The notes below the pieces were generated by a model. That model was not told the origin of the DNA, did not search any database, and saw only the letters and a program-made list of their open reading frames with translations. From a virus (lineage: Duplodnaviria > Heunggongvirae > Uroviricota > Caudoviricetes), in IMG/VR virus record IMGVR_UViG_2541047907_000002, positions 1 through 47,077 of that record: a stretch of 47,077 nt of DNA; one strand, given 5' to 3'. How positions within the stretch are numbered: the stretch's first letter is position 1; each line of letters opens with the position of its first letter. This document shows positions 1 through 47,077 of the stretch, piece by piece. Both the position numbers and the translations under genes were made by a program.

Positions 1-1131
1 TCAAATGACCAGTTTTTTCCACTCCTTACCGCGTGCATCGTTGTAAATATCAGTCATTTTTTGATTCGAATGACCTAGCAAAATTTGGGTATCAATTCCC
101 TGCTCTCTGAACAATCGCTCCGATAAAGATCTCTGCTCATGGAAAGAGGGTGGGGTGCCATTAGCACGCCAGTTGTAATCCACAGAATCCCGCGCTTTTT
201 TAAATGCAACGGTTAACGTTGCTGGCTTAACCATCCCGCCGCGCTTAGCTGTCCCTTTCGCGTGATGATGGTGCAATAGCCACGGACTAAGAACGCAATC
301 GCGACAGGATGACACCACATCATCCAGGGTGAGATTTAATTTATCGCAACGCAGAACCAGAGGGATGGCAATCCGGGTTCCTGTTTTTTGCTGTTCGACA
401 TGAAGATAACCATCCCGGATATCCGAAAATTGCATTTTGCAAATATCTGAAAGGCGCTGGCCTGTCACCAGTGCCAGCAGCATGCCGCGCTGTAAAAAGT
501 AACCATCCTTTTCCGCTGCGTTATAAATCATCATCCACTCATCAAAAGTCAGTCGCTGTCTTGATATCCGCACCTGCGGTTTTTTTGCCGATTCTGCAGG
601 GTTAAAGCCTGGCGGGACATCGCCTGTTTGCTGAGCTTCCCGGAAAACATCGATCAGCACCTTCCTGAAAATTTGTCCCATTCTGTTATGTCCTCTGGCC
701 TTGTACTCTTCCAGCACCGATACCACATCTTTTACGGTTATGGCATCTAACGGTCTGGTGCCAAAACGTTCATCAAATACCCTGAGAGGGGCCGCTTTTT
801 GTTTCAGCGTGTTGAGTTTGATCTCTCCGTTTTCATATCTTTCCTGTTGAATTTTTCTGTAATTATTCAGAAAAATGGAAACAGTTGATGAACCGCCGGT
901 ATCATTAATAATTTTCTCCTGCAGACTGAGCATTTGTTCCATTTGCTGCCTGGCAAGACGGCTGTTCGCTTCTGCTGCAATAGTTTCTGCCAGTTTCTGG
1001 TCAATACTGCCGAGACCGTGATTTTTGCCTGTTATGGGATGCCTGTAACGCCAGTAAACTTTGTTATTTCTTTTGTCAAAATATGGAGATAATCCCGGAA
1101 CATCGGTTTTATATTTTCGCGGGCGCGCCAT
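1..1131 (-). CDS. int: Phage tyrosine integrase (site-specific recombinase)
   Basis: 376 aa ORF at the prophage edge; C-terminal LLGHSNQKMTDIYNDA segment fits the tyrosine recombinase catalytic region (H..Y); start overlaps the upstream small basic ORF, the usual xis-int arrangement. Confidence 0.85.
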   Translation of the reverse strand: MARPRKYKTDVPGLSPYFDKRNNKVYWRYRHPITGKNHGLGSIDQKLAETIAAEANSRLARQQMEQMLSLQEKIINDTGGSSTVSIFLNNYRKIQQERYENGEIKLNTLKQKAAPLRVFDERFGTRPLDAITVKDVVSVLEEYKARGHNRMGQIFRKVLIDVFREAQQTGDVPPGFNPAESAKKPQVRISRQRLTFDEWMMIYNAAEKDGYFLQRGMLLALVTGQRLSDICKMQFSDIRDGYLHVEQQKTGTRIAIPLVLRCDKLNLTLDDVVSSCRDCVLSPWLLHHHHAKGTAKRGGMVKPATLTVAFKKARDSVDYNWRANGTPPSFHEQRSLSERLFREQGIDTQILLGHSNQKMTDIYNDARGKEWKKLVI

Positions 1132-1357
1132 CTTCCAGTATCCTCTTCAAAGCAGGATGATCTGTGGCGATCACCTCCGGCTTGTTTACCATTCCGACAA
1201 AGCGAGCTCGCGGATCCACTCGCCAGTGTCTTCCAACTTTTTTGGGGAGAGGAAATATCATTCCGGCTTTAGCGTATTTACTTAACGTGCCCGGAGTAGG
1301 GACCGGATCGCTGAATTCCTCTTTTGCCCACTCAGTGAGCAGAATAAGTCTTGCCAT
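1109..1357 (-). CDS. xis: Excisionase-like small DNA-binding protein
   Basis: 82 aa basic protein immediately upstream of int with a 23 nt overlap; position and size typical of lambdoid Xis. Confidence 0.55.
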   Translation of the reverse strand: MARLILLTEWAKEEFSDPVPTPGTLSKYAKAGMIFPLPKKVGRHWRVDPRARFVGMVNKPEVIATDHPALKRILEDGAPAKI

Positions 1358-1421
1358 GAGCGTCGTTCGCTAATCATGGTCGCCGCCACTATAGCTGGTG
1401 GGCGACGACCGGGGTTGAACA

Positions 1422-3893
1422 TTAAAAATCAGCCTGACTCGGGATCAGTTTTTGCCAGATAGCTGAAACGTATTTTGCTTGGTAACGAGCGTCATCAAGT
1501 GCATTATGGCGCTCACCTTCGAATGGGATAGCAGTTCTGGCATCGAAGTCTATGGCTTTCCCCAGCTCAACGATTGTGCGTACATCGCGATCGTTGTAGT
1601 AACGCCACGGGCAGGGGATCCCCTGCCGTTCGTATGAACGGCGTAAAATCGTGTTGTCGAAGTTGGCTCCATTTCCCCAGATCTGAACAAAAAACTCACC
1701 GGAGTTTTCGGCGATAAATTCCCGCAATTGCAGTAGTGCATCATCTAACGGGATTTCATCGGTCATAATGGCAGATTGCGCCTCGCGTGATTGCTTAAGC
1801 CACCATTTAATGGTGTCACGATCAATGACTCCGCCAGCAGTTTCCAGATCGATAGTCTTACTAAATTCCGGTCCCATATCTCCGGTTTGCGGATCGAAAA
1901 ATATTGCACCTATTGAGATAATCGGGGCATCAGGATTTTTTCCCATGGTTTCAAGGTCGATCATTAGATGGTCACACGTCCTGCTGGTGGATGTGATAAC
2001 GTGATGACCGTTCACCGTAATTAAGGGATCTGACGTCTCGCCAGTTTCACTATCGCTGACGTGGTCCTGAGCGCTGCCAGCATTCTCCTTGTGTGGATGT
2101 TCAGCGCCTTCCATTTTCTCCGAATCGTCTTCCTGAACTTCAACCTGGTTCTTGTCATCGAATGTTTCCTGGTATGTTGCGTCGCCCATCACCGCACCAC
2201 AATCAGGGCAGTTGCCGCCACCGCTCTGACCGCAGGCGGTGCAGATCTTTTCCGGTTCCTGTTGCACTACTGGTTCAGGTTGTTTCGTTTCTGGCTCGTT
2301 TTGTTGCGTATTTGGGCTGTTTTGTTCCGCTTTCTGGTCGTTCTGTTCCGTTTCTTGCTGGTTCTGGTTCACAGAATCGCGGGTTTCAATCCCCTTCACC
2401 CATTTCGGATCATTTGGATCGCTAATCCCTGCAACAAATTCACCACGTGATATTGCAAGCAGTTCATCGGCGTCAGGCTGGCTGATATTGGCTGCCTGCA
2501 TAATTTTGTTTACTTCGTCAGCGGTGACTTTTACCGGCCCTGGTTGTGCGGTCGTGTCAGATGCACCAGTATTTTGTTGTGAACCTGAGTATGTACCGTT
2601 TTTGCGGGCGAAATATTCTTCTTTCATGATTTCAGTAGCCCCGGCAGCCAGTGCCTTATCCAGACCAGAAAGTTTGTTTGCGCGACCGTATTTTTCGCCA
2701 TCCTTGTCGGTGAAGAGGAAGTAGAACGGCCCCTCACGCTCTACAGATGGTTCGACTTCCACTTTGCATTCGGTTTTTTCGTTGTCCGGAATTGCCGTTT
2801 CCACTGCATCAGTTTCTGGTACTGGCGACGAGAGAGTATCAGTTGCGCTCTGATTTCTTCCTTCATCTTCAAACACGCCCTTTGTAGTCAGGTATTCAGT
2901 AATGTATTTGTTCAGTGCCACAGGGTCTTTGTGAATGTCGATCGGACGTTCACGGACAAGGCCAAAAATAGTCTGGCGGTCGTAGCGAAGGGCATCAGGC
3001 TGTTTGCGCATTGATGCCGAGATACGCTTCCAGTCTTCGCGGTCGTTGTCGATAACTTCATTTTTTGCCCAGCGATGGATGCTGCCGTCAATGTTTCCGG
3101 CATCCACATCACCAGGCCAGAGAGCGTAGGCCAGTTCGTCATCCAGTGCTTTCCATGTCTGCTTGTATTCGCGATGAGTGGCAGCAATGACCGGGTTGAT
3201 TTTTCCTGTTGAACTTTCAGTGTGCTGTTGATTGGCTCTGGCGCGGGCGAGATCAACAACAGACGTGTATTTTCCGGTTTCCTTGCGTTCACCTTCGCGA
3301 CGTTTTTTCCAGATGCGCATCTCTGCCTGAATTTCGGGCCATTTGGCACCAGGCTTACATTTATGCTTAACCCACCCGATGGCATGCAGCTTAAGCTCCG
3401 GATACATGGCGTTAACTTCTGGCATTTTCATCAACGCTTCAACGATATGGCCGTCGAATGTTGCCATGTCTTCCTGCAACAATTCCTGTGCGCTAATCAC
3501 CATATCAACAGTGATGTTTTCACATGTGTCGAACTTAACCATGACAGCGTTCTGTACTTCAGGGGCCAGGTTGTCAAAAGTGACGTTCATCGGATCGGAT
3601 TCAGTCTCGACCGGAACAAAGGAAGCGGACGCCTCATCCCAGCGGTTTTCCTGCATATATTCAGCATCCCAGGAATCGAGGGCAGGGCGGGGTATACCGG
3701 GTTTATCCTCGCAGACAAGAAATTTATAAGCGCAGTCCTGAGCGGCCGGATATTGTTCCAGGAATTGCCAGTGAAATTTTGCGCGGGCGCGGCGTTCGTC
3801 GCCGGCTTCAATGGCAGTGGCTACAGCAACTGCACCTTCTTCCTTTATCGCCTGTTCGTCCGGAATGGCGGCGCAAATAAAGACTTTACTCAT
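1422..3893 (-). CDS. Large prophage exonuclease with C-terminal DEDDh (DnaQ-like) 3'-5' exonuclease domain and a central Cys4 zinc ribbon
   Basis: 823 aa; C-terminus carries MIDLETMG (Exo I D-x-E) and HNALDDARY (Exo III H-x4-D) motifs; central CTACG...CPDCG cluster; long acidic/Q-rich linker. Confidence 0.7.
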   Translation of the reverse strand: MSKVFICAAIPDEQAIKEEGAVAVATAIEAGDERRARAKFHWQFLEQYPAAQDCAYKFLVCEDKPGIPRPALDSWDAEYMQENRWDEASASFVPVETESDPMNVTFDNLAPEVQNAVMVKFDTCENITVDMVISAQELLQEDMATFDGHIVEALMKMPEVNAMYPELKLHAIGWVKHKCKPGAKWPEIQAEMRIWKKRREGERKETGKYTSVVDLARARANQQHTESSTGKINPVIAATHREYKQTWKALDDELAYALWPGDVDAGNIDGSIHRWAKNEVIDNDREDWKRISASMRKQPDALRYDRQTIFGLVRERPIDIHKDPVALNKYITEYLTTKGVFEDEGRNQSATDTLSSPVPETDAVETAIPDNEKTECKVEVEPSVEREGPFYFLFTDKDGEKYGRANKLSGLDKALAAGATEIMKEEYFARKNGTYSGSQQNTGASDTTAQPGPVKVTADEVNKIMQAANISQPDADELLAISRGEFVAGISDPNDPKWVKGIETRDSVNQNQQETEQNDQKAEQNSPNTQQNEPETKQPEPVVQQEPEKICTACGQSGGGNCPDCGAVMGDATYQETFDDKNQVEVQEDDSEKMEGAEHPHKENAGSAQDHVSDSETGETSDPLITVNGHHVITSTSRTCDHLMIDLETMGKNPDAPIISIGAIFFDPQTGDMGPEFSKTIDLETAGGVIDRDTIKWWLKQSREAQSAIMTDEIPLDDALLQLREFIAENSGEFFVQIWGNGANFDNTILRRSYERQGIPCPWRYYNDRDVRTIVELGKAIDFDARTAIPFEGERHNALDDARYQAKYVSAIWQKLIPSQADF

Positions 3894-3984
3894 TTTGTTT
3901 TACCTCATTACAGATTTAAGGGTGAACAAATCCCTGACATTGCTGACATATAAAAATGAAACCGGATATTTTTACGGGTCTGTT

Positions 3985-4176
3985 TTAAAGACCTGCGGGG
4001 ATTTCTTTATTGTTCTGATGAATCACCTTATCAACCGGATAACAGTTACCGGGAATTTTTTGTTCTTCTGCGGCAGCCATGCATTCCTTCATTGAGTTGT
4101 ACATGCCGGTGATTACATCAAGCGACTCGCCAGTATTGATATATACAGTCAGAACGAGTGCGAATAATGTGTTCAC
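3985..4176 (-). CDS. Hypothetical small protein (63 aa)
   Basis: ORF in the leftward early operon between Rha-like gene and exonuclease; overlaps the next ORF by 4 nt. Confidence 0.35.
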   Translation of the reverse strand: MNTLFALVLTVYINTGESLDVITGMYNSMKECMAAAEEQKIPGNCYPVDKVIHQNNKEIPAGL

Positions 4177-4361
4177 AGGTTCTCTCCGAAAATACCGAGT
4201 TCAAGAAGAGCAATTCTGGAAAGTATGGAATTATCATTGAGAAGATAAGGCTCATATTTTCTCATCTTAATGGCATCTTCAGTAAACTCCCGGTTACTGA
4301 GCAGAACACCAATATTAAAACATCCTTCAGACGTATTAACGTTCGGTAATAACGTTTCCAT
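4173..4361 (-). CDS. Hypothetical small protein (62 aa)
   Basis: ORF tightly packed downstream of the Rha-like gene on the minus strand. Confidence 0.35.
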   Translation of the reverse strand: METLLPNVNTSEGCFNIGVLLSNREFTEDAIKMRKYEPYLLNDNSILSRIALLELGIFGENL

Positions 4362-4371
4362 TATCGCGTCC

Positions 4372-4929
4372 TCAACAATGAATTTTTAGTAATTGCTCCA
4401 CAGTCATATTTTTAATTGCACTCCGGTTTACAAGAGTCCAGCCTTGTTTCTCCAGATAAAACTGGAAGGTATCCAGGGTGCAGACCATTGCGCCGTCAGG
4501 AACGGTTTCAGTGAATTTGATATTGCCGTGTTCGTCGAGACGGATAACCAGGGTGCGTCCGTCCCCGTGAATCATTTTGTCGGGAGACGGGGCGTTATTC
4601 TGGCGCAGTTCTTCCTCCATGCGATCGAACTCAGCAATGTAGGCTTCCTTGAATGCAGCTGCTTTTTTGCCGGTGAAGCCCATCACCAGGAAAACGAAGC
4701 CGTTTTTGGTGATTTGGTACATTGGGCGTTTTTTGCCTTGCTCATCAATATATTCGGCGGGCGCAAAATTGCGCTCGCTAAATTTCTGTGAGCATTCCAA
4801 GTTGTCGATTTTTTTCAGAACATCTTTATGCATTTTGCGGAAGAATTCCGCGATGGCGACAGACGTGGTGACGGCACGACCATTTTCTACGGTTACACAA
4901 GGGTGAGAAAGGGTAGGGATAGTAGCCAT
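4372..4929 (-). CDS. Rha-family phage regulatory protein
   Basis: Segment TTSVAIAEFFRKMHKDVLKKIDNL...SERNF...QGKKRPMYQITKNGFVFLVMGFTGKKAAAFKEAYIAEF matches the Phage_pRha pattern as recalled; start placed at internal ATG 4927-4929 preceded by AGAGG; the ORF is open up to 5226, so the true start is uncertain. Confidence 0.65.
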   Translation of the reverse strand: MATIPTLSHPCVTVENGRAVTTSVAIAEFFRKMHKDVLKKIDNLECSQKFSERNFAPAEYIDEQGKKRPMYQITKNGFVFLVMGFTGKKAAAFKEAYIAEFDRMEEELRQNNAPSPDKMIHGDGRTLVIRLDEHGNIKFTETVPDGAMVCTLDTFQFYLEKQGWTLVNRSAIKNMTVEQLLKIHC

Positions 4930-5412
4930 GATGGCAGCCTCTAGTGATAAGTTAGTTAACTCACCACCATGGCTTTCCACGACCATAAAGGTGGTGAGAC
5001 GTACAGGGGTGGAAATACCGGTCACTAGAGAACCCGGCCAGCCTTTCGGCTGCCCTGCACGCCCCACCATAATGCGAATGAGGCTGTGCTTAGCGCATAA
5101 AAAAACCGCTTTGGCGCGGTTATGCGCTCTAGTGAACATCGGGTTTCCACGCCCGGCACCCGTTTTATAAGGTGCAGGTGCACTATAATTCCACCCGTTC
5201 TGGTTTTCAATAGCTACATTCAACATTTTCTCTACCTTTCATCACCGAAGTGAACTTTGTTGATGCGGTGCCTGGTGCCTCCAGGTGACGTTAACCAGTT
5301 AACAATTAACGCCGGAATACAGAAGGATTCCCGTTACGCCAGTAAAAGGCCCCATCACTGTTTTAACTGTTCCGCGTGCGCATAGCCGCATTCACCGCAT
5401 CACAAAATTCAC

Positions 5413-5458
5413 TTTAAAAAGGGCGGGTATCACGGGGAAAACAAAACGGATACCCGCC
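5413..5458 (-). terminator. Putative intrinsic terminator for leftward transcription
   Basis: Perfect 10 bp stem GGCGGGTATC/GATACCCGCC (5422-5431 / 5449-5458) with a 17 nt loop; on the minus strand it is followed by a U-run (plus-strand TTTAAAAA at 5413-5420). Confidence 0.35.
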
Positions 5459-5792
5459 AAAGCTACTTCACATGGAGTGTTGCAGCGGGGTTGTCACTTA
5501 AGCGTATGGTCAACCTGACAACCCGGTGTCTTCAACGGGAACGAATAACCCCGCCATACTTACCGCCGCGCCATTTCGCGGAGTGCCACAACCGGAAGTG
5601 CACGGTCGAATTAAATTTAACGACACCGTACAGACAGAAGAACTTCGCCGTGCGCTTTCGTGTTATGTGCCTGCTTTTAACCACGTCAGGCGAGGTGGTT
5701 CCTGTCATTCCCCAACAACAAGAAATTTGTATAATCCGGATACCCCAACAACGAGAAGAGTGCTCAACGTGATAGCAGAACTGTCAGCGGCT

Positions 5793-6281
5793 ATGGCTGC
5801 GATAAAGGAGACAGCTGGTCTCGCAAAGGTTATTAATGACGCAAAAACGGATGCAGAAGTTAAAGCCGCAACTATTGAACTTCAGAACAAACTAATCACG
5901 CTTCAGGCGGAGTGCTTCTCTCTTGGTGATGCGATCCGTCTTCGTAACGAAGAGATAATGCTTCTCAAAGCAAAAATTGCAGAATTCGAAAACTTTCAGA
6001 TTCAGACTGAAGGTTATGTTCTTAACCAACTCGAATCGGGTGCTTTTGTATACTCGAAGGAGGAAACGGTGAATGGAGGCACTGTTACTATGCATCTTTG
6101 TCCAAAATGTTTTGGACAAAAGACAGTATCTATACTCCAGCCATTCCCGGTTAGCGAAGATGCGCCTTTTCATGAAAGTAAGTGTCTCCACTGTGAAAAC
6201 AAGTTTCTGATGAACAAAAATCCGGATTACATACCGCTGTCTTTTGATGAGATAGCGAGAACACTGGGCAGTAATCCGTAG
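5793..6281 (+). CDS. Hypothetical protein, coiled-coil N-terminus and C-terminal Cys4 zinc ribbon
   Basis: CPKC...CLHC pairs near the C-terminus; start set at ATG 5793; alternative starts at GTG 5769 or ATG 5526 cannot be excluded. Confidence 0.45.
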   Translation: MAAIKETAGLAKVINDAKTDAEVKAATIELQNKLITLQAECFSLGDAIRLRNEEIMLLKAKIAEFENFQIQTEGYVLNQLESGAFVYSKEETVNGGTVTMHLCPKCFGQKTVSILQPFPVSEDAPFHESKCLHCENKFLMNKNPDYIPLSFDEIARTLGSNP

Positions 6282-6408
6282 GTTATTGCTGTTGTGGATA
6301 TCCAGATTGTTAAAGAACATGCCGGATGCTTATCCGTGTCCGGCGCACGACCACACGTAGCAGCGTGTTGGTCTCCATTTTCAACCCAGAACCTCAATGG
6401 AGGATAAA

Positions 6409-6594
6409 ATGTCAGACAAGTTAATTAACCCATTTACCTATCCATCTGTTGCAGCTTTGAACTTAACAGTTGAGTTAATTCGGGCTGGCAAAATGTCATC
6501 CCCTTCAGAGGCGGCCAATTCAGTTATTACAATTCACAATATATTGAAAGAAGAAAAACAAGCCGCTATGGAGAAGACTGATAAAGAGCAATAA
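6409..6594 (+). CDS. Hypothetical small protein (61 aa)
   Basis: ATG at 6409 preceded by GGAGG with good spacing. Confidence 0.4.
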   Translation: MSDKLINPFTYPSVAALNLTVELIRAGKMSSPSEAANSVITIHNILKEEKQAAMEKTDKEQ

Positions 6595-6724
6595 AGGCTT
6601 CTCTGATTTCTTGAGCCAGTTTTTTAGCTGGCTCTACCTTTTCTGTCCCACCGTCCAAAATGAGAGATTTCAGTGTTTCTGCGGCGATTTTCTGAGTGTC
6701 TGGAGGTAAATCTTTAAATTCCAT
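6566..6724 (-). CDS. Hypothetical small protein (52 aa), not in the supplied ORF track
   Basis: Hand-translated minus-strand ORF MEFKDLPPDTQKIAAETLKSLILDGGTEKVEPAKKLAQEIREAFIALYQSSP; GAGG 7 nt upstream of the ATG; 11 nt downstream of the preceding minus-strand gene; 3' end overlaps the convergent ORF 6409-6594 by 29 nt. Confidence 0.3.
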   Translation of the reverse strand: MEFKDLPPDTQKIAAETLKSLILDGGTEKVEPAKKLAQEIREAFIALYQSSP

Positions 6725-6735
6725 CGTCAACCTCA

Positions 6736-6972
6736 TCAGTCAGTTTTTCTGGCTAACCAGCGACGCGCGCCAGTTTCGGTTTTAAACGTTTTGCTTTTGG
6801 TATACGTCATCGCGGTGAACGTGCCGTCCTGGTTTGGGAACACGCCGTACACCAGAGACTCGTTGTTGCCAGGAACGATAGTATCCATGCTGACCTCATT
6901 TCCCCTTAACGCCGGGGTAGCGGAACAAAAACCTGCTGCATAGTTAAAGTTGAACCCTGCCGTCATGTTCAT
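6736..6972 (-). CDS. Hypothetical protein (78 aa), first gene of the leftward early operon
   Basis: GAGG upstream of the start; sits directly downstream of the putative P_L-like promoter. Confidence 0.45.
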   Translation of the reverse strand: MNMTAGFNFNYAAGFCSATPALRGNEVSMDTIVPGNNESLVYGVFPNQDGTFTAMTYTKSKTFKTETGARRWLARKTD

Positions 6973-7039
6973 ACGCCTCGGGCTGGCTACTTACCCCCTG
7001 ACCACTGCCTGGTAACTCGAAGTATTGCCCTGCGTTCTG

Positions 7040-7115
7040 TGGGGCGGGGTGGGTTGGTATGTATATAATGTACTTTGTGTTCAGTGTTGTAAAGTACTTT
7101 AAGTACATTTTATGT
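7040..7115. promoter_or_regulatory. Putative leftward early promoter/operator region (P_L/O_L-like)
   Basis: Three related palindromic boxes AATGTACTTT (7067-7076), AAAGTACTTT (7091-7100) and AAGTACATTT (7101-7110); on the minus strand a TTACAA -35-like hexamer and a TATAT-rich -10-like segment bracket these boxes; the same ATGTACT core recurs between repressor and cro. Confidence 0.35.
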
Positions 7116-7183
7116 GTAAAAAAATGAGATGGGAAAAAGTGAAGCACAAACCCGGAGGGGGACGCTACCGGATTTATGCTGGT

Positions 7184-7603
7184 TTAAGAGGCTTTTTGTT
7201 TTTTCTTTCGTGCTAACTCTTCGTAAATTGCATTGTACTTCTGTTTTTTCTCCTCAAGAGTTTTTAAAAGTTCATCTGTCTCACTGTCAGGGAGCTCGTC
7301 CAGAAGATCAATGATGATTTTTTGTCTTGGATTTAACTCCTGATAGAAACGTACCTGTCCACTTTCTTCTGTATCCTCTCCCAAAAGATAGGTTGGTGTT
7401 GTTCCAATGAGTGTTGCTAATTCCCTTAATTTCTCTCGGCGAGGAATTGTTTCGCCATTAAACCATTTGCTAACCGCTTTTGGTGTTAATTTCATTCGAC
7501 GGGCAATTTCTGCCTGCCTTCCATGTTGTTCATAACCAGCGTTTTCACAGGCTAGCGCAAGCCTACTGGCGAACTCTTTACGCGCTTTATCTTCATGAAC
7601 CAT
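7184..7603 (-). CDS. Phage repressor, XRE-family helix-turn-helix (cI/DicA-like)
   Basis: 139 aa; N-terminal HTH segment QAEIARRMKLTPKAVSKWFNGETIP; divergently arranged with a Cro-like gene. Confidence 0.8.
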   Translation of the reverse strand: MVHEDKARKEFASRLALACENAGYEQHGRQAEIARRMKLTPKAVSKWFNGETIPRREKLRELATLIGTTPTYLLGEDTEESGQVRFYQELNPRQKIIIDLLDELPDSETDELLKTLEEKKQKYNAIYEELARKKKQKAS

Positions 7604-7682
7604 AAGTTCAATGATATTCGCTCTTGAATGTACTGTCAGTTCTGTTATAGCATGTACTCAAAGTTCACATTGTGAGGGTGAT
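7604..7682. promoter_or_regulatory. Repressor/cro intergenic operator-promoter region (O_R-like)
   Basis: 79 bp divergent intergenic region with two ATGTACT boxes (7628-7634, 7652-7658) sharing the core of the boxes at 7067-7110. Confidence 0.4.
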
Positions 7683-7937
7683 ATGAACCAGAAAACACTT
7701 GAAGATGTAATCAAAACTGTTCGCGTTTCTGTTGTGGCCGACGTTTGTGGTGTCAGCCAAAGAGCAATCTACAAATGGATGGATAACGGAAAATTGCCTC
7801 GCACTGAATATACCGGCGAAACAAATTACGCTGAAAAAATCGCTCATGCATCAAACGGATTATTTTCTGCCGATGCAATTTTAACTATTGGCAGAAATAA
7901 AACTACTACGAAAAAGCTGTTGGGAGTTGATTCATGA
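7683..7937 (+). CDS. Cro-like (YdaS-like) DNA-binding protein
   Basis: Start ATG 7683 preceded by GAGGGTG; HTH-like CGVSQRAIYKWMDNGKLP; divergent from the repressor. Confidence 0.6.
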   Translation: MNQKTLEDVIKTVRVSVVADVCGVSQRAIYKWMDNGKLPRTEYTGETNYAEKIAHASNGLFSADAILTIGRNKTTTKKLLGVDS

Positions 7938-8359
7938 AAATCAAGCATGAACACATCCGCATGGCGATGAATGCCTGGGCACATCCGGATGGCGAAAAAG
8001 TTCCGGCAGCTGAAATAACCCGGGCTTATTTTGAGTTGGGGCTGACGTTTCCTGAACTGTACGACGACAGCCATCCGGAAGCCCTGGCTCGCAATACCCA
8101 GAAAATTTTCCGCTGGGTGAAGAAAGACACCCCTGATGCTGTTGAAAAAATTCAGGCGTTGTTACCGGCGATCGAAAGGGCAATGCCACCTCCGCTCGTG
8201 GCCTGGATGCGCAGCCACAGTTCGGAATATCACCGGGAGCTTGTCGAGCGACGGGATCGGCTGATGAAAGATATAGATGAGCTCGTTGCATCAGCGATCG
8301 TTCTGTTCGATCAGATGAATCGTGGTGGTCCGGTGGGAAATATTGTGGTTGTGCATTGA
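7934..8359 (+). CDS. YdaT-like prophage protein (toxin-like family)
   Basis: 141 aa beginning MKIKHEHIRMAMNAWAHPDGEKVPAAEITRAYFELG, which matches the Rac-prophage YdaT family as recalled; start overlaps the cro-like stop by 4 nt. Confidence 0.55.
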   Translation: MKIKHEHIRMAMNAWAHPDGEKVPAAEITRAYFELGLTFPELYDDSHPEALARNTQKIFRWVKKDTPDAVEKIQALLPAIERAMPPPLVAWMRSHSSEYHRELVERRDRLMKDIDELVASAIVLFDQMNRGGPVGNIVVVH

Positions 8360-8430
8360 CTGACAATATTCATACCGGATCGCTTCCGGAAACTCGTGAG
8401 TAAAAAGATTCGGTATCAGAAGAGGTGAGT

Positions 8431-9468
8431 ATGGCTAACGCCTGGCTCAGATTATGGCATGACATGCCAAATGATCCTAAGTGGCGAACAATTTCCAGGG
8501 TGTCAGGACAGCCAATCGCAACAGTGATGGCTGTGTATATCCACCTTCTGGTGAGCGCGTCACGAAATGTCACTACATGTCACGGCGTGTCACTACGTGG
8601 TCACATTGATGTCACGACGGAAGATTTAGCAAGTGCGCTTGATGTGACGGAAGAAGTAATTGATTCAATTTTACAGGCAATGCAGGGGCGGGTACTTGAT
8701 GGAGATTTAATCACTGGATGGGAAAAACGCCAGGTACTGAAAGAGGACAACGGTAACGTTTCTCAAACCGCGAAATCCCCGGCAGAGCGCAAGAGAGCGC
8801 AGCGCGAGAGGGAAAAATTACGAAAACAGAATGAGGCGTGCCACGACGAGTCACGCATATGTCACGACATGTCACGACGAGTCACGACAGATAAAGATAC
8901 AGATAAAGAATTAAACCCCACACATAACGCGCGCGAGAGTGCTCCGACCAGTGAGTCGAATGGTATGCCGTTGCAGGCAGCGGAACCTGATTACCTGGAA
9001 GGCCTGAGCGAACCCATCGGAAAATTTCCGATGACCGATGGCTGGCATCCGGCGCTGGATTTTCGACGACGGGCTGCACTGTGGGGAGTGGCTCTGTCAG
9101 AGCCGGAATTTACACCTGCTGAACTTGCCGCCTTCCGGGACTACTGGGCAGCGGAGGGGAAAGTGTTCACGCAGATTCAGTGGGAGCAGAAATTCGCCCG
9201 TCACGTAAATCACGTCAGGGCGCAGGTTAAACCAGCCAGCAAGGGGGAGAACTATGCAGGAATACCATCAGCAGGCACCGCATCGCGGGCAGTTCAGCAA
9301 ATCCGGGCTGCCCGTGAGCAGTGGGAACGCGAAAACGGGGTTGTCAGCGTCGGAGACGGCCTGGAAGCTGTGGGAACTCATGGGGGAGGTTTATTCGAAC
9401 CGCTGGACCCAGAAGAACGGGGCCGCACCTTCGAAGCTCTGGATTGCACAGATTGGCGCGATGACTGA
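8431..9468 (+). CDS. Replication initiation protein (O-like; YdaU/DUF1376-like N-terminus, DnaT-like C-terminus)
   Basis: N-terminus [19 protein letters not shown]; C-terminal region resembles the DnaT ssDNA-binding domain; translationally coupled to the next gene. Confidence 0.6.
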
Positions 9469-9922
9469 GCTGCAAATCCGGCAGGTCTGCCGCCAGTGCA
9501 TGGACCGCTGCCGGGCGGGTGAAACATGGCCTCCGGACCTGGCTGAGTTTGTGGCGTTGATTTCAGAAAGTGGGGCTAACCCATTTGGTCTGACGGTGGA
9601 TGCTGTGATGGAGGAGTACCGCCGCTGGCGCAATGAGTCCTGGCGATACGACGGAAGCGATAAATATCCGTGGACTCAGCCTGTGCTGTATCACATTTGT
9701 CTTGAGATGCGTTCAAAGGGGATTGAGCGCCAGATGACCGAAAGGGAGTTAAAACGACTTGCAGAACGGCAACTAGCGAAATGGGCAAAGCATGTTGGTA
9801 TGGGGCTGAGTGTTCCGCCAGTCCGGCGACAACTGGCTGCACCCAAACGCCCGTCGGGGCCAACGCCAATTGAGTTGCTGAAACAGGAGCATGAACGCCG
9901 GAAAGCGGCTGGGTTTGTTTGA
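9461..9922 (+). CDS. Lambda P-like replication protein (C-terminal domain family)
   Basis: ATGA start/stop overlap with the upstream gene; segments resemble the lambda P C-terminal region (YPW...TD/E.ELRR pattern) as recalled. Confidence 0.5.
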
Positions 9923-9954
9923 GTTGAGAAGTAATTTTTACCGGGAGGAAACTT

Positions 9955-10716
9955 ATGGAGACTGTTTTTGACGCACTGAAAGCGATGGGAAAGGCCACAT
10001 CGGTAGAGCTGGCTGCGCGACTTGATATCAGTCGTGAAGAAGTACTGAACGAACTGTGGGAACTCAAAAGAAATGGCGTTGTTGATAAAACTGGTCACAC
10101 CTGGTTTCTGGCTGGCGAAGGTGAATCCGGGGTAACTGAAGAGCAGCCAGCACAATCTGAAGTACCGGATGTGCTAACCAGGGCGGTCGAACGAAAAGTT
10201 ACCGCGGACATGATGATTGAGTTTATCTGTCAGGATGGGGCTAAAACGTGTGAGGAACTGGCGGGTAAGTTCGGTGTCAGTACTCGCAAGGTTGCTTCCA
10301 CGCTGGCGGTGGTAACCGCAACGGGGCGCCTGGCACGCGTAAACCAGAACGGTAAATTTCGTTACTGCCTGCCGGGCGATAATTTACCAGCAGAGCCGAA
10401 AGCCGCATCGGTAGCGGAAACTGATGGTAAAGCCTTTCCTCAGCCAGCGGGTGTTGCGTTACCAGTACAGGAGGCTGCAACACAGGAAAATATTAAAACA
10501 GAAACTGTAGCGGACATTGTGCAGTCGCTGCCATCGTTCACTGAAACACGAGCTGATGACCTGGTTTTACCATCACTGCATATGGCAAACCGCAAACTGC
10601 GTCGGGCGAAAAATCATGTCCGGAAGTGGGAGCGTGTCTGCGCCGCGCTGCGGGAGCTGAACAAGTACCGGGATATTATACGGCAGATGAATTGTTCCAG
10701 AGAGGATGTGAAGTGA
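9955..10716 (+). CDS. Conserved phage protein with probable winged-helix domains
   Basis: 253 aa; GGAGG upstream of ATG; repeated ELA..LG(I/V)S.R.V helix-like segments. Confidence 0.5.
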
Positions 10717-11027
10717 GATGGCGTGGCTGGGTGCGGGCTGAAATCCTTATTCTTCGGCAGTGCGCGGGAACAATGAAGGTAAAAAGCATCGGCAGTCTGA
10801 TTGGCCGTAGTGAGGCGGCGGTCAGGACGAAAGCCCGGGAGATGGGAATAAGTCTGATTCTGCGGGGTGATTTTCACCAGTCAGCAAAATATCCACAGAG
10901 TGATATTGAGCTGGCGCGACAACTGCATCAGCGTGGTGTGTCCAGGAGAGAAATCGCCAGAAAATTCGGAATGCCGTTGCGCACAGTGAATAACTACGTT
11001 TATTTCGACAGGAGGGTGTCTGCGTGA
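10713..11027 (+). CDS. Small helix-turn-helix protein
   Basis: C-terminal HTH-like [27 protein letters not shown]; start is uncertain (GTG 10713 overlapping the upstream stop, or ATG 10774). Confidence 0.35.
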
Positions 11028-11269
11028 AAATCCTGTATCAGGATTACGGCCCGGTGGGGCAGGTGGTTATCAGCAGTACTGTAATGGAGTTCCGGAAGCA
11101 TAACCGTGTGGTGGATGCAGTGCTGTTAGCCTGTCCGGGGATATCGGCGAGTCGTGCAGGTGTGTTTATTATGAAGACGAAGTTATATGGCAGTACAGCG
11201 TGGATAAAGAAGGCGTATCGTGTAGCGTTGCAGGAGGTAAACAGTGAGCGAATCGGCAACCATTCTTGA
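11024..11269 (+). CDS. Hypothetical protein (81 aa)
   Basis: GTG start overlapping the upstream stop (GTGA), preceded by AGGAGGG. Confidence 0.4.
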   Translation: MKILYQDYGPVGQVVISSTVMEFRKHNRVVDAVLLACPGISASRAGVFIMKTKLYGSTAWIKKAYRVALQEVNSERIGNHS

Positions 11270-11717
11270 TATGTCCTGTGGCAGTCGTATGTTCTGGTTC
11301 GATAAGAATGACGACCGGGCGATATTTAGCGATATCAGAAAAGAAGAGCACACATTGTGTGATGGACGACGGCTGATAATTAGCCCTGACCTGATAGCAT
11401 ATTTTCGTGCACTACCTTTTGCAGACGCATCTTTTTCGATGGTTGTATTCGACCCTCCGCATCTTGAGCGTGTTGGTGATAACGCCTGGATGGGAAAGAA
11501 ATATGGACGGCTAAATAAAGATACCTGGCGTGATGATTTGCGGCAGGGATTTAAAGAAGCCTTTCGTGTGTTGCAGCCATACGGCGTTCTGATTTTCAAA
11601 TGGAATGAAACGCAAATACCTGTTCGCCAGATATTGGCACTGACCGACAGAAAACCTGTTATCGGTCAACGAACAGGAAAAAACGATAAAACTCACTGGA
11701 TTATTTTTATGAAATAG
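11244..11717 (+). CDS. Small SAM-dependent methyltransferase-like protein
   Basis: 157 aa; LDMSCGSRMFWFDK (glycine-rich motif I-like) followed by VVFDPPHL (motif IV D-P-P-H) and LQPYGVLIF; GTG start preceded by GGAGGT. Confidence 0.5.
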   Translation: MSESATILDMSCGSRMFWFDKNDDRAIFSDIRKEEHTLCDGRRLIISPDLIAYFRALPFADASFSMVVFDPPHLERVGDNAWMGKKYGRLNKDTWRDDLRQGFKEAFRVLQPYGVLIFKWNETQIPVRQILALTDRKPVIGQRTGKNDKTHWIIFMK

Positions 11718-11860
11718 GCATCCAGTGAGTAGGTTCGTAGGGTTACAGATACGTATATCTGAATAATTAAATTCAGTTCTGTAAATAAAATTTAATCCTT
11801 AACCGGAGGGATTTCTGCACCCTCAAATCATCAGGAGGCCGCCCGAAAGGGTGGTAATGA

Positions 11861-12079
11861 ATGACCACATCATTCAGAAAAGAATATCCGCGAAAAAGTA
11901 GAGCGACAGAATTTTTGTTTCTCATTCTGTTTATCGTGTTGATGATACCGACACCCCCGCTATTACTGGTCTGGTTTATCGGGAAAATAATTGAGCCCGT
12001 TATTGAATTGTATAACGACGTGGTATGGGTCCCGTTCAACACACTGCACAATAAAATTAATCCATATAAGGAAAACTGA
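11861..12079 (+). CDS. Small membrane protein (72 aa)
   Basis: Strongly hydrophobic core FLFLILFIVLMIPTPPLLLVWFIG; stop is 1 nt before the next start. Confidence 0.4.
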   Translation: MTTSFRKEYPRKSRATEFLFLILFIVLMIPTPPLLLVWFIGKIIEPVIELYNDVVWVPFNTLHNKINPYKEN

Positions 12080-12080
12080 A

Positions 12081-12644
12081 ATGACTGAATTAACCAAAGA
12101 ACAATTAATCGAAGAAGCGAAATTAAAAATAGCGATTGCGAAATGCCACCCCAATTCAGAGATGGCACAGGTAGAGGGCGAGTTATTCAAAATTGCACTG
12201 GCATCGCTCGAAGCGGAACCGATAGCGTGGAAATGTGGCGAAAACATAATCCTGTTTAATCCTGACACTGTTGAAGCATACGCAAAACGTGCGGAGATAA
12301 CACCTGAACCACTATTCGCTGCCCCACCTGTGCCGGTAGTGCCTGAAGGGCTTGTTAAAGCGGTATGCTTCTATGAACAGGTAAAGCGTGAGAATCCGCC
12401 AGCCGAAACAGGAGCATGGAAAGATGCTGTTGATTGGGTACTCAAAGAGGCCTGCTGTGCTGCCATTCTGGGTAAAGCTGACAATCCACCAGCATCCGGC
12501 AATCAGGTTAGCGAATTAACCATGCTGGTTAAGCAATTAGTCAGTCAACTGAAGAAAGTGAAGCCGGACTGTAAATTACCGGGTAAGGTGATGGACTACC
12601 TGAAGCGAAACGGACTGATAAGCGCGGAGGATATTTTACTATGA
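12081..12644 (+). CDS. Hypothetical protein (187 aa)
   Basis: ATG 12081 preceded by AAGGAAAA; no family recognised. Confidence 0.5.
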   Translation: MTELTKEQLIEEAKLKIAIAKCHPNSEMAQVEGELFKIALASLEAEPIAWKCGENIILFNPDTVEAYAKRAEITPEPLFAAPPVPVVPEGLVKAVCFYEQVKRENPPAETGAWKDAVDWVLKEACCAAILGKADNPPASGNQVSELTMLVKQLVSQLKKVKPDCKLPGKVMDYLKRNGLISAEDILL

Positions 12645-12724
12645 CCTGGCCTGAGGCGTTCACAACGGCAGGAATTGCAATGGCGGTGGCGCTGGTGGTG
12701 TATTCGATTTGCCGCTGGGGATAA
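12641..12724 (+). CDS. Possible 27 aa hydrophobic peptide
   Basis: ATGA overlap with the upstream stop; MTWPEAFTTAGIAMAVALVVYSICRWG has a single predicted transmembrane segment. Confidence 0.2.
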   Translation: MTWPEAFTTAGIAMAVALVVYSICRWG

Positions 12725-12734
12725 ATCGCCGAAA

Positions 12735-12768
12735 AAAGATCCCGACACAAACATGAGCCGGGATCTTT
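12735..12768. terminator. Convergent intrinsic terminator between the plus-strand cluster and the minus-strand toxin-antitoxin operon
   Basis: 10 bp stem AAAGATCCCG/CGGGATCTTT; a U-run follows on the minus strand (plus-strand A6 at 12732-12737). Confidence 0.4.
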
Positions 12769-12848
12769 GATTTATATAGCCTACGAATCCGCCAGTAAGA
12801 GAGGGGGCGGACGGTTTATTCTAACACCGGAATGATGTGGGTAAAAGT

Positions 12849-13148
12849 TTATAAGAAATCGGTTTCATAACTTTGCCCACCATGATAGATACCGACAATA
12901 AAGACTTTTCTGCCATCAACGGCAAAAGCAATAATCGTTCTGTGGCGGAAATGAGTTACCCGCATCCCATGGCGAATATCATCGCGTTTATTGCCCCGAT
13001 GCGGGAATGTAGAAAACCCATCAAGATAATCAAGAAGCGCATTGGCATAATTGTCAGCAATGACGTTCCCTGCTTTCTCCGTTATATATCTGTGCAGGTT
13101 GATTATTTGTTGTTCGGCCTCAGGAGTAATGATGACTTCATATGTCAT
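12849..13148 (-). CDS. ParE/RelE-family type II toxin
   Basis: 99 aa; immediately downstream of and coupled to a ParD-like gene; conserved ParE-like segments (recalled family pattern). Confidence 0.7.
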   Translation of the reverse strand: MTYEVIITPEAEQQIINLHRYITEKAGNVIADNYANALLDYLDGFSTFPHRGNKRDDIRHGMRVTHFRHRTIIAFAVDGRKVFIVGIYHGGQSYETDFL

Positions 13149-13153
13149 GCAGA

Positions 13154-13411
13154 TTACTTCCCGGATCGAATCGCGGCGCGAACCTGTGAAATGGAGCGTC
13201 CGTTGTTTGGATTTTCGCGGATAGAATCAAGAGAGGGGGCGGCTGAATGCGTTAACCACGCTTCGATTGCTTTATCGCGCTCATTCAGTGCGCGAAGCCC
13301 TTCACGAATGACCTCGCTTTCTGAAGCATAGGCACCGGAAGCCACACGGGCGCGCACCATGTCAGCCATCTCGTTAGTTAATGTAATGCTGAATTGTTGG
13401 GTTGTACGCAT
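13154..13411 (-). CDS. ParD/CopG-like ribbon-helix-helix antitoxin
   Basis: Start at ATG 13409-13411 with GAGG upstream; MRTTQQFSITLTNEMADMVRARVASG is RHH-like; 5 nt upstream of the toxin. Confidence 0.6.
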   Translation of the reverse strand: MRTTQQFSITLTNEMADMVRARVASGAYASESEVIREGLRALNERDKAIEAWLTHSAAPSLDSIRENPNNGRSISQVRAAIRSGK

Positions 13412-13492
13412 GGTAAACCTCACGGAGTAGGATAGAACACTATTCGATGATAGCACGCTGCCTGTTGACGACAACAGAAATCAGAGACAATA

Positions 13493-13825
13493 TTGCCGCA
13501 CGCCAGCCTGAACAACTGGCACCTGCTGCGCCAGCAGAGACAACCGATGGCGCAAGATACCAAATTACACAATTCTGATGATTCTGCCGTCTTTGCCAGC
13601 AGGCACAGGCGGCGTTCTCATGCATTCAAATATGACTGGTACCGGCATGACCCATGCACTGAAGAACAGGCCGAATGGCTGATTCAGAACTACCGCAGAC
13701 GTGGGTATGAGTTTAGGAAAGCCCTCACCCTCGATTATCGTCGCTGGATAATCTACGTCAGACTCCCTTATTCCGAACGCCCACCGCGTCCGTCCCGCAC
13801 ATTCCAGCAACGCATCTGGAGGTAA
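13493..13825 (+). CDS. Hypothetical basic protein (nin-region)
   Basis: ORF whose 3' end carries the RBS of the next gene; start uncertain. Confidence 0.35.
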   Translation: MPHASLNNWHLLRQQRQPMAQDTKLHNSDDSAVFASRHRRRSHAFKYDWYRHDPCTEEQAEWLIQNYRRRGYEFRKALTLDYRRWIIYVRLPYSERPPRPSRTFQQRIWR

Positions 13826-13826
13826 C

Positions 13827-14876
13827 GTGCGGGTATTGCTTCGACCTGTTCATGTACCGGAACTTGGGCTGGTGATCCTTAAACCTGGCCGTGAATCCAT
13901 GCAGGTATTTCATAACCCTCGAGTGCTGGTGGAGCCGGAACCGAAAAGCATGCGCGGTCTGCCGTCTGGAGTCGTTCCTGCCGTTCGCCAGCCGCTGGCG
14001 GAGGATAAATCATTACTGCCATTTTTCAGTGACGAACGGGTAATTCGTGCTGCTGGCGGTGCTGGTTCACTGTCTGACTGGCTCCTGCGTCATGTTAAAT
14101 CCTGCCAGTGGCCTCATGGTGACTACCATCACAGTGAAACCGTCATACATCGCTACGGTACCGGCGCGATGGTATTGTGCTGGCACTGCGACAACCAGCT
14201 GCGTGACCAGACTTCCGAGTCGCTCGGGCAACTTGCTCATCAAAACCTGACAGCATGGATGATTGACGTCATCCGTCACGCAATAAGCGGTGTGCAGGAG
14301 CGGGAATTATCGCTGGCTGAATTGTACTGCTGGGCTGCTGTAAATGATGTAGTGGATGCCATGACCGAAAATATGGCGCGTCGAATCCTGAAGCTTCCGG
14401 GTGAAAAAATCCGCTCAGTATACCGCGAAAGCGACATCATACCGGGAGAGCAGACAGCTACCAGCATACTGAAGCAGCGCACAAAAAATATTGCGCTACC
14501 ACCTCACGCCCACCAGCAACAGAACCCACCACAGGAAAAGGCGGTGGTAAGCATCGCCGTTGATCCTGAGTCCCCGGAATCTTTCATGAGGCGACCTAAA
14601 CGTCGCCGTTGGATAAATGAGAAATACACACGCTGGGTGAAGACACAGCCGTGTGCGTGTTGTTGTCAGCCAGCCGACGATCCCCATCACCTGATTGGTC
14701 ACAGTCAGGGAGGGATGGGAACAAAGGCCCACGATATTTTCACGCTACCGTTGTGTCGGGAACATCACAACGAACTTCATGCGGATCCGCTGGCGTTCGA
14801 AGAAAAGCATGGTTCCCAGGTTGATTTAATTTTTCGTTTTCTTGATCACGCCTTTGCAACCGGCGTGCTTGGGTAA
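13827..14876 (+). CDS. DUF968/YdfU-like protein with C-terminal HNH-like Cys/His motif
   Basis: 349 aa; GTG start preceded by GGAGGT; C-terminal CACCCQPADDPHHLIGHS...CREHHNELH. Confidence 0.6.
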   Translation: MRVLLRPVHVPELGLVILKPGRESMQVFHNPRVLVEPEPKSMRGLPSGVVPAVRQPLAEDKSLLPFFSDERVIRAAGGAGSLSDWLLRHVKSCQWPHGDYHHSETVIHRYGTGAMVLCWHCDNQLRDQTSESLGQLAHQNLTAWMIDVIRHAISGVQERELSLAELYCWAAVNDVVDAMTENMARRILKLPGEKIRSVYRESDIIPGEQTATSILKQRTKNIALPPHAHQQQNPPQEKAVVSIAVDPESPESFMRRPKRRRWINEKYTRWVKTQPCACCCQPADDPHHLIGHSQGGMGTKAHDIFTLPLCREHHNELHADPLAFEEKHGSQVDLIFRFLDHAFATGVLG

Positions 14877-14888
14877 AAGAGGTTACTG

Positions 14889-15248
14889 ATGCGTATAGAG
14901 TTTGTTTTGCCTTACCCGCCGACGGTGAACACCTACTGGCGACGTCGTGGCAGCACATATTTTGTATCAAAAGCCGGTGAGCGTTATCGCCGTGATGTGG
15001 CGCTTATTGTTCGCCAGCAGCGACTGAAATTAAACCTGTCCGGAAGGCTGGCAATAAAGATTATTGCAGAGCCACCGGATAAGCGCCGTCGTGACCTGGA
15101 CAATATTCTGAAAGCACCACTGGATGCACTGACACATGCGGGGTTGCTTATCGACGACGAGCAGTTTGATGAAATCAATATTGTGCGCGGTCAGGTCGTT
15201 CCTGGTGGTCGGCTGGGGATAAAAATCACAGAACTGGAGTGCGCATGA
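14889..15248 (+). CDS. rusA: RusA-family Holliday junction resolvase
   Basis: 119 aa beginning MRIEFVLPYPPTVNTYW with later DLDNILKAPLDAL segment, typical RusA; AGAGG upstream. Confidence 0.8.
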   Translation: MRIEFVLPYPPTVNTYWRRRGSTYFVSKAGERYRRDVALIVRQQRLKLNLSGRLAIKIIAEPPDKRRRDLDNILKAPLDALTHAGLLIDDEQFDEINIVRGQVVPGGRLGIKITELECA

Positions 15249-15934
15249 ATAACCAGTATTTACAGTTTGTTCGTGAGCAACTCATGATTGCCACCACCGA
15301 TTTGAGTGGATCAACAAAAGGGCAGCTTGAGGCCTGGCAGGAGAATGCCATGTTTGATACAGGGCGTTACAGGCGTAAAAAAATCCGGTACCGCGATGAA
15401 GTGACCGGAAAAATGATAACGCTGGATAATCCACCAATCCCGGGGAAACAATCGCTGGCGAAGGGGACGTCAATTCCTCTGGTAAGTCAGGTTGAGTTTT
15501 CGACATCATCATGGCGACGGGCAGTTCTGTCTCTTGAAGAACATCATAAAACCTGGTTGTTGTGGTGTTACAGCGGAAGTATTTGCTGGGAGTATCAGAT
15601 CGCGATAACACAGTGGGTGTGGAATGAATTTAAGGCGCAATCCGGTACCAGAAAAATTGCAGGGAAAACGCTGGAGCGCCTGAAAAAATTAATCTGGCTG
15701 GCGGCACAGGATGTGAAGAGTGAGCTGGCTGGGCGTGAAACTTATGAATATCAGGAACTGGCATTACTGGCGGGTGTGACAACAAAAAACTGGTCCAAAA
15801 CATTTACTGGTCACTGGGTTGCAATGAAAGACATTTTCCACCGGCTGGATAGTGAGGCCTTATTGTTTGTGATGAGAACACGTTCAGAACAAAAGACGGC
15901 ATTTTCAAAGAAAAGTATTGCAAAAGTAGATTAA
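15245..15934 (+). CDS. Putative late-gene antiterminator Q
   Basis: 229 aa; ATGA overlap with rusA; position (after rusA, before the late/lysis region) and Cys/Trp-rich core fit the Q family. Confidence 0.6.
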   Translation: MNNQYLQFVREQLMIATTDLSGSTKGQLEAWQENAMFDTGRYRRKKIRYRDEVTGKMITLDNPPIPGKQSLAKGTSIPLVSQVEFSTSSWRRAVLSLEEHHKTWLLWCYSGSICWEYQIAITQWVWNEFKAQSGTRKIAGKTLERLKKLIWLAAQDVKSELAGRETYEYQELALLAGVTTKNWSKTFTGHWVAMKDIFHRLDSEALLFVMRTRSEQKTAFSKKSIAKVD

Positions 15935-15998
15935 AAGGCATATATTTCTTGCCAAATCTGATATTTTGCCGATTTTGTACGTGATGGCAAAGTAAGCA

Positions 15999-16023
15999 AA
16001 ACCCGCCGCCGAGCGGGTTTTTT
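15999..16023 (+). terminator. Intrinsic terminator (tR'-like), copy 1 of a repeated terminator-leader module
   Basis: Stem AAACCCGC/GCGGGTTT with 6 nt loop followed by TTTTTT; about 65 nt after the Q stop. Confidence 0.5.
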
Positions 16024-16146
16024 ATGCCTGAAAATTGGTGTAGTACGTTAAACGCGCTGGTGGTTGCGAATACTGGTCTTTCAGCTTGCTTGCTTTTTGG
16101 ACAAGAGTTATTGGTATGTCACGTTAACCAGAAAAGGAAAAAAGAC

Positions 16147-16344
16147 ATGCTAAAACAGCAGGATATGACCGAAACCGCCAGAGTGGTATTTAATGAATTA
16201 AGTGTCACCGAACCGGCGACCGTCGGGGAAATTGCGCAGAATACTTACCTTTCACGCGAACGCTGCCAGTTAATACTGACCCAGCTTGTTATGGCGGGTC
16301 TGGCAGATTATCAGTTCGGTTGTTACAGACGCCTTCCGCAGTGA
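16147..16344 (+). CDS. Small protein (65 aa), possible winged-helix regulator
   Basis: MLKQQDMTETARVVFNELSVTEPATVGEIAQNTYLSRERCQLILTQLVMAGL; a paralogous copy lies at 19791-20015. Confidence 0.45.
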   Translation: MLKQQDMTETARVVFNELSVTEPATVGEIAQNTYLSRERCQLILTQLVMAGLADYQFGCYRRLPQ

Positions 16345-16494
16345 AGGCTTTTTAATTTGTGGTAATGGGCGGCTGGTGGGTGTTAGCGGCACCTGCCAGC
16401 CATCTGCTCATGCGTTGGGATCACAAGCAAACCTCAGGCCCATCTGCTTTGCGCAAAAGCAGAATGAGCCTATCAGAGAAGTGCTTATTGATCT

Positions 16495-17547
16495 ATGGTT
16501 GATACTGTAAAAATATCCAGTTGTGAGTTGGTCAACGCTGATTGCCTGGAATTTATCCGGACCTTACCTGAAAACTCTGTCGATCTGATAGTCACGGACC
16601 CACCATACTTTAAAGTGAAACCTGAGGGCTGGGATAACCAGTGGAAGGGCGACGATGATTACCTGCAATGGCTGGACCAGTGTCTGGCGCAGTTCTGGCG
16701 GCTACTGAAGCCTGCCGGAAGTCTCTACCTGTTCTGTGGGCATCGCCTGGCATCTGATATCGAAATCATGATGCGTGAGCGCTTTAATGTGCTTAACCAT
16801 ATTATCTGGGCTAAGCCGTCCGGACGCTGGAACGGGTGCAACAAGGAAAGCCTGCGGGTGTATTTCCCTGCCACAGAGCGCATTTTGTTTGCAGAACATT
16901 ATCAGGGACCGTATCGCCCGAAAGATGATGGCTATGAGGCGAAGGGCAGGGCACTGAAACAGCATGTGATGGCCCCGCTGATTGCTTACTTTCGTGATGC
17001 GCGTGAATCACTGGGAATAACGTCAAAACAGATAGCGGAAGCTACCGGAAAGAAAAACATGGCTTCCCACTGGTTCAGTGCCAGTCAGTGGCAGCTGCCG
17101 AACAAAGGCGATTATCTGAAATTACAGGCGCTGTTTGCCCGGGTTGCCGAAGAGAAGCATCAGCGCGGTGAACTGGAAAAGCCGCACCACCAGCTGGTCA
17201 GCACATACAGTGAACTGAACCGGCAATATGCCAGTCTGCTGGAGGAGTACAAATCTCTTCGGCGTTATTTTTCCGTATCGGCTGCCGTTCCGTATACGGA
17301 TGTCTGGACGCACAAGCCCGTGCAGTATTATCCGGGCAAACATCCATGTGAAAAACCGTCGGATATGTTGCGTCAGATAATTACCGCCAGCAGTCGTCCG
17401 GGTGACCTGGTTGCGGACTTTTTTATGGGGTCGGGGTCAACAGTAAAAGCAGCACTGGCGCTGGGGCGCAGGGTATTAGGTGTTGAGCTTGAGTCAGAAC
17501 GTTTTGAGCAGACAGTGAAAGAGGTAAGTGGTCAGGGGTATATTTGA
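16495..17547 (+). CDS. Orphan DNA methyltransferase, beta-class (N6-adenine or N4-cytosine)
   Basis: 350 aa; N-terminal IVTDPPYF (motif IV) and C-terminal FFMGSGST (motif I) in the beta-class order; no restriction endonuclease candidate nearby. Confidence 0.75.
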   Translation: MVDTVKISSCELVNADCLEFIRTLPENSVDLIVTDPPYFKVKPEGWDNQWKGDDDYLQWLDQCLAQFWRLLKPAGSLYLFCGHRLASDIEIMMRERFNVLNHIIWAKPSGRWNGCNKESLRVYFPATERILFAEHYQGPYRPKDDGYEAKGRALKQHVMAPLIAYFRDARESLGITSKQIAEATGKKNMASHWFSASQWQLPNKGDYLKLQALFARVAEEKHQRGELEKPHHQLVSTYSELNRQYASLLEEYKSLRRYFSVSAAVPYTDVWTHKPVQYYPGKHPCEKPSDMLRQIITASSRPGDLVADFFMGSGSTVKAALALGRRVLGVELESERFEQTVKEVSGQGYI

Positions 17548-17667
17548 TAACAAAATCTTAAATATTTCGCTCATTTATTGTTAGCGTTCTTAATATTGGG
17601 TATTTTCAACAGTGCAGGATAACCCTGTAACGAAACTTAATCTGGTTCCATCATGAAAGTCTTTGCC

Positions 17668-17700
17668 AGTAGTCTCCGGATGGCTGGCTTTTTTTTGCGC
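17668..17700 (+). terminator. Putative intrinsic terminator downstream of the methyltransferase
   Basis: Short stem GCCAG/CTGGC followed by T8 (GCTGGCTTTTTTTT). Confidence 0.4.
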
Positions 17701-17780
17701 CAAATCGAAAATATTTTACAGTCTGATTGTGTGGGCGTATTTTTGTGATTTTTGTAACGTTTTCAGGCGTTTTGTATTAA

Positions 17781-18001
17781 TAGACTTTTTTCAGCGGCGC
17801 ATCCCGTGACGCAGCGGGGTTGAATGGCTGGTCTCCTTCACAAGCGCATACTGCGTGGAATCGCACAGCGGGTCATGGTTTAAGCCAGCCAGTGACTCAT
17901 CGGTAAAAATCCGACGCCGTCATGCTAATGACTATTCCATACTATCTGTCTGAATCCTGAGTGTCCTGAAGCCGGTAAATGAACTCTGTTACCGGCTTTT
18001 T
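17781..18001 (+). ncRNA. Candidate small RNA unit A (paralog of unit B)
   Basis: No ORF of 60 aa or more on either strand; conserved 5' block CAGCGGCGCATCCCGTGACGCAGCGGGG and internal block CCAGTGACTCATCGGTAAAAATCCGACGCC shared with unit B; ends in a 10 bp stem AAGCCGGTAA/TTACCGGCTT plus T5; upstream TGTATTAAT resembles an extended -10. Confidence 0.3.
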
Positions 18002-18189
18002 ATATCGGTATGTTGTGGAGATGCCGAAAGCCTCACATTTTTTGTGGTTGAATATCACCCTGTGAGTGAAAATAAGGTGCAGATAAAAAACTGCATGGTT
18101 TTTGCGTAATATCAAAAAAGCATTCCAGCCCCACAGGCTTTATAATTTTTTGTGATAGCCATAACTTTTCAGAATGTTCTGTGTTTTGT

Positions 18190-18400
18190 AGACTTTTTAA
18201 AGCGGCGCATCCCGTGATGCAGCGGGGCTGAGTGGTCAGGGGTTCCTTCAGATGTACAATTCACAGAAACACTCAGTGGGCCATGGTATTTGGCTGCCAG
18301 TGACTCATCGGTAAAAATCCGACGCCGCTGCTCCTTGTTCTTCACATGGTTTTCTTAGCGTATTTTAAGCCGGTTGATAAACTCCACTTCCGGCTTTCTT
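18190..18400 (+). ncRNA. Candidate small RNA unit B (paralog of unit A)
   Basis: Same two conserved blocks as unit A with divergent middle and 3' parts; ends in stem AAGCCGG/CCGGCTT followed by a T-run. Confidence 0.3.
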
Positions 18401-18754
18401 TTTTCAGTATATTACGGAGACTTAAGGTTTCTCTTTCAATCAGGTCTGATACGACTCGCAGGTGCAGGATTCGTTTAGAAGAACACCATGTAAACGCCCT
18501 TCAGCTCAGGGGCGTTTACCGGGAGGCATTTAATGCCATATGTGAGGTGACAAATCAGATAACACGCGCGTCATGGGAAAAAACGGTTAAGCAATTCCAT
18601 GACACTCTGGTGGTTCGGTTTGACATTGAAGAGGCATGGGCGGAGCGGCAGTTAAAAAAGGTAACCAGATAACAAGGTTGATTTTTCCGGAATCTGTGGT
18701 AAATTCACCCTAACGATGGGCGTTTTATGCCTGACGTTAGAAGAATTTTTACAG

Positions 18755-18776
18755 CCCGCCATAGAGCGGGTTTTTT
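18755..18776 (+). terminator. Intrinsic terminator, truncated copy 3 of the terminator-leader module
   Basis: Stem CCCGC/GCGGG followed by TTTTTT; next ~45 nt resemble the leaders after the terminators at 15999 and 19647. Confidence 0.4.
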
Positions 18777-18911
18777 GTGCCCGAAAAGCGGTGCATAACG
18801 TTAAACGTGATGGCGATTGTGCAATGAGTTTCTCCTGCTCTGAAGTCTCTTGACTGCATGGAATCTCCTTTGTTATGTAAGGTGAGTCAATGTTTTTAAA
18901 TTGTTAGAGAT

Positions 18912-19631
18912 ATGGGTATGGATGACAGCACTCTACTGAGGAACTCTTCACTTTTTATTGCTTATATGGGCTGTCTTGGATGGGGAAGCGCTTATTTCTA
19001 TGGATGGGGTACTTCCTTTTACTATGGCTTTCCATGGTGGGTTGTCGGGGCTGGCGTTGATGATGTGGCCCGAAGTTTGTTTTATGCAGTTACAGTTATC
19101 GTTATATTCCTTATTGGATGGGGAGTTGGTATTGTTTTCTTTTTAGGTATAAAACAAAAAAACAATATACAGAATTTGAGTTTTATCAGACTTTTTCTGG
19201 CAATATTGCTGCTTTTTATTCCACCCGTTCTGGAGTTTTCGGTAATTCATCAGTTCGTTGAGCCAGATGTACTGATTTTTTGTGTTATTGCGGCCTTTAC
19301 AATTACGCTTTTTATCAGGTCAGGAAGAAGGCTTATTTCAGTCAAATGCTTTTCGGAAGTGTCTTTTATTCGCCATCACCGAATTGAGTTTATGATGGCT
19401 GGATTCATGATTTATTTCTGGACATTTTCTCTTATTGCCGGTTGGTACAAACCCCAGTTTAAGAGGGAGTATCAGGCGATCCACTATGAGAATGTCTGGT
19501 ATTACGTTCTTGCACGCTATGATGATCGTCTGGTTTTATCTAAATCGTACAGGCACGGTAGTACGAATTTCGTTATACTTAATAGCGCAAATACAGATAA
19601 TTTTGAAATTAACATTGTCAGAGTGCGTTAA
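18912..19631 (+). CDS. Multi-pass membrane protein of unknown function
   Basis: 239 aa with several long hydrophobic segments and aromatic/Gly-rich stretches; sequence looks AT-richer than the flanking phage genes by inspection. Confidence 0.5.
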   Translation: MGMDDSTLLRNSSLFIAYMGCLGWGSAYFYGWGTSFYYGFPWWVVGAGVDDVARSLFYAVTVIVIFLIGWGVGIVFFLGIKQKNNIQNLSFIRLFLAILLLFIPPVLEFSVIHQFVEPDVLIFCVIAAFTITLFIRSGRRLISVKCFSEVSFIRHHRIEFMMAGFMIYFWTFSLIAGWYKPQFKREYQAIHYENVWYYVLARYDDRLVLSKSYRHGSTNFVILNSANTDNFEINIVRVR

Positions 19632-19790
19632 AATCTCCTGAGTAATACCCGCCGTTGAGCGGTTTTTTTTATGCTCCAAAAGCGGTGTGGTATATTAAAC
19701 GCGCTGGCGGTTGCGAATACCGGTTTTCAGCTCGCTGGCTTTTTCGACAAGATTATTGGTATGTCACGTTATCCTGAAAAGGTAAAAGAC

Positions 19791-20015
19791 ATGTTAAAAC
19801 AGCGGGATATGACAGAAACCGCCAGATTTGTGTTTAATGAGTTAAGCGTCAGCGAACCCCCGACGGTCGGGGATAGTGCGCAGAATGCTTACCTTCCACG
19901 AGAACGCTGTCAGTTACTCCTAACTCAGCTTGTCATAGCTGGGCTGATGAGTGTTAGCGGCACCTGTCAGTCATTTGCTTATGTGTTGATGAGAATTTAC
20001 TTTTTGGGGCTATAA
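19791..20015 (+). CDS. Paralog of the 65 aa small protein, with an altered C-terminus
   Basis: First ~48 residues closely match the protein at 16147-16344; an apparent ~78 bp deletion relative to copy 1 fuses the reading frame to downstream sequence; preceded by terminator-leader copy 2 (about 19647-19668). Confidence 0.4.
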   Translation: MLKQRDMTETARFVFNELSVSEPPTVGDSAQNAYLPRERCQLLLTQLVIAGLMSVSGTCQSFAYVLMRIYFLGL

Positions 20016-20051
20016 TTAAGCTAACCAATTGCTAATTAAAGTAAAATCATA

Positions 20052-20765
20052 ATGGATGTTGTCTGTTCAGTTATCATGGTTTGCTCCCCAATTAATATTT
20101 TTCTTGAAAAGGATACGTTGTCACTTAAGCCCGGCTCAATCGTTCTGGCCACCAAATGCATCAGGGAGCTTTTCCTTATGCATTATGGCAAAGTTAAAAT
20201 TGTCGATATAAGCCATTCTATAGTAAGTCAATATCTGGAAAGCCAGCATAAGCTGACAAGAGGTCCTCTGACTGACATTCCGCTTTACTTGTTGCTGGAC
20301 CCCAACAATCCTGCGTTGGCTGCGGCTTTAATTACCAGCCAGAGATTTTCCGGAGAGATCACGGATATGTTTCTTATGATGGCCTGCCTGTCGCTGTTTG
20401 AATCAGATGAACGGATGTCATTATTTTTAATTGGATGTGTATCCAGTATAAGTGTCAAAGTCAGAGCGATAATTCAAACAGATATATCAGCAAGCTGGAC
20501 GCTTGGTGCGATTGCTCTACAGTTGCATATGAGTGAGAGCTTGTTAAAGAAAAAACTCAAGGATGAAGGTCTCAGGTTCAGTAATTTGTTACTTGAGGAA
20601 CGGATGCGGGTTGCTGTAAATATGTTATGTTCCCGGCATGGATATGGACAGGCTCTAGCAGAAAAATGCGGTTATTCAAGTAGGTCCTACTTTATCTCTG
20701 TATTTCACCGCTATTATGGCTTCCCGCCAGACAGATATGTATCTATGCAAAGGCTTGATTTTTGA
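20052..20765 (+). CDS. AraC-family transcriptional regulator
   Basis: 237 aa; C-terminal double-HTH region WTLGAIALQLHMSESLLKKKLKDEG...GYSSRSYFISVFHRYYGFPPDRY typical of AraC/XylS. Confidence 0.7.
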   Translation: MDVVCSVIMVCSPINIFLEKDTLSLKPGSIVLATKCIRELFLMHYGKVKIVDISHSIVSQYLESQHKLTRGPLTDIPLYLLLDPNNPALAAALITSQRFSGEITDMFLMMACLSLFESDERMSLFLIGCVSSISVKVRAIIQTDISASWTLGAIALQLHMSESLLKKKLKDEGLRFSNLLLEERMRVAVNMLCSRHGYGQALAEKCGYSSRSYFISVFHRYYGFPPDRYVSMQRLDF

Positions 20766-20792
20766 TTTCATCTGATTACTATTTTTCGATCC

Positions 20793-20868
20793 GGCCCTTT
20801 AGCTCAGTGGTGAGAGCGAGCGACTCATAATCGCCAGGTCGCTGGTTCAAATCCAGCAAGGGCCACCA
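20793..20868 (+). tRNA. tRNA with CAU anticodon, ileX-like (Ile2/lysidine type)
   Basis: Hand-folded cloverleaf: acceptor GGCCCTT/AAGGGCC, D-stem GCTC/GAGC, anticodon loop CTCATAA, T-loop TTCAAAT, 3' CCA; very similar to E. coli ileX as recalled. Confidence 0.8.
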
Positions 20869-20869
20869 A

Positions 20870-20946
20870 CCGCCACTAGCTCATCAGGAAAGAGCATCAA
20901 CCTTCTAAGTTGACGGCGCGAGGTTCGAGTCCTCGGTGGTGGGCCA
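20870..20946 (+). tRNA. tRNA-Arg (UCU anticodon)
   Basis: Hand-folded: acceptor CCGCCAC/GTGGTGG (one G-U pair), anticodon loop CTTCTAA, T-arm CGAGG-TTCGAGT-CCTCG, 3' CCA; unusual C1 start. Confidence 0.6.
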
Positions 20947-20948
20947 GT

Positions 20949-21024
<76 letters not shown>

Positions 21025-21027
21025 TAT

Positions 21028-21102
<75 letters not shown>

Positions 21103-21449
21103 ACATTTGCAAAAGCCTTATTGCAGCACTGGCGTATTTTTTATTACGTGGGAGCAGGGAAGGCATCCTGTTCTCTGGCTAAGATTTTGGGCCAGGTTAG
21201 CCTCAGTGCTGGATTTTTTACGACAGCAGAATGGTGCATTATCGGTGGAGATTTTGTTTTTCCTGGCAGGGGCGGTGATGCATCATTCTGGTGTTGTAAA
21301 TAACACTGTCGGGGTGTTCCTCAGAGCGAGGGTGGTTAAAAGAGTCGGTTTAGCGGGAAATCACAGTATTCATACAGGACGGAATACTTCGGGAGGCACC
21401 CGACACCTCGGTTTTATTACAATTAAGAATGTATCTCTTGCATTGACCA

Positions 21450-21474
21450 ACCGCCGTATCCGGCGGTTTTTTTA
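21450..21474 (+). terminator. Intrinsic terminator downstream of the tRNA array
   Basis: Stem ACCGCCG/CGGCGGT with 4 nt loop followed by T7. Confidence 0.5.
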
Positions 21475-21633
21475 TTCGATTTCTTCATGGTTCGCTATTG
21501 TGGACCTTTTCCACGTATTTTCTGGCGGTTATTATGACGGCTTGTTTCTTTGTTCATAAGAGGATTGATGCTGTGATCTCTTATGCAGATATCAGAGCAA
21601 AACAGGCCGAAATTCTGAAGGCTGAGCAGGAAT

Positions 21634-22014
21634 ATGTTCAGCGGTTGCGGGATACAGCAAAAAAAGCTGGTCAGTGCTTATGAAGATTCTCTGGAATTGC
21701 CTGCTTCACAGTGGTGCGATATTAACGGAAAAGAACGCCCGTATGTTCATATTTTGTGGAATGGGCACAATACAAAACCTGAGGATTTGCGGGTAGAGCT
21801 TCAGGATGGTGTTGCATTTGATTTGTGGACTGTCGTTGATGATAACCCACGTCAGTCTGCAAGCATGAAGATTGGCATACAGATTCTGTTGCTTGATGGC
21901 GACAACATAACGATTTCAGTTGATGGCTATCAGGCCAGAACATTTTCGCACGTAGATACGGACGCAAAAATTAACGAGATATGCGAGTTCATCAAAGACA
22001 GTATTTTAATGTAG
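21634..22014 (+). CDS. Hypothetical protein (126 aa) upstream of the lysis cassette
   Basis: ORF between the terminator and the holin; start ambiguous because a second frame (GTG about 21573) overlaps and meets it at an A7 run (21659-21665). Confidence 0.4.
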   Translation: MFSGCGIQQKKLVSAYEDSLELPASQWCDINGKERPYVHILWNGHNTKPEDLRVELQDGVAFDLWTVVDDNPRQSASMKIGIQILLLDGDNITISVDGYQARTFSHVDTDAKINEICEFIKDSILM

Positions 22015-22261
22015 ATGAATGATGTGAAATTTGACAAAGCATCTCTTCCGAAGATAGAAGGCTGGAGTCGTAATAAAGGAATCGTTCGAAAATCTCTGAA
22101 TCATCGGGCTGCGCACTTGCGCGGCCTTTTTTATATCCGCGCCACGTCCGGCGCACATCACATCAGATAACACCACACAAAAGGTATCTGCGGGTGCCTT
22201 TGACGGGGTGTTGTTTTTTACGGGCCGACAGTGGCCCTTTTTTATTTACAGGAGAAAAAGT

Positions 22262-22654
22262 ATGTCTGAACCCTTATCCGGTTCCGGCACGGCTGCGGCG
22301 CTCGGCGGGGCGACGGTATTCGGGCTGTTTACCGGAACGGATTTCGGGATAGTGTTTGGCGCATTTGCCGGTGCACTGTTCGTGGCCACGATACCGCAAG
22401 CGCTTTCAGCCTGGCGGGTGGCAGCGCATTTTCTGGTGTCGTTTATTGTCGGCGTGCTGGGCGCGGATGTTCTGGCATCCTGGCTGGTAAAGCATACAGA
22501 GTTTAACAGTGCGCCTGTCGACGCATTGTGTGCAGTGCTGGTATCAGTGGTGTCGGTGAAGATTCTGTCGTTCATCCACCAGCAGGATATCGCATCACTG
22601 GTATCCGGCCTGTTCTCGCGCCTGCGGGGCGGAGGAGGTGGCAATGTTAAGTAA
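22262..22654 (+). CDS. Putative holin (multi-pass membrane protein)
   Basis: Start ATG 22262 preceded by AGGAGAAAAAG; 3-4 Gly-rich hydrophobic segments; directly upstream of the endolysin. Confidence 0.5.
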   Translation: MSEPLSGSGTAAALGGATVFGLFTGTDFGIVFGAFAGALFVATIPQALSAWRVAAHFLVSFIVGVLGADVLASWLVKHTEFNSAPVDALCAVLVSVVSVKILSFIHQQDIASLVSGLFSRLRGGGGGNVK

Positions 22655-22922
22655 CCTTCCCGGCTTGCTGAATGTGGCGTTATGCACGGTTATCGTGCTG
22701 ACGCTCTTTTTTTATCGTCGTCGCGATTCCAGACATAAACCACTGATGTCATGGCTGGCCTGGCTGCTGATGCTGCTTTATGCCTTTGCGCCCCTCAGTT
22801 ATCTGTGCGGACACTTCCCGCCGGGTAACTGGCTGGTGGTGTTTTTTAACCTGCTGGTCTGTGTGCTGGTGATACGCGCACGCGGGAACGTTTCAAAAAT
22901 CCTTGTATTACGAAGGCGCTGA
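22644..22922 (+). CDS. Second holin-like small membrane protein
   Basis: 93 aa with three hydrophobic segments and a basic C-terminal tail (RARGNVSKILVLRRR); GGAGGAGGTG upstream; overlaps both neighbours. Confidence 0.4.
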   Translation: MLSNLPGLLNVALCTVIVLTLFFYRRRDSRHKPLMSWLAWLLMLLYAFAPLSYLCGHFPPGNWLVVFFNLLVCVLVIRARGNVSKILVLRRR

Positions 22923-22923
22923 T

Positions 22924-23469
22924 ATGAAGTTGAAAGATGAAATTTTTGACGAAGTTCTGGGAAAAGAGGGCGGCTACGTCAATCATCCGGACGATAAAGG
23001 CGGACCGACAAAATGGGGTATTACGGAAAAAGTCGCCCGCGCTCACGGATATCGCGGCGATATGCGTGACCTGACGCGCGGGCAGGCGCTGGAAATACTC
23101 GAGGCGGATTACTGGTATGGCCCGCGATTTGACCTGGTGGCAAATCTGTCGCCGGATATTGCTGCTGAACTGTGCGACACGGGGGTGAATATGGGGCCGT
23201 CGGTGGCGACGAAGATACTTCAGCGCTGGCTGAATGTGTTCAATCAGGGCGGGAAGCTGTATCCGGATATGGATGCAGATGGACGAATCGGGCCGCGAAC
23301 CATGAATGCACTGCGTGAATACCTGCAGAAACGGGGCAGGGACGGAGAACTGGTGTTACTGAAATCGCTGAACTGCACGCAGGGTGACCGTTATCTGGAA
23401 CTGGCAGAGAAACGCGAGGCCAATGAGTCGTTTGTGTATGGCTGGATGAAAGAGCGTGTTGGTCTGTAA
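22924..23469 (+). CDS. Endolysin, glycoside hydrolase family 108 (N-acetylmuramidase) with C-terminal peptidoglycan-binding domain
   Basis: N-terminal EGGYVNHPDDKGGPTKWGIT is the GH108 signature as recalled; start ATG 22924 preceded by GAAGG. Confidence 0.75.
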   Translation: MKLKDEIFDEVLGKEGGYVNHPDDKGGPTKWGITEKVARAHGYRGDMRDLTRGQALEILEADYWYGPRFDLVANLSPDIAAELCDTGVNMGPSVATKILQRWLNVFNQGGKLYPDMDADGRIGPRTMNALREYLQKRGRDGELVLLKSLNCTQGDRYLELAEKREANESFVYGWMKERVGL

Positions 23470-23557
23470 TGCTTATCTCTGCACTCAGTAAGAACGGTTA
23501 ATCCTCTTTGCGGTTGGTGAAGTATTGGATTTACTGAAAAGAAAACCCCGACTGCCC

Positions 23558-23584
23558 GGCCCACGTAAACGTGTGGGCTTTTTC
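23558..23584 (+). terminator. Intrinsic terminator after the lysis cassette
   Basis: Stem GCCCAC/GTGGGC followed by TTTTT. Confidence 0.5.
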
Positions 23585-23728
23585 ATATCTGAATTTTTCT
23601 GCGCATCTCACGCGCATATCACAACACAGAACCTTTCAGGATGACCCTTGAGGAGCCGGCTGGCTGTCGGTGCCTTTCTGTGGGCCGGATTCCTGTGAGA
23701 CAAGGTTCATCACTAAAAGGTAATTCCG

Positions 23729-24295
23729 ATGAATATGATGACAGTGCCGTTTCACGGCGATTCTCTTTATGTGGTTAACCATAACGGCGAACCATACGTT
23801 CCCATGAAACCTGTCGTTGAGGGGATGGGGCTGGCATGGCAATCACAGTTGGCTAAGTTAAGACGGCGTTTCGCGTCAACTATAACGGAAATCGTTATGG
23901 TTGCTGAGGATGGGAAACGACGCAATATGGTGTCCCTGCCACTTCGAAAACTTGCAGGCTGGTTACAAACCATCAGTCCAAACAAAGTAAACCCCAAAAT
24001 CCGCGACAAGGTGATTCAGTATCAGGAAGAGTGTGACGATGTTCTCTACGAATACTGGACAAAGGGCGTTGTTGTTAATCCGCGTCGACTGAGCGTGATG
24101 GAAGAACTCAACCAGGCTTGCGCCGACATGAAACGGGATAAAAACATCGCCAGCCTGTTTGGTACCGGCCTGAATGAGTGGAAAACGGTAAAGGCTGCAC
24201 ACGTATCAAAAATTCGTGCGCTGGTGGATGAAGCCAATTTGTTTATTGATTTTGTGCTGGCTGGTACCGGAAAGGGAAAGGTGACGAAAACATGA
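23729..24295 (+). CDS. Antirepressor-like (Ant/P22 AR N-terminal-like) regulatory protein
   Basis: 188 aa; N-terminal region resembles phage antirepressor N-domains (tentative); AAAGG upstream of ATG. Confidence 0.45.
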   Translation: MNMMTVPFHGDSLYVVNHNGEPYVPMKPVVEGMGLAWQSQLAKLRRRFASTITEIVMVAEDGKRRNMVSLPLRKLAGWLQTISPNKVNPKIRDKVIQYQEECDDVLYEYWTKGVVVNPRRLSVMEELNQACADMKRDKNIASLFGTGLNEWKTVKAAHVSKIRALVDEANLFIDFVLAGTGKGKVTKT

Positions 24296-24474
24296 GCCAA
24301 AAACACTGGACACACAGAATGCCGCGAACGGCGGCGAAATGGGCACTGGTAGCGATACTGGTGCCTTTTTTATTGGCGGGATGCGTCAGCCTGGATAAGG
24401 CGCGCCAGATTTTCGATACAGTTTCTCTGGTCTGTGAAATTGTCGACAGTGTCCGACAGTGTATGCAGAACTGA
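24292..24474 (+). CDS. Small lipoprotein (60 aa)
   Basis: Signal-like N-terminus ending in the lipobox LLAGC; ATGA overlap with the upstream gene. Confidence 0.4.
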   Translation: MSQKHWTHRMPRTAAKWALVAILVPFLLAGCVSLDKARQIFDTVSLVCEIVDSVRQCMQN

Positions 24475-24645
24475 TCGCCTGTAGGAGCAGAATATTTTGC
24501 TGAAAAATGAAGGATGCGTCAGCGTCCGGAAAGCATGAAATTCTGTGTTTGTAGCTGCTCAATAAAATAAATTCTTTCTGTCGCCGCGAATACTCAAATG
24601 TTGATCAGCGCCCGGTGCGGCGACGGGCTTCGATATCAGGAGACG

Positions 24646-24945
24646 ATGATGGAAAAAACAGAAAACAAACCGATTGTAATTGGTGCTGATGCTGCTCCGT
24701 TTAAGTTTGAGTTGTCTCAACTGGTGGAGATGCGCATCAGTGATGAATGGGGTGAGGTTAAAGCCCGCGCGCAGTATGCGAATGGCGAAAACCAGTACTT
24801 GATCCACTACAAAGCAGCTGATGGTCGCGCCACGACGGAGTGGTTTGGTGAGTTAATGCTGGAAGCAACAGAAGATGATTGTCATCCTGGTTGTCCGGTA
24901 TTTGCTGGTATGGAATTACCGAAAGGCGCGGTCGTTACTGAGTAA
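24646..24945 (+). CDS. Hypothetical protein (about 99 aa)
   Basis: ATG 24646 preceded by AGGAGACG; no family recognised. Confidence 0.4.
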   Translation: MMEKTENKPIVIGADAAPFKFELSQLVEMRISDEWGEVKARAQYANGENQYLIHYKAADGRATTEWFGELMLEATEDDCHPGCPVFAGMELPKGAVVTE

Positions 24946-25039
24946 CGGGCATTACAGCAGCCCTTTATGGTGAGGGGCTGCGATAATGCAGGTATTAGAG
25001 TGTGCGTAAATGATAATTGCTCCTATTTCCGCGGGTCCT

Positions 25040-25110
25040 TTCCAGAACCTGAAACACCGGGGGTAGGCATACGCGCAAAAACGCGCTATTTATGAAAATT
25101 TTCCGGGATC
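25040..25110. other. Lambda-type cos region (cosN/cosB-proximal sequence)
   Basis: CGCTATTTATGAAAATTTTCCGG (25083-25105) matches the sequence just right of cosN in phage lambda as recalled; lies ~140 bp upstream of a Nu1-like small terminase gene. Confidence 0.4.
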
Positions 25111-25247
25111 CACTTCCGGTTTTTAATTATCTAACCAATTGATTAGATTGTTTTTAGTTATCAAAAAAAACGGAAGTCCGACCAGTTGGTGGGAAGAATG
25201 GCGGTCAAAACGGAGTTGAGTGTAAAGTGAACAGCTAAAGAGGGTGT

Positions 25248-25757
25248 ATGGCAACGCAGGCGGAGGTGGCCGAGCATCTTGGTATAACTGAACGCTGGTT
25301 GCGGGATCTTCAGAAGCACCCGGGAGCGCCAAAAAATCGAAAGCGTGGTGAATACGATATTGATGCCTGGCGATATTTTTATATTTCATACCTTAAACGC
25401 AAAGGAAGAAGCGATACTGATGACGATGGAAATAGCGATTACGAAGAAAAATTACTTATTGCCAGATGGAAATTGACTGAAGAACAGGCAATAGCGCAGC
25501 AACTAAAAAATCAGGTAACCGAAGGCAAGCTCATTGATTCAGGGTTCTGCGTTTTCGCCCTCAGCAAACTGGCGATGGCATTGTCCAGTACGCTTGATTC
25601 CATTCCTTTATCCATGCAGCGACAGTTCCCGGATTTAACCCCGCGCCATATTGATCATCTGAAAACCCTTATCGCAAAGGGAGCGAATCAGTGTGCGCGG
25701 GCAGGGGATAAATTGCCGGAGTTACTCGATGAATATATCCGAACAACAGCTGAATAA
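25248..25757 (+). CDS. Terminase small subunit, lambda Nu1-like
   Basis: N-terminal HTH (QAEVAEHLGITERWLRDL) and C-terminal FCVFALSKLAMALSSTLDSIPLSMQRQFPDL closely parallel lambda Nu1 as recalled. Confidence 0.75.
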   Translation: MATQAEVAEHLGITERWLRDLQKHPGAPKNRKRGEYDIDAWRYFYISYLKRKGRSDTDDDGNSDYEEKLLIARWKLTEEQAIAQQLKNQVTEGKLIDSGFCVFALSKLAMALSSTLDSIPLSMQRQFPDLTPRHIDHLKTLIAKGANQCARAGDKLPELLDEYIRTTAE

Positions 25758-27645
25758 TATGATGGTCGCCGTCGCAACCGCATTACAGCCACTGATAAGG
25801 GCACTGCCGGTGACGCCGGTTGAGTGGGCTGATCAAAATTATTATCTGCCGAAAGAATCGTCATACGGTGAGGGGGAATGGAAAACGCTGCCGTTCCAGG
25901 TCGCCATCATGAACAGCATGGGGAATGATCAGATCCGTACTGTTAATCTGATTAAATCGGCGCGTGTGGGTTACACCAAAATGCTGCTGGGCGTGGTCGG
26001 GTATTTTATTGAGCATAAATCCCGTAACAGCCTGCTCTTCCAGCCGACAGATTCTGCAGCTGAAGATTTCATGAAAGCGCATGTGGAGGCAACGCTACGG
26101 GATGTCCCCTGCCTTAAAGCGTTATCGCCATGGCTGGGAAGAAAGCACCGCGATAATACACTCACCCTGAAGCGTTTTTCCTCCGGCGTGGGGTTCTGGT
26201 GCCTGGGCGGTGCTGCAGCTAAAAACTACCGTGAAAAATCTGTGGATGTGGTCTGCTATGACGAACTCTCCTCGTTTGAACCGGATGTGGAAAAAGAAGG
26301 TTCGCCGACGCTGCTTGGCGATAAACGTATCGAAGGCTCGGTATGGCCTAAATCCATACGCGGCTCAACGCCAAAAATTAAAGGCTCCTGCCAGATTGAG
26401 AAAGCCGCGAATGAATCTGCGCATTTCATGCGGTTTTATGTCCCTTGCCCTCATTGCGGGGAGGCCCAGTATCTGAAGTTTGGCGATGATGCGACGCCGT
26501 TTGGCCTGAAATGGGAGAAGGGTAAACCGGAAACGGTGTATTACCTGTGTGAACATAATGGCTGTGTGATCCGCCAGTCAGAACTTGACCAGAGCGGCGG
26601 ACGCTGGATTTGTGACAATACCGGGATGTGGACGCACGACGGCCTGGCATTTTACAGCGCCGGTGATGAGGAGATGCCGCCACCGCGTTCAATCACGTAC
26701 CACGTGTGGACAGCGTACAGTCCGTTCACCACCTGGGTACAGATTGTTTATGACTGGCTGGATGCGCTGAAGGATCCGAACGGTGTTAAGACGTTTATTA
26801 ACACCACGCTCGGGGAGCCCTATGAAGAGGCTGTGGCAGAAAAACTGAGTTTTGAGTTGTTACTGGAAAAGGTCTGTCACTATGGCGCGCAGGTTCCCCT
26901 GCGGGTGGTTTACCTGACCGCAGGGATCGACTCCCAGAAAGACCGCTATGAAATTTATGTCTGGGGCTGGGCTCCCGGCGAAGAAGCCTTTCTGATTGAC
27001 AAGCAAATTGTCATGGGGCGACCGGAAGATGAGGACACCCTTAAACGTGTTGATGCGGTGATCAGGAAAAAATACCGCCATGCTGACGGTACTGAAATTT
27101 CCATTTCCCGCGTCTGCTGGGATACCGGTGGTATCGACCAGGACATTGTGTATCAGCGTTCCAGAAAACACGGCACTTTTTTTGTACTTCCCATTAAAGG
27201 TGCATCGGTGTACGGCAAGCCGGTGATCACCATGCCCAAAAAGCGCAACCAGCGTGGTGTGTTTCTGTGTGAGGTTGGCTCCGATACCGTCAAGGAAATG
27301 CTGTACGCCCGTTTTGCCCTGCCGGTGGTTTCTGCCAGTGAAGCCGCCCCGTATACCTTCCGTTTTCCGGATAACCCGGACATTTTTTCGGAAGAAGAAG
27401 CACGTCAAATCGTGGCGGAAGAACTGGTGGAAAAGGTGGTTAATGGCAGGGTGAAACTGCTGTGGGATAAAAAAGGGCGACGCAATGAAGCCCTCGACTG
27501 CCTGGTATATGCCTATGCTGCCCTGCGTATTTCAGTACAACGATGGCAACTGGACCTTGAGGCACTGGCCCGGGCACGAAGAGACGAGCAGGATGAGGAT
27601 GATATGAGTCTGGAAGAGATCGCGGCTGCACTGAGTGGAGGATAA
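25729..27645 (+). CDS. Terminase large subunit, lambda gpA-like
   Basis: Extended similarity to lambda A recalled (e.g. KRFSSGVGFWCLGGAAAKNYREKSVDV, CPHCGEAQYLKFGDD); start ATG 25729 overlaps the small subunit gene. Confidence 0.9.
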   Translation: MNISEQQLNNMMVAVATALQPLIRALPVTPVEWADQNYYLPKESSYGEGEWKTLPFQVAIMNSMGNDQIRTVNLIKSARVGYTKMLLGVVGYFIEHKSRNSLLFQPTDSAAEDFMKAHVEATLRDVPCLKALSPWLGRKHRDNTLTLKRFSSGVGFWCLGGAAAKNYREKSVDVVCYDELSSFEPDVEKEGSPTLLGDKRIEGSVWPKSIRGSTPKIKGSCQIEKAANESAHFMRFYVPCPHCGEAQYLKFGDDATPFGLKWEKGKPETVYYLCEHNGCVIRQSELDQSGGRWICDNTGMWTHDGLAFYSAGDEEMPPPRSITYHVWTAYSPFTTWVQIVYDWLDALKDPNGVKTFINTTLGEPYEEAVAEKLSFELLLEKVCHYGAQVPLRVVYLTAGIDSQKDRYEIYVWGWAPGEEAFLIDKQIVMGRPEDEDTLKRVDAVIRKKYRHADGTEISISRVCWDTGGIDQDIVYQRSRKHGTFFVLPIKGASVYGKPVITMPKKRNQRGVFLCEVGSDTVKEMLYARFALPVVSASEAAPYTFRFPDNPDIFSEEEARQIVAEELVEKVVNGRVKLLWDKKGRRNEALDCLVYAYAALRISVQRWQLDLEALARARRDEQDEDDMSLEEIAAALSGG

Positions 27646-27648
27646 GTG

Positions 27649-27858
27649 ATGATTTATACACATGAGATGCTTTGCGAAGCGCGTCGTGCGCTGCATGAGC
27701 TGATGATCGGGCGTGCGGTGGCTTCTGTCAGTAAGAACGGACGACAGGTGCAGTATTCGCGGGCGACGATTAATGAGTTGCGGCGATATATAGAGGAAAT
27801 TGAAAGCGCACTTGGAATATCCGGTCGTCGCCGTGGCCCTGCAGGAGTACGACTGTGA
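27649..27858 (+). CDS. Head-tail joining protein, lambda gpW-like
   Basis: ARRALHELMIGRAV...RRRGPAG parallels lambda W; GGAGGA upstream. Confidence 0.7.
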   Translation: MIYTHEMLCEARRALHELMIGRAVASVSKNGRQVQYSRATINELRRYIEEIESALGISGRRRGPAGVRL

Positions 27859-29426
27859 GCGGGGAACTGGTGGATCTTCATGGACAGCCTCTGCGGCAGA
27901 GTCTGGGATATTCCGGTGGTGGCTCCGGATTCGGAGGGCAACTGGCTGAATGGTTGCCAGCACCGGAAAGCGCCGATGTGGCGCTCTTACCTTCCATTCA
28001 GCTGGGTAACGCCCGTGCGGATGATCTGGTCCGTAACAACGGTATTGCCGCAAATGCTGTGGAAATTCATAAAGACCATATCGTCGGCCACATGTTTCGC
28101 CTGAGCTACCGACCCAACTGGCGCTGGCTGGGGATGTCAGAAGCTGATTCGCATGCCTTTATTGAAGATGTGGAGGCGGCGTGGATGGAATATTGCGATC
28201 CGGTGTTTGGCTCGATGGATGTGGAAGGGCGTCGCTCGTTTACCGAATTTATTCGTGAAGGGGTGGGCGTTCATACGTTTAACGGTGAAATTTTTGTCCA
28301 GCCCGTATGGGATACGGAATCCACGTCATTATTCAGAACAAAATTCAAGACCATCAGTCCGAAGCGCGTCAGTACGCCCGGTTATGGCATCGGCGATCGT
28401 TTTATGCGTGCCGGAGTGGAAATCAACCGTCACGGAAAGGCGATGGCTTATCATGTTCAGGACGATGACTGGCCTGGCTACGGTGTCAGCAACTGGACAC
28501 GGATTGCGGCGACGCTGCCCTCCGGGCGACCGGGAATGATCCATGTGTTTCAGCCGCAGGAGGACGGGCAGACGCGCGGGGCCAACCAGTTTTATTCCGT
28601 GATGGAGCGCCTCAAGATGCTCGACACATTGCAGGCCACGCAACTGCAGTCGGCGGTGGTGCGGGCGATGTATGCCGCGACGATTGAATCCACACTGGAT
28701 TCGGAAAAAGCATTTGAATATATCGCCGGGGTGGGAGATGGCGGTAAAAATCCCCTGAACACCATCATGAAAGGCTATGCGCGCTATTACGCCACCAACA
28801 CGGTCAGGATGGGTGGGGTTCGTATTCCGCATCTTTATCCGGGGGATTCACTGAATCTGCAGACAGCACAGAATGCGGATAATGGTTTCTCTGAACTGGA
28901 AAAGGCGCTGTTACGTTACATTGCTGCCGGGCTGGGCGTGTCCTATGAGCAGCTCTCCCGTGATTATTCACAGGTCAGTTATTCCAGTGCCAGAGCATCC
29001 GCCAATGAGTCGTGGCGGTATTTTATGGGGAAACGAAAATTTGTGGCCAGCCGGCTGGCGTCACAGATGTTTGCCTGCTGGCTGGAGGAAGCCCTTATTC
29101 GCGGAGTGATCCGCCCACCGAAATCCCGTTTTTCATTCTGGGAGGCCCGTTCCGGATGGTGTCGTGCCGAGTGGATTGGTGCCGGTCGCATGGCGATTGA
29201 TGGCCTTAAGGAAGTGCAGGAAGCGGTGATGCGTATTGAAGGTGGTTTAAGCACGTACGAGAAAGAGCTGGCTCTGATGGGCGATGACTATCAGGAGATT
29301 TTCCGCCAGCAACTGCGTGAAAGCCAGGAGCGACAGGCGGCTGGTCTTCCCCGCCCCATCTGGATAAAGGATACGTTTCAGCAGCAGATCCGACAGACAA
29401 CGGGAGGAAAAGGCGATGCGTCGTAA
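27855..29426 (+). CDS. Portal protein, lambda gpB family
   Basis: 523 aa; GTGA overlap with the W-like gene; position and recalled similarity to lambda B. Confidence 0.9.
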   Translation: MSGELVDLHGQPLRQSLGYSGGGSGFGGQLAEWLPAPESADVALLPSIQLGNARADDLVRNNGIAANAVEIHKDHIVGHMFRLSYRPNWRWLGMSEADSHAFIEDVEAAWMEYCDPVFGSMDVEGRRSFTEFIREGVGVHTFNGEIFVQPVWDTESTSLFRTKFKTISPKRVSTPGYGIGDRFMRAGVEINRHGKAMAYHVQDDDWPGYGVSNWTRIAATLPSGRPGMIHVFQPQEDGQTRGANQFYSVMERLKMLDTLQATQLQSAVVRAMYAATIESTLDSEKAFEYIAGVGDGGKNPLNTIMKGYARYYATNTVRMGGVRIPHLYPGDSLNLQTAQNADNGFSELEKALLRYIAAGLGVSYEQLSRDYSQVSYSSARASANESWRYFMGKRKFVASRLASQMFACWLEEALIRGVIRPPKSRFSFWEARSGWCRAEWIGAGRMAIDGLKEVQEAVMRIEGGLSTYEKELALMGDDYQEIFRQQLRESQERQAAGLPRPIWIKDTFQQQIRQTTGGKGDAS

Positions 29427-31032
29427 TTTATCGCATATTGCCGCCATGGCATTTAATGAGCCGCTTTTACTGGAGCCCGCCTATGCGCGGGTTTTCTTTT
29501 GCGCGCTGGGTAAAGAGATAGGGGCCGGCAGCCTTGCCGTTCCTCAGCAGGCTGTTCAGCTTGATGCTGATGGTATGCAACTGGCTGTGACTGACTATAT
29601 GGCGGGCGGTCAGCGTCCGGCAAAGAGTTACCAGGTGAAGAATGGCATCGCCATTCTGCCGGTGAGCGGCACGCTGGTGCATAAACTGGGTACCCTGCGG
29701 CCTTACTCCGTCATGACCGGCTATGACGGCCTGACGGCCCGCCTTCAGATGGCGGTGAATGATCCGGATGTGCGCGGCATTTTGCTGGATATCGACAGCC
29801 CGGGCGGTCAGGCTGCCGGGGCGTTTGACTGTGCTGACATGATTTACCGCCTGCGGGAACAGAAGCCCGTTTGGGCGCTGTGCAATGACATGGCCTGTTC
29901 AGCCGCCATGTTGCTGGCGGCAGCCTGTACGCGTCGGCTGGTCACGCAGACAGCAAAAATTGGTTCGATTGGTGTGATGATGGCGCACACCAGTTACGAG
30001 AAACAACTGGCACAAGAAGGGGTGGACATCACGCTGATTTACTCCGGGCGGCACAAGGTTGACGGCAACAGTATTCAGGCATTGCCGGCAGGTGTGCGTG
30101 CGGATTTCCAGCGCCGTATTGATGAGGCCCGCCGGATGTTTGTCGACAAGGTGGCACGTTATACGGGGCTGAGCGCTGAGGCGGTGATGAATACCGAAGC
30201 AGCCGTTTATGACGGTCAGGCAGGCATTGATGCTGGCCTGGCTGATCAACTGATTAATGCTGCAGATGCCGTTGAAGTGATGGTTTCTGCACTGAATGAA
30301 TCTGTTACACAGGAGGAAACGATGACAGTTAAAAATCTGACCGTTGCTGAAGCGGTGGTCCAGGAAAATCAGCGCGTGATGGGGATCCTGAATTGTCAGG
30401 AGGCGAAAGGACGCGAACAACTGGCGAAGATGCTGGCAGGCCAGCTAGGAATGACGGTTGAGCAGGCGAAAACGTTGCTTGCAGCAGCGCCGGTTGCCGG
30501 TACTGACAGCACGGGTGATCAGATTATGGCGCTGCCGGAAGCAAAGGGGCGTGAGCAACTGGCACAGATGCTGGCAGGTCAACCGGGGATGACGGTGGAG
30601 CAGGCGAAAGCGTTTCTGGCAGCAGCTCCTGCTGCCGGTGCTGCAGGCACAGGCGATCAGATTATGGCGCTGCCGGAAGCTAAAGGGCGTGAACAACTCG
30701 CACAGGCGCTGGCTGAACAGCCGGGAATGACCGTTGATCAGGCAAAAACGTTACTGGCGGCGGTACCGGTTGCTGGTTCTGCAAGTGTCGGCGAGCAGAT
30801 TATGACACTGCCCGAGGCGAAAGGGCGCGAGCAACTTGCACAGGTGCTGGCAGAACAACCGGGAATGACGGTGGCGCAGGCGAAAACGTTGCTGGCAGCC
30901 GCACCGGCGGCATCACAGCCGTCACAGGAAACACTTTTTGATCGCTTTATGGCACAGCATGCCGCCAGTGCGGTTTCCGGAGGCGGAACTGCCGGGCACG
31001 GAGAAGAAGATCTGCTGATGAGTATGCCGTAA
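29416..31032 (+). CDS. Prohead protease / scaffold protein, lambda gpC-like (S49 peptidase family) with repeated C-terminal domain
   Basis: N-terminal ClpP/SppA-like region; C-terminus has four tandem ~46 aa repeats (LPEAKGREQLAQ.LA.QPGMTV.QAK.LLAA.P). Confidence 0.85.
   Translation: MRRNLSHIAAMAFNEPLLLEPAYARVFFCALGKEIGAGSLAVPQQAVQLDADGMQLAVTDYMAGGQRPAKSYQVKNGIAILPVSGTLVHKLGTLRPYSVMTGYDGLTARLQMAVNDPDVRGILLDIDSPGGQAAGAFDCADMIYRLREQKPVWALCNDMACSAAMLLAAACTRRLVTQTAKIGSIGVMMAHTSYEKQLAQEGVDITLIYSGRHKVDGNSIQALPAGVRADFQRRIDEARRMFVDKVARYTGLSAEAVMNTEAAVYDGQAGIDAGLADQLINAADAVEVMVSALNESVTQEETMTVKNLTVAEAVVQENQRVMGILNCQEAKGREQLAKMLAGQLGMTVEQAKTLLAAAPVAGTDSTGDQIMALPEAKGREQLAQMLAGQPGMTVEQAKAFLAAAPAAGAAGTGDQIMALPEAKGREQLAQALAEQPGMTVDQAKTLLAAVPVAGSASVGEQIMTLPEAKGREQLAQVLAEQPGMTVAQAKTLLAAAPAASQPSQETLFDRFMAQHAASAVSGGGTAGHGEEDLLMSMP
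30400..30935 (+). repeat. Four in-frame tandem repeats of ~138 bp inside the gpC-like gene
   Basis: Repeat units begin with GA(G/A)GC(G/A/T)AAAGG(A/G)CG(C/T)GA(A/G)CAACT and each ends with CAGATTATG(G/A)C(G/A)CTGCC(G/C). Confidence 0.6.
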
Positions 31033-31071
31033 GCGGTATCCGTGATTCAGATAAATCAGGAGACTGAAAAA

Positions 31072-31407
31072 ATGATTAAAACCACCACAGAAAAGCGCGC
31101 GGATGTGCACATTTTTGCCGGAAGCGAGCCGGCGCATACCGCAACCGCCACCAGTGGTATCAGTGCCGCCACACCTGCACTGACGCCACTGATGCTGGAT
31201 GATGCCACCGGCAAACTGGTGGTCTGGGATGGTCAGAAAGCCGGAACGGCTGTGGGTGTGCTGGCTCTGGCGCTTGCCGGGTCCGAGTCCACACTGACGT
31301 ATTACAAAAGCGGTACGTTTGCCACTGAATCGCTGGTCTGGCCTGATTCGGTGGATGCGGTGAAAAAAGCCAACGCATTTGTGGGAAGTGCCATCAGTCA
31401 CGCCTGA
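31072..31407 (+). CDS. Head decoration protein, lambda gpD-like
   Basis: PAHTATA...ATPALTPLMLD...KLVVWDG...YYKSGTF parallels lambda D; AGGAGA upstream. Confidence 0.8.
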   Translation: MIKTTTEKRADVHIFAGSEPAHTATATSGISAATPALTPLMLDDATGKLVVWDGQKAGTAVGVLALALAGSESTLTYYKSGTFATESLVWPDSVDAVKKANAFVGSAISHA

Positions 31408-31476
31408 TGGTGAAGTGATTAACTGAACAAACGGGGCGCGATGCGTCCCGTTTGTGTTTCTGAAGGATAATATATA

Positions 31477-32505
31477 ATGGGGTTATTTACCACGCGTCAG
31501 TTGCTCGGCTACACCGAGCAGAAAGTGAAATTTCGTGCGCTGTTTCTGGAGCTTTTTTTTCGCCGCACGATCACTTTCCATACTCAGGAAGTGATGCTGG
31601 ATAAAATTACCGGCAAAACGCCGGTTGCGGCATATGTCTCTCCGGTGGTGTCAGGCAAAGTGCTGCGCAGCCGTGGCGGTGAAACCCGCGTGTTACGTCC
31701 CGGTTATGTAAAACCAAAACACCGCCTGGATTATCAGCAGGCGGTGGAACGTCTGCCGGGGGAAGATCCGGCCCGTCTTAATGACCCGGCCTACCGTCGC
31801 CTGCGTATTCTGACTGACAACCTGAAGCAGGAAGAGCAGGCGATTGTGCAGGTGGAAGAAATGCAGGCGGTCAGTGCCATTCTGCAGGGTAAGTACACCA
31901 TGAGCGGTGAGCAGTTTGAGACGGTGGAAGTGGATTTCGGACGTTCTGCTGCCAATAACATTACACAGGCTGGCGGTAATCAGTGGTCACAGCAGAACGC
32001 TGACACCTTTGATCCAACGCACGATCTGGATGCGTACTGCGATTTTGCCTCCGGGACCATCAATATCGCGATTATGGACGGCACGGTCTGGCGTTTGCTG
32101 AATGGTTTTAAACTGTTCCGTGAAAAACTGGATATCCGCCGTGGTTCAAAATCGGAACTGGAAACCGCGCTGAAAGACCTGGGCTCCGTGGTCTCTTTTA
32201 AGGGGTATTACGGCGATCTGGCTATTGTGGTGGCGAAAACAGCTTATGTCGATGAAAACGGGGATGAACAGCGTTATCTGCCGGAAGGTACACTGATTCT
32301 GGGGAATACTCAGGCGGAAGGCGTCCGTTGCTATGGGGCCATTCAGGATAACCAGGCGCTGAGTGAAGGGATCACCGCTGCAGTTCGTTATCCAAAACAC
32401 TGGCTGGAGGTGGGTGATCCTGGTTGCGAATATACCATGACGCAGTCTGCGCCGTTGATGGTGTTGCCGGATCCGGATGTGTTTGTGGTGGTTCAGGTGA
32501 AATAA
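31477..32505 (+). CDS. Major capsid protein, lambda gpE-like
   Basis: 342 aa; extensive similarity to lambda E recalled (YVSPVVSGKVLRSRGG, GYVKPKH, QVEEMQAVSAILQGKYTM). Confidence 0.9.
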   Translation: MGLFTTRQLLGYTEQKVKFRALFLELFFRRTITFHTQEVMLDKITGKTPVAAYVSPVVSGKVLRSRGGETRVLRPGYVKPKHRLDYQQAVERLPGEDPARLNDPAYRRLRILTDNLKQEEQAIVQVEEMQAVSAILQGKYTMSGEQFETVEVDFGRSAANNITQAGGNQWSQQNADTFDPTHDLDAYCDFASGTINIAIMDGTVWRLLNGFKLFREKLDIRRGSKSELETALKDLGSVVSFKGYYGDLAIVVAKTAYVDENGDEQRYLPEGTLILGNTQAEGVRCYGAIQDNQALSEGITAAVRYPKHWLEVGDPGCEYTMTQSAPLMVLPDPDVFVVVQVK

Positions 32506-32555
32506 GGTCAGGCGGGATATTCCCGCCTTTTTCTTTAGCGCACGGGAGAGATGTG

Positions 32556-32921
32556 ATGACAAAAGAGCAGATGACCGAACGTTTGCAGGAACTGGCAGTG
32601 ATCCTGGGGCGTGAAGCAGATATTTCAGGTTCAAAGGCCGATCTTGAGCAGCGTCTGGCGGAATGGGAAGAGGAGGCCGCTGGCTTCGATGGGGAGGAGA
32701 CAGGGGCGGAAGAGGTGGACAACGACGTATCCGGTGACGGGATGCATTCTGAGCGGGAACTCGTTCGGGTGCGCATGCTGAAAACGGCACATATGCCTGC
32801 CTGTGATGCCGTGACGGGGAAAATGCTGATGTTCGCCCGGGCCTCCAGTGTTGTGCTGGTTAATGAAGCTGCAGTTCCTGCATTGCTGGCGGACGGTCTG
32901 GCAGAAAAAATTCGGGAGTAA
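32556..32921 (+). CDS. DNA packaging protein, lambda FI-like
   Basis: Position after the capsid gene; GGGAGAG upstream of ATG 32556; C-terminal region loosely parallels lambda FI. Confidence 0.55.
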   Translation: MTKEQMTERLQELAVILGREADISGSKADLEQRLAEWEEEAAGFDGEETGAEEVDNDVSGDGMHSERELVRVRMLKTAHMPACDAVTGKMLMFARASSVVLVNEAAVPALLADGLAEKIRE

Positions 32922-33325
32922 TGATGTTTGATAATCTGTTCGATCAGGCCATGAGTGATGCGGATGACATTATCCTTGACATGATGGGGACGGAAATCAG
33001 CATATTTCCGGGCGGTACCGAAAGAAAAATCCGTGCCGTTTTTGATGTGCCGGCAGATAACACCGGGATGAACACAGGCAGCGGCGAAATCCGTGATACT
33101 GCGCCGGTGTTATTTACCCGGAGCGCATGGGTTGCCGGACTGAAAAAATATGACAGGGTCATAATCCACGGCGAACCCTACCAGGTGGTCGATCCCGGCT
33201 GGGATGAGTCGGGTACTGCGGGTCAGGGTGTGATTACCATTACCCTCGCGCGGGGAGAACCTGGAAGAAGTACGCCTGCCGCCCCTGTACGACCGAGTAA
33301 ACGTTATGGCAGTCAGAGAGCATGA
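32921..33325 (+). CDS. Head-tail connector, lambda FII-like
   Basis: N-terminus MMFDNLFDQAMSDADDII parallels lambda FII (MADFDNLFDAAIARADE); TAATG overlap with the FI-like gene. Confidence 0.65.
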   Translation: MMFDNLFDQAMSDADDIILDMMGTEISIFPGGTERKIRAVFDVPADNTGMNTGSGEIRDTAPVLFTRSAWVAGLKKYDRVIIHGEPYQVVDPGWDESGTAGQGVITITLARGEPGRSTPAAPVRPSKRYGSQRA

Positions 33326-34028
33326 ACGAAGCAGTGCCCGGCAGCGACGACTGGCACGAAACCTCGTCGTTGATATTGACGAGGATGAGGTGCTGAGCAT
33401 TATCGCTAAACTGGGTGGTTCAAAAAGCCAGATCCGTAAAGCCTGGGGGGTGGCGCTGAAAAGAGCCGCGTCCGCACTGCGGATGAAGGCCATGGCAGAG
33501 TTTAAAAAACAGGTTGCCCCACGCAGTCAGAAAATGATCGGAAGGCGTGTGCTGCGTGATATTGTCATTCGTCGAAACGGTGATGAGTTTGATGAGGCGA
33601 AGGTGTGGTTCGGCCTTAACGCCATCAAAGTACGTGACCTGCGCGGACGTATCAGTGGAGGGCGACGCGGTGAACGCCATCAGTTGCGCGATGAACTGGG
33701 ACGTTTTGCACCGGCCACACGCCGAAGACAGGCGAGGGAGATTCGTTTTAAACCTGCCGGGGAGGCAATACCGGTCACTACCTGGTCAGGTGAAGAGGCT
33801 TTCATTAATGAATTTGAGTCTGAAAACCGGCGCGGACGCATTTCACGACGTAAGACGGTACTGGTCCGGCAGGCATCCGGACGACGAAGGGTGCGCGAAG
33901 CAGAAATTGATATTTATGAAGCCATGCTGAACCGTATAGAGGATTTTGTTTTCCCTGATGCGGAAGCACTGATCCTGAAAAATTTTGAGCATGAACTGAA
34001 ATTCCGGGTATTTAAGGGGATGGAATGA
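33306..34028 (+). CDS. Hypothetical virion protein at the head-tail junction (possible tail completion protein)
   Basis: 240 aa, very Arg-rich; position equivalent to P2 R/S; function inferred from position only. Confidence 0.35.
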   Translation: MAVREHERSSARQRRLARNLVVDIDEDEVLSIIAKLGGSKSQIRKAWGVALKRAASALRMKAMAEFKKQVAPRSQKMIGRRVLRDIVIRRNGDEFDEAKVWFGLNAIKVRDLRGRISGGRRGERHQLRDELGRFAPATRRRQAREIRFKPAGEAIPVTTWSGEEAFINEFESENRRGRISRRKTVLVRQASGRRRVREAEIDIYEAMLNRIEDFVFPDAEALILKNFEHELKFRVFKGME

Positions 34029-34591
34029 CAGAGCCATTGATGATGGGAACCTGGCATCAGGCGGTGATTGACAGTCTGAAACAAATTCCCTGGGTGGAAG
34101 ATGCCGATGAGTACCCGGAAAAAGTGACGCAACTGGTGACGCCTGCCGTGTTTGTGGATGTGCCCGGCTGGGACAAGGCTCAGTTTGCCGACGGGCAGAC
34201 ACGGGTCACGCTGAAATGCGATCTGTTTGTGGTGACAGACCGGGCCGGGAAGACGGAAAACGTGCCAAAACCGCAGATATTTGCCCGCTGTCTGGCAATG
34301 GATTTATCTGACTGGATTGATGGAGCCACGTTCGGGCTGGATAACGTTGATCCGGCTGTTTTTATCGATGCTGAGGTGGATACCTTCGACCGGCTGCTGG
34401 ACGACTACATCGTTTTCCGCGTTTCTTTTGAACAGGATATTCCTGTCGGGGCGGATCCGTTCGCGGTTCCGGGAGGGGCACCGTTACAGGAAGTCTGGCT
34501 GGGGAAAGTACCGGAAACCGGTAAAAAGCATGTGCAGGATTATCGTCTTATCTGGAAAGCGGAGGTTACCGGCGATGAGTCTGGCGGATGA
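34025..34591 (+). CDS. Hypothetical virion protein (possible tail completion protein)
   Basis: 188 aa; ATGA-type overlap with upstream gene; position only. Confidence 0.35.
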   Translation: MTEPLMMGTWHQAVIDSLKQIPWVEDADEYPEKVTQLVTPAVFVDVPGWDKAQFADGQTRVTLKCDLFVVTDRAGKTENVPKPQIFARCLAMDLSDWIDGATFGLDNVDPAVFIDAEVDTFDRLLDDYIVFRVSFEQDIPVGADPFAVPGGAPLQEVWLGKVPETGKKHVQDYRLIWKAEVTGDESGG

Positions 34592-35198
34592 GGTGGCGGA
34601 GCTGCGCCGCCGGGTGGCGGATATGGTCCGGCGCGGTGTGGTGGTGGAGGTGATCCCGGGGAGCCCGGTGATGGTCCGGGTGGATATCGGGGATGCGCTT
34701 TCGCCCCCGTTGCCCTGGATTCAGGTGCAGTCCGGGCGTTACATGCAGGTCAGTAATTACCCGGCTCCCGGAGATGCGGTCACGGTGATATCAGAGGCCG
34801 GGGATTTACGTAACGGTCGGGTGTATCCGGGGGCGAATATTGACGCCATTCCGGTACCGGCGGGCAGCGAATATGAGCATGTCGTTTTGTTTGATACCGG
34901 AACGGAGATCCGTTACGACCGCAAGGATAATGCCCTGTCCATCACGCTGGCTGAAGGCGGCAGCTATAAAATTACTGGCAGGGGAACGCTGGACGGTCCG
35001 GTGGAAATCACCGACACCCTGACCATACAGGGTAAAGCAACCATGAATGCTGAGGCGGTGGTTAAGGCGGATCTGATGGTTGGCGGTGAGGTTTCTGATT
35101 ATCACGGAACGATGAGTCAAATCAGAATTGTCTATAACGGTCACAATCACCGGGGCGACAGTGGTGGCAGCACCGGACAGCCTGGTCAGCAAATGTAA
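34575..35198 (+). CDS. Baseplate assembly protein V (spike), P2 gpV-like
   Basis: C-terminal HNHRGDSGGSTGQP parallels P2 V (HKHPGDSGGTTGSP); GGAGGT upstream; the ORF track N-terminal extension to 34281 is rejected. Confidence 0.75.
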   Translation: MSLADEVAELRRRVADMVRRGVVVEVIPGSPVMVRVDIGDALSPPLPWIQVQSGRYMQVSNYPAPGDAVTVISEAGDLRNGRVYPGANIDAIPVPAGSEYEHVVLFDTGTEIRYDRKDNALSITLAEGGSYKITGRGTLDGPVEITDTLTIQGKATMNAEAVVKADLMVGGEVSDYHGTMSQIRIVYNGHNHRGDSGGSTGQPGQQM

Positions 35199-35231
35199 TC
35201 TCCTTTCAGTTCTTTTTCCGGAATAAACAAC

Positions 35232-35588
35232 ATGATTGGTATTGATTCCGCCACCGGCAGATATCTGCACGGTAACGAACATCTGCGTCAGTCCGTCACC
35301 GATATTCTGTCAACACCGGTCGGCAGCCGTGTTCTTCTCAGGGAATACGGCAGCAGGTTATTCAGTCTGCTTGATAACCCGCAGGATGATTTCACACGGG
35401 TGAGGATTGTCCGTGAAACGGCAACTGCCCTCGAACGCTGGGAACCCCGCCTGACCCTCCGGCGGGTGGAGGTGACATGGACAGGAGAAGGAAGCGCCTG
35501 GCTGACGCTTGTCGGGGTGAACAACGAGACACAGGAAACGATTCGACTTGAGGAGATAAAAATTGGCAACGTCTCAGGCAATCATTGA
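35232..35588 (+). CDS. Baseplate protein W, P2 gpW-like
   Basis: SVTDILSTPVGSRVLLREYGS parallels P2 W (SIGDILRTPVGSRVMRRDYGS). Confidence 0.75.
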   Translation: MIGIDSATGRYLHGNEHLRQSVTDILSTPVGSRVLLREYGSRLFSLLDNPQDDFTRVRIVRETATALERWEPRLTLRRVEVTWTGEGSAWLTLVGVNNETQETIRLEEIKIGNVSGNH

Positions 35589-36477
35589 TCTGTCCGCGAT
35601 ACCAGTACCGGATGCGGTAGAGGTGCCGGACACCGCTGTGCTGGTCACTCAGATAGTGGCGAAATATCAGGAACTGGACACGTTGTTTTCGGCCCTGGTG
35701 GAATCCGATCCGGCGTATAAATGGGCAGAGGCACTGGCTTTTCGGGTGGCGCTGATGCGCCAGCAGGTCAATGATGCTGTCCGGGGGGTACTGCTTGCGA
35801 GCGCCCGGAAGAACGACCTGGATCAGATTGGTGCGAATTTTCAGGTGCAACGTCTGGTGATTACCCCGGCAGACGACAGCACTATTCCGCCCATGCCTGC
35901 GGTATATGAAGATGATGATGCTTTTCGCGAACGTATCCAGTTGTCATGGGCACGACTCAGTACCGCGGGCGCGAAAAACGCCTACCACTATTTTGCACAG
36001 AGTGCTGATCCTGATGTGCTGGATGTGAAAGCCTACGGGCCGGAAACGCATTCACAGGAAGGGCGTGTTTTTCTTTATGTGTTATCGCGAACCGGAAACG
36101 GTACGGCATCACAACCCCTGCTGGATAAGGTGGCAGCGTCAGTCAATGATGATGAAATCCGGCCTCTGACGGATTTTGTCAGCGTCCGTGCGGCAGACAT
36201 TATTCCCTACGATGTGGTGGCAGATATTCAAATTCCCTACGGGCTGGATGGTGAACTGGTGATGAATAATGCCCGCCAGGCGCTGCAGACATATACCGAC
36301 AGTGTTCACCGGATTGGTTCTGTGGCGTCCTGCTCCGGCATGGACGGAGCCCTGCATCAGACGGGTGTGATTACAGTGGTGCTGAAATCACCGGCCAGCG
36401 ATATTGTTCCGGTAATGGGACAGGCACCATGGTGTCGCTCAGTCACGCTGAACAAGTTGGAGACAACTGATGAATGA
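35563..36477 (+). CDS. Baseplate protein J, P2 gpJ-like
   Basis: LDQIGANFQVQRLVITPADDSTIPPMPAV parallels P2 J; probable TTG start at 35563 preceded by GAGGAG. Confidence 0.8.
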   Translation: MATSQAIIDLSAIPVPDAVEVPDTAVLVTQIVAKYQELDTLFSALVESDPAYKWAEALAFRVALMRQQVNDAVRGVLLASARKNDLDQIGANFQVQRLVITPADDSTIPPMPAVYEDDDAFRERIQLSWARLSTAGAKNAYHYFAQSADPDVLDVKAYGPETHSQEGRVFLYVLSRTGNGTASQPLLDKVAASVNDDEIRPLTDFVSVRAADIIPYDVVADIQIPYGLDGELVMNNARQALQTYTDSVHRIGSVASCSGMDGALHQTGVITVVLKSPASDIVPVMGQAPWCRSVTLNKLETTDE

Positions 36478-39400
36478 CAAAATCAGAAGCATACTTCCGG
36501 TCAGCGCCAGCCTGGCAGAGCGGGTAGTGGACAGTACTGCCGGTGATATGCTGGCGGAAATTGCGGTCTGTCTGATCCGCTATGTAAAAAATCCCGACTT
36601 ATGTCCGGCGGAATTGCTGCCATGGCTGGCCTGGGAAATGGCAGTGGATACCTGGAGTGAGCACTGGACTGAGGCGGAAAAACGGGCGGCGATTAAACGT
36701 GCTGCTTACATCCACCGTCACAGGGGGACAAAAGCGGCGCTGATGGCGTCGCTGGCTGACAGTCCCTTCCGGTCGCAGATTGTTCAGTGGTATGAGCTGA
36801 ACCCACCCGGAGAACCGTATACCTTTCGTCTGAACGTGGAGCAGAAGGATTTACCGGTGCTGATGAATGATCATCAGGATCTGAAGCATGCGGTGCTCCG
36901 AGCCAAAAATCTGCGCAGCTGGTTCAGTGTTCATATTTACGGACGCCATAGCGGTGAGGTGTATGGCGCGGGATATATTTCGTCCACCGAAATACTAAAG
37001 AATCGCCTTAATGCCCGCAGTATCCTTCCGGCAGAAAGCGACGTGATGCTTCTTCCCGGGGAGCAAAAAGTGATCCCGGTAACCATTTTGCCGGCAGGGG
37101 CAGATGACAAAAGCTTTACGGCCACAGTAACCAGTGACACAGTGGTCACAGCCACGGTACGGGATGGCGCACTGCATCTTCACGGGCTGCGCCGGGGACA
37201 GAGTAGCGTGGTGCTGACCACTGTGAATGGCGTGGCGGCAACGGTGACCGTTCGCGTGGTGGCGGAGGCTCGGTTCATGGTTCGTGTCGATGACGCGAGT
37301 AAGCCGCTGTTTTTTGCTCATGCAGACGGATTCACCATTGATTATGGCGATGGTGTCGATTCCTGCGACTATACCCTTCAGGATGAGGGAGTATATACCA
37401 CCCGAGAGATTGTTGCAGGCACTGTGATGAGCCTGACTGTGAAGGGATGTGACAGTCTGTGTTTTTACCGTTCCGGCAGAGCAAGAAGTGCCCCTTTACA
37501 GGAACTGATCAGGATAAGCAGTGATCGCAGCAGTATGTATCAATTTGCCTGGGGGCAGGCAGACCTGAATAAAATTCATCCCGGCGCACTGGGTGATTTG
37601 CCGAATGTCACAACATATGCCTATGCCTTCAGCAATTGTTCGTCCCTGTCTGCGCTGCCAGATGCCCTGTTTTCCGGTTCACCGGCGGTGACTTCATTTG
37701 CGCATGTGTTTTATGGTTGCACTTCACTGGCAACACTACCGGGCGATCTGTTCAGTGACAATCCGCAGGTCACCACGTTTGTCAGTGCCTTTCAGGGCTG
37801 TACCGCGCTCGGGGAAATTCCGGCAGGGCTGTTTGACAGCGCAGGCCTGGTTACCACGTTCGCCTCCCTGTTTTACGGTTGCACGGGCCTGACCCGTCTG
37901 CCGGGAGGCCTGTTCCGGGCGGCGGTCTCTGCCACGGATTTTGCCAGCCTGTGTTACAGCTGCACGGCGCTGACGGCGTTACCTGCCGGACTGTTCACGG
38001 GAGCGGTGAGTGCGAAAAGTTTCAGTATGGCCTTTGCATACTGTCGCCAGCTGGCAACGCTGCCGGATGACCTGTTCAGCGGGCTCGGGCAGGTGACGGG
38101 ATTTTATCAGACCTTTCAGTACTGTCAGGCACTGACCACGCTGCCGTCACGACTGTTTTATGACTGCGTGTCGGTGATCTCGTTTGGTGGTACTTTTCGT
38201 AACTGTACCAAACTTACCACCCTGCCGGAGGATGTGTTTGTCATCCGTGACGGCACATCACAGATAACTCTGGCTGAGGTGTTCAGTTACTGCACGGCGC
38301 TGACTGCGGTACCGACGGGACTGTTTGAGCCGGTGAAGGCGCGAATCAGCAATGCCGGTTACGCCTTCATGTATGCGGGCCTCACCCGTGTACCGGCCCG
38401 TCTGTTCGCGGGTGCGGTGAACTGCACCACGTTCAGTCAGGTTTTTGCCAACTGTTCAGCCCTGGAGGAAACCGGCGATGAGGTATTTGTCGGGTGTGAT
38501 GCTGCTGTGAGTGCGGCGCAGGCGTTTTACAGATGCAGAACGCTGAGCACGGTCGGGGCTGGGCTGTTTACGGACTGTGGACGTATAACAAATTTTCTGG
38601 GGGCATTCAGTCTCTGTTATGCGCTGTCGTCCATACCGGAAAATCTGTTTGAGGGATGCAGCGCGGCCACGAATTTTTATGAGACGTTTTACAGTTGTCA
38701 GGCGCTGGTCGCCCTGCCGGATTCCCTGTTTGCTGCCTGTGAAGGTACCGATAACATCAGCCTGTATGGCACATTTGCATACTGCGCAGCACTGGTGTCG
38801 ATTCCTGACGGATTATTCAGTGCCATCAGGAGCCGTATCAGCACGGCTCAGGTGGCATTTCGAGGCTGTTCATCACTTACCACAGTCCCTTCCGGTCTGT
38901 TCGCGGATGCCACAAACTGCGGGAATATCGACTCTGCTTTTCTGGACTGTACGGCACTGAGCACTGTGGGCGATGAGGTGTTCAGCGGATGTACTGCCCT
39001 GACGTCTGCCCATAACGTTTTTTCGGGGTGCCTGACCCTGACAACCACGGGTGACCGTCTTCTGGCCGGCTGTACGGCACTGAAATATGTGAGCGGGGTG
39101 TTTGAGGGATGCAGTGCCCTGACCTCCACGGGAGGGGCGCTTCTGTCCGGTTGTACGTCACTGACATCCGCGACGGGCCTGTTCAGCGCGTGCAGGCGTC
39201 TGGTCACGGTCCCGGAAGACACGTTCCGGGACTGCGGGGCGCTGATAAGCGCCGGGGAAACCTTTGCCGGGTGCACATCCCTGACCGGAATACCGGATGC
39301 GTTGTTTGCGGACTGTCCTTCACTGAAATCGGCGGAAAAGATGTTTTATGGCTGCAGCGCACTGGTCAGCGTGCCACCGGATATTGTGAAGCCAGGCGAC

Positions 39401-39619
39401 ACAGCCGGGTCAGTGAACTGGATGTTCCGTGAATGTTCATCGCTGGCGGTGGATATCAACACTCTCTTCACGCAGACCTTTCCTGAAGGTTACTCGCTGG
39501 CGTATCTCTTCGACGGGTGCAGTAACGTGACGGGCAGCAAAAGTGAATTTCTGGCGAAGTTTCCGTCACCGGTGACTTCAGCATATTGTTTTGATGACTG
39601 TCCGTTACTGACGGACTGA
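36470..39619 (+). CDS. Tail protein I (P2 gpI-like N-domain) fused to an Ig-like domain and a long array of ~23-residue leucine-rich-repeat-like units
   Basis: 1049 aa; N-terminal ~180 aa resemble phage tail protein I; a Big_2-like segment follows; the remaining ~680 aa are roughly 25-30 repeats of pattern F-x2-C-x2-L-x2-(L/I)P-x2-LF. Confidence 0.7.
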   Translation: MNDKIRSILPVSASLAERVVDSTAGDMLAEIAVCLIRYVKNPDLCPAELLPWLAWEMAVDTWSEHWTEAEKRAAIKRAAYIHRHRGTKAALMASLADSPFRSQIVQWYELNPPGEPYTFRLNVEQKDLPVLMNDHQDLKHAVLRAKNLRSWFSVHIYGRHSGEVYGAGYISSTEILKNRLNARSILPAESDVMLLPGEQKVIPVTILPAGADDKSFTATVTSDTVVTATVRDGALHLHGLRRGQSSVVLTTVNGVAATVTVRVVAEARFMVRVDDASKPLFFAHADGFTIDYGDGVDSCDYTLQDEGVYTTREIVAGTVMSLTVKGCDSLCFYRSGRARSAPLQELIRISSDRSSMYQFAWGQADLNKIHPGALGDLPNVTTYAYAFSNCSSLSALPDALFSGSPAVTSFAHVFYGCTSLATLPGDLFSDNPQVTTFVSAFQGCTALGEIPAGLFDSAGLVTTFASLFYGCTGLTRLPGGLFRAAVSATDFASLCYSCTALTALPAGLFTGAVSAKSFSMAFAYCRQLATLPDDLFSGLGQVTGFYQTFQYCQALTTLPSRLFYDCVSVISFGGTFRNCTKLTTLPEDVFVIRDGTSQITLAEVFSYCTALTAVPTGLFEPVKARISNAGYAFMYAGLTRVPARLFAGAVNCTTFSQVFANCSALEETGDEVFVGCDAAVSAAQAFYRCRTLSTVGAGLFTDCGRITNFLGAFSLCYALSSIPENLFEGCSAATNFYETFYSCQALVALPDSLFAACEGTDNISLYGTFAYCAALVSIPDGLFSAIRSRISTAQVAFRGCSSLTTVPSGLFADATNCGNIDSAFLDCTALSTVGDEVFSGCTALTSAHNVFSGCLTLTTTGDRLLAGCTALKYVSGVFEGCSALTSTGGALLSGCTSLTSATGLFSACRRLVTVPEDTFRDCGALISAGETFAGCTSLTGIPDALFADCPSLKSAEKMFYGCSALVSVPPDIVKPGDTAGSVNWMFRECSSLAVDINTLFTQTFPEGYSLAYLFDGCSNVTGSKSEFLAKFPSPVTSAYCFDDCPLLTD

Positions 39620-39635
39620 ATGACAGGAGAAAACG

Positions 39636-40583
39636 ATGCCAGCAGGATTAACCCTGACCGTAGCCGGTGCGGCAGAAATAGAGGCGGCTTATCAGGCCGG
39701 TGATGTGGTCACCATTGAGGCGGTGGCTGTCGGTGACGGGGGAAACCGGCTCCTGCCATCCACACCGGATGAACTGGCTGCCATGACGTCACTGGCAGGG
39801 GAGTTCGGTCGCGAACCTTTCGCCTCCGGTACCACAGATGACGGTTTTATCAGCGGGCAGGTGGTGATTGACTGCAAAACCTATCCGGGGAAAACGCTCC
39901 GTGAGCTGGGTCTGGTCAGCCAGTCGGGCACCCTGATTGCTTATGGCCTTTATCCGGACACGTACCTTCCTGACCAGACCGACTCGGTCATCAAGGAGGT
40001 CATTGTGACGTCGGTACTGGAACTGACGCACGCAGAGAGTGTGACGCTGTTACTTGACCCGGAAAGGATGCTGCTGACGCAGGATGCCGGCGACAGGCGT
40101 TATCTGCGCATCAGTGAAGACCTGGCGGAAATTGCAGAAAAAGGTGCAGAAGCACAGGCCCGGGGGCGGATGCATCTTGATGTTTACAGTACCACGGAAG
40201 CAGATAATCAGTTCCAGCCGACGGGCAATTACGCCATGGCGGATGAGGTGTACACGAAAACGGAATCCGACAACCGTTTCCAGCCCAAAGGGGAATATTA
40301 CTCAAAGACCGAGTCCGATAACCGTTTTCAGGCAAAAGGTGAGTACTACACAAAAACTGAATCTGATGCGCGTTATATACAGAACTGGGAGTACACCGCA
40401 GAGGTGGTTTACAAACCTGCAAATAACGAAACGAGCTGGACATTCCGGGCTCCTGCCGGATGTACGATTTCAGGGATTATTGTGGAGGAAACAGGCAGCA
40501 ATTCTGCCGATAACATCAGCGGTGTTTACTACAAGGCTGCGCAGATTTATATCAATGGTGCATGGCGCTCTGTATCGGGTTAA
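39636..40583 (+). CDS. Tail fiber protein, P2 gpH-like N-terminus with fiber repeats
   Basis: N-terminal tail-collar fiber-like region; three copies of YTKTESDNRFQ.KGEYY-type repeats. Confidence 0.65.
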   Translation: MPAGLTLTVAGAAEIEAAYQAGDVVTIEAVAVGDGGNRLLPSTPDELAAMTSLAGEFGREPFASGTTDDGFISGQVVIDCKTYPGKTLRELGLVSQSGTLIAYGLYPDTYLPDQTDSVIKEVIVTSVLELTHAESVTLLLDPERMLLTQDAGDRRYLRISEDLAEIAEKGAEAQARGRMHLDVYSTTEADNQFQPTGNYAMADEVYTKTESDNRFQPKGEYYSKTESDNRFQAKGEYYTKTESDARYIQNWEYTAEVVYKPANNETSWTFRAPAGCTISGIIVEETGSNSADNISGVYYKAAQIYINGAWRSVSG

Positions 40584-40598
40584 TAAAAGGAGCCAGTA

Positions 40599-41126
40599 AT
40601 GGAACTCAGAAACGTTACGCGTTATTACCCTGAAGGCATGCCTTATGGGGAAGGGATTCAGTATTTTCGCAGTGAGGACGGGCAGGATTTTTACAATTCA
40701 CTGGGTAAATTCACGAAGAAATACAAATTGTGCATTCATCCTGAAACCGGTGTGATTTATTCCATGGCGGAAGATGTATCCCGGCTTTACCCGGTGGGCT
40801 TCACCATTGTGGAAGTGGATGAACTACCGGAAGGATTTTGTATTGAAGCCCGCTGGTATTATAAAGATGGTGAAGTACTGGCGGTCCCTGTTGACTACCG
40901 GCAGCAGGCAGAGGCGGAGCGTGCTTGTCTTACCGCGATTGCCGAACGGGAAATATCCGATAAGAAGACGGATTTACTTCTGGAGATCATCAGTGATGAA
41001 GAAAAAGAAAAGCTGAAAGCCTGGCGTGTTTATGCAAAGGAATTACAGGCGATGGATTTCAGCACTATTGCGGATAAGACAGCTTACGACAATATTGTCT
41101 GGCCTGAATCACCACAAAATATCTGA
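40599..41126 (+). CDS. Tail fiber assembly protein (gpG/Tfa-like)
   Basis: 175 aa directly after the fiber gene; position and size. Confidence 0.6.
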   Translation: MELRNVTRYYPEGMPYGEGIQYFRSEDGQDFYNSLGKFTKKYKLCIHPETGVIYSMAEDVSRLYPVGFTIVEVDELPEGFCIEARWYYKDGEVLAVPVDYRQQAEAERACLTAIAEREISDKKTDLLLEIISDEEKEKLKAWRVYAKELQAMDFSTIADKTAYDNIVWPESPQNI

Positions 41127-41143
41127 AAAAAAGTGAATCAACA

Positions 41144-41168
41144 GACCGCCTTTAAGGGCGGTTTTTTT
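41144..41168 (+). terminator. Intrinsic terminator after the fiber genes
   Basis: Stem GACCGCC/GGCGGT(C) with loop TTTAAG followed by T7. Confidence 0.5.
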
Positions 41169-41181
41169 ATGGGAGAAATGT

Positions 41182-42654
41182 ATGTCCGGACTACATGGTG
41201 TTGAAACCATTGAACTGACGACAGGAACGGTTGCCGTGCAGACCATCTCCACGGCAGTGATTGGTCTGGTGGGGACAGCACCGGATGCTTCCGGTGGTGT
41301 GTGTGCTTCCGGTACTACCGGATCGTGGCTGCTGGGAACGGCGCTGGATTTTACGGCGAAACAGGAAGGGCGGGCCGGCAATAAGATTTCGGTGGTTGCC
41401 GTCGCGGCCACAGAACAAAGTGCGCAGACTACGGCCACGCTGGAAGGTACGACCCTGACGATAACACTGGGGACGGATGAACACAGCCAGGTTAACGCGA
41501 CTGTGGACCGTGTGACTGAAGTGGTGAATGCGCTGGGTGATTCACCTGTGACGGCGGCGGTCAGTACCCTGAATGCAGGAGGCGCTGAAAATCATGTGGT
41601 GCCGCCGTTCAGCCTGACGTTATCCGGCGGGGAAGATGAGGCGTTCCCGGTTAATACACCGGTGGTGGCAGGGGCCATTACTCAGGCGGGAAAACTGGGG
41701 GCCGCCGGGACACTGTATCCGGCTCTGCGAGATATTTTTGACCAGACCGGTGCTCTGGTGATTGTGGTGCGTGCGGAAAGTAAACCGAAAGCGAAAGAGG
41801 CTGAACAACGTGCGGCGGTGATTAAGGCCATGGAAGCACTGACGGAAAGCAAGGGAAAAACAGGCTACCAGCCGCGCATCCTCATTGCCACGGGTTACAG
41901 TGAGGATGATGGCGTGGCAAAGGCGCTGGAAACGTATGCCGCGAAGCTGCGGGCCGTCGCCTATGTTGACTCGCCATCAATGGCAACGCCGCAGGATGTG
42001 GTTCAGCGTCGCGCATCCTTTGGCGGTCGCGTGGAGCTGCTGCGTCCGCGAGTGTCAGTAACGGATGACAGCGGGCAGACGGTATTTCGTCCGTATTCGG
42101 CACGCGCTGCCGGGCTGCGTGCCCGTATTGATTACGAAAAAGGATGGTGGTGGTCCAAATCAAACCAGGACGTGATGAATATCACCGGACTGGAGCAGGT
42201 GGACACATTTATTCTCGGGGAGCAGAACTGCACGGCCAACCTGCTGAACATGGAAAACATCTCCACCATTATCCGGCATGACGGTTTTAAACACTGGGGT
42301 AACCGCCTGTGTTCATCCCACAGCCAGCTGCGTTTTGAGTCTGTGCGCCGTACGGCTGATGTGATTGAGGACAGCATTCAGGAGGCCATGCTGCCTTATG
42401 TCGATCGTCCGCTTGATCGGGATGTGGCGGACGACATTCTTGGCAGTATTAATGCGTATATGCGTCAGCTTAAAAATCTGGGAGCGATCCACGGTGGCAG
42501 CGCCTGGCTGAATGATGAACTGAACACGGCAGAAAACCTGGCAGCCGGGTGGTTGTATATCGACTATGACTTCGGACCAAAGTCGCCACTGGAGCGTCTG
42601 ACGCTGCGGACAATGATCAACAATAAACTGGCACAGGAGGAACTGACAGTATGA
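41182..42654 (+). CDS. Contractile tail sheath protein, P2 gpFI-like
   Basis: 490 aa; GLRARIDYEKGWW, IRHDGFKHWGNRLCS and WLYIDYDFGPKSPLERLTLR parallel P2 FI as recalled. Confidence 0.85.
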   Translation: MSGLHGVETIELTTGTVAVQTISTAVIGLVGTAPDASGGVCASGTTGSWLLGTALDFTAKQEGRAGNKISVVAVAATEQSAQTTATLEGTTLTITLGTDEHSQVNATVDRVTEVVNALGDSPVTAAVSTLNAGGAENHVVPPFSLTLSGGEDEAFPVNTPVVAGAITQAGKLGAAGTLYPALRDIFDQTGALVIVVRAESKPKAKEAEQRAAVIKAMEALTESKGKTGYQPRILIATGYSEDDGVAKALETYAAKLRAVAYVDSPSMATPQDVVQRRASFGGRVELLRPRVSVTDDSGQTVFRPYSARAAGLRARIDYEKGWWWSKSNQDVMNITGLEQVDTFILGEQNCTANLLNMENISTIIRHDGFKHWGNRLCSSHSQLRFESVRRTADVIEDSIQEAMLPYVDRPLDRDVADDILGSINAYMRQLKNLGAIHGGSAWLNDELNTAENLAAGWLYIDYDFGPKSPLERLTLRTMINNKLAQEELTV

Positions 42655-43169
42655 ACACAGGTGAAAAAAAACTGTTGCGTGGCTGGACGTTGTTTCTGCC
42701 TGGTGGGATCCGTCTTCAGGGGGCGCATGAATACACGCCGCCTGCCATTAATATCTCAACAGTGGATATCAAAACCGGTGCAATGGATGCACCGGTGGCA
42801 GTGGATGACGGCATGGAAGCGCTGACCTGCTCATTTAAGATTTATGGTTACGATGTCTCCATGCTGACGCTGCTGGGATTACAGGCCGGGCTTTATTCAC
42901 CGGAGATCGTTGTCCGCCAGGCTTACCGGGTGGGGAATGCGACCAGCGGGCAGGTGGAAACCCTGCAGGGGATGATCACCAGTATCACGCCGGATGCGCG
43001 TCCGTCGACATCACAGGCAGATGCCTCGGTGACGGTGGAAATGTCGCTGAGTTATTACCGTCAGGTTGTCGACGGTGTGGAAACCATCTGCATTATTCCG
43101 GAGGAATTTGTGCGCCGTATTAACGGCGTGAATGTTCTGTCGGATCTGAAAAAAATTATCCGGGTTTAA
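42651..43169 (+). CDS. Tail tube protein, P2 gpFII-like
   Basis: 172 aa; ATGA overlap with sheath gene; C-terminal YYRQVVDGVE...INGVN parallels P2 FII. Confidence 0.75.
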   Translation: MNTGEKKLLRGWTLFLPGGIRLQGAHEYTPPAINISTVDIKTGAMDAPVAVDDGMEALTCSFKIYGYDVSMLTLLGLQAGLYSPEIVVRQAYRVGNATSGQVETLQGMITSITPDARPSTSQADASVTVEMSLSYYRQVVDGVETICIIPEEFVRRINGVNVLSDLKKIIRV

Positions 43170-43189
43170 TTTCCGTATCCTGTCATTCA

Positions 43190-43218
43190 GGCGGCACATG
43201 CCGCCTTTTCTTTTTTTA
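43190..43218 (+). terminator. Hairpin plus T-run between the tube and gpE genes (attenuator-like)
   Basis: Stem GGCGGC/GCCGCC with loop ACAT followed by a T-rich run (TTTTCTTTTTTT). Confidence 0.45.
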
Positions 43219-43229
43219 AGGAGACGTTT

Positions 43230-43532
43230 ATGTCAGAAAAAAACAGTGTGCCTGCCAGCAGTGTGGAAATTGTGTTATCCGTGCCGTATGTCACCACATC
43301 AGGGCAGATGATCACGTGTGTCACCATGCGTGCGCCCACCGTCCGTGACAGGCTGCTGCATCGACGGAGCACCAAACCGGAAGCCGAGGCCGATCTGGAC
43401 ATGATAGCCGGACTGTGCGGGATGAACGCGGCGGACATGATGAACATGGAAGCGTGTGATTACCTGGCCCTGGAGCGGCAGTTTAATGTTTTTTTGCTGC
43501 CGCCGGTCCGGCGGAAGAAGACAGCATCCTGA
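43230..43532 (+). CDS. Tail assembly chaperone gpE (zero-frame product)
   Basis: 100 aa ORF before the tape measure gene; contains the slippery run T TTT TTG near its 3' end. Confidence 0.6.
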   Translation: MSEKNSVPASSVEIVLSVPYVTTSGQMITCVTMRAPTVRDRLLHRRSTKPEAEADLDMIAGLCGMNAADMMNMEACDYLALERQFNVFLLPPVRRKKTAS

Positions 43533-43669
43533 CAGCGATACGGCGCGCCGGTGCCTGGTTTGGCTGGTCTCCCTGTGAGGTGATGGCGCTGCCATATGCG
43601 GATTTTGTGGCAATGATGCTGGCGGAGTCGGAAGAGAGGAAACGACGTTATGGCAACGGTTGGCGATAA
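43230..43669 (+). CDS. Tail assembly chaperone gpE' (predicted -1 programmed frameshift product)
   Basis: Heptamer T_TTT_TTG at 43490-43496 in the gpE frame; the -1 frame is open for 58 codons from 43496 to a TAA at 43667-43669, overlapping the tape measure start, as in P2 E/E'. Confidence 0.5.
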
Positions 43670-45302
43670 CCTTAAAGCGAATATCAGGATCGGCGGCACG
43701 ATAGATCCGTCCTGGCGAAATTCAGTCGAAGGACTGAAAAAAGGGCTTTCCGGAGCAACACGGGAAGTGGCACGTCTGACGCGCCAGCAGGATGTACTGA
43801 AACGAAAAATTCAGGCCGGTGTACTGGCCGGGCAGGATATTACCGATCTGCGAAAGCAGTATGAAAAGCTGGGCAAAAAAATACATGATGCCACCGGGGA
43901 GCAGGACAAATTTAACCGTAAGCTGGCACGCGCTGATCGTCTGGCCCGCTGGAAAGGGCGTATCGGTAGTGTACTGAAAACCGGAGCCGGGCTTTCAGTG
44001 GGGACCGGACTGACACTGGCCGCCGGTACCACCGCCGTGCTGAACCGGAATACGGAGACGGCAGAGCGGGCAGGAATAGCCCGGAGTTACGGGGTGGATT
44101 ATGAAACCTACGCGGCGTGGGATTCACTGGCCCGGCTGATGGGACTGAACGGCGAAAACATTGGTGATCTGTTTGAGGAATACCGGAATAAGGTGTTCGA
44201 CGATAACAATGGTGCCACGGATAAAGGGGCCATTCAGGAGGTGTTTGGTGCGCTGGGGCTGAAAGCGGGTGTGATGGCCGGAAAAAGCAACCAGGAGCAG
44301 GTGGAATTTTTATTTGATCGTTTACTGCAGGTGGAAAATGAACAGGTGGCTGCCGGGATGGCAGATGCATTGTTTGGTGGTGAGGCCAATAAAATTCTGA
44401 CCTGGATGCGTCTGTCAGGAAAAACTTACCGGGAACTTATCAGTGAGCAGAAACGCTATAACCTGGTGACAAAGGAAGGAGCAGACGGCGCAGTCAAGGG
44501 GCATATGGCGCTGTCAAATCTCCGTAGTGTTCTGAGTTCGTCCATTGATGAAATCAGCGGACAACTGGGTAATGAACTGGCACCACATATTCAACAGGTG
44601 ACGGATGACCTTGCGGCCTGGTTTAAGGATGGTGGACTGGAAAAAATCCGGGCATTTATCCGTGATGATGCCCTGCCGGCGCTGATCGACATGGCTGCGT
44701 GGATGTGGAAATTCGGAAAAGTTCTGGCTGGAATAACGCAGAAAGCGATTGAGTGGGGGCTGACAGATGATCCGCGTCAGGACCGGCGAGAAGTACTGGA
44801 ATATCTGGCAAAAATGGCGTCGCCGGAGATGGCGAGAGCGGTGGCGCAGAAAAACGGTCAGGGTGAATGGTTTGAAGAACTGCTCAGGCAAAATCCGGAC
44901 CTGACGAAACAGGTTGTACAGGCCTATAAAGATACCCGCGGTTACCTTCCCTGGAATCATGATGATAAAAAGTTTGATGCATTTCTCGACCCTTTGCTGG
45001 GACCGAAGGATGAACCTGATTTTAATGCGATAAAAGAAAAATCCCGCGCTTACATTGACGGACTTCCTGCGGCAGGTCAGGGGAGGGAAAACACGGATCG
45101 CCTTTCGGCACTTCAGTATACCCCCGGCAGTATCAGCCAGGTGGAGGTTAAACCCACATATCAGATACGGGCAGAATTTAACATCACCCAGAAACCCGGC
45201 GAGGATGCCGGACAACTGGCAGACAGGGTGACGAAAAATCTGGGGGATATTCATTTTGGTCAGCGTTCCCGTATGACCGATGGTGATGCATTCTGGGGGT
45301 GA
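43650..45302 (+). CDS. Tail tape measure protein (gpT-like)
   Basis: 550 aa, helical/Ala-Gly rich, located between the chaperone and gpU genes. Confidence 0.75.
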   Translation: MATVGDNLKANIRIGGTIDPSWRNSVEGLKKGLSGATREVARLTRQQDVLKRKIQAGVLAGQDITDLRKQYEKLGKKIHDATGEQDKFNRKLARADRLARWKGRIGSVLKTGAGLSVGTGLTLAAGTTAVLNRNTETAERAGIARSYGVDYETYAAWDSLARLMGLNGENIGDLFEEYRNKVFDDNNGATDKGAIQEVFGALGLKAGVMAGKSNQEQVEFLFDRLLQVENEQVAAGMADALFGGEANKILTWMRLSGKTYRELISEQKRYNLVTKEGADGAVKGHMALSNLRSVLSSSIDEISGQLGNELAPHIQQVTDDLAAWFKDGGLEKIRAFIRDDALPALIDMAAWMWKFGKVLAGITQKAIEWGLTDDPRQDRREVLEYLAKMASPEMARAVAQKNGQGEWFEELLRQNPDLTKQVVQAYKDTRGYLPWNHDDKKFDAFLDPLLGPKDEPDFNAIKEKSRAYIDGLPAAGQGRENTDRLSALQYTPGSISQVEVKPTYQIRAEFNITQKPGEDAGQLADRVTKNLGDIHFGQRSRMTDGDAFWG

Positions 45303-45304
45303 AC

Positions 45305-45793
45305 ATGGTGGATTTACTGGGCTGGGGGGTAAACCGGCTTGAGCGCGAAGCATGGGACGCAGTGGGCTCATTAACGGAGGTGGCTTCCCGCGTCATGCTG
45401 TCGTTTGGTGAGTTTGAATTCAGTATCGATACGGCAGCGTATAACGCCATGAAGCGCACCATGGAATGGCGGTGGGATGAACAGCAGCTTATCGGAAAAA
45501 ACGACCTGCTGCAGTATACCGGCAAAGGAGCCAGAGCAATAACCCTTGAAGGGATGGTTCATGCGGGATTTCGTGACGGCGTGGGAATGGATGCCCTTGA
45601 TACACTGGTTCAGATGGTGGATGACAATCCGGCACCGTACCTTCTGGTCTCGAGCACAGGCGATGTGATGGGGTATTTCGTGGCTACCGCTTATTCAGAT
45701 AACACCACGTCCTTTCTTCCCGGCGGTGCGCCGAAGAATAAAACGTTCACACTGGAGCTGAAATATTATGGCGAAAAACTGGCGGACCACTGA
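45305..45793 (+). CDS. Tail protein U, P2 gpU-like
   Basis: Position and C-terminal similarity to P2 U; start ATG 45305 (or GTG 45299) overlapping the tape measure stop. Confidence 0.7.
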   Translation: MVDLLGWGVNRLEREAWDAVGSLTEVASRVMLSFGEFEFSIDTAAYNAMKRTMEWRWDEQQLIGKNDLLQYTGKGARAITLEGMVHAGFRDGVGMDALDTLVQMVDDNPAPYLLVSSTGDVMGYFVATAYSDNTTSFLPGGAPKNKTFTLELKYYGEKLADH

Positions 45794-45986
45794 CGGCGAT
45801 ATGCTGGATGACATCTGCCAGAGACACTATGGCAGCGCCGGACTTAACCAGTCACTGGCGGCGGTACTGGAAGCCAATCCCGGACTGGCTGATCTTGGTC
45901 CGGTATATCCGGCAGGTGTGGAAATCGTGTTACCGGACTGGATATATGAACCGGAGGAAAAGGAGACGTTTCAGTTATGGGACTGA
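45768..45986 (+). CDS. Tail protein X, P2 gpX-like
   Basis: DMLDDICQRHYG...LEANPGLADLGPVYPAGVEIVLPD parallels P2 X (DTLDAICVRYYG...LAANPGLAELG). Confidence 0.65.
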   Translation: MAKNWRTTDGDMLDDICQRHYGSAGLNQSLAAVLEANPGLADLGPVYPAGVEIVLPDWIYEPEEKETFQLWD

Positions 45987-47077
45987 ATGAATATCTGCCG
46001 GATTTCAGTCTGACAGCAGAAGGTAAGGATATCACGAAGGCCATAAAACGCGGCCTGGCGGAACTGCGTTACACCGATAACGGTGCGGCCACAAAGCGGT
46101 CCGATGAACTGATGATAACGCTGTTCAGTGAGACGATGGCGCTGCCACCAAAAGGCGCGGTATTAACGCTGGGACTGGGATTCAACGGAAATCTGGTGAA
46201 TAAGGGCAGTTTTACGGTCTGCCAGGTGGCAAGTGGCGGTCCGCCGCGCCGGATAACCATTTATGCCACGGCAGCGCCGATGAATGCGTCCAGACATGGC
46301 GCAGATGTGACCGCACTGAAAACCCGTGCCTTCAGCGATGTCACGCTGGGGGACCTGGTGAAAACCATCGCCACTGAAAATAATCTGGTGGCACGGGTAT
46401 CGCCGGCACTGGCGGAAATCCGTATTCCGTGGGTGATGCAGTCATCTGAATCGGATGCGTCCCTGCTTTCCCGGCTTGCAGGTATGTACGGTGCCACCAG
46501 TAAACCGACGAACGGTTACTGGTTATTTCTGGAGTATGGCACATCGCAGAGTACCGGAGGCAGGGATGCCCCTGTAATGACCATCACACCGGACATGGTG
46601 TCAGACTGGGATTACCGGGAGGGTGATCGGCAGGGGGCATCCGGAGGCGGAAAAGGAACAACAAAAAAAGGAAAAGTGGGTGTCAGATATTACTCCCCTG
46701 TCGACGGGCGAACGCGTGAATTTAAAGTGGATGTGGAGTCCACAGACAAGCGGCATCCATTCACCCAGCCGGATCAGGACACAGCAAAACACTGTGCAGA
46801 TTCCAAGGTTAAACGTGTGCAGAAAGCCGGACGCCAGATGACGATAACGTTGCCGTGCAGGCCCGCACTGCTGAAAGCGGGGGCGGAAATGCGTTTTATC
46901 ACGCAGGGCTTTGGGGTACGCGAGGATCATAACTGGCAGGCAGAGTCGGTGGAATTTTCACTGGCACCGGGGCAGGGATTTACGCTGAATCTTTCTCTGG
47001 CCACGGATATCTCCGCGAAAGGGCAAGCATCAGGGAAGAAGAAAGCGGATAAAAAAGGCGTGAATTATCACGGATAA
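45977..47077 (+). CDS. Tail protein D, P2 gpD-like (late control D)
   Basis: 366 aa; N-terminal FSLTAEGKDITKAI and central SGGPPRRITIYATAAP parallel P2 D; stop at the last three bases of the window. Confidence 0.8.
   Translation: MGLNEYLPDFSLTAEGKDITKAIKRGLAELRYTDNGAATKRSDELMITLFSETMALPPKGAVLTLGLGFNGNLVNKGSFTVCQVASGGPPRRITIYATAAPMNASRHGADVTALKTRAFSDVTLGDLVKTIATENNLVARVSPALAEIRIPWVMQSSESDASLLSRLAGMYGATSKPTNGYWLFLEYGTSQSTGGRDAPVMTITPDMVSDWDYREGDRQGASGGGKGTTKKGKVGVRYYSPVDGRTREFKVDVESTDKRHPFTQPDQDTAKHCADSKVKRVQKAGRQMTITLPCRPALLKAGAEMRFITQGFGVREDHNWQAESVEFSLAPGQGFTLNLSLATDISAKGQASGKKKADKKGVNYHG

Follow-up and report, generated by a model that had tools for sequence, protein, structure and literature searches.

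Lambda-like head and P2/R-pyocin-like contractile tail modules in an apparently intact E. coli-type prophage

Introduction

Which virion would be built by a prophage whose lambda-like packaging and head genes run straight into the genes of a contractile tail, and what would the two unassigned proteins at the junction contribute? We addressed this question for a stretch of 47,077 nucleotides, referred to in its entirety as the window. The window very probably represents one complete temperate prophage, a lambdoid myovirus that extends from the integrase gene to tail gene D. The prophage is of the E. coli type and apparently intact, and combines lambda-like control, packaging, and head genes with a P2/R-pyocin-like contractile tail. 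We infer its function from intact ORFs and from its relatives.

Results

Division of the genome between lambda-like and P2-like genes

The initial annotation had described lambdoid regulation and a lambda-type cos/head region joined to a P2-type contractile tail, and this description is confirmed by Pfam assignments, BLAST identities, and a tblastn comparison with the lambda and P2 proteins. In the latter, matches to the two phages are cleanly split along the genome, with lambda head proteins matching only at 25.4-33.3 kb and P2 tail proteins only at 34.6-47.1 kb. The lambda tail genes Z, U, V, and G have no match in the window (tblastn, E <= 1e-3), nor do P2 Q, P, O, N, M, L, R, S, ogr, int, C, cox, A, and B (tblastn). 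Since Z, U, V, and G are absent and sheath and tube genes are present instead, the window does not encode the virion of a lambdoid siphovirus. Equally, it does not belong as a whole to the Peduoviridae, because the P2 capsid/packaging genes, Ogr, A/B, and C/Cox are undetectable in it. A megablast search of the late half against a phage collection matched the lambda-like head only and left the tail region without any match, so that searches at the protein level were needed.

In its early part, the window resembles lambda in having the Int/Xis pair, a P-like replication protein, and late control of the Q type; the gene order as a whole is shared with lambda as well. Its recognized features are the following:

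1-1131, minus strand: lambda-type integrase at the left end of the prophage (Pfam Arm-DNA-bind_1, Phage_integrase)
1109-1357, minus strand: excisionase-like gene, Xis (Pfam Exc)
7184..9922, mixed strands: immunity and replication region as a whole
7184-7603, minus strand: HTH repressor, divergent from the cro-like gene (Pfam HTH models; HTH_3 and HTH_17 in the region)
about 7683-7937: cro-like HTH protein (Pfam HTH models; HTH_3 and HTH_17 in the region)
7934-8359: gene in the YdaT/cII position (Pfam YdaT_toxin)
8425-9468: O-like initiator with a DnaT domain (Pfam DnaT)
9254-9922: lambda P-like replication protein (Pfam Phage_lambda_P)
14889-15248, plus strand: RusA resolvase (Pfam RusA)
15239-15934, plus strand: late antiterminator Q (Pfam Phage_antiter_Q, E 1.6e-92)
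22208..23469, plus strand: lysis genes, two holins and a GH108 endolysin (Pfam Phage_holin_8, Phage_holin_3_7, Glyco_hydro_108 with PG_binding_3)

All genes from cro to D lie on a single strand, many with overlapping ends. Downstream of Q, the prophage shows a duplication and inserted cargo.

Packaging site and head genes

A candidate lambda-type cos region was placed upstream of Nu1 by aligning the window with relatives and with lambda DNA joined at its ends. The head genes follow in the order Nu1-A-W-B-C-D-E-FI-FII at 25.2-33.3 kb, as in lambda (34-64% identity) and as the initial annotation had stated. All nine head/packaging genes score above the Pfam gathering thresholds.

25033..25177, plus strand: candidate lambda-type cos region
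25248-25757, plus strand: Nu1 terminase small subunit (Pfam Phage_Nu1; 42% identity to lambda)
25729-27645, plus strand: gpA terminase large subunit (Pfam GpA_ATPase, GpA_nuclease; 64%)
27646-27858, plus strand: gpW head-tail adaptor (Pfam gpW; 48%)
27855-29426, plus strand: lambda-family portal gpB (Pfam Phage_portal_2; 63%)
29416-31032, plus strand: gpC S49 protease/scaffold (Pfam Peptidase_S49; 53%)
31072-31407, plus strand: gpD decoration protein (Pfam HDPD; 56%)
31477-32505, plus strand: gpE major capsid protein (Pfam Phage_cap_E; 59%)
32556-32921, plus strand: FI packaging chaperone (Pfam Packaging_FI; 40% over 40 aa)
32921-33325, plus strand: FII-like head-closure protein (Pfam Phage_attach; phrog_82 Hc1, E 9e-29; 34% identity to lambda FII)

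The predicted cos architecture is that of lambda. The heptamer GGGTCCT at 25033-25039 aligns with the identical lambda heptamer, which we take to be cosQ, and its spacing to a 23-nt block at 25084-25106, identical to lambda bases 23-45, is lambda-like. Between them lies the predicted cosN 12-mer, GGGGTAGGCATA (25060-25071), which is placed from the alignment alone and differs from the lambda 12-mer; the lambda cohesive-end 12-mer itself has no occurrence in the window beyond chance. The N-terminal part of Nu1 also differs from lambda, and an inverted repeat, ACTTCCGGTTTTT/AAAAAACGGAAGT (25112-25124 and 25165-25177), provides candidate Nu1 sites. The ends of the linear record of Hafnia phage yong2 coincide exactly with the aligned right-hand nick position. 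The C homolog consists of 538 aa and carries a 46-aa tandem repeat in its C-terminal part.

Contractile tail genes

The tail genes occupy 34575-47077 and were recognized by Pfam, NCBIfam, or PHROGs (T by PHROGs only):

34575-35198, plus strand: spike V (PDB match P2 gpV 3qr8, E 4.8e-12)
35232-35588, plus strand: W/gp25
35563-36477, plus strand: J (PDB match PA0618, E 5.6e-55)
36470-39619, plus strand: I fused to Ig and LRR domains
39636-40583, plus strand: tail-collar fiber H
40599-41126, plus strand: fiber chaperone G
41182-42654, plus strand: sheath FI (Pfam; PDB match PA0622, E 8.5e-51)
42651-43169, plus strand: tube FII (Pfam)
43230-43532, plus strand: chaperone E (Pfam Phage_TAC_7)
43490-43496, plus strand: slippery heptamer for the -1 shift predicted to yield chaperone E+E', ending at 43669
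43650-45302, plus strand: tape measure T, 550 aa (phrog_3654 and tape-measure PHROGs)
45299-45793, plus strand: U (Pfam; PDB match PA0626)
45768-45986, plus strand: X (Pfam)
45977-47077, plus strand: hub D (Pfam; PDB match R2 pyocin hub)

The tail proteins show 22-48% identity to P2 (26-40% for the baseplate/fiber genes); E and T are the exceptions by BLAST and were found through Phage_TAC_7 and tape-measure PHROGs, respectively. The window shares with P2 the orders V-W-J-I-H-G and FI-FII-E/E'-T-U-D and also, at 43490-43496, the heptamer T TTT TTG that serves as the -1 slip site in P2. With the shifted frame open to 43669, the E/E' frameshift would give a product of 146 aa (P2: 142 aa). Compared with P2, gpI is extended, to 1049 aa, whereas the tape measure is 550 aa long versus 815 aa. 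Terminator-like hairpins follow E, G, and the tube gene, which counts against a single transcript of the late genes.

All homologs of the P2-order tail set proposed in the initial annotation (V-W-J-I-H-G-FI-FII-E/E'-T-U-X-D) are present at 34.6-47.1 kb, but the order is not entirely that of P2: X belongs to the head/lysis operon in P2, whereas in the window it stands between U and D, as in R-pyocins. Six chains of the R2 pyocin of P. aeruginosa are matched (the collar PA0615, the 4s37 spike, Tri1a PA0618, the sheath PA0622, the ripcord PA0626, and the hub). The 4s37 chain is listed as "Phage baseplate protein" and we take it to be PA0616, the spike. The PA numbers rise along the window, and X adjoins D; the full order from the 188-aa gene upstream of V to D presumably equals that of PA0615-PA0628. 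PA0615-PA0628 constitute the pyocin structural cassette (PMC11871291).

Proteins at the head-tail junction

Two ORFs, whose coordinates, like those of FII, had been given correctly in the initial annotation, separate FII from V:

33306-34028, plus strand: HK97-gp10-like neck/tail-completion protein of 240 aa, first gene of the tail module, overlapping FII by 20 nt
34025-34591, plus strand: tail terminator/collar of 188 aa, R-pyocin PA0615 family (sequence profiles)

By profile and fold, the 240-aa protein matches HK97 gp10-like neck/tail-completion proteins (PHROG 27). The best-matching HK97-gp10-type chain has 109 residues; the 240-aa protein is about twice that size and has arginine-rich insertions. 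A Foldseek search of the PDB with its model returned no significant match. A Pfam search with its 21 relatives gave a single marginal match, to Minor_tail_Z (E 0.021), on which we do not rely.

Sequence profiles, the sole basis for the assignment, identify the 188-aa protein as a PA0615-type tail terminator/collar. A 123-sequence profile of its family matches PDB 6u5f_A, "Collar PA0615," with E 1.4e-33, and direct BLASTP against PA0615 gives 31% identity over 67 aa (E 2e-5). A few family members match Pfam Phage_Mu_Gp37 or Phage_tail_terminator. An AF2 model built from 8 sequences is unusable (pLDDT 44). In hhalign, the deep profile is weakly similar to lambda gpU (E 0.0015, probability 17%) and gives a null result with P2 gpR. 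Single-sequence phmmer searches of the PDB with either junction protein yielded nothing useful, and shallow profiles of both were null against P2 R and S and lambda Z and U in hhalign. The P2 tail-completion proteins gpR and gpS have no BLAST or tblastn match in the window, and both junction families are null against R and S (hhalign); the PA0615-type collar and the HK97-gp10-like protein stand in their place.

The likeness to R-pyocins raises the question of whether head and tail belong to two adjacent elements, a tail-less lambdoid prophage and an independent R-type tailocin or P2 remnant, that share no virion. From the 188-aa protein to D, the tail cassette does match the structural set PA0615-PA0628, and tailocins need no head. 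However, the genes on either side of the junction point in the same direction and overlap (20 nt between FII and the 240-aa gene, then 4 and 17 nt), and no regulator, lysis cassette, or integrase intervenes between the head and tail sets. In addition, the window encodes both a head-side FII ring and an HK97-gp10-like neck protein, the latter a part that a headless tailocin would not need, and it offers no lambda tail genes to serve the head instead. The head-plus-tail block is also conserved in many genomes and present in isolated phages, one of which, Valp1, has been imaged as a complete myovirus. We consider two separate elements extremely unlikely. R-type pyocins are bacteriocins, not viruses, and have no head, packaging genes, or FII; their locus presumably also lacks a neck protein like the 240-aa one. 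The complete head/packaging set and the neck protein directly upstream of the tail identify the window as a phage rather than a tailocin.

Relatives with the same virion module

The late region of Vibrio phage Valp1 is collinear with that of the window at 28-51% identity: small and large terminase, gpW, lambda-family portal, S49 protease, a small gene, and an E-type capsid gene are followed by a further small gene, Hc1/FII, Neck1, and a PA0615-like protein, and then by V, W, J, I, fiber, sheath, tube, E, T, U, X, and D. Same-order counterparts in Valp1 exist for 18 of the 24 late window proteins at 24-51% identity, and for a 19th (J1) at 28%; lambda A, B, C, and E match Valp1 at 33-51%. Valp1 differs in having an extra PAAR gene and another small gene between V and W. 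Imaged particles of Valp1 show a head of 60 nm and a contractile tail of 90 nm, and the phage is related to VHML and VP58.5 (PMC11054321). The passage of PMC10612066 that cites Oakey et al. 2002 describes VHML as having a P2-like tail with a lambda/N15-like remainder. The window contains the virion module of VHML/Valp1 (lambda-type head genes, Hc1, Neck1, PA0615-like protein, and P2-like tail). In contrast to VHML-type phages, which encode a protelomerase as well as ParAB and probably persist as linear plasmids, it has a lambda-type integrase/excisionase and a lambdoid early region with Q; no protelomerase or ParAB is found among its ORFs >400 aa (RecE-like exonuclease, A, B, C, I, sheath, and T).

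Like the window, Hafnia phage yong2 (MZ516527) and Citrobacter phage Chris1 (ON041214) have lambdoid temperate genomes with packaging genes of the Nu1/A/W/portal type. An FII-like gene is shared, both junction proteins have homologs there, and the tail belongs to the same family, at 29-62% identity. Unlike the window, they carry a fusion of ClpP protease and major capsid protein in place of C, D, and E; their A and B proteins are only about 24% identical to those of the window, and their tail genes are arranged in a permuted order, in which V is followed by the block from sheath to D and this in turn by W-J-I-H-G.

In the initial annotation, the mosaic reading was to fall if the head and tail modules belonged to a single known lineage. 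This is largely the case, as the block from the small terminase to D is collinear with the Valp1, yong2, and Chris1 lineage. Loci from Erwinia, Hafnia, Citrobacter, Serratia, and other genera have a collinear late region as well, and 44 IMG/VR loci show the same architecture.

These relatives bear on a further explanation, a recent one-off recombination between a lambda-like and a P2-like phage in which the two unassigned proteins were newly recruited as adaptors. Such an event would fit the clean partition of lambda and P2 matches along the genome and the module swaps at the FII boundary. Against it stand identities of only 22-48% (tail to P2) and 34-64% (head to lambda), the collinearity of the late region, both "adaptor" genes included, with a Vibrio phage and with the loci of the other genera, and the fact that both junction proteins also accompany a different capsid type. 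We regard a recent origin as very unlikely: the low identities and the collinearity indicate that the arrangement is ancient and widespread. The two ORFs, which had been proposed as possible lambda-to-P2 adaptors, turn out to be normal head-proximal parts of the tail lineage, which are exchanged together with the tail and work with a non-lambda capsid as well.

Module boundaries and distribution

DNA homology between the window and one relative, L028, ends at 25081, in cos, and restarts at 33240, in the 3' end of FII. Between these breakpoints, L028 carries a different head cassette with a ClpP-capsid fusion, whereas its tail is about 89% identical at the DNA level. In a second relative, L047, the breakpoint lies at 32680. 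The placement of the module junction right after FII in the initial annotation thus coincides with a genuine exchange point. The breakpoints indicate that a head cassette (cos to FII) and a tail cassette (neck protein to D) are exchangeable within a family of Enterobacterales prophages, with FII as the last gene of the head cassette. An assignment of FII to the tail module, to which its similar divergence from lambda FII and Chris1 FII had pointed, was rejected, as FII moves with the head in L028.

In 82 complete E. coli genome records, the best match to 30000-47077 has 90-95% identity, and the best 25 of the 82 records each cover 76-87% of this region. Dozens of complete E. coli genomes carry prophages about 91% identical over most of the late region; the same architecture was inspected in full in one strain, A19. 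Identical copies of the 240-aa protein are found in 45 blocks of public assemblies, with the same gene order in all four of the places listed.

Many E. coli lambdoid prophages are defective, and the duplication and inserted cargo downstream of Q could be taken to suggest that this prophage, its seemingly complete gene set notwithstanding, is cryptic or yields tail-only or transducing particles and no infectious phage. However, every ORF examined for head, neck, tail, lysis, Q, replication, and int/xis is full length compared with its homologs, and near-identical copies are present in many independent assemblies. We therefore judge a defective prophage improbable and favor a complete temperate phage.

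Discussion

The gene content suggests how the virion would be assembled. Q would allow RNA polymerase to read lysis, head, and tail genes as one long late transcript; P2-style tail operons are unlikely because an Ogr-type activator is absent. The Nu1/A terminase would cut cos and fill the gpE/gpD capsid through the gpB portal, which would be closed by gpW and then by the FII-like ring. The tail would be built separately on a V-W-J-I-D-U-X baseplate, with the 550-aa tape measure setting a length estimated at 80-85 nm (scaled from Valp1). The PA0615-like terminator and the HK97-gp10-like neck protein would cap the tail, and this capped end would dock on the FII ring.

Phage WO may likewise pair lambda-like head genes with P2-like tail genes. 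A literature phrase search for a lambda-like head with a P2-like or contractile tail returned no match. The combination of a lambda head and a P2 tail is an old, common, and recurrent virion design, documented in phages that have been sequenced and imaged, rather than a novel hybrid, and the current understanding of phage mosaicism is unchanged. What the analysis adds are names for two genes that carry the label "hypothetical" across a very common group of E. coli prophages, and exact limits for the exchangeable head cassette (cos to FII) and tail cassette (neck to D). Both are of use for prophage annotation and relevant to the coupling of DNA-filled heads to R-pyocin-type tails.

More tentatively, the 240-aa neck protein and the PA0615-like collar could form a generic docking platform for the FII-type rings of unrelated capsids, those with lambda C/D/E and those with the ClpP-capsid fusion, a proposal that we consider possible but rather doubtful. 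If true, such a platform would explain the free swapping of whole head cassettes in this prophage family, and would represent a natural plug-and-play interface between head and tail, of use for fitting R-pyocin-like tails with heads by engineering.

A lambda-type head module

Homologs of the lambda head genes occupy positions 25248-33325 in lambda order, where Pfam recognised Nu1, gpA (ATPase and nuclease), gpW, a lambda-family portal, an S49 peptidase, D, E, FI, and FII (Phage_attach), all nine matches exceeding the curated cut-offs. In pairwise alignments, identity to lambda is 42% for Nu1, 64% for A, 48% for W, 63% for B, 53% for C, 56% for D, 59% for E, 40% for FI (over 40 residues only), and 34% for FII. 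When the window was searched in reverse, the lambda head proteins matched at 25.4-33.3 kb only, and the lambda tail proteins Z, U, V, and G matched nowhere in it. Family matches, pairwise identity, and reverse search bear out the series Nu1-A-W-B-C-D-E-FI-FII and its placement as proposed in the initial annotation.

Within gpC (29416-31032), a 138-nt tandem repeat (30399-30907, 3.7 copies, 79% matches) encodes a ∼46-aa unit, "ALPEAKGREQLAQ.LA.QPGMTV.QAKTLLAAAP", within the scaffold portion of this S49 protease/scaffold protein, and accounts for its length of 538 aa versus 439 aa in lambda. Nu1 (25248-25757) ranges from 39% to 99% identity among the close relatives L010-L037, whereas the adjoining gpA stays at 93% or above, suggesting that exchange of Nu1/cosB specificity cassettes is uncoupled from that of the remaining head module.

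For cos, positions 24990-25190 were aligned to the ends of lambda in joined form. GGGTCCT (25033-25039) pairs with the same seven bases close to the right end of lambda, a heptamer that we take to be cosQ. The lambda 12-nt cohesive end is not present in the window beyond chance; a diverged 12-mer, GGGGTAGGCATA (25060-25071), stands at the exact position of lambda GGGCGGCGACCT in the alignment. It is followed by a 23-nt block (25084-25106) identical to lambda bases 23-45 and, further downstream, by an inverted repeat, ACTTCCGGTTTTT/AAAAAACGGAAGT (25112-25124 and 25165-25177), whose two arms are candidate Nu1 sites. In GenBank, the linear record of Hafnia phage yong2 ends with ...GAGGGGGCAGCGACA and starts with CGCGGGAAACGG..., and this junction coincides with the position aligning to the lambda right-hand cosN nick. 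This fits a cos at that place and suggests that the cos ends of this phage group lie at the lambda-equivalent site. The cos of the window is predicted to be lambda-type in layout, with its own end sequence.

A P2-type contractile tail module

Homologs of P2 V, W, J, I, H, G, FI (sheath), FII (tube), E, T, U, X, and D lie at 34575-47077, with 22-48% identity to P2 where BLAST detects them. In the reverse search, P2 tail proteins matched the window at 34.6-47.1 kb only; P2 Q, P, O, N, M, L, R, and S gave no match in the window, and neither did ogr, int, C, cox, A, B, and the lysis genes. Family matches and reverse search thus confirm, at the positions assigned to it, the P2-type set from V to D that had been proposed to follow the head genes. 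The slippery heptamer T TTT TTG at 43490-43496, in the E frame, is the same as at the annotated P2 slip site, and the -1 frame remains open as far as 43669, where it overlaps the 5′ end of T. With a predicted product of 146 aa (vs 142 aa in P2), this substantiates the E/E′ frameshift pair.

The gpI homolog (36470-39619; 1049 aa) consists of an N-terminal P2 gpI domain, a Big_2 Ig-like domain, and ∼800 C-terminal residues of BspA-type LRR/PARCEL-like repeats. Some relatives that are nearly identical elsewhere have an overall gpI identity of just 41-48%, which suggests exchange of the region beyond the gpI domain. The extension is probably an additional receptor-binding module on the baseplate.

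Strong terminator-like hairpins with T runs are found on the plus strand at 32510-32528, 41143-41164, and 43189-43206, directly 3′ of the genes for the major capsid protein, the fibre chaperone G, and the tube. The hairpin after G is at the position of the P2 V-operon terminator.

All structural ORFs examined are full length, and it is therefore unlikely that the prophage is defective.

The junction proteins and the R-type pyocin

Two genes lie between FII and V, coding for proteins of 240 aa (33306-34028) and 188 aa (34025-34591); neither matches Pfam or NCBIfam. The 240-aa protein has a match to PHROG 27, "tail completion or Neck1 protein," that spans almost the entire sequence (E 3.3e-25). 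Its AlphaFold model, based on 21 homologs, has a mean pLDDT of 77; Foldseek found no significant match to it in the PDB, whereas BFVD yielded viral proteins, including one labelled HK97 gp10 family.

Among PHROGs, the 188-aa protein matches only the uncharacterised PHROG 1072, and its predicted model is poor (pLDDT 44). An exhaustive profile search retrieved 346 relatives. A profile of 123 relatives gave a single PDB match, "Collar PA0615" of the R-type pyocin (6u5f and 6u5j), over the full length (E 1.4e-33); aligned directly with PA0615, the window protein is 31% identical across 67 residues at its C-terminal end (E 2e-5). Within the family, a few proteins show matches to Pfam Phage_Mu_Gp37 and Phage_tail_terminator, and the deep profile weakly matches lambda gpU (E 0.0015). 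In the R2 pyocin, the collar caps the sheath/tube end away from the baseplate, which is the position of a tail terminator. The initial annotation had suggested that both proteins may adapt a lambda-type head to a P2-type tail; this reading was too strong and gives way to the assignments as a PHROG 27 neck protein and a PA0615-type collar.

The likeness to the pyocin continues through the tail. In PDB searches, V matches P2 gpV (3qr8) and chain 4s37, presumably the PA0616 spike; J matches Tri1a PA0618 (E 5.6e-55), the sheath PA0622 (E 8.5e-51), U the ripcord PA0626, and D the R2 pyocin hub. The 240-aa neck gene and FII stand upstream of this pyocin-like cassette. To our knowledge, the pyocin locus has no counterpart of either, which fits a role of both proteins in joining the tail to the head. 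The PA numbers of the matched chains increase along the window, and the pyocin structural cassette is PA0615-PA0628 (PMC11871291); with its 188-aa gene and the placement of X, the tail module therefore resembles the pyocin cassette in layout more closely than it does P2.

Module boundaries among relatives

A scan of IMG/VR for the 188-aa family yielded 44 loci, which were classified by tblastn. About 30 of these are window-like, with a C-D-E head and a tail of at least 90% identity. In the head-swapped relative L028, both junction proteins are retained, at 90% (240 aa) and 93% (188 aa), as are most genes of the V-to-T tail stretch, at 89-98%; gpI, H, and G have diverged further (41%, 65%, and 36%). 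The head of L028 differs, featuring a fusion of ClpP protease and capsid that shares 84% identity with its counterpart in Citrobacter phage Chris1, and the FII-like protein of L028 has only 43% identity to FII of the window. DNA homology between the window and L028 ends at 25081, inside cos, and restarts at 33240, at the 3′ end of FII, so that the cos-to-FII unit was replaced as a block. Judged from these breaks in DNA homology, modules are truly exchanged at the junction placed after FII in the initial annotation. L047, L049, and L051 reveal another boundary: they share a lambda-type head at 64-86% identity and have only 36-58% in FI, FII, and everything downstream; here, DNA homology stops at 32680, within FI.

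Each head type occurs with each tail gene order among the loci. The order V, W-J-I-H-G, sheath to D is found in the window, Vibrio phage Valp1, and L038-L045, and the order V, sheath to D, W-J-I-H-G in Chris1 (L002), yong2 (L003), and others, the compared set including L043 and L047-L052. Among species representatives, the lambda-type head is found in Erwinia endophytica, and the ClpP-fusion head in Trabulsiella, Scandinavium, Rosenbergiella, Tatumella, and Serratia.

Distribution and age of the arrangement

Positions 30000-47077 have best matches at 90-95% identity in 82 complete E. coli genome records, the best 25 of which each cover 76-87% of the segment. Strain A19 carries the prophage between yodB and a tRNA-Ser gene that adjoins mtfA; PGAP gives this copy the same series of genes and labels the two junction genes "hypothetical." Exact copies of the 240-aa protein are present in 45 blocks from public assemblies, and the gene order is unchanged in all four places shown. 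Of the deposited phages, yong2 and Chris1 share with the window, at 29-62% identity, an FII-like gene, the two junction genes, and the tail.

In Valp1, the entire late region from the small terminase to D is ordered as in the window. Identity to the window is 41% for A, 49% for B, 35% for C, 34% for E, 28% for the 240-aa protein, 33% for the 188-aa protein, and 28-51% from V to D; lambda A, B, C, and E match Valp1 at 33-51%. Imaging showed Valp1 to be a myovirus whose head measures 60 nm and whose contractile tail measures 90 nm; it groups with VHML and VP58.5 (PMC11054321). For VHML, a P2-like tail module with a lambda/N15-like remainder is noted in a passage citing Oakey et al. 2002 (PMC10612066).

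That the window joins two adjacent independent elements rather than representing a single phage is very unlikely, since genes overlap and share orientation across the junction, the head-plus-tail block is conserved, and a relative, Valp1, has been imaged. A recent one-off recombination between lambda and P2 is very improbable given the low identities to both and the existence of a collinear Vibrio phage. Taken together, the E. coli copies, yong2 and Chris1, the collinear and imaged Valp1, and the VHML precedent indicate that the arrangement is an established virion type common to distant Gammaproteobacteria and no recent lambda × P2 hybrid. The mosaic proposed initially was right in its combination of lambda-type and P2-type modules and in its junction, but its novelty was overstated, the late region of Valp1 being collinear.

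Genome layout, early region, and cargo

The window extends from the stop codon of a lambda-type integrase (1-1131, minus strand) to that of the P2 gpD-like gene (45977-47077). Rightward of ∼7.6 kb, the plus strand carries essentially all plausible genes, and the GC skew rises steadily, as expected for a single long rightward transcription unit. The early region is lambdoid.

Early, cargo, and lysis genes of the window
1-1131, minus strand: lambda-type Int, with an excisionase-like protein
Early region: RecE-like exonuclease
4372-5226, leftward early operon: Ash+Rha fusion regulator
7184-7603, minus strand: divergent HTH repressor, cro-like gene opposite
Early region, at the cII position: YdaT-family gene
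Early region: DnaT-domain initiator and lambda P-like protein
12849-13474, minus strand: ParE toxin and ParD antitoxin pair, opposed to surrounding early and late genes
Rightward of the replication genes: DUF968 protein and RusA
Right of RusA: antiterminator Q (Pfam E 1.6e-92)
16495-17547: DNA methylase, bracketed by post-Q repeat copies
18912-19631: 239-aa membrane ORF of no family, bracketed likewise
20052-20765: AraC-family regulator, bracketed likewise
20793-21102, between cargo and lysis genes: four tRNA genes (Met-CAT, Arg-TCT, Thr-TGT, Gly-TCC)
Lysis genes: two holins and GH108 endolysin
23729-24295, between endolysin and cos: P22 antirepressor-like gene (P22_AR_N and ORF11CD3 domains)

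The segment just 3′ of Q is duplicated at 83-85% identity, with a third, partial copy (16018-16417, 18771-18833, and 19665-19988); across the stretch that holds the copies and the bracketed genes, GC content is low (0.42). This post-Q stretch looks like cargo inserted at the late-promoter region. At the tRNA cluster, the related A19 prophage has Thr and Gly only.

Proposed late expression and assembly

The late region, whose gene content, order, strand, overlapping gene ends across the junction, frameshift signal, and cos-like site are read directly from the window, has intergenic gaps of at most ∼120 nt. Q-modified RNA polymerase would read from downstream of Q through the lysis, head, and tail genes, consistent with these short gaps and with no Ogr-type activator found in the window; it would also read through the hairpins on the plus strand that follow E, G, and the tube gene. 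Nu1 and A would cut cos and pack the gpE/gpD head via the gpB portal, which would be closed by gpW and then an FII-like hexamer. The tail would be built on a V/W/J/I/U/X/D baseplate, its length set by the 550-aa tape measure at perhaps ∼80-85 nm, as scaled from the Valp1 tape measure (1791 nt, ∼596 aa) and 90-nm tail. The PA0615-like terminator and the HK97-gp10-like neck protein would cap the tail, and the capped end would dock on FII. The window is a VHML/Valp1-type virion module carried by an E. coli-group lambdoid prophage of the integrating kind.

Follow-up and report, generated by a model that had tools for sequence, protein, structure and literature searches.

A lambdoid prophage gene which joins a YdfE/RecE-type N-terminus to a DexA-like DEDDh exonuclease domain

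The closest described systems

Exodeoxyribonuclease VIII (RecE) of the E. coli K-12 Rac prophage (866 amino acids; PRK09709) joins a long non-catalytic N-terminus to a C-terminal PD-(D/E)XK 5'-3' nuclease, and this nuclease module is the one used in recombineering. DexA of phage T4 is a standalone DNA exonuclease of 227 amino acids from a virulent phage, with solved structures (8kel/8ken). The Pfam family PF16473 was founded on Rv2179c of M. tuberculosis, an exoribonuclease which likewise stands alone and is encoded by a cellular organism. EcD ('HREX'), a plasmid-borne DexA homologue encoded by E. coli and belonging to the same Pfam family, is reported to be a 3'-5' DNA exonuclease which cuts 5hmC DNA and protects against T4 (PMC12153337). 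YdfE of the cryptic Qin prophage of K-12 survives as a fragment, its gene cut short by IS2. The recombination modules of lambdoid phages have been described to include DnaQ-like nucleases, and one class of them, 'Tritos', to possess a nuclease only, with no SAP (annealase) and no anti-RecBCD gene, in Chi-rich genomes (main text of PMC12315714, Genome Res 2025).

The window analysed here is a stretch of 47,077 nucleotides from a Caudoviricetes record (IMGVR_UViG_2541047907_000002). Positions 1422-3893 on its minus strand form one unbroken ORF of 823 amino acids in the ORF listing, with an ATG start and the sequence GAGG 9 nt 5' of it. It is well supported that this is a single intact gene of the early-left operon of a lambdoid prophage, and that it is a mosaic of three acidic folded domains of the YdfE/RecE-N type, a RecE-type linker and a DexA/Rv2179c-type DEDDh exonuclease. 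The features of the gene and of its surroundings are as follows.

1422..3893, minus strand: DEDDh exonuclease gene with a RecE/YdfE-type scaffold, the intact form of K-12 ydfE (single ORF, 823 aa)
3279..3893, minus strand: N-terminal domain 1, aa 1-205, predicted alpha/beta, YdfE_N/YdfE_C region (AF2 pLDDT 84-98; YdfE identity)
2874..3173, minus strand: domain 2, aa 241-340, predicted helical, start of the part common to canonical RecE (AF2 pLDDT 91-98 in both models)
2598..2732, minus strand: domain 3, aa 388-432, predicted small module of a beta-hairpin and a helix (AF2 pLDDT 92-96 in the N-terminal model)
2400..2447, minus strand: motif RGEFVAGISDPNDPKW, aa 483-498, including GISDPNDPKW, the one most broadly retained in the family (homologue alignments)
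2250..2393, minus strand: Q/N/E-rich low-complexity stretch GIETRDSVNQNQQETEQNDQKAEQNSPNTQQNEPETKQPEPVVQQEPE, aa 501-548, predicted disordered (entropy; pLDDT ~30)
2199..2243, minus strand: putative zinc ribbon or knuckle CTACGQSGGGNCPDC, aa 551-565 (conserved Cys4)
2016..2198, minus strand: acidic linker, aa 566-626, predicted disordered, ending in ...ETGETSDPLIT (charge; pLDDT 27-38)
2020..2026, no strand assigned: mosaic junction, the end of homology to RecE-type genes with PD-(D/E)XK and recT (blastn)
1455..1970, minus strand: DEDDh (DnaQ-like, DexA/Rv2179c-type) 3'-5' exonuclease domain, aa 642-813 (PF16473, E 2e-67)
1109..1357, minus strand: excisionase, directly downstream of the exonuclease gene (PHROG 629, E 3e-34)
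1..1131, minus strand: integrase, reaching the window edge (ORF list; synteny with annotated intE/integrase)
3985..4361, minus strand: two small upstream genes of 63 and 62 aa, at the place of ydfD/dicB in Qin and Tritos (PHROG 1092 and 1251)

The gene and its family

The profile of PHROG 2082 'exonuclease' spanned the entire protein (residues 1-823 over 1-823 of 823; 1857.8 bits), and annotated genes in phages and E. coli genomes were 96-98% identical to it. A search of 5426 complete E. coli genomes showed near-full-length copies in 3532, about two thirds, and the usual length of the family is 823-830 amino acids, so the protein is not unusually long as had been claimed from the sequence in an earlier note. 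The family is already catalogued, in PHROG 2082, in Pfam as YdfE_N/YdfE_C with Rv2179c-like, and by NCBI as '3'-5' exonuclease'. As it is also very common in E. coli prophages, the finding of one more member is an ordinary one.

Comparison with five relatives gave dN/dS below 1 in all segments of the ORF, the junction included, which is the mark of purifying selection. Residues 1-240 had 0.08-0.12, the DEDDh domain 0.10-0.19 and the Q/N/E-rich stretch 0.12-0.33; the acidic linker 566-626, at 0.48-0.79, is under the most relaxed constraint in the protein. Inactivated copies are frequent, and lysogens can therefore dispense with the gene: K-12 ydfE is cut by IS2, the copy of PPompW has a 4-bp deletion and that of another relative (L015) is frameshifted. 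The frameshift-split relatives (L015, P0190), together with the pseudogenes of K-12 and PPompW, would fit an artefact, in which two neighbouring genes are read as one or a decaying gene without function is described. Such an artefact is scarcely credible here, as the window copy is unbroken, near-full-length copies occur in the 3532 genomes, selection is purifying everywhere and across the junction too, and Met644, ahead of the DEDDh domain, has no Shine-Dalgarno-like sequence 5' of it. The ORF is thus one gene and not two adjacent ones, the case which the earlier note had set against its reading.

An internal start giving a free DEDDh domain was rejected on the same absence of a Shine-Dalgarno sequence. 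The 'standalone' DEDDh proteins of 183 amino acids in E. coli which were checked (P0190/L015) derive from the frameshifted long gene, from which gene callers emit a separate protein. Consensus scans for a promoter or a terminator belonging to the exonuclease gene itself stayed at chance level.

Scaffold, linker and the junction with the nuclease

Residues 1-256 were 95% identical to the translated ydfE pseudogene of K-12 Qin, which lies in the same neighbourhood, dicB-ydfD-ydfE; the two differ in that the K-12 gene is the IS2-truncated remnant while the window gene is intact and encodes 823 amino acids. The Pfam models YdfE_N (PF27430) and YdfE_C (PF27432) are assigned through precomputed matches on homologues 90-96% identical. 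An AF2 model of the N-terminal 470 residues reached a pLDDT of 83.8 and placed three confident domains (1-205, 241-340 and 388-432) ahead of the disordered linker. The full-length model was worse for residues 30-150, probably on account of its alignment, and was relied on only where the linker and the DEDDh domain were concerned; domain 3 also had lower confidence in it than in the N-terminal model.

The relation to RecE begins in domain 2, which aligns with K-12 RecE from residue 278 onward and with positions 262-603 of NCBIfam PRK09709. In all, residues 262-626 aligned with K-12 RecE 278-592 at 38% identity, zinc ribbon included, with a gap in RecE at domain 3, which it lacks. Residues 474-626, which cover the low-complexity stretch and the zinc ribbon, were 70% identical to residues 471-616 of Rac-SA53 RecE. 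The protein is nevertheless far from a RecE equivalog: against NF007259/PRK09709 it scored 273.7 bits with a cut-off of 1269, and only residues 239-626 matched the model (262-603). The earlier note had named a known RecE-type domain in the N-terminal region as evidence against its view. This is largely what was found, as residues 262-626 are RecE-homologous; residues 1-256 are YdfE-type, in place of the PF06630 (Exonuc_VIII) N-terminus of Rac RecE.

The linker carries features of canonical RecE, namely the GISDPNDPKW motif, a Q/N/E-rich stretch, a Cys4 zinc ribbon and an acidic tail ending in ...ETGExxDP. The motif RGEFVAGISDPNDPKW is invariant among the query, the PD-(D/E)XK variants and RecE, and was found in 119 of 120 close homologues and in 17 of 41 distant long homologues; its pLDDT is 52-61. 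The low-complexity stretch reported in the earlier note is present and holds the lowest-entropy 40-residue windows; these reach 2.87 bits, the mean for the protein being 3.74 +/- 0.16. Its CTACG...CPDCG zinc ribbon was likewise located, as C551-x2-C554-x7-C562-x2-C565; K-12 RecE has the same Cys4 element as CNACGQTGGDNCPDC. All four cysteines were kept in 118 of the 120 close homologues, with 13 spacer variants, and in only four of the 41 distant family members, so that the core role of the scaffold cannot depend on the ribbon. The assignment as a zinc ribbon remains putative: the Pfam DZR match (E 0.11) is below the cut-off, and AF2 gave short strands with a pLDDT of only 41-59. The tail which follows is acidic, with a net charge of -14 over residues 571-636.

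At the end of this tail the homology to RecE stops. No match to PF12684, the PD-(D/E)XK domain at residues 606-866 of RecE, was obtained for the 823-residue protein in Pfam, and the alignment with RecE ends at residue 626. At the nucleotide level, blastn identity to two sister genes (L003 and L004, 96%) and to K-12 recE (76%) ended at nt 2020-2026, corresponding to residues 623-625, and the protein alignment (A1) agreed. The same N-terminal 625 residues, 90-97% identical, carry either PF16473, in proteins of 823-830 amino acids, or PF12684, in proteins of 900 or 1057 amino acids; the latter sister genes thus join the N-terminus of the window gene to the nuclease of RecE. Genes of the PD-(D/E)XK type are followed by recT, whereas directly after those of the DEDDh type comes xis or, in its place, a small ORF without a name, and then int in the copies that still have it. 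It is well supported that the DEDDh domain stands in for the PD-(D/E)XK 5'-3' nuclease and the following recT of canonical RecE loci. The N-terminal ~625 residues form a separate module of three predicted domains and a disordered linker, which recombines as a unit with different nucleases.

The earlier note had proposed an interaction module or a second activity for this region. A second enzyme could be argued from the three well-folded predicted domains, from the strong purifying selection on residues 1-240 and from a fold unrepresented in PDB or BFVD, which might be that of an unknown enzyme. This we regard as most unlikely. The N-terminal 470 residues had no structural relative at E <= 0.001 in Foldseek searches of PDB and BFVD, a profile of 50 sequences found nothing at E <= 1 among PDB sequences, and the local Pfam copy (without the YdfE_N and YdfE_C models) gave no match. 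Across ~45 diverse homologues, conservation falls mostly on P, G, A, W, L, I and M and only here and there on E and R; these positions, being mainly hydrophobic rather than a polar catalytic set, suggest a scaffold and not a second enzyme. The N-terminus of canonical RecE is, moreover, dispensable for its nuclease and basic recombination activity, as summarised in PMC11611040. The three N-terminal domains thus appear non-catalytic, and the module may have an interaction or scaffold role. Weak matches of the region to PurS and to ribosomal proteins were dismissed as noise. The literature was also searched for YdfE, for Rv2179c in connection with prophages and for a zinc ribbon in RecE, and yielded nothing functional.

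The exonuclease domain and its substrate

PF16473 (Rv2179c-like DEDDh exonuclease) matched residues 642-813 over positions 2-177 of its 177-position model, with 226.6 bits against a cut-off of 27. This confines the exonuclease to the last ~190 residues, in agreement with the C-terminal ~200 residues first suggested. Residues 640-820 were modelled by AF2 with a pLDDT of ~90 and have the DnaQ/RNase H-like fold. DexA was the closest solved structure by fold (Foldseek E 1e-9, TM 0.66-0.73); RNase T and Orn/REXO2 came next, and each of these matches had probability 1.00. By sequence, too, DexA came closest (E 1.6e-6, 29% identity). The full DEDDh catalytic set is conserved, as the Asp-Glu of Exo I, the Asp of Exo II and the His-x4-Asp of Exo III: D646, E648, D746, H796 and D801 align with D7, E9, D119, H186 and D191 of DexA. 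In the family alignment (A2) the columns of D646, E648, H796 and D801 are invariant; the Exo II column has a single exception among 11 sequences, Asn in P0154, the others having Asp. DexA differs in having extra loops and no RecE-type scaffold.

The substrate could in principle be RNA, since PF16473 is named for the exoribonuclease Rv2179c, to which the protein was compared through the Pfam model only, and NCBI product names read '3'-5' exoribonuclease'. The fold matches next after DexA, RNase T and Orn/REXO2, also lean this way. Like Rv2179c, RNase T and oligoribonuclease, the DEDDh domain would then trim or degrade the 3' ends of RNA, whether of short oligoribonucleotides, of small RNAs or of host or phage transcripts. 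We consider this unlikely: the closest characterised relative, both in sequence and in fold, is the DNA exonuclease DexA, sister genes with identical scaffold and linker bear the bona fide dsDNA exonuclease domain of RecE, and the gene occupies the place of recombination nucleases in lambdoid phages. The protein probably acts 3'-to-5' on DNA ends.

The likeness to DexA raises the matter of anti-phage defence, in which the DEDDh domain would digest hydroxymethylcytosine-modified T-even DNA in the manner of EcD, as superinfection exclusion, leaving to the RecE-type scaffold an incidental or regulatory part. The T4-protective activity of EcD and the extremely wide distribution of this prophage-borne gene would suit such a role. 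The details speak against it, and we hold it improbable. EcD is a separate, short and standalone protein: its cloning primers encode the termini MIDTET... and ...TIPETY, on which, together with signature residues, the comparison was made. Nor does the protein show the residues put forward as signatures of 5hmC specificity and of dimer-only assembly: W152 and D169 of DexA, reported to read 5hmC, are Y766 and A780 in the MAFFT alignment A2 (the second uncertain, as the stretch around D169 is poorly aligned), and the tetramer residue D90 of DexA, which is Ala in EcD, is kept as D718. PADLOC returned only a generic match to a CRISPR-associated DEDDh model (E 2e-5). The gene is also the last part of the leftward early operon to be reached, and nothing resembling a promoter was seen just upstream of it; it should for these reasons be silent in a repressed lysogen. 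The idea that EcD is the same protein, or a fragment of it, was rejected on its termini.

Neighbourhood and proposed role

The gene takes the same operon place as RecE of Rac, between kil/dicB and xis-int. The order exo-xis-int is common to the window, mEp460, Tritos and PPompW, and dicB-ydfD-exo synteny was seen in K-12 Qin, Tritos and 689R5. Phage Tritos possesses a 92% identical gene at the same place. Unlike at RecE loci, no recT or other annealase gene lies between the exonuclease gene and the excisionase, and PHROG scans of 20 ORFs between int and Q detected neither an annealase nor an SSB nor a Gam-like family, although small ORFs without an assigned function remain. The window contains 12 Chi sites where 1.9 were expected, a number reached in 0 of 100 shuffles. 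In its lack of an annealase among the scanned genes and its Chi sites the locus resembles the Tritos-type module; the fusion of a RecE scaffold to a DEDDh domain and its junction are, for their part, undescribed in the main text of PMC12315714. Most likely the 823-residue protein is the only nuclease in the recombination module of a lambdoid prophage of the Tritos type.

The best explanation overall, which we favour on balance, is a mosaic DEDDh exonuclease on a YdfE/RecE scaffold, acting 3'-5' on DNA ends and working with host RecBCD/RecA. The DEDDh domain would strip nucleotides from DNA ends with two metal ions held by D646, E648, D746 and D801 and with H796 as the general base. The N-terminal scaffold and the flexible linker would not cut; they may tether or position the nuclease in cis, a proposal made by analogy with full-length RecE, which needs its own N-terminus in cis for end-to-end recombination (a 2012 study, summarised in PMC11611040). 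The absence of an annealase and of an anti-RecBCD gene together with the Chi enrichment suggests that the enzyme probably partners the host RecBCD/RecA pathway and does not form a RecET-like pair. It could, for example, trim 3' tails, DNA ends thereby becoming entry sites for RecBCD. The conserved linker DNA at nt ~2020-2534 would in addition serve as the homologous joint at which phages exchange N-terminal scaffolds and the C-terminal nucleases, whose polarities are opposite.

Some observations run counter to this explanation. The whole protein is strongly acidic, with a net charge of -58, and no obvious DNA-binding surface was seen on it outside the nuclease. DnaQ-type 3'-5' exonucleases are described in PMC12315714 as usually inhibiting rather than promoting recombination. 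The link with RecBCD and Chi is correlative and drawn between classes of phages; it is not evidence on this gene.

A more speculative extension, conceivable though doubtful, is that the YdfE/RecE-type N-terminus and linker form a nuclease-agnostic platform, which docks on a DNA-end structure of the host or the phage and swaps heads of opposite polarity, the DEDDh version being an annealase-free recombination strategy. The phage 3'-5' exonuclease would in that case blunt 3'-tailed ends, giving host RecBCD access to the DNA and to the plentiful Chi sites at which it acts.

Among the 5426 E. coli genomes, 4070 had the DEDDh module and 1736 had the RecE nuclease module of the K-12 type, so the DEDDh-headed form, without a RecT partner, occurs in more than twice as many genomes. 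If the platform reading were true, this form would account for the predominant 'RecE-like' activity of E. coli prophages, with RecET as the less common one. The window gene further reveals the former intact state of the K-12 pseudogene ydfE, and biochemistry of the 823-residue protein would also illuminate the unexplained N-terminal two thirds of RecE.

The exonuclease gene and its domains

The exonuclease gene of this prophage is one intact reading frame, with GAGG situated nine bases 5' of its start codon. The layout proposed from the sequence in the earlier note was found to be accurate, as the Pfam domain, the entropy minimum and the cysteine motif all lie where the DEDDh domain, the low-complexity stretch and the zinc ribbon had been placed.

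Features of the exonuclease gene (minus strand)
1422-3893: exonuclease gene, a single uninterrupted ORF of 823 aa with ATG start
aa 501-548: low-complexity stretch rich in Q, N, E and P, holding the lowest-entropy windows of the protein (minimum 2.87 bits vs 3.74 +/- 0.16 for the protein windows)
C551-x2-C554-x7-C562-x2-C565: zinc-ribbon motif, the same motif as first noticed
aa 642-813: Rv2179c-like DEDDh exonuclease domain (Pfam, E 2e-67, 226.6 bits vs a cut-off of 27)

Codon alignments were made with five relatives, namely the genes of phages mEp460, Tritos and Evi and two variants with a PD-(D/E)XK nuclease. In these alignments dN/dS was below 1 in all segments of the gene, and the zinc-ribbon codons were nearly invariant.

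dN/dS by segment
aa 1-240: 0.08-0.12
aa 241-470: 0.20-0.65
Q/N/E-rich stretch: 0.12-0.33
acidic linker, aa 566-626: 0.48-0.79
DEDDh domain: 0.10-0.19

No Shine-Dalgarno-like sequence was found ahead of Met644, the start of shorter database proteins. The single ORF, the dN/dS below 1 throughout and the bare Met644 argue against two adjacent genes, a possibility which the earlier note had left room for.

For aa 1-470, AlphaFold2 with a 50-sequence alignment gave a model of mean pLDDT 83.8, which showed three confident domains with low-confidence linkers between them.

Domains in the model of aa 1-470
aa 1-205: domain 1, alpha/beta
aa 241-340: domain 2, helical
aa 388-432: domain 3, beta-hairpin plus helix

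Foldseek of this model against PDB and BFVD returned no match with E <= 0.001, and a profile search of PDB sequences with the N-terminal region returned none at E <= 1. Three BFVD entries, uncharacterised proteins of phages with lengths of 56-71 aa (A0A6J5NN65, A0A345MIY6 and A0A516M5N7), superpose on an N-terminal sub-domain of about 65 residues with probability 0.97-1.00 and TM 0.72-0.82 relative to target, but with E-values above 0.1. Across about 45 diverse homologues, P, G, A, W, L, I and M account for most of the conserved N-terminal columns and E and R for few, so the region probably represents a structural or interaction module, not an enzyme. In the full-length model, the DEDDh domain has pLDDT of about 90 and the zinc ribbon 41-59, while aa 500-548 and aa 567-636 are both at about 30. 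The zinc knuckle is thus predicted to sit in the middle of a disordered and strongly acidic linker; the net charge of the whole protein is -58. The idea that the N-terminal ~600 residues form a module of their own holds, but the module is of the known RecE/YdfE type, and nothing in the analysis pointed to a second activity in it.

Among PDB sequences, the DEDDh part (the head) matches only T4 DexA (8kel, E 1.6e-6). DexA also ranks first by fold (E 1e-9, TM 0.66-0.73), with RNase T and oligoribonuclease/REXO2 behind, and D646, E648, D746, H796 and D801 align with its catalytic residues. EcD, a standalone E. coli homologue of DexA, is reported to protect against T4 by digestion of 5hmC DNA (2025 paper, PMC12153337), and assignment of the present protein to the same defence family, HREX, was considered. 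The termini encoded by the EcD cloning primers (MIDTET... and ...TIPETY) identify EcD as a different protein. The proposed 5hmC readers of T4 DexA, W152 and D169, are replaced by Y766 and, in a poorly aligned stretch, A780, whereas the tetramer residue lost in EcD (DexA D90) is kept as D718. PADLOC gave a generic DEDDh match only. On these grounds the protein was not filed under HREX.

Kinship with YdfE and RecE, and abundance of the family

The first 256 residues are 95% identical to the translated ydfE pseudogene of the E. coli K-12 Qin prophage (6079-6999 of that locus), which represents the first 256 codons of the exonuclease gene cut by IS2. YdfE_N and YdfE_C, the Pfam families precomputed on close homologues of the exonuclease, thus take their names from one piece of a far larger nuclease. 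Further along, residues 278-592 of K-12 RecE align with aa 262-626 at 38% identity, and residues 471-616 of Rac-SA53 RecE align with aa 474-626 at 70% identity. The exonuclease and RecE share the motif RGEFVxGISDPNDPKW, the Q/N/E-rich stretch, the zinc ribbon (CNACGQTGGDNCPDC in K-12 RecE) and an acidic tail ending in ...ETGExxDP. The NCBIfam RecE model covers aa 239-626 with 274 bits, far below its cut-off of 1269. The N-terminal part is therefore largely a known RecE-type region, and the features which had drawn attention to it are canonical for the non-catalytic part of RecE, a part still given as of unknown function in a recent review (PMC11611040).

The gene is a member of a catalogued and very common family. 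The PHROG 2082 'exonuclease' profile (823 positions) matches residues 1-823, and megablast placed the gene at 91-96% identity in mEp460, Tritos (92%), HannyBb, PhiR42_1, Evi and PPompW prophages. Among 5426 complete E. coli genomes, 4788 matched the gene, and 3532 of these have copies covering at least 80% of it; for the E. coli copies, the annotation reads 'exonuclease' or '3'-5' exonuclease'. The DEDDh-coding part alone was found in 4070 E. coli genomes at 8105 places, and the K-12-type RecE nuclease part in 1736. As 823-830 aa is the norm of the family, the term 'unusually long' is not apt.

Many copies are inactivated, including K-12 ydfE, those of PPompW and a frameshifted copy (L015). 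For the copies in the PPompW prophages (3001-5468 of L008, a locus of PPompW prophages / Stx2a phages), the annotation gives a frameshift caused by a 4-bp deletion, again an inactivation in lysogens. The L015 copy (737-3127) is broken by two frameshifts, with frame 2 coding for aa 1-453, frame 1 for aa 462-590 and frame 2 again for aa 627-823. Gene calling consequently yields from it a 'standalone' DEDDh protein of 183 aa (P0190, a cluster of 277 members), and at least part of the E. coli entries that look 'standalone' are thus remnants of long genes in decay. Genuine standalone homologues are present in Salmonella (cluster P0226), adjoining a DndB-like gene and also just upstream of xis-int.

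Exchange of scaffolds and heads

A search of 5.8 billion proteins with aa 1-627 revealed the N-terminal part at 90-97% identity in three forms.

Forms sharing the N-terminal part
form 1: 823-830 aa, head PF16473 (DEDDh), the type of the window
form 2: 900 aa, head PF12684 (PD-(D/E)XK), K-12 RecE nuclease type
form 3: 1057 aa, longer PD-(D/E)XK head, Rac-SA53 type

DNA homology ends at nt 2020-2026 (aa 623-625) both with the two PD-(D/E)XK variants (96% each) and with K-12 recE (76%). In phage 689R5, whose DEDDh gene has an N-terminal half of unrelated sequence, homology begins only at nt 2534 (aa 454). These breakpoints, read from the alignments, mark the linker segment from about nt 2020 to about nt 2534 as a shared joint for swapping scaffolds and heads. 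The PD-(D/E)XK variants are followed by recT, while the DEDDh variants (window, mEp460, Tritos, Evi, PPompW and 689R5) have xis or an unnamed small ORF directly next and then int, where retained.

The scaffold family is narrow, since aa 1-626 matched only 246 clusters among 1.84 billion cluster representatives. Its long members also carry heads of PHROG 7838 ('exonuclease') and PHROG 26058 (unknown function), C-terminal modules on a YdfE-type N-terminus which are not recognised by Pfam. These combinations were seen among P0245, P0249, P0253, P0258, P0284, P0301 and one member of the family alignment, with one long member having a RecT domain within the same polypeptide. With DEDDh, PD-(D/E)XK and these modules, the number of different heads taken by one scaffold reaches at least four or five. 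The zinc ribbon is absent from many long members.

The prophage and the probable role of the exonuclease

The window represents a lambdoid prophage, in which int, xis and the exonuclease are followed by two small genes positioned like ydfD and dicB. Next come a gene resembling an antirepressor, the repressor and cro, a gene like cII and the replication genes, and then a Q-like antiterminator and the late genes. Among the 20 ORFs scanned between int and Q, none matched an annealase, SSB or Gam-like family. Chi (GCTGGTGG) occurs 12 times vs 1.9 expected (plus strand 8, minus strand 4), a count which was not reached in any of 100 shuffles.

Chi sites and RNA features
Chi, plus strand: 1394, 1983, 12691, 13925, 16056, 16372, 22832, 24220
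Chi, minus strand: 12486, 14510, 17187, 22576
4987-5074, minus strand: C4 antisense RNA (Rfam, 80 bits)
5099-5175, minus strand: IsrK Hfq-binding sRNA (Rfam, 65 bits)
20793-21102, plus strand: four-tRNA cluster Met-CAT, Arg-TCT, Thr-TGT, Gly-TCC in the late-regulatory/lysis region

Of the Chi sites, two lie beside or within the exonuclease gene, and some 30 nt separate the one at 1983-1990 from the mosaic junction at nt 2020. C4 and IsrK both lie within the 5' part of a mechanically called Rha/antirepressor-like ORF (4372-5226). This placement suggests a P1-type c4/ant immunity module and a true antirepressor start farther downstream than the listed one.

In PMC12315714, DnaQ-like 3'-5' nucleases are reported from lambdoid recombination modules, and a 'Tritos' class is described as having a nuclease but lacking annealase, SSB and anti-RecBCD, with 7-21 Chi sites on the top strand. 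The window matches this class in the genes scanned, and its Chi enrichment fits such Chi-rich, Gam-less lambdoid phages. The best reading is that the exonuclease is the sole recombination-module nuclease of a Tritos-class phage. The DEDDh head would trim 3' ends of DNA while the RecE-type scaffold would keep it in place, and the protein would work with the host RecBCD/RecA pathway, not with a phage annealase. The end preference of RecBCD invites the speculation that 3' tails blunted by the exonuclease might become RecBCD entry sites. Two points count against this reading: 3'-5' exonucleases usually depress recombination, a point also made in PMC12315714, and many copies of the gene are inactivated.

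Follow-up and report, generated by a model that had tools for sequence, protein, structure and literature searches.

We found that the GTAC-containing boxes on both sides of the repressor gene in a lambdoid E. coli prophage are very probably (probability about 0.88) the half-sites of five dyad operators of the HK022/933W repressor family, a reading that comes from sequence comparison. The window, by which we mean the whole 47,077-nucleotide stretch that was analysed, is 97% identical to Escherichia phage Tritos between positions 6900 and 8000. Of 5426 complete E. coli genomes, 1047 contain the 700 bp of this immunity region at nearly full length; the region is also present in phages deposited as complete genomes, namely Tritos and the vB_EcoS series. 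The map of five operators and three promoters can be assigned to the immunity type that these genomes and phages like Tritos share. Operators are unannotated in the stretch of the Tritos record examined, and a literature search on 'phage Tritos' returned no match.

The leftward operon opens with a DUF1391/ydfA-like gene (6736-6972, minus strand). The repressor gene, which encodes 139 aa with a Pfam HTH_3 match, lies at 7184-7603 on the minus strand, and an 84-aa Cro-like gene, identified by homology to HK022-type Cro, lies at 7683-7937 on the plus strand. Next come ydaT (7934-8359, plus strand), whose product matches PDB 8BT1 (E = 6e-81), and DnaT-like and lambda-P-like replication genes. Elsewhere in the window we observed four tandem tRNA genes (20793-21099, plus strand); lambdoid and Stx-type phages often have tRNA genes ahead of the late region.

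The dyad unit and the five predicted operators

The first-pass annotation had described three boxes of the form WWWGTACWTT to the left of the repressor and two ATGTACT cores in the repressor/cro intergenic region, and had read them as palindromic boxes in an O_L/O_R-like arrangement. All five are present, in the non-coding DNA that flanks the repressor gene. The left boxes, at 7067-7076, 7091-7100 and 7100-7109, are the only matches to their pattern in the 47 kb; shuffled versions of the window hold a mean of 1.1 matches. The right cores start at 7628 and 7652. ATGTACT has seven copies in the window, four of them within 7068-7658 (at 7068, at 7102 on the minus strand, and at 7628 and 7652). 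The probability that at least four of the seven fall in a given span of 591 bp is 8e-7, the span having been picked after the fact. GTAC itself is under-represented in the window, with 119 occurrences observed against 182 expected from base composition.

We observed that the true unit is a dyad of 15-17 bp, (A/T)TG(A/T)AC-N5-GT(A/T)CA(A/T), with the core GWAC-N5-GTWC, and that each GTAC box is one half of it. The symmetry axis does not fall at GTAC, and the partner half-site of each box lies 9 bp away. The second and third left boxes are the two halves of a single dyad at 7092-7108 (oL2), the first pairs with TGTTCA at 7079-7084, and both right boxes pair with AGTTC, at 7638 and 7662. One dyad, oR3 at 7595-7611, had been overlooked; its halves are GAAC and GTTC, and it contains no GTAC. 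The dyad core occurs seven times in the 47 kb, five of them within 7070-7666, against 2.8 expected window-wide (P = 7e-9 for the given span). The positions given for the boxes were correct, but the boxes are not self-contained palindromes. Similarly, the O_L/O_R-like arrangement stands with a different count, two left and three right operators instead of three boxes and two. The likeness is borne out by the homology of the CI N-terminal domain and Cro to those of HK022 and 933W, by identical offsets from the repressor ATG, and by a left pair that brackets a pL-like promoter.

The left pair consists of oL1 (7068-7084, ATGTACTTTGTGTTCAG, 15.6 bits), which overlaps the spacer and -10 of the leftward promoter, and oL2 (AAGTACTTTAAGTACAT, 21.8 bits), a near-perfect dyad abutting the -35 of the same promoter. 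On the right, oR3 (ATGAACCATAAGTTCAA, or TTGAACTTATGGTTCAT on the repressor strand; 22.5 bits) is centred on the repressor ATG, with oR2 (7628-7644, ATGTACTGTCAGTTCTG, 17.8 bits) and oR1 (7652-7668, ATGTACTCAAAGTTCAC, 19.2 bits) centred at -33 and -57 from it. Centre-to-centre spacing is 24 bp in the left pair and in the right pair, and 33 bp between oR2 and oR3. Scores were computed with a position weight matrix trained on the sites of other genomes, with the window and its Shigella twin left out. Exactly these five sites rank first, at 15.6-22.5 bits against 9.2 for the next, in a matrix whose core positions were preset by the pattern used to gather the sites. Apart from the five, the scan of the window returned no OFR-like or oL3-like extra site and no score higher than 9.2 bits. 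Applied to HK022, the matrix recovers OFR, oR1-3 and oL1-2.

The repressor start codon forms the centre of oR3 (TTGAACnnATGGTTCA), and in the window the GTTCAT half-site encodes Val2-His3. The conserved Met-Val-(His/Gln) N-terminus is encoded by the oR3 half-site, so that protein and DNA are both constrained here (in the window, and at about 2495-2507 in loci L003-L034).

We assessed conservation in related loci from a scan of one genome per species, which returned 35 loci, 32 of them informative. Loci were retrieved by peptide patterns that included the recognition helix (TPKAVSKW); shared specificity is therefore to be expected, and the data show conservation while testing the covariation of motif and protein only weakly. 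Three dyads spaced 24±1 and 33±1 bp were present immediately upstream of the repressor in 29 of the 32 loci, and in 20 of these the third dyad is centred on the ATG. A further pair of dyads 24-25 bp apart lies downstream in 18 loci, at a variable distance of 0.5-2.6 kb. Across 166 kb, 94 of the 142 dyads found fall in the 110 bp upstream of the repressor. Enterobacterales, Vibrio/Photobacterium, Pasteurellaceae, Pseudomonas and Salinicola are all represented among the loci with dyads; no dyads occur in two distant Firmicutes loci (31-34% identity). The HK022/933W operator grammar, down to base-pair offsets, is thus common to prophages of Enterobacterales, Vibrionaceae, Pasteurellaceae and Pseudomonas.

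Among five close relatives, none of 50 half-site core positions varies, compared with 84 of 267 spacer, flank and other non-coding positions (Fisher p = 4e-8). The half-site cores of oL1 are invariant while its spacer varies, oL2 varies at its central or spacer base alone, and oR2 is invariant. Conservation of the boxes in phages with the same repressor had been named beforehand as the test of the proposal, and the boxes proved to be conserved.

The operators of the short-type repressors of Salmonella, which are 62-65% identical from end to end, are laid out in the same way. In two of these Salmonella loci (L041, 3553-4220; L042, 3588-4255) a HigB toxin and an HTH antitoxin are encoded between the repressor gene and OL, in the slot that paaA2-parE2 occupies in CP-933P and rexAB in lambda. 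HK022-type repressor and operator modules were also seen in two records with unexpected labels, an actinomycete (L013, a Streptomyces sp. contig of 1026 bp) and an alphaproteobacterium (L032, a Pseudooceanicola MAG). For the Streptomyces contig, contamination or mis-binning seems likelier than a genuine host range.

Predicted promoters and the proposed switch

A promoter scan placed a pL-like promoter at 7065-7093 on the minus strand, with -35 TTTACA (7093-7088), a 17-bp spacer and -10 CATTAT (7070-7065). A base-for-base alignment with the HK75 pL annotation (TTTACA...CATCAT) is possible, and the promoter, with a start predicted at about 7058, would drive the leftward operon, which starts with the DUF1391/ydfA-like gene. 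Folding of the 88-nt leader downstream of pL gave no RNA structure signal (z = +0.86). Within this leader region, a segment of about 60 bp (7001-7062) has a 96-98% match in 3393 of the 5426 E. coli genomes, K-12 included, against 1047 for the immunity region. The segment may be a shared nut/put-like element or a recombination boundary.

The scan also placed a pRM-like promoter at 7611-7639 on the minus strand (10/12 matches), with -35 CTGACA (7639-7634, inside oR2), 17 bp, and -10 TATCAT (7616-7611). Its hexamers are conserved across loci, and 933W annotates pM at the same place. Because the -10 ends 8 nt short of the repressor ATG and no Shine-Dalgarno sequence precedes this ATG, the repressor mRNA is likely leaderless, with transcription predicted to begin on the A of the ATG (7603) or directly beside it (7604). 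The lambda cI and PaaR2 mRNAs are leaderless (PMC8630535).

A pR-like promoter for cro was read by eye, together with alignment to the annotated HK75 pR (TTGACT-16-CATAAT), at 7625-7652 on the plus strand. It has -35 TTGAAT (7625-7630), a 16-bp spacer and the extended -10 TGt-TATAGC (7644-7652). The -10 is poor, and because it ends in C the promoter scan did not call it; in an O91:H21 relative the corresponding hexamer is TATATT. With pR predicted to start at about 7659, the pR and pRM starts would be about 56 bp apart. The three right operators cover both promoters: oR1 lies over the predicted pR start, oR2 over the pR spacer and the pRM -35, and oR3 over the predicted pRM start and the ATG. 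Centred at -33 of pRM, oR2 would occlude this promoter and would not activate it, so that repressor maintenance would be unlike that of lambda.

These placements suggest the following switch. A repressor dimer would set one helix-turn-helix on each TGWAC half, through the recognition helix TPKAVSKW. At oL2 and oL1 it would cover the -35 edge and the spacer and -10 of pL, and at oR1 and oR2 the start site and spacer of pR, so that with pL and pR covered together both early lytic operons would be off. Since oR2 would also cover the pRM -35, with oR3 on the start codon and the predicted leaderless start, a high level of repressor would be expected to limit its own synthesis. Cro would act at the same sites with a different order of preference. 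We infer here that the 139-aa repressor binds these sites, along with an order of occupancy and cooperativity or looping via its non-S24 tail.

Short repressor, neighbouring regulators and rival readings

Over residues 1-75 the repressor is 58% identical to HK022 CI and 51% to 933W CI (tblastn with residues 1-77 in phage records). Its recognition helix TPKAVSKWFNGE (TPKAVSKW) corresponds to TPKAISKWFNGE (TPKAISKW) in HK022 and SSKGVSKWFNAE (SSKGVSKW) in 933W. The residues K42, K46 and E51 are conserved, and P41 takes the place of S41 in 933W. In an AF2 model, a disordered linker (77-87) joins a five-helix HTH domain (1-75) to a C-terminal helical hairpin (92-138). The protein ends at residue 139 and has no Pfam Peptidase_S24 match, whereas many homologues of 235-240 aa, 62-72% identical in the N-terminal domain, do carry S24. 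In a Foldseek search of PDB the model gave only generic XRE-HTH matches, none at E <= 1e-3, and the C-terminal tail was unmatched. A PDB sequence search gave a single weak match, to the N-terminal domain of P22 C2. When the 64 C-terminal residues were searched by tblastn in phage records, only Tritos and three vB_EcoS phages were found. The repressor is a domain-swapped variant, in which an HK022-type DNA-recognition module is joined to an exchanged C-terminal tail.

In the HK022/933W family it is the LexA-like S24 domain that renders the prophage SOS-inducible. Since the repressor is without an S24 domain, RecA-mediated autocleavage is unlikely. Direct LexA control was also considered; a scan for CTGT-N8-ACAG gave sites at 13462 and 34223, neither of them near the immunity region nor AT-rich in the centre, which lends this candidate no support. 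It is possible, although we hold it for doubtful, that an HK022-type module (N-terminal domain, Cro and five operators) recombined onto a helical tail that RecA cannot cleave makes up an SOS-independent HK022 switch. Such a switch would need another way to flip, through an antirepressor such as C4-RNA/Rha-Ant (4372-5175) or through YdaT/Cro dynamics. About one in five complete E. coli genomes carries this S24-less variant, and cross-immunity against HK022-like phages would be possible given that the operator consensus equals that of HK022.

A 284-aa ORF at 4372-5226 (minus strand) has Ash and Rha Pfam domains and PHROG anti-repressor matches. Its 5' part holds Rfam matches to C4 antisense RNA (80 bits) and isrK (65 bits), at 4987-5074 and 5099-5175. 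The stretch resembles a P1 immI-like c4/ant antirepressor module; the ORF start is probably over-called. We consider the C4/Rha-Ant module a candidate route by which a prophage with the S24-less repressor could be induced. However, in Tritos, whose repressor is the same, dicF/dicB occupies the corresponding stretch.

An alignment from M1 gives the Cro-like protein 58% identity with HK75 Cro, which is of HK022 type, and 47% with that of 933W; a PDB sequence search with it returned no match. By homology it is expected to bind the same operators. In the Tritos record, Cro is annotated as a 108-aa ORF (L001, 4714-5040; start equivalent to 7611) that runs through oR2, oR1 and pR. This deposited start looks too early, because the alignment with HK022 Cro begins at M1 of the 84-aa ORF (7683), which is preceded by GAGGGTGAT.

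An exact inverted repeat (TTGATTcatgaaAATCAA) at 7927-7944 spans the cro stop codon and the ydaT start. The form TTGATT-N6-AATCAA is that of O_M, the footprinted YdaT site of CP-933P (PMC9986795), and the window repeat (TTGATTCATGAAAATCAA) matches this motif exactly; about 0.006 exact matches are expected by chance. It is a predicted site for YdaT, the CII analogue, and probably marks the region of a pRE-like establishment promoter. The region thus combines, as a mosaic, a recognition module of HK022 type with an establishment module of CP-933P type.

We weighed three other readings of the boxes. One holds that they are self-contained GTAC-centred palindromes of 8-10 bp, each bound alone, with three sites to the left and two to the right. 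GTAC is identical to its reverse complement, and AAAGTACTTT at 7091-7100 is a perfect 10-bp palindrome. Yet GTAC is not what is conserved: across 140 homologous sites the second core base is divided between A (54%) and T (45%), while the partner half at the 9-bp offset is kept. Moreover, GTAC is missing from oR3 and from the right halves of oR1, oR2 and oL1, all of which read GAAC/GTTC, and the 933W operator has been found experimentally to be a 15-bp dyad about a central base pair (PMC3317979). We regard individually bound palindromes as very improbable. Still less credible, and close to dismissible, is a clustering of GTAC words by chance or as a compositional trait of AT-rich promoter DNA that no protein binds specifically. 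The regions are AT-rich and intergenic, and at least seven ATGTACT matches arise in 2 of 100 whole-window shuffles, but the clustering probabilities above (8e-7 for ATGTACT, 7e-9 for the dyad core) argue strongly the other way. So do the invariant core positions in close relatives, and the fact that about 30 loci share identical offsets and spacing although their flanking DNA cannot otherwise be aligned.

A third reading leaves the sites in place and changes their ligand: they would be bound mainly or only by the Cro-like protein or another factor, and the 139-aa protein would be a defective remnant and not the immunity repressor. It draws on the missing S24 domain, which HK022 CI, 933W CI and many homologues have, and on the lack of a significant Foldseek match for the whole model, so that the tail is left without a match. 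Against a remnant, the short form and its tail are kept full-length, at 88-100% identity in E. coli and Shigella and at 62-65% identity in Salmonella, and the operators are intact in every case. The immunity region is also widespread, with about 1047 of the 5426 E. coli genomes, phage Tritos and the vB_EcoS series carrying it. The operator cores are under purifying selection (0 of 50 positions vary), and PaaR2 of CP-933P, functionally similar to lambda CI, acts as an immunity repressor (PMC8630535). This reading is improbable, if somewhat less so than the other two. Five dyad operators of an HK022/933W-type repressor remain the reading that we prefer.

Comparison with known immunity systems

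Among the systems compared, experimental binding data come from 933W, and the HK022-type operators come from phage-record annotation. Our HK022 reference is the annotation of the HK75 record HM173637 ('similar to HK022 oR1/oR2/oR3/oL1/oL2/OFR') together with the sequence AF069308. According to Carlson & Little 1993, as cited in PMC8053113, the HK022 immunity region comprises CI, Cro, oR1-3, oL1-3 and OFR. Its operators share the consensus TGWAC-N5-GTWCA with the window (for example HK022 oR1 TGAACTTATGGTTCA and oL2 TGTACTATTGGTACT), and the recognition helices are one residue apart (V44I). In HK75 (HK022-like) and 933W, the annotated oR1, oR2 and oR3 have the window's offsets of -57, -33 and 0 from the cI ATG, with oR3 on the ATG. 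HK022 also has oL2 and oL1 24 bp apart at a pL that aligns base for base. However, HK022 CI carries an S24 autocleavage/oligomerisation domain where the window repressor has a short helical tail; as far as PMC8053113 and the record annotation describe HK022, cooperativity and looping there, as in lambda, rely on the S24-type C-terminal domain. The window further differs from HK022 in having no equivalent of OFR or oL3 above background and YdaT in place of CII. Nun and put sites are absent, the leftward operon opens with the DUF1391/ydfA-like gene, and the OL-OR distance is about 550 bp, compared with about 800 bp in HK022.

Work of the Koudelka laboratory on 933W describes five natural operators and a rotationally symmetric 15-bp site with G-(A/T)-A-C at positions 2-5, where T at position 3 makes binding more than 3-fold tighter (PMC3317979). 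The mutations S41A and K46A confirmed that these two residues of the 933W repressor contact the DNA, whereas K42 and E51 are contact residues in the model only (PMC3317979). Like the window, 933W has three OR and two OL operators; its oR3 overlies the start of cI, its pM and pR occupy matching relative positions, and its K42, K46 and E51 are kept in the window repressor. Unlike the window repressor, that of 933W has S41 in place of P41, and its operators have C rather than T at position 1. Its sites reach only 10-11 bits with the HK022-type matrix, and its repressor, which has an S24 domain, is reported not to bind cooperatively.

CP-933P resembles the window in having a CI analogue that is not of lambda type and a leaderless repressor mRNA, predicted in the window (PMC8630535). 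Both have operator sets in an intergenic region that resembles OR and at a PL-like promoter lying past the repressor operon, and both have YdaT as CII analogue, with the 8BT1 match and the TTGATT-N6-AATCAA site in the window. In contrast, the operators of CP-933P are 18-bp palindromes with the consensus GTTTAGTAA, bound by PaaR2 and YdaS (PMC8630535). The window's operators are of the TGWAC-N5-GTWCA type, and an HK022 Cro-like protein stands where CP-933P has the Cro analogue YdaS.

With lambda the window shares divergent pR/pRM promoters with three operators, a pL with operators beyond the repressor operon, adjacent sites about 24 bp apart and a leaderless repressor mRNA, again as predicted for the window. 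The operator sequence is unrelated, the window has only two OL sites, oR2 overlaps the pRM -35 instead of adjoining it, and oR3 lies on the start codon. A natural domain swap of this kind, an HK022-type DNA-binding domain without S24, could help to separate DNA recognition from induction and cooperativity in lambdoid switches. In conclusion, the switch follows ordinary lambda-like logic within a well-characterised repressor/operator family and involves no new mechanism, and the S24-less repressor is its only moderately unusual element.

Follow-up and report, generated by a model that had tools for sequence, protein, structure and literature searches.

M.EcoGII is a 349-aa beta-class enzyme encoded by a prophage of Escherichia coli O104:H4, and the enzyme of phage 1720a-02 has been named as very similar to it (Murray et al., PMC5778455). 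By experiment, M.EcoGII is a non-specific adenine methyltransferase: in vitro, it methylates up to 99% of the deoxyadenosines in duplex DNA, and it blocks many restriction enzymes (PMC5778455). [quoted passage not shown] The protection of phage DNA by enzymes of this type stands in the literature as a proposal rather than a demonstration (PMC5778455). Charged interdomain linkers have been proposed as the cause of sequence-independent binding; all reconstructed ancestors methylated both DNA and RNA, and M.EcoGII, Anc291, and SUPREM displayed no sequence motif on RNA (PMC11551740). In addition, in a REBASE-based inventory of O111 STEC (PMC6602927), homologues with 92 to 93% similarity carry the label "nonspecific," and the lysogens that contain them had no additional methylated motif.

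We analyzed a window of 47,077 nt, comprising positions 1 to 47,077 of the viral record IMGVR_UViG_2541047907_000002. It is a lambdoid prophage without stx, a mosaic of the Rac/Stx-phage kind. The flanks share 90 to 98% identity with prophages of E. coli, and in one related prophage of this species the genes run from the exonuclease through the RacR-type repressor region and the DnaT-like O and P genes to the nin-like genes (which include ParE/ParD, DUF968, RusA, and Q), followed by the methyltransferase and then by the holins and lysis genes. A six-frame scan of the window for [DNS]PP[YFWH] found this tetrapeptide in only two credible genes, the open reading frames (ORFs) at positions 16495 to 17547 and 11244 to 11717, and no further credible gene carrying an amino-methyltransferase motif IV.

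The ORF at positions 16495 to 17547 lies on the plus strand, starts with ATG, and encodes 350 aa. The first-pass annotation of this DNA had described a protein of this length with TDPPY near its N terminus and FFMGSGST near its C terminus, which is the beta-class order. This description was confirmed: DPPY occupies residues 35 to 38 (within TDPPY) and FFMGSGST occupies residues 309 to 316, so that motif IV precedes motif I. Against the PF01555 (N6_N4_Mtase) profile, the protein scored 148 bits (cutoff, 26.7; E = 4.9e-43) over residues 29 to 341. The match extends over profile positions 1 to 220 of 221 and is interrupted by a central insertion of about 90 residues. Both the motif order and the significant PF01555 match are those of beta-class N6-adenine/N4-cytosine methyltransferases. 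All NCBIfam matches of the protein fell well under the respective equivalog cutoffs. Among enzymes of solved structure, the beta-class proteins 8urk/9c3u (deposited as "Methyltransferase"), M.RsrI, CcrM, and M.MboIIA matched the catalytic halves with E values of 1e-15 to 5e-25, in two separate stretches corresponding to motifs IV to VI and motifs X to I. The likeness is confined to these halves, whereas for the central residues 120 to 280, which hold the recognition domain and the linkers, no solved relative was found. The M.EcoGII family has a four-helix HTH recognition domain in the predicted structure; for the 350-aa protein, an AF2 model built from a shallow alignment placed helices across residues 146 to 254, with a pLDDT of 64, a confidence too low for fold comparison.

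A Type II restriction-modification system has a cognate endonuclease gene next to the methyltransferase, and the 350-aa gene has no such neighbor. Around it we found Q (PF06323), an ORF of the phrog_331 family, a Q fragment, a membrane protein (phrog_1521), a second phrog_331 copy, and an AraC-like protein. The Q fragment is a 108-aa ORF in which the last 50 residues alone match antiterminator Q (PF03589). The DUF968/HNH-like protein (positions 13827 to 14876) and RusA (14889 to 15248), both upstream of Q, are standard lambdoid nin-region genes, and their order is unchanged in prophages with or without the methyltransferase. No restriction endonuclease lies beside the methyltransferase, and no tested neighbor matched any PADLOC model, in agreement with the earlier statement that no endonuclease-like ORF is adjacent. 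On the evidence of its motifs and neighbors, the prophage-encoded 350-aa protein is an orphan DNA amino-methyltransferase of the beta class.

To place the protein within the beta class, we aligned it with M.EcoGII. The two are identical at 303 of 345 positions (88%) over their full length; since the reference, the sequence printed in Table S1 of PMC11551740, is a machine-read copy with a few obvious reading errors, the true identity could be a little higher. Using the domain boundaries given in PMC11551740, we found 93% identity in the N-terminal Rossmann part, 96% (24/25) in the charged linker at residues 135 to 159, 88.5% (69/78) in the recognition domain at residues 160 to 237, 77% (17/22) in the second linker at residues 238 to 259, and 80% in the C-terminal Rossmann part. 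The similarity is thus of full length and includes the recognition domain, and both interdomain linkers are kept, as in the M.EcoGII family. About 42 aligned positions differ, of which 9 are in the recognition domain. One of these is the lysine at residue 204, where at least 90% of relatives have glutamate. The methyltransferase of phage 1720a-02 is 89% identical to the 350-aa protein. The reconstructed ancestor Anc284/SUPREM is 69% identical to it. This ancestor, still largely non-specific, is therefore much farther from M.EcoGII than the 350-aa protein is.

The resemblance goes beyond the alignment. Like the 350-aa protein, M.EcoGII and M.EcoGI of the E. coli O104:H4 C227-11 prophages (GenBank EGT69837.1) have the beta motif order, are located in prophages, and have no restriction partner, and M.EcoGII is 349 aa long compared to 350 aa in the window. 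Besides the substitutions, the window differs in that its prophage lacks stx and in that its cassette adjoins a Q of the PF06323 type. These comparisons identify the 350-aa protein as an orthologue-level relative of M.EcoGII and its gene as a known, ordinary kind of prophage gene. The kinship with M.EcoGII, and hence the expected non-specificity, had been missed in the first-pass annotation.

By its sequence, the 350-aa protein should methylate adenine in any context. This expectation is drawn from two observations, the 88% identity to M.EcoGII and the retention of non-specificity in an ancestor that is only about 69% identical. An alternative would be an orphan Type II methyltransferase of the conventional, site-specific sort with a motif of its own, and the RefSeq/NCBI name of the protein, "site-specific DNA-methyltransferase," says as much. 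However, this name is generic, and the NCBIfam matches are far under the equivalog cutoffs. Specificity can change in the wider family, as illustrated by M.PflMI (CCANNNNNTGG), the nearest M.EcoGII relative with confirmed site specificity, considered here from its description in PMC11551740. M.PflMI is a more distant protein of the same REBASE cluster as M.EcoGII, and its predicted fold, recognition domain included, is similar (PMC11551740). The nine recognition-domain substitutions could be read in the same direction. Conversely, the recognition domain as a whole remains close to that of M.EcoGII, and the charged linker that is missing in M.PflMI is retained in the 350-aa protein. The ancestor at about 69% identity, still largely non-specific, and the REBASE-based annotation of the 92 to 93%-similar homologues as non-specific (PMC6602927) also argue against a dedicated recognition site, which we regard as improbable. 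The first-pass annotation had suggested an HMM or REBASE comparison to assign specificity. The profile match and the alignment did identify a PF01555 DNA methyltransferase of the M.EcoGII type, but the assignment of a specificity is probably moot, as sequence independence is expected.

A sequence-independent adenine methylase might also have RNA, in the form of phage or host transcripts, as its main substrate in vivo instead of DNA. M.EcoGII does methylate rA in vitro, in RNA as well as in DNA:RNA hybrids. Nevertheless, its initial rate is about 100-fold lower on RNA than on DNA (PMC11551740, Table S3), and methylation of DNA in vivo is near-complete, so that we consider RNA a very unlikely main target.

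The position of the gene suggests when the enzyme would be made. In lambdoid and Stx phages, PR' is a constitutive promoter whose transcription is stopped at tR' in lysogens, and readthrough takes place only once Q has been made (PMC7547250). The window shows a corresponding arrangement on the plus strand, in which the promoter and terminators were called by consensus matches. The gene for the late antiterminator Q (15239 to 15934; PF06323 Phage_antiter_Q, E = 1.6e-92) is directly upstream of the methyltransferase cassette. Its end overlaps a putative PR'-like sigma-70 promoter (15918 to 15946) composed of TTGCAA, a 17-nt spacer, and TATATT, with 9 of 12 consensus matches. It is followed by a tR'-like intrinsic terminator (AAAACCCGCCGCCGAGCGGGTTTTTT; 15998 to 16023), which the terminator scan and RNA folding resolved as a strong hairpin and then a T-run. 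The first gene past tR' is a small winged-helix (wHTH) ORF of phrog_331 (16148 to 16344; E = 3.7e-46). Between this ORF and the methyltransferase, the terminator scan detected a second terminator-like hairpin with a T-run (16331 to 16348). The small ORF corresponds to a mechanical ORF at 16024 to 16344, for which the ATG at 16148 is the likely start. A 65-aa gene is called at this position in public contigs, and the RefSeq name is TrmB family.

We compared this arrangement with those of Stx phages at the nucleotide level. A "DNA methylase" located between Q and stx was matched in Stx2 phages, phiP27, and phage 1720a-02, which have the same tR'-small ORF-methyltransferase cassette, at 88 to 91% identity across the stretch that opens with the terminator and closes with the methyltransferase gene. 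In Stx phages, the methyltransferase slot is upstream of stx, and in phage 1720a-02, with which the tR'-like hairpin of the window aligns, it is upstream of stx2. The homology of the window to Stx phages and phiP27 begins at about position 15999, at the tR'-like hairpin, and extends to near 17528. As the homology starts at this hairpin, the conserved portable unit consists of the terminator, the small wHTH ORF, and the methyltransferase gene, with Q and the promoter being exchangeable. Downstream of the methyltransferase the two arrangements part: the phages named above carry stx, while the window continues with a repeat region poor in ORFs, a fragment of Q, and a second late-region start. The small ORFs between positions 17548 and 18345 had no PHROG match.

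Given the PR'/tR'/Q logic and the position of the gene, the methyltransferase should be a late gene that is silent in the lysogen, with its promoter, the function of its terminator, and its timing deduced by analogy. A late gene would agree with the reports that lysogens do not express M.EcoGI or M.EcoGII and that attempted constitutive expression of M.EcoGII was harmful. The first-pass annotation had offered two roles for the enzyme, anti-restriction or epigenetic. The latter would have the enzyme regulate host or prophage genes in the lysogen, as other prophage orphan methyltransferases do, for example, PamA in Staphylococcus aureus (PMC12435837). However, the gene lies behind the tR'-like and the second terminator-like hairpins, and a consensus scan of positions 16350 to 16494 found no sigma-70-like site from which it could be transcribed on its own. 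Moreover, its relatives M.EcoGI and M.EcoGII are silent in the lysogen, attempts at constitutive M.EcoGII expression were harmful (PMC5778455), and lysogens with homologues show no extra motif (PMC6602927). An epigenetic role is in our judgment scarcely credible, and of the two roles it is anti-restriction that we retain as the best reading, by analogy with the protection proposed for M.EcoGII-type enzymes.

We consider it quite probable that the prophage encodes a late-made, sequence-independent m6A methylase of the M.EcoGII type, which shields progeny phage DNA and is silent in the lysogen, and, separately, an early minimal amino-methyltransferase of 157 aa. According to our model, the 350-aa protein would be a SAM-dependent N6-adenine methyltransferase of the beta class, probably dimeric, in which a helical HTH-type recognition domain and charged linkers would hold nucleic acid without reading its sequence. 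As the second ORF of the late operon, placed behind Q, the PR'-like promoter, the tR'-like terminator, and the second hairpin, its gene would be off in the lysogen, and the harm seen when constitutive expression was tried with M.EcoGII would be avoided. Upon induction, Q would antiterminate transcription, and the enzyme would be made during phage DNA replication and packaging. With the resulting blanket of m6A, the progeny genomes would be shielded in the next host from most of its adenine-sensitive restriction systems.

Of 5,426 complete E. coli genomes, 2,514 contained homologues of the 350-aa protein, and a single genome held as many as five copies. In public assemblies, at least 72 blocks encode the exact protein, in the same DUF968-RusA-Q-small ORF-methyltransferase context. 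Thousands of enterobacterial prophage genes named "site-specific DNA-methyltransferase" are of the M.EcoGII type and are expected to be non-specific. The value of the main gene lies in this corrected annotation, together with a portable cassette that starts at tR' and is the same as the one found ahead of stx in Shiga-toxin phages. The correction bears on the reading of prophage methylomes, on restriction evasion by induced phages, and on the host range of Stx-like phages.

The second gene with a motif IV tetrapeptide (11244 to 11717, plus strand) starts with GTG, 6 nt past an AGGAGG ribosome-binding site, and encodes 157 aa. It is located between the replication genes (DnaT-like O and P) and Q. 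The compact DPPH methyltransferase-like protein reported earlier from the nin-like region was thus found as described. It has a motif I-like ILDMSCGS at residues 7 to 14 and DPPH at residues 70 to 73. Structure prediction gave, with high confidence (pLDDT of 94), a class I SAM-methyltransferase fold with the glycine-rich motif I. Secondary-structure elements extend over the full 157 residues, no segment stands apart with low confidence, and the model contains no target recognition domain of the kind that marks sequence-specific DNA methyltransferases. Members of the family are usually 157 to 162 aa long, and the DPPH motif, an amino-methyltransferase motif IV, is kept in 258 of 268 homologues.

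Profile searches gave general labels for this protein. Nothing in Pfam exceeded its cutoff (Methyltransf_11 reached 18.7 bits against a cutoff of 21.2), no NCBIfam family was matched, and sequence and profile searches of the PDB returned weak generic methyltransferase matches only. PGAP names the protein "class I SAM-dependent methyltransferase." At the level of annotation labels, it matched PHROG 954 ("DNA methyltransferase") with an E value of 1.2e-84 and the PADLOC models MTase_II and orphan MTase with E values of 2e-71 and 8e-48, respectively. An exhaustive search collected 1,881 cluster representatives at an E value of ≤0.001. The family spans temperate phages of Proteobacteria, Firmicutes, Actinobacteria, and Bacteroidetes at 46 to 65% identity, including Gordonia phage Pickett gp57 (64% identical to the 157-aa protein), Listeria phage A118 ORF50 (52%), Vibrio phage X29 (51%), and Streptococcus phage T12 (47%). 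In all phages examined, the gene is part of the early replication/recombination module and has no adjoining endonuclease. Literature searches for the DPPH motif, for A118 ORF50, and for recognition-domain-less methyltransferases found no characterized member.

To relate the family to known enzymes, we aligned family profiles with hhalign. The 157-aa family aligned with the M.EcoGII family with 94% probability (E = 8.6e-8) over 67 columns, beginning at the strand ahead of motif IV and ending with motif VI, and 20 of 57 family members matched PF01555 weakly. From these alignments and the position of motif I before motif IV, we classify the protein as a gamma-order amino-methyltransferase without a recognition domain and as distant kin of the DNA amino-methyltransferases. 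It most likely acts on a nucleic-acid base, with DNA as the leading candidate. The first-pass annotation had proposed that the prophage may carry two DNA-modification functions; the small protein is indeed amino-methyltransferase-like, but its action on DNA is no more than plausible by sequence, and the allele in the window carries the substitution D53Y.

The protein might instead act on RNA, for instance on guanine-N2 or adenine-N6 of a tRNA or rRNA, or its methyl acceptor might be a small molecule or a glutamine in a protein. The hhalign link of motifs IV to VI to the M.EcoGII family, the weak PF01555 matches, and the strong matches to PADLOC models labeled as Type II or orphan methyltransferases argue against such a substrate, as does the invariable location of the gene in the replication/recombination module of temperate phages. 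Moreover, small phage methyltransferases of 141 to 237 aa exist in another family, PF05869, and one of them methylates DNA. This is S. aureus PamA, a protein of 141 aa with an NPPY motif that acts on GATC (PMC12435837). PamA is probably a PF05869-type enzyme, and we use it here as an analogy. We regard a substrate other than a DNA base as unlikely, although it keeps appreciable weight.

PF05869, which comprises T1 Dam, the Dam proteins of VT2-Sa and 1720a-02, the YfdM fragment, and probably PamA, resembles the 157-aa family in that its members are likewise short early-region phage methyltransferases with the motif IV tetrapeptide near residues 65 to 90. In contrast, this tetrapeptide is NPPY in PF05869 and DPPH in the 157-aa family, and the two families are not homologous. 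Kinship with phage T1 Dam, itself a PF05869 protein (E = 1.7e-70), was rejected at an hhalign probability of 0.1%. The same holds for E. coli K-12 YfdM as a fragment of the 157-aa family (0.2%); YfdM ends in NPPY, like PF05869 proteins. None of the 57 members of the 157-aa family matched PF05869 at an E value of ≤1.

Through the 157-aa gene, the analysis leads to a family of phage methyltransferases that is very widespread and has no specific Pfam match; this family alone holds some potential for novelty. Rather speculatively, the DPPH family may represent unstudied recognition-domain-less methyltransferases whose substrate is not an ordinary DNA site. Its members could be sequence-independent, or nearly sequence-independent, nucleic-acid methylases, or could act on RNA or another universal molecule, possibly in counter-defense.

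Finally, we examined residue 53 of the 157-aa protein. In class I methyltransferases, the aspartate of motif III contacts the adenine of SAM. Position 53 aligns with this aspartate of the motif III "GD," and its counterpart in the M.EcoGII family is the invariant Asp16. The protein of the window has tyrosine at this position, where 94% of distant and 99% of close relatives have aspartate; the alternatives among relatives are serine and asparagine, never tyrosine. Asp53 is also present in the nearest allele, which comes from E. coli and is 98% identical, and homologues in four other phyla have it as well. The allele of the window thus lacks the conserved acidic residue of the SAM site. That the gene is weakened or inactive in this prophage lineage is a real possibility, suggested by the near-invariance of the aspartate and its alignment with motif III, to which we nonetheless give somewhat less than even weight. 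The ORF is otherwise intact and has a strong ribosome-binding site, and the loss of one hydrogen bond to SAM need not end activity. Furthermore, public assemblies contain the exact Y53 protein in no fewer than 57 blocks, indicating that Y53 is a stably inherited allele and not a sequencing error.

The start of the late region occurs three times in tandem in the window. The tR'-like hairpin, together with a block of about 60 nt on its 3' side, was found in three copies (15998-16080, 18753-18833, and 19651-19727) that are 68 to 83% identical. The phrog_331 gene region, which encodes a small winged-helix protein, is present in two copies (16133-16302 and 19777-19946; 83% identical). This tandem arrangement suggests that the cassette formed by the terminator, the small ORF, and the DNA methyltransferase (MTase) gene recombined ahead of another late-region start.

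An ORF of 108 aa at 18346-18672 matches antiterminator Q (PF03589, phrog_127) over its last ~50 residues only. In other E. coli prophages, a full-length Q of the PF03589 type is followed by the same block as in the window, consisting of genes for a membrane protein, a TrmB-like protein, and an HTH protein and then tRNA genes. Because a complete Q heads this block in those prophages, the ORF probably represents the surviving 3' part of a second Q gene. The gene for the predicted membrane protein (239 aa, 18912-19631) lies after the second terminator copy and before the third; the protein is assigned to phrog_1521, and its precomputed Pfam match is PF27470 ("TfpB"). Directly downstream of an AraC-like gene (20052-20765) lie four tRNA genes, Met-CAT, Arg-TCT, Thr-TGT, and Gly-TCC (20793-21102). 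In phage 1720a-02, a Stx phage carrying the same MTase cassette, stx2 is located downstream of the methylase; in contrast, stx was not found downstream of the MTase gene in the window.

The approximately 800 nt that follow the MTase gene (17548-18345) contain few ORFs, and no PHROG match was found for the small ones. This stretch carries an imperfect duplication, the copies of which (17781-17919 and 18189-18327) are 408 nt apart and 84 to 89% identical. Matches to the Rfam family STnc100 at 17763-17955 and 21283-21477 were below threshold (27 bits versus a gathering score of 47).

RefSeq and NCBI label the family of the 350-aa MTase (16495-17547) "site-specific DNA-methyltransferase," whereas the family's characterized member is explicitly non-specific. 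Every NCBIfam match of the protein fell far under the equivalog cutoff.

The small DPPH methyltransferase (11244-11717) has a homologue, gp57, in Gordonia phage Pickett (L013, 918-2968). The gp57 gene shares a 4-nt overlap with the end of the gene for gp56, a C5-cytosine DNA methylase of 525 aa (PF00145). This overlap hints that, in some phages, the small enzyme accompanies genuine DNA methylases. As annotated, many enterobacterial homologues (P0131, P0159, P0241, and others) are 248 to 255 aa long and have a C-terminal extension of about 90 residues. Other homologues are annotated with N-terminal extensions of 40 to 80 residues, some of them cysteine-rich. A counterpart of the homologues' extension is absent from the window. 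Also set within the nin-like region, on the opposite (minus) strand, is a toxin-antitoxin pair (12849-13474) composed of a ParE-type toxin (12849-13148) and a ParD-type antitoxin (13154-13474).

Follow-up and report, generated by a model that had tools for sequence, protein, structure and literature searches.

Two tandem units in the late region of a lambdoid E. coli prophage, unit A (17793-18001) and unit B (18201-18405), are previously unannotated and strongly diverged members of the STnc100/PasD (EcOnc27, sRNA103, EcOnc13) superfamily. Rather than a novel type of RNA, they make up a diverged subfamily within a known but little-understood superfamily of prophage sRNAs. Their fold, homology and genomic position were observed in the 47,077-nt stretch of DNA that we analyzed (the window), and we propose that the units are probably independently transcribed, terminator-ended, Hfq-associated and trans-acting sRNAs of ~205 nt that belong to a diverged STnc100/PasD subfamily.

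An earlier description of this region made from the DNA letters alone (the sequence-only reading) had reported two paralogous, repeated units, and this was borne out. The units lie in the same register, 408 nt apart, and a repeat finder recovered two families of direct repeats at this one spacing, 17781-17827/18189-18235 (89% identity) and 17858-17919/18266-18327 (84% identity), together with a third, weaker family upstream (17740-17762/18147-18169). Each unit measures ~205-209 nt from the P1 helix to the end of the U-run, and the pairwise alignment of A with B contained no indels over the ~140-nt core. The two are ~23% diverged overall, with two conserved blocks that are identical across 27 and 32 nt. 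The 3’ block, GCCAGTGACTCATCGGTAAAAATCCGACGCCG, is the same over its 32 nt in A (17888-17919) and B (18296-18327); the 5’ block had been quoted correctly except for its first base, which is C in unit A and A in unit B. A pattern spanning both blocks matched exactly two sites, A and B, and was not matched in any of 100 shuffles. The divergent middle described earlier is real, but it is not the sole variable part of the units, as the ~40-50 nt that separate core and terminator are equally divergent. The statement that 17548-18345 holds no ORF of 60 aa or more was also correct; the two longest ORFs there reach 57 and 58 aa and lie on the minus strand.

The sequence-only reading had found no known small RNA that matched the units, and this part of it did not hold. 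At curated Rfam thresholds the window yielded C4, isrK and tRNAs only. Below the cut-off of 47 bits, both units matched the STnc100 model (RF02076) end to end, with scores of 27.6 bits for A and 22.5 bits for B over the full model length in searches of 1.4 kb and of the whole window; the two other copies in the same prophage, C (35.8 bits) and D (27.1 bits over the full model), also remained below the cut-off. We gathered canonical STnc100 cores from IMG/VR by pattern, obtaining 41 sequence variants, and aligned 25 of these, all from other phages and without any window sequence, to build a covariance model (R1). With filters off, R1 returned four matches over the 47-kb window: copy C (5261-5401, minus strand; 62.3 bits, E 9e-17), unit B (18199-18332, plus strand; 42.0 bits, rough E 7e-11), copy D (21308-21413, plus strand; 35.1 bits, E 8e-9) and unit A (17791-17924, plus strand; 34.0 bits, rough E 1.6e-8). 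The best background score was 8.7 bits, and the sub-threshold Rfam STnc100 matches fall on the same four sites. PasD2, taken at its published coordinates, scored 36.8 bits with R1; its 5’ end has been mapped to the base at which P1 begins. The near-invariant family blocks AAUCCCCCUGUGCGGAGGGGC and ACUCACCGGGAGGCACCCGGCACC are absent from A and B, which have in common with the family only AUCCC..GC.G.GGGG and ACUCA.CGG...CCG.C.CC. The proposal of prophage small RNAs thus stands in that the units are non-coding, structured, terminator-capped and paralogous, with their transcription as sRNAs suggested by analogy, but they are not without known relatives.

The structured core occupies 17793-17920 in unit A and 18201-18328 in unit B, both on the plus strand. 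The helices of unit A are P1 (17794-17799/17915-17920), P2 (17802-17807/17814-17819), P2a (17819-17821/17867-17869), P4 (17870-17875/17893-17898) and P5 (17900-17903/17911-17914), and those of unit B are P1 (18202-18207/18323-18328), P2 (18210-18215/18222-18227), P2a (18227-18229/18275-18277), P4 (18278-18283/18301-18306, with one mismatch) and P5 (18308-18311/18319-18322). Both units keep a G+C-rich 6-bp P2 stem with a 6-nt loop. P2a is a 3-bp helix (GCN/NGC) that closes the variable region and covaries (G-C, U.G and U-A in A; G.U, C-G and U-A in B). The pseudoknot helix P3 of unit A is a perfect 7-bp pairing (17825-17831/17885-17891, UGGCUGG/CCAGCCA; p 0.01 against a shuffled loop). In unit B, P3 lies in the same register (18233-18239/18294-18299, UGG(U)CAG/CUGCCA) with 6 bp and one bulge; as a contiguous helix it is weak, and the bulged form was read by eye. 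The predicted folding energy of the units did not differ significantly from that of shuffled sequences (z -0.9 for A and -0.5 for B).

The sequence-only reading had looked to covariation across homologs, and the helices do covary. We aligned 46 family matches by structure, including the four copies of the window and PasD2, which gave 45 distinct sequences. In the five nested helices, 96.3% of the cells were paired and 20 of the 26 pairs had changed on both sides; none of 500 shuffles reached the observed pairing and covariation measures. The alignment was fitted to the model and leans towards structure, and we judged a slid control, in which the partners were moved by 1-3 columns, to be decisive; pairing then fell to 39-46%. 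Compared to the canonical family, P1 of A and B carries two U-A → C-G exchanges and the closing pair of P5 is changed from C-G to U-A, with both sides changed each time. Between A and B, only one of nine substitutions at paired positions breaks a pair; the other differences are in the insertion and the P4 loop. In one natural variant of unit A (locus L125), the U.G pair of P2a has become C-G, and its terminator combines C17972>T, which keeps a G.U pair, with A18002>T, which lengthens the U tract. P1, P2, P2a, P4 and P5 are all kept by compensatory changes.

The P3 pseudoknot is kept as well: its sequence varies across the family and the complementarity stays. In nearly all family members the segment after P2a is complementary to the P4 loop, forming an H-type pseudoknot. 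We counted 34 different strand-pair sequences at this one family position, and about two-thirds scored at least 5.5 in a test that used our own script rather than an established method, the P3 strands being out of register in both the MAFFT and the model-fitted alignments. Examples are AUCAGCA/UGCUGAU, CUGGUG/CACCAG, UGCCAGG/CCUGGCA, CAUGACCAG/UUGGUUAUG, UCCAGUC/GACUGGG and UUAACC/GGUUAA, along with AAUGAUC/GAUCAUU in PasD. We found no mention of the pseudoknot in the text of a recent preprint. Two other candidate pairings were considered and rejected. A kissing loop between P2 and P5 (GUGC/GCAC) is not conserved in PasD or in A and B, and an alternative pairing of P2 with the terminator occurs in one canonical E. 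coli subgroup only and is absent from the other members and from A, B and D.

The flanks of the core were read for promoter and terminator elements. The candidate promoter of unit A (17752-17786, plus strand) would consist of TTGTAA (17752-17757), an 18-nt spacer with TG (17773-17774), and ATTAAT (17776-17781), and its stretch aligns with the TGTTAAAAA promoter part of the Rfam STnc100 model. The sequence TGTATTAAT upstream of unit A, pointed out earlier as an extended -10-like element, is located at 17773-17781. TAGACT overlaps the candidate -10 at 17781-17786 and is kept in both units. The region upstream of unit B (18147-18200, plus strand) is duplicated with the unit (TTTTTGTGAT..., TAGACT 18189-18194), and a perfect TATAAT is present at 18141-18146. 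As read by eye, promoter-like elements are plausible for A and weaker for B; a consensus promoter scan made no call for those of either unit.

The stem-loop and T-run reported at the end of each unit were confirmed by reading the sequence and by predicted folds. In unit A, the intrinsic terminator (17970-18001, plus strand) has a 9-bp stem (17970-17978/17989-17997), a 10-nt loop and TTTTT (UUUUU in the RNA). That of unit B (18366-18405, plus strand) has the stem AAGCCGG/CCGGCUU (18367-18373/18390-18396) followed by TTTCTTTTTT (UUUCUUUUUU). Both terminators were missed by a simple terminator scan because their loops exceed 8 nt, and neither has a U-run on the opposite strand. The linker between core and terminator is pyrimidine-rich and predicted to be mostly unpaired in unit A (17921-17969, plus strand); that of unit B (18329-18365, plus strand; CUGCUCCUUGUUCUUCACAUGG...) is unrelated to it in sequence. 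Shuffle comparison found no significant similarity of the A linker to the B and PasD linkers, and the similarity of the A and B linkers to the PasD linker or to the PasD seed UGUGAG was inside the shuffle range. The terminator hairpin is the sole similar part of the A and B tails.

In the mechanism that we propose, A and B would be two tandem genes, with each RNA starting at or just before P1. In the compact 5’ domain, P1 closes a junction holding the P2 and P5 hairpins, P2a and the H-type pseudoknot, which is made by the segment after P2a and the P4 loop, with the variable insertion inside it. Starting from +1, this pseudoknotted domain may serve as a stabilizing scaffold, to be followed by a largely unpaired linker of ~40-50 nt and then by the intrinsic terminator. 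We infer the transcription, Hfq binding, seed location and trans action of A and B by analogy to PasD and EcOnc27: the RNAs would be made in the lysogen, Hfq would bind and stabilize them at the terminator U-tail, and they would act in trans by pairing with host or prophage mRNAs. The pairing region would most plausibly be the unpaired, pyrimidine-rich 3’ linkers (17921-17969 and 18329-18365), and PasD makes the A linker a candidate target-pairing region. The linkers differ between A and B, so the two RNAs would have different targets. The sequence-only reading had placed target pairing in the variable middle, which we did not find supported; the middle is an insertion within the pseudoknotted core, and the sole predicted seed in a validated relative, UGUGAG of PasD, is in the 3’ linker. 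Most RIL-seq fragments of PasD fall in the 3’ ~50 nt, and the motif statistics of the source are weak. Target prediction within the window gave nothing above shuffled controls in the scan of translation-start regions, and a k-mer target search of the window returned only the antisense strand of the units themselves. If function resides in the P2 and P5 loops, which are replaced in A and B, the two RNAs may act in another way or be inactive.

We also considered that function might reside in the conserved pseudoknotted core instead of a pairing seed. The RNA would then be a decoy, sponge or sensor for a protein or a small ligand, and A and B, with their different P2 and P5 loops, would be a variant of changed specificity. 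We regard this as unlikely. The junction and the pseudoknot covary extensively, and the core is far more conserved than expected of an ordinary sRNA scaffold, with a hypervariable middle; two stretches, of 20 and 24 nt, vary hardly or not at all across the 41 canonical variants. Several copies occur in this one prophage, other prophages often carry 2-5 cores in tandem, and the published seeds and targets of the family are weak or in silico only (PMC7873438). On the other hand, family members bind Hfq, and numerous RIL-seq chimeras join PasD to mRNAs (PMC8550237, PMC4104026). None of the riboswitch or ribozyme models in Rfam matched, and the copies have no constant neighbor gene: an esterase, a holin, a Q remnant or isrK may lie downstream. 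In a broader and equally unlikely form of this idea, the superfamily would be a pseudoknotted fold that is widespread in lambdoid prophages and amplified in tandem. Its conserved core would bind one specific partner (protein, RNA or ligand), conflict-driven selection would diversify the hypervariable insertion, and A and B, with all helices kept and both conserved loops replaced, would have switched their partner specificity.

The window is a lambdoid E. coli prophage beside ompW, and the host DNA on its integrase side matches E. coli chromosomes with 100% identity. Its genes run from RusA through Q (15239-15934), a phrog_331 gene and a DNA methyltransferase gene (16495-17547) to units A and B, which are followed by the final ~50 codons of another Q gene (~18520-18672), a terminator (18753-18772), a TfpB-like gene, a second phrog_331 gene, an AraC-type regulator, four tRNA genes (20793-21102), and then holins (from 22208 onwards) and an endolysin. 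A and B are therefore between Q and the holins on the plus strand, which is that of the late operon, and their site equals the STnc100 site in 933W and PhiR12_1 (compare E2348/69). Hfq-binding sRNAs of O157 prophages cluster in this late region (PMC4104026, PMC7873438). Related prophages in complete E. coli genomes pass directly from the methylase gene to the tRNA genes without the A/B segment, which places the units at a recombination joint in the late-region ‘moron’ zone. Copy D (21308-21478, plus strand) lies directly after the four tRNA genes, with a shorter core (21308-21413), a linker and its own terminator (21449-21478), and its P5 (UCGGG...CCCGA) is between the canonical and the A/B forms. 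Copy C lies 85 nt upstream of isrK (5099-5175) and C4 (4987-5074) without a terminator of its own; both partners have changed in all five of its P2 pairs and in one P5 pair, and its P3 is CAGUUAA/UUAACUG.

We searched several collections for the subfamily. When 5,426 complete E. coli genomes were searched with the units by BLAST, in near and distant modes, only the first ~95 nt after the methylase gene matched, and BLAST against 50,697 phage records gave no A/B match. An exact 21-mer of the 3’ block had no match in IMG/VR. A scan for the P5 variant (ACTCATCGG/ACTCADCGG) found one mutated canonical copy and no A/B type in IMG/VR, and in JGI metagenomes it found chance matches and the canonical type again, but nothing else. 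The subfamily was present in at least nine NCBI draft assemblies carrying this prophage (GCA_964055205.1, GCA_033341655.1 and GCA_005390265.1 are examples of assemblies with it); the nine assemblies with an identical methylase add almost no covariation because their units are identical or nearly so. Beyond the drafts with this prophage, A and B were found in no collection where a valid search could detect them.

This narrow distribution across complete E. coli genomes, deposited phages, IMG/VR and JGI metagenomes would fit with A and B being decaying, non-functional STnc100-like duplicates at a recombination joint, as would their site between the methylase gene and a truncated Q in a segment missing from related prophages, the loss of the invariant loop motifs of the family, and the poor promoter, bulged P3 and P4 mismatch of unit B. 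We consider decay improbable. All of the helices are intact after ~23% divergence between A and B, with nearly all stem changes being compensatory or wobble-preserving, both terminators are intact, and the changes in the natural variant preserve structure. The blocks that are identical over 27 and 32 nt indicate selection.

A position within a Q-dependent late transcription unit, and a P1-closed junction followed by a linker and a terminator as in a transcriptional riboswitch, could also suggest that A and B are cis elements of the late operon, either a leader or attenuator or a riboswitch-like aptamer with a terminator that gates read-through to the lysis genes. Polymerase modified by a lambdoid Q would, however, ignore such terminators. 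No downstream gene is conserved among the members, inspection of 33 copies showed no conserved antiterminator pairing, and the family has its own promoters and yields discrete RNAs in uninduced lysogens (PMC5331693, PMC8550237), making a cis role very improbable. Short ORFs of 28-58 aa are present on both strands, but coding for small proteins can in practice be excluded, as A and B have no short frame in common (the 28-aa frame of A starts with TTG, where B has CTG, and the minus-strand frames measure 29 and 58 aa) and the substitutions follow base pairing, not codons.

All four copies in this prophage were missed by standard annotation, and the family’s repertoire in pathogenic E. coli is therefore probably undercounted. 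Copies of the family are found beside Shiga toxin genes, Hfq binds its RNAs, and links have been drawn to the expression of virulence genes and to clinical outcome. The Rfam model captures neither the covarying pseudoknotted core nor the frequent tandem arrays. With the fold kept and the invariant loops replaced, A and B offer a natural experiment on which parts of the RNA carry the function.

Published work on the family supplies the analogies used above. One example of STnc100 is the copy 75 nt downstream of stx2B (PMC12370729), and STnc100 overlaps the Hfq-bound sRNA EcOnc27/sRNA103 (PMC4104026, PMC7873438, PMC12711010). EDL933 has 11 STnc100 copies, all 11 with transcriptome reads and one confirmed by Northern blot (PMC5331693). 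A 2026 preprint groups STnc100 with PasD1/PasD2 (bioRxiv 10.64898/2026.05.13.724894), which are abundant EPEC sRNAs that need Hfq for their stability (PMC8550237); for PasD2 both Northern and RIL-seq validation have been published. Members of the family are thus transcribed, bind Hfq and occupy the late-region ‘moron’ site (PMC4104026, PMC8550237, PMC5331693, PMC7873438). In our canonical set, the copies have a sigma-70 promoter of their own (TTGACN-18-TAnnnT or an extended -10, TGTTAAAAA); transcription begins with the first P1 base, and strong terminators come after the core.

The anti-sRNAs AsxR/AgvB and StxS are other Hfq-binding RNAs of the Q/PR’ moron region. Like A and B, they are encoded between the late promoter and the lysis genes and combine variable segments with a conserved scaffold (PMC4104026, PMC7873438), but they are simple hairpin RNAs of 51-74 nt or a PR’ leader and are structurally unrelated; the models of AsxR and AgvB (RF02702, RF02703) had no Rfam match in the window at E up to 1. 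In the convergent dyads of O157 (EcOnc27+AsxR and EcOnc06+AgvB), a short anti-sRNA lies directly 3’ of the sense RNA, whereas A and B are without such a partner.

PasD1/PasD2 of EPEC E2348/69 (EcOnc13 homologs) are themselves a diverged member of the superfamily, scoring 36.8 bits with R1 compared to 34-42 bits for A and B. They share with the units the P3 pseudoknot and the linker followed by a terminator, and the 5’ end of PasD is at the first base of P1. Unlike A and B, PasD keeps the AAU and GGGAGGC motifs and has a reduced P5, and it is experimentally validated, whereas A and B are predicted RNAs. STnc100 (RF02076; EcOnc27 in O157 Sakai and sRNA103 in EDL933) has no BLAST-level similarity to A and B, but it has the same helix order, P1-closed junction, P3, insertion, linker and terminator, and the same length class, strand and late-region site in lambdoid prophages. 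The two differ in J1/2 (CAU in A and B, AAU in STnc100), in P1 (GCGGCG/CGCCGY compared to AUGGUG/CACCAU) and in the loops of P2 (GACGCA compared to (C)UGUGCGG(A)) and P5 (UAAAAAU compared to GAGGCAC). The near-invariant P2 loop of the family, UGUGCGGA, is replaced in A and B, as is the P5-loop GGGAGGCA, which is kept in PasD and in copies C and D of the same prophage.

Across the STnc100/PasD family (loci L133-L252 and L283, together with the copies in the window), the P4 loop pairs with a segment 3' of P2a to form a pseudoknot, and 34 different strand-pair sequences form this interaction. The Rfam model does not include this pairing, and nowhere does the 2026 preprint on PasD and STnc100 (bioRxiv 10.64898/2026.05.13.724894) use the word 'pseudoknot'. 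A natural variant of unit A (L125, 7286-7520, corresponding to window 17769-18009) carries 17820 T>C, which converts a U.G pair of P2a to C-G, and 17972 C>T, with which the stem of the terminator retains a G.U pair. This variant has also lost 1 nt from the loop of the terminator, and its U tract is longer owing to 18002 A>T.

The window harbors two further cores of the superfamily. The third, copy C (5261-5401, minus strand), scored 62.3 bits with R1, our model built from canonical cores of other phages, and 35.8 bits with the Rfam model, and all five pairs of its P2 helix are altered on both sides. Copy C itself lacks a terminator; one precedes it at about 5410-5455, isrK and C4 lie directly downstream of copy C, and a homolog was found at L134:12613-12750. 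The fourth, copy D (21308-21478, plus strand), is a shorter core with its own terminator, contained in a mechanical ORF (21107-21559) that is probably not a gene, since it has no PHROG match. Immediately before copy D are four plus-strand tRNA genes (20793-21102; Met/Ile-type CAT, Arg TCT, Thr TGT and Gly TCC), themselves immediately downstream of an AraC-family regulator gene (phrog_1450; 20052-20765, plus strand).

Elsewhere, STnc100-type cores occur in tandem, two to five per array with a period of ~240-270 nt (L134 406-1000, L160 10728-11775, L162 4320-5379 and L214 8736-9631). Within an array, each core comes with a promoter-like sequence and a terminator of its own, whereas the insertion varies from core to core. 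A clearly distinct, weaker-scoring subtype (22.4 bits) is flanked by two canonical copies in 28 loci.

The segment with units A and B is flanked by two plus-strand phrog_331 paralogs (16024-16344 and 19671-20015), whereas only one copy is present in related prophages, where the methylase gene is directly followed by tRNAs, indicating that two late-region modules have recombined. A second Q antiterminator gene (phrog_127/PF03589), reduced to its C-terminal ~50 aa, and the strong terminator that follows it (18753-18772) lie at 18520-18780 on the plus strand; they are probably a leftover PR'/tR' module, which could be the source of a short StxS-like leader RNA.

Follow-up and report, generated by a model that had tools for sequence, protein, structure and literature searches.

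The window analysed here, the whole 47,077-nt stretch, encodes a complete-looking phage in which integrase, repressor, replication, Q, holin, endolysin, lysis, terminase, portal and tail genes were identified. The accessory genes at 18912-20765 lie between the resident antiterminator gene Q (15239-15934), which marks where the late operon begins, and the holin/endolysin genes (22208-23469). A first-pass annotation had placed these genes inside the late region; the late operon stands, with the refinement that they occupy its very start. Lambdoid prophages classically carry their cargo in this interval from Q/PR' to the lysis genes, which is the position of stx in Shiga-toxin phages; no stx gene was found in the window. 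The order is Q, cargo, small open reading frame (ORF), psr, four tRNAs and lysis genes, with the following features.

15239-15934, plus strand: resident antiterminator Q gene (Pfam PF06323 Phage_antiter_Q, E 1.6e-92; PHROG 304)
15918-15946, plus strand: late promoter candidate PR'1, TTGCAA-17-TATATT (promoter scan)
15998-16023, plus strand: tR'-type terminator copy 1, hairpin and T-run (fold -14 kcal/mol, z -2.45)
16147-16344, plus strand: small conserved ORF copy 1, 65 aa, intact, winged-helix-like (PHROG 331, E 1.4e-37; weak TrmB match)
16331-16353, plus strand: predicted terminator of small ORF copy 1 (terminator scan and fold)
16495-17547, plus strand: DNA methyltransferase cassette, first moron slot (Pfam N6_N4_Mtase, E 4.9e-43)
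18346-18672, plus strand: 3' remnant of a second Q gene, lambda-Q type (Pfam PF03589 Antiterm, residues 60-100 only; PHROG 127/14186)
18678-18776, plus strand: putative orphan late promoter PR'2, TTGATT-16-TGgTAAATT then AACGATGGG, plus hairpin (sequence reading)
18753-18776, plus strand: tR' copy 2 (terminator scan; fold -27.5 kcal/mol, z -3.75)
18777-18911, plus strand: conserved leader of the membrane gene, its first ~60 nt being the module repeat (family D2)
18912-19631, plus strand: STM1630-family inner-membrane protein gene, 239 aa (PHROG 1521; GC 0.389)
19649-19670, plus strand: terminator copy 3, weakened stem, directly 3' of the membrane gene (repeat family D2; -5.7 kcal/mol, z -0.35)
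19671-20015, plus strand: leader copy 3 with small-ORF copy 3, ATG at 19791 (D1, D5 and D6 repeats)
19989-20016, plus strand: promoter-like site ATGAGA-16-TATAAT (promoter scan, 10/12 match)
20052-20765, plus strand: Psr-family AraC/XylS-type regulator gene, 237 aa (Pfam HTH_AraC, HTH_18)
20793-21102, plus strand: cluster of four tRNA genes (ARAGORN; Rfam tRNA)

The tRNA cluster matches ileZ-argN-argO of Sp4 and the Stx prophages in position, and forms the end of a conserved psr-tRNA unit. Its anticodons are CAU, Arg-UCU, Thr-UGU and Gly-UCC; the CAU-anticodon tRNA was called Met here, and equivalent genes elsewhere are annotated ileZ. The only ORF separating the tRNAs from the holins is one of 126 aa (PHROG 5091).

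The membrane protein gene and the AraC-type gene had been described, by inspection, as AT-richer than the surrounding phage genes, with windowed GC content and codon usage suggested as a check. Once computed, GC, GC3 and AGA/AGG usage all set both genes apart from their neighbours. The membrane gene has a GC of 0.389 and a GC3 of 0.375, and the AraC-type gene 0.417 and 0.429, against a GC of 0.508 for the window and 0.54 for the region 24296-47077, and a GC3 mostly of 0.53-0.60 in sampled structural genes. Together they form the AT-richest part of the window: the GC minimum among all 720-bp windows, 0.378, starts at 19080 within the membrane gene, and only 0.4% and 4% of such windows are as low as 0.389 and 0.417, respectively. 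The codons AGA and AGG make up 57-62% of Arg codons in these two genes versus 11% in late genes, a five-fold difference. Because GC, GC3 and codon usage all deviate, both genes are probably of foreign origin; a composition and codon usage that differ from those of the flanking phage genes are also what is looked for in a moron.

Several features of the neighbourhood would suit a mosaic, degenerating prophage in which both genes are remnants that no longer function: the truncated second Q gene, a truncated small ORF and a segment of ~840 bp with no match in E. coli or phage sequences. In addition, CFT073 has a pseudogenised copy of the membrane gene. Such decay is nonetheless highly improbable. 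Both ORFs are full length and free of frameshifts, and their dN/dS values against several homologues lie between 0.13 and 0.32 (0.13-0.22 for the membrane gene; 0.32 for the regulator against PsrA of Sakai); both genes are under purifying selection, in a window that otherwise looks like a complete phage.

A copy of a terminator-leader module had been noted ahead of each gene, and this was confirmed: the copies are tR'-type terminators with leaders. Hairpins with T-runs end at approximately 16023, 18776 and 19670, and a conserved leader comes after each of them; the three copies of the underlying 63-nt repeat family (D2) are 68-83% identical. Copies 1 and 3 have another 170 nt in common at 83%, including the small ORF; the copy ahead of the membrane gene consists only of the terminator and ~60 nt, with the Q remnant and the PR'-like promoter 5' of it. 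The first copy and PR'1 are collinear with the Q-proximal region of a Stx2d prophage, and the terminator is homologous to the Stx2a tR' of Sp5. At the third copy, directly behind the membrane gene, the hairpin folds no better than shuffled sequences, and an alignment of seven loci showed that a 74-nt deletion in the leader replaced the C-terminus of the small ORF and took out its terminator. Forms of the small ORF of 106 and 114 aa, proposed by the ORF finder, were rejected, because 1-nt indels distinguish the two copies in the part that precedes the MLKQ start; the stretch upstream of 19791 is therefore non-coding.

The module ahead of the membrane gene appears to belong to a second late-control unit. 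In an alignment with the intact 273-aa Q of IHE3034, 08-00022 and a Stx2e prophage, homology of the second Q remnant extends from ~18480 to the stop codon. The 108-aa ORF at 18346-18672 was rejected as a gene, since only its last ~60 codons are Q-derived and its upstream part is fortuitous. Downstream of the remnant, PR'2 is followed by AACGATGGG, which we take to be the arrangement of lambda PR'. Q is generally specific for its cognate qut site, and on that ground the resident Q would be unable to use PR'2. The PR'2-tR' copy 2 segment, from which a short RNA of ~65 nt is predicted, is kept in four other prophages, and the leader behind it (18777-18911) is near-invariant in five loci, one of which has a different Q and PR'. 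The promoter scan found no sigma-70 consensus promoter in this leader; a TTGACT-17/18-TTATGT(A) element, absent from the scan output, was dropped as too weak. In lysogens, transcription from PR' is constitutive and stops at tR' (PMC7547250). Because no promoter belonging to the membrane gene itself could be recognised and tR' copy 2 looks strong, this gene may be silent in lysogens.

This organization recalls the stx slot of 933W, Sp5, P27 and the Stx2k phage, which consists of Q, PR', tR', cargo, tRNAs, cargo and lysis genes; in some stx2e and stx2d prophages, the identical gene pair lies immediately upstream of the tRNAs and stx. In contrast to the Stx phages, the slot in the window is doubled, with two tandem Q-PR'-tR' units of which the second has a truncated Q.

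The AraC-family assignment of the 20052-20765 product proved correct. Its DNA-binding domain scored 46.6 bits against PF00165 (cut-off 26.6) and 39.4 bits against PF12833 (cut-off 33.6) and, in comparison with the PDB, was closest to GadX (best), Rns, CsvR and ToxT. Over its full length of 237 codons, the gene aligns without gaps to that of PsrA of E. coli Sakai (ECs1087, prophage Sp4), with 87.4% amino acid and 91.7% nucleotide identity; ECs1087 has been named psrA (PMC13502914). The best NCBIfam models were YdeO (105.3 bits; cut-off 348) and GadX (89.9 bits; cut-off 500). With scores far below the equivalog cut-offs, the regulator was rejected as an orthologue of either; it is related, and aligns to the YdeO model along the whole protein (residues 1-230). 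YdeO and GadX, chromosomal regulators of acid resistance, and the prophage-derived AppY thus represent a related family, and the targets published for Psr and PatE overlap with the regulon of YdeO and GadX (PMC10877973).

On identity and synteny, the 20052-20765 product is best described as a new allele of the known Psr family. Like PsrA of Sp4, it has the AraC/XylS double helix-turn-helix, a length of 237 aa, the same promoter block, an AT-rich gene and the same position in an order of Q, variable gene, small ORF, psr and tRNA cluster. Downstream of Q, the prophages Sp4, S88 and O145 and those with Stx2e, Stx2d and Stx2k all share this arrangement of small ORF, psr and tRNAs. The window allele is nevertheless distinct from PsrA and closest (97% amino acid identity) to copies directly upstream of stx2e, stx2d and stx2k. 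Further differences from Sp4 are the upstream neighbour, an STM1630-family gene in the window versus a CAAX-type gene in Sp4, and the small ORF before psr, which is truncated in the window.

PsrA, PsrB and PatE are prophage-encoded AraC-like regulators of GAD acid resistance and type III secretion (PMC10877973). The Psr and PatE proteins activate gadE/hdeA and indirectly repress type III secretion, with PsrA and PsrB inducing GadE and YhiF; PsrB and PatE act on a cis-element at -132 to -45 of the hdeA promoter, and direct binding has been reported for PsrB (PMC10877973). By homology, the window regulator would activate gadE/hdeA, raise acid resistance and repress LEE type III secretion. The earlier suggestion of a regulator of the lysogenic-conversion type is thus supported, by the 87% identity to PsrA and the synteny the two have in common.

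A candidate promoter of the regulator, the ATGAGA-16-TATAAT site, lies 36 nt 5' of its ATG, and the TATAAT box with the surrounding ~110 nt is near-invariant in seven psr loci and better conserved than the coding sequence. Deletion of psrA gives phenotypes in uninduced EHEC lysogens (PMC10877973), which implies that the prophage copy is expressed; its mRNA has been detected there and responds to the Hha-repressing sRNA HnrS (PMC13502914). These observations bear on the idea that both genes are plain late genes of the lytic cycle, acting for example in lysis timing or late transcription control, and silent in lysogens. Their location between Q and the holins means that they must be transcribed by Q-antiterminated polymerase, and in IHE3034-type prophages the membrane gene is the first after PR'-tR', without a predicted promoter of its own. 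However, the psrA data and the conserved psr promoter block speak against this idea, as do the foreign composition of both genes, their dispensability (both are absent from related phages) and the occurrence of chromosomal members of the membrane family outside any phage context; a purely lytic role is accordingly unlikely.

The membrane protein had been reported to have no recognisable family, which did not hold. It matches PHROG 1521 (E 7e-88 over residues 19-239), a precomputed PF27470 label is carried by all 105 of its homologues, and an E. coli prophage homologue of 90% identity, WP_000342736.1, is named 'STM1630 family protein' in RefSeq. In homologues, the start corresponds to the second ATG, making 18918 the probable start codon. 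The PF27470 name, 'TfpB', was followed as a clue and set aside; papers under this name dealt only with chemistry, anaesthesia and a type IV pilus ATPase TfpB that is unrelated, and nothing was drawn from it.

An AlphaFold model built with 28 close homologues was unusable (pLDDT 59.6); addition of 17 distant members from an exhaustive HMM search raised the pLDDT to 84.8, with a pTM of 0.79. This AF2 model has five transmembrane helices and a C-terminal beta domain of ~55 aa. Together with the positive-inside rule, applied by hand for placement of the C-terminal domain, it suggests that the N-terminus is probably cytoplasmic and that five transmembrane helices precede a small SH3-like beta domain in the periplasm. 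A Foldseek search of the model against the PDB and BFVD returned no match with E below 0.1. The top matches (MscS, the HIV integrase C-terminal domain and the UvrD Tudor-like domain) reached query TM-scores of 0.15-0.2 and give no more than a hint of a small SH3-like beta barrel; a family sequence profile found nothing among PDB sequences. Within the family, conservation is high in the aromatic/glycine-rich N-terminal segment, and the middle varies.

Salmonella, Citrobacter and Haemophilus ducreyi also have members of the STM1630 family, at fixed positions on the chromosome outside any phage, and the window gene has relatives on plasmids. In S. enterica arizonae, a homologue with 49% identity over residues 3-239 adjoins an sseJ-like gene, whose product combines a Sif/SopD N-terminal domain with a GDSL lipase domain, like SseJ; the chromosomal family gene of C. 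rodentium lies beside the same Zn-ADH gene. The arizonae protein resembles the window protein in length and predicted topology, and the N-terminal GWGSAYFYGWG..YYGFPWW and C-terminal YKPQFKKEY..WYYVLAR motifs are common to both; STM1630 itself, which lies next to sseJ in Salmonella enterica, belongs to the same family. In contrast to the prophage-borne window copy directly behind PR'-tR', STM1630 is chromosomal and has its own mapped promoter. It has been listed among the genes co-regulated with SPI-2, and was chosen for follow-up from intra-macrophage RNA-seq, but had no effect on intra-macrophage replication. Hypermotility was recorded in one screen, although a later study ascribed part of that screen's motility results to polarity of the resistance cassette; none of the published STM1630 phenotypes is robust.

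What a polytopic membrane protein does at the cargo site of many lambdoid prophages is a natural question, and superinfection exclusion or anti-phage defence at the inner membrane is one answer. The slot of Sp4 is occupied by a membrane protein of CAAX/CPBP ('Abi') type, and the family's conserved N-terminus with variable middle, together with its spread on plasmids, would be compatible with such a function. Models of PADLOC defence systems matched neither the membrane protein nor the regulator, however, and similarity to solved or viral predicted structures was lacking, although a new type of exclusion protein could still go unmatched; these searches likewise gave no pointer to the transporter-like role that had been suggested as well. 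The lack of a predicted promoter, the chromosomal non-phage relatives and the membership of the Salmonella gene in a virulence-associated regulon also count against exclusion, which we regard as unlikely. Because family members also occupy fixed chromosomal sites in Salmonella and Citrobacter, we tentatively prefer a role in the host envelope or in host fitness to one in the phage cycle.

The first-pass annotation treated the two genes as a pair and a candidate conversion module, a description that did not survive comparison with other genomes. The membrane gene occurs in 454 of 5426 complete E. coli genomes (8%) and psr in 726, whereas a single contiguous match covering at least 80% of 18700-20900 was found in only 18. 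Sp4, S88 and O145 have psr without the membrane gene, IHE3034 and 08-00022 the membrane gene without psr, and the slot upstream of psr varies in content, encoding a WYL protein, an ORF6N protein or a protease of CAAX type in other prophages. When both genes of the window are compared with one and the same set of Stx prophages, identity is 98.5% for psr and only about 90% for the membrane gene. Because presence/absence patterns differ, identities are discordant and contiguous matches are few, the two genes are independent cassettes and not a functional pair.

It is true that the genes are adjacent on the same strand, that they occur together again in Stx2e and Stx2d prophages as well as on a metagenome contig, and that co-transcription is plausible in the window because the intervening terminator is weak (-5.7 kcal/mol) and that of the small ORF is deleted. 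A single conversion module, in the form of an operon or of a regulator-target pair with the AraC-type protein controlling or working with the membrane protein, is nevertheless improbable: besides the separate distributions, the closest relatives differ between the two genes, which are set apart by ~420 nt that include leader sequence, the small ORF and a conserved promoter distinct from any of the membrane gene. Individually, each gene resembles the lambda morons bor and lom, for which the moron concept was framed (Hendrix), in being dispensable, foreign in composition, bounded by terminators, and present in some and absent from others of otherwise related phages. A promoter of its own is predicted for psr, whereas none is predicted for the membrane gene, which looks dependent on the late promoter imported with it.

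Thus, we favour a reading, with a probability of roughly 0.7, in which two separately acquired cassettes, one for a Psr regulator and the other for a host-factor membrane protein, occupy the Q-lysis cargo site and are expressed as proposed below; the promoters and terminators of the element are consensus predictions. The membrane-gene cassette would comprise the Q remnant, PR'2, tR' copy 2, the leader, the STM1630-family gene and the weak terminator, and presumably arrived together with the 3' end of the lambda-type Q gene that originally preceded it and with that gene's PR'-tR' module; its product would be a polytopic inner-membrane protein. The psr cassette would comprise a tR'-type terminator, leader, small ORF, promoter, psr and the tRNA cluster. 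In the lysogen, Psr would be made from its own conserved sigma-70 promoter, as suggested by homology, bind the AT-rich gadE and hdeA promoters in the GAD acid-fitness island of its host to increase acid resistance and, through GadE, repress LEE type III secretion in hosts having LEE. The membrane gene would then receive only terminator read-through from PR'2, an orphan because its cognate Q is missing. During lytic growth, both genes would belong to the late operon, with Q-modified polymerase from PR'1 reading through the three terminator copies. The repeated terminator-leader may serve as a common recombination joint for cassette swapping.

A bolder extension of these ideas, which we consider unlikely, is that the STM1630-family protein represents a new type of envelope protein, its fold absent from solved structures, made in lysogens by read-through and conferring a real phenotype. 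Carried by lambdoid prophages as the first gene behind PR'-tR', and also directly upstream of stx2e/stx2d, it would draw on a constitutive late promoter, orphaned in the window. The phenotype might be that rival phages are excluded, or else a trait of the envelope or of host interaction tied to the SPI-2-type regulon in which the Salmonella homologue is expressed, and the ~65-nt RNA from PR'2-tR' copy 2, a side product, might be regulatory in the manner of StxS.

Regulators of the Psr type show how prophages rewire acid resistance and type III secretion of their hosts. In other prophages, almost the same psr allele as that of the window stands directly 5' of stx2e, stx2d and stx2k; therefore, a few kilobases can carry both toxin conversion and GAD/LEE rewiring, a point that bears on the typing and risk assessment of STEC prophages. 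The STM1630-family gene, given its occurrence in 8% of complete E. coli genomes, next to sseJ in Salmonella and on plasmids, is a reasonable, if not urgent, target for further work. Finally, the window illustrates the growth of the Q-to-lysis cargo site, in which recombination at the common terminator-leader stacks whole Q-PR'-tR'-cargo units and leaves truncated Q genes and orphan late promoters behind.

The window represents the genome of a lambdoid prophage or phage, whose host appears to be Escherichia or a close relative, since the best complete E. coli genome covers 18700-20900 at 92% and parts of the window share 98-99% identity with E. coli genomes. Two plus-strand genes, encoding a membrane protein and an AraC-type regulator (psr), lie within its 6.3-kb Q-to-holin interval. 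In Shiga-toxin phages, this interval is the cargo site for stx.

Layout of the window and of the stacked cargo site 3' of the resident Q
1-1131, minus strand: lambda-type integrase
7184-7603, minus strand: HTH repressor
Between repressor and Q: replication genes, DUF968, RusA
15239-15934: resident antiterminator Q (PF06323)
Cargo site, in order: PR'#1 (candidate late promoter) and tR' copy 1 (terminator), small ORF, methyltransferase, ~840 bp, Q remnant
After tR' copy 1: intact small ORF, 65 aa (PHROG 331), with its own terminator
After the small ORF: DNA methyltransferase
22208-23469: two holins and GH108 endolysin
After the holins and endolysin: P22-type antirepressor
After the antirepressor, up to the window end: lambda-type terminase, portal and tail genes

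Both ORFs are present where the first-pass annotation had placed them (18912-19631 and 20052-20765), and its impression that they are AT-richer than the neighbouring phage genes was borne out by windowed GC content and codon usage, which set both apart as outliers. GC and GC3 are 0.389 and 0.375 in the membrane gene and 0.417 and 0.429 in the regulator gene, against an average GC of 0.508 for the window and 0.54 for 24296-47077, and a GC3 mostly of 0.53-0.60 in sampled structural genes. The GC minimum among the window's 720-bp stretches starts at 19080, within the membrane gene. AGA and AGG account for 57-62% of Arg codons in the two genes versus 11% in late genes; ATA, AGA, ACA and GGA, the rare codons of the four adjacent tRNAs, occur in both at about twice the late-gene frequency, on small counts.

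The membrane protein had been described as lacking a recognisable family; it is an uncharacterised member of a named one. It hits PHROG 1521, the precomputed Pfam label PF27470 is attached to every one of the 105 homologues found, and RefSeq lists a 90%-identical homologue (WP_000342736.1) as "STM1630 family protein". The family is small: searched exhaustively with a profile, 1.84 billion cluster representatives yielded 73 members. An AlphaFold model built on a 37-sequence alignment (pLDDT 84.8, pTM 0.79) has five long helices (12-38, 49-80, 91-113, 118-140 and 157-183) followed by a five-stranded C-terminal domain. Positive charges are concentrated in loops 81-93 and 136-157, which suggests a cytoplasmic N-terminus and a periplasmic beta domain. 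PDB and BFVD contain nothing similar to the model, and the protein matches no PDB sequence or PADLOC model.

The gene is under purifying selection (dN/dS 0.13-0.22). In Yersinia, IHE3034 and 08-00022, a family member comes first after Q; members are also found on IncFII-type plasmids, and occupy a fixed chromosomal site beside a Zn-dependent alcohol dehydrogenase in Citrobacter rodentium and Salmonella enterica arizonae. The gene on its other side in S. enterica arizonae combines a Sif/SopD N-terminus with a GDSL lipase domain and is SseJ-like; because this is the STM1630-sseJ arrangement, family membership is confirmed. STM1630 is among the genes listed as SPI-2 co-regulated, and was picked for follow-up from intra-macrophage RNA-seq, its deletion being without effect on intracellular replication. 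One screen reported hypermotility for STM1630; according to a follow-up study, part of the motility effects in that screen arose from polar effects of the resistance cassette. Since the family also exists outside phages, a host-envelope or fitness role ranks above a role in the lytic cycle. Superinfection exclusion, as the annotation had proposed, is a minority possibility.

The Pfam name "TfpB" attached to PF27470 (homologues P0053-P0157; loci L005-L010) was set aside, as published work uses TfpB for an unrelated type IV pilus ATPase and no publication was found tying the name to an STM1630-family protein. A 3054-bp Veillonella sp. MAG contig (L017) carries a 59%-identical family gene, the likeliest explanation being that an enterobacterial or phage contig was mis-binned, not that the gene is a Firmicute homologue. 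In E. coli CFT073 (L014, 4001-4635), a frameshifted, N-terminally truncated copy sits next to a tRNA-Arg, among IS elements beside the iro salmochelin island; this copy is what remains of the same cargo region inside a pathogenicity island.

The AraC-family assignment of the second gene held. Its 237-aa product carries an AraC/XylS double HTH and aligns without gaps to PsrA at 87.4% amino acid identity (dN/dS 0.32). PsrA is ECs1087 of the Sakai prophage Sp4 (PMC13502914), and the full psrA ORF there also encodes 237 aa. The best NCBIfam models, YdeO and GadX, score far under their equivalog cut-offs, and the nearest solved structures to the DNA-binding domain are GadX, Rns, CsvR and ToxT. The two loci are syntenic: Sp4 runs Q, CAAX-type membrane protein, small ORF, psrA and ileZ-argN-argO, and the window runs STM1630-family gene, small ORF, psr and four tRNAs. 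The window's tRNA set (20793-21102) comprises CAU (Met/Ile2-type), Arg-UCU, Thr-UGU and Gly-UCC, unlike the ileZ-argN-argO of Sp4 and the Stx phages; that of IHE3034 is Ile-Lys-Thr-Gly. About 110 nt 5' of the psr start are near-invariant across seven loci, more conserved than the coding sequence, and include a predicted promoter-like ATGAGA-16-TATAAT. Of 5426 complete E. coli genomes, 726 carry psr-like genes (median two copies), and six more Psr homologues were previously noted in EHEC, EPEC and NMEC (PMC10877973). The regulator is best described as a new allele of the well-described Psr family, with a putative function taken from its homologues. By inducing GadE and YhiF, PsrA and PsrB repress type III secretion; PsrB, for which direct binding is reported, and PatE target a cis-element at -132 to -45 of the hdeA promoter (PMC10877973). 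Because deletion of psrA alters secretion and colonisation, the gene is active from the prophage state (PMC10877973).

Each gene had also been described as preceded by a terminator-leader module, and this repeat exists in three copies: GC-rich hairpins with T-runs end at about 16023, 18776 and 19670, each with a conserved leader behind it. In sequence, the terminator is a homologue of tR' from Sp5, the Stx2a prophage of Sakai; in lysogens, that tR' halts the constitutive PR' transcript to give the sRNA StxS (PMC7547250). The last ~60 codons of a second, lambda-type Q gene (PF03589) begin at ~18480; this remnant, its promoter PR'#2, the terminator and the leader are collinear with the intact 273-aa Q and promoter/terminator/leader of IHE3034-type prophages. 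PR'#2 reads TTGATT-16-TGgTAAATT, then AACGATGGG, which we take to be the lambda PR' arrangement, including the promoter-proximal pause element (AACGAT). The predicted ~65-nt transcript forms two hairpins (-27.5 kcal/mol, z -3.75). Its cognate Q is truncated and the resident Q comes from another family, so PR'#2 is probably constitutive but orphaned, with most of its transcripts stopping at the strong terminator that ends at 18776. The short RNA predicted from this unit (18678-18776) and the ~71-nt RNA expected from the PR'#1 unit (15918-16023) resemble the StxS and HnrS prophage sRNAs in kind.

Terminator copy 3, after the membrane gene, is missing one G-C pair and folds no more stably than shuffled sequence. 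A 74-nt deletion (junction ~19946/19947, relative to 16299-16372) leaves the small PHROG-331 ORF before psr without its C-terminus and terminator, so that transcription from the membrane gene towards psr meets one barrier fewer. Six other aligned psr loci lack the deletion; the identical 114-aa ORF on metagenome contig L011 suggests that this contig shares it. With copy 3 weakened and the small-ORF terminator deleted, read-through from the membrane gene into psr would be easier in the window than in its relatives.

Elsewhere in the cargo site, the ~840 bp that separate the methyltransferase gene from the Q remnant (17640-18480) gave no megablast hit among 5426 complete E. coli genomes, and phage-record matches were confined to its first ~90 nt. 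It holds two diverged direct copies of a ~200-nt element, spaced 408 nt (17763-18370), scoring 27.6 and 22.5 bits against the Rfam sRNA family STnc100, below the gathering score of 47. A third sub-threshold match (27.1 bits; 21283-21477), just 3' of the tRNA cluster, has short blocks alone in common with those copies. The stx position, between tRNAs and holins, is occupied by a 126-aa ORF (21634-22014; PHROG 5091, GC 0.43) with no Pfam match, and 21103-22210 matches E. coli strain A19 (from a vampire bat) at 98.8% identity.

The conversion-module reading stands in its observations and in its AraC-type regulator but not in the functional pairing of the two genes. In other prophages, unrelated genes fill the slot 5' of the small ORF, psr and tRNAs: Sp4 has a CAAX protease there, S88 a WYL protein and an O145 strain an ORF6N protein. 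The membrane gene is found without psr in IHE3034 and 08-00022. One contiguous match spanning at least 80% of 18700-20900 occurs in 18 of 5426 genomes, and the exact membrane protein is on record solely on one metagenome contig, with the same downstream genes. Compared with one and the same set of Stx2e and Stx2d prophages, psr has about 98.5% identity and the membrane gene about 90%, the latter's best match (94.5%) being a strain lacking psr at that site. These patterns place a recombination breakpoint between the two genes, within the repeated leader. The genes were put side by side by cassette shuffling and do not form a functional module.

From its homologues, psr would be expressed in the lysogen, activate gadE/hdeA and so raise acid resistance, and indirectly repress the LEE. 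The architecture suggests that Q-modified polymerase from PR'#1 would transcribe both genes late, and that the membrane gene would rely on PR'#2 read-through in lysogens. The window's psr DNA is 98.3-98.6% identical to copies directly upstream of tRNAs and stx2e, stx2d or stx2k. In the Stx2e (L001, 6202-9743) and Stx2d (L002, 6156-9705) prophages, an STM1630-family gene, small ORF and psr lie directly 5' of the tRNAs and stx2; in the Stx2k phage (L003, 3481-5804), psr lies just upstream of them without the other two. A regulator that rewires GAD and LEE is thus linked to toxin genes within about 2 kb.
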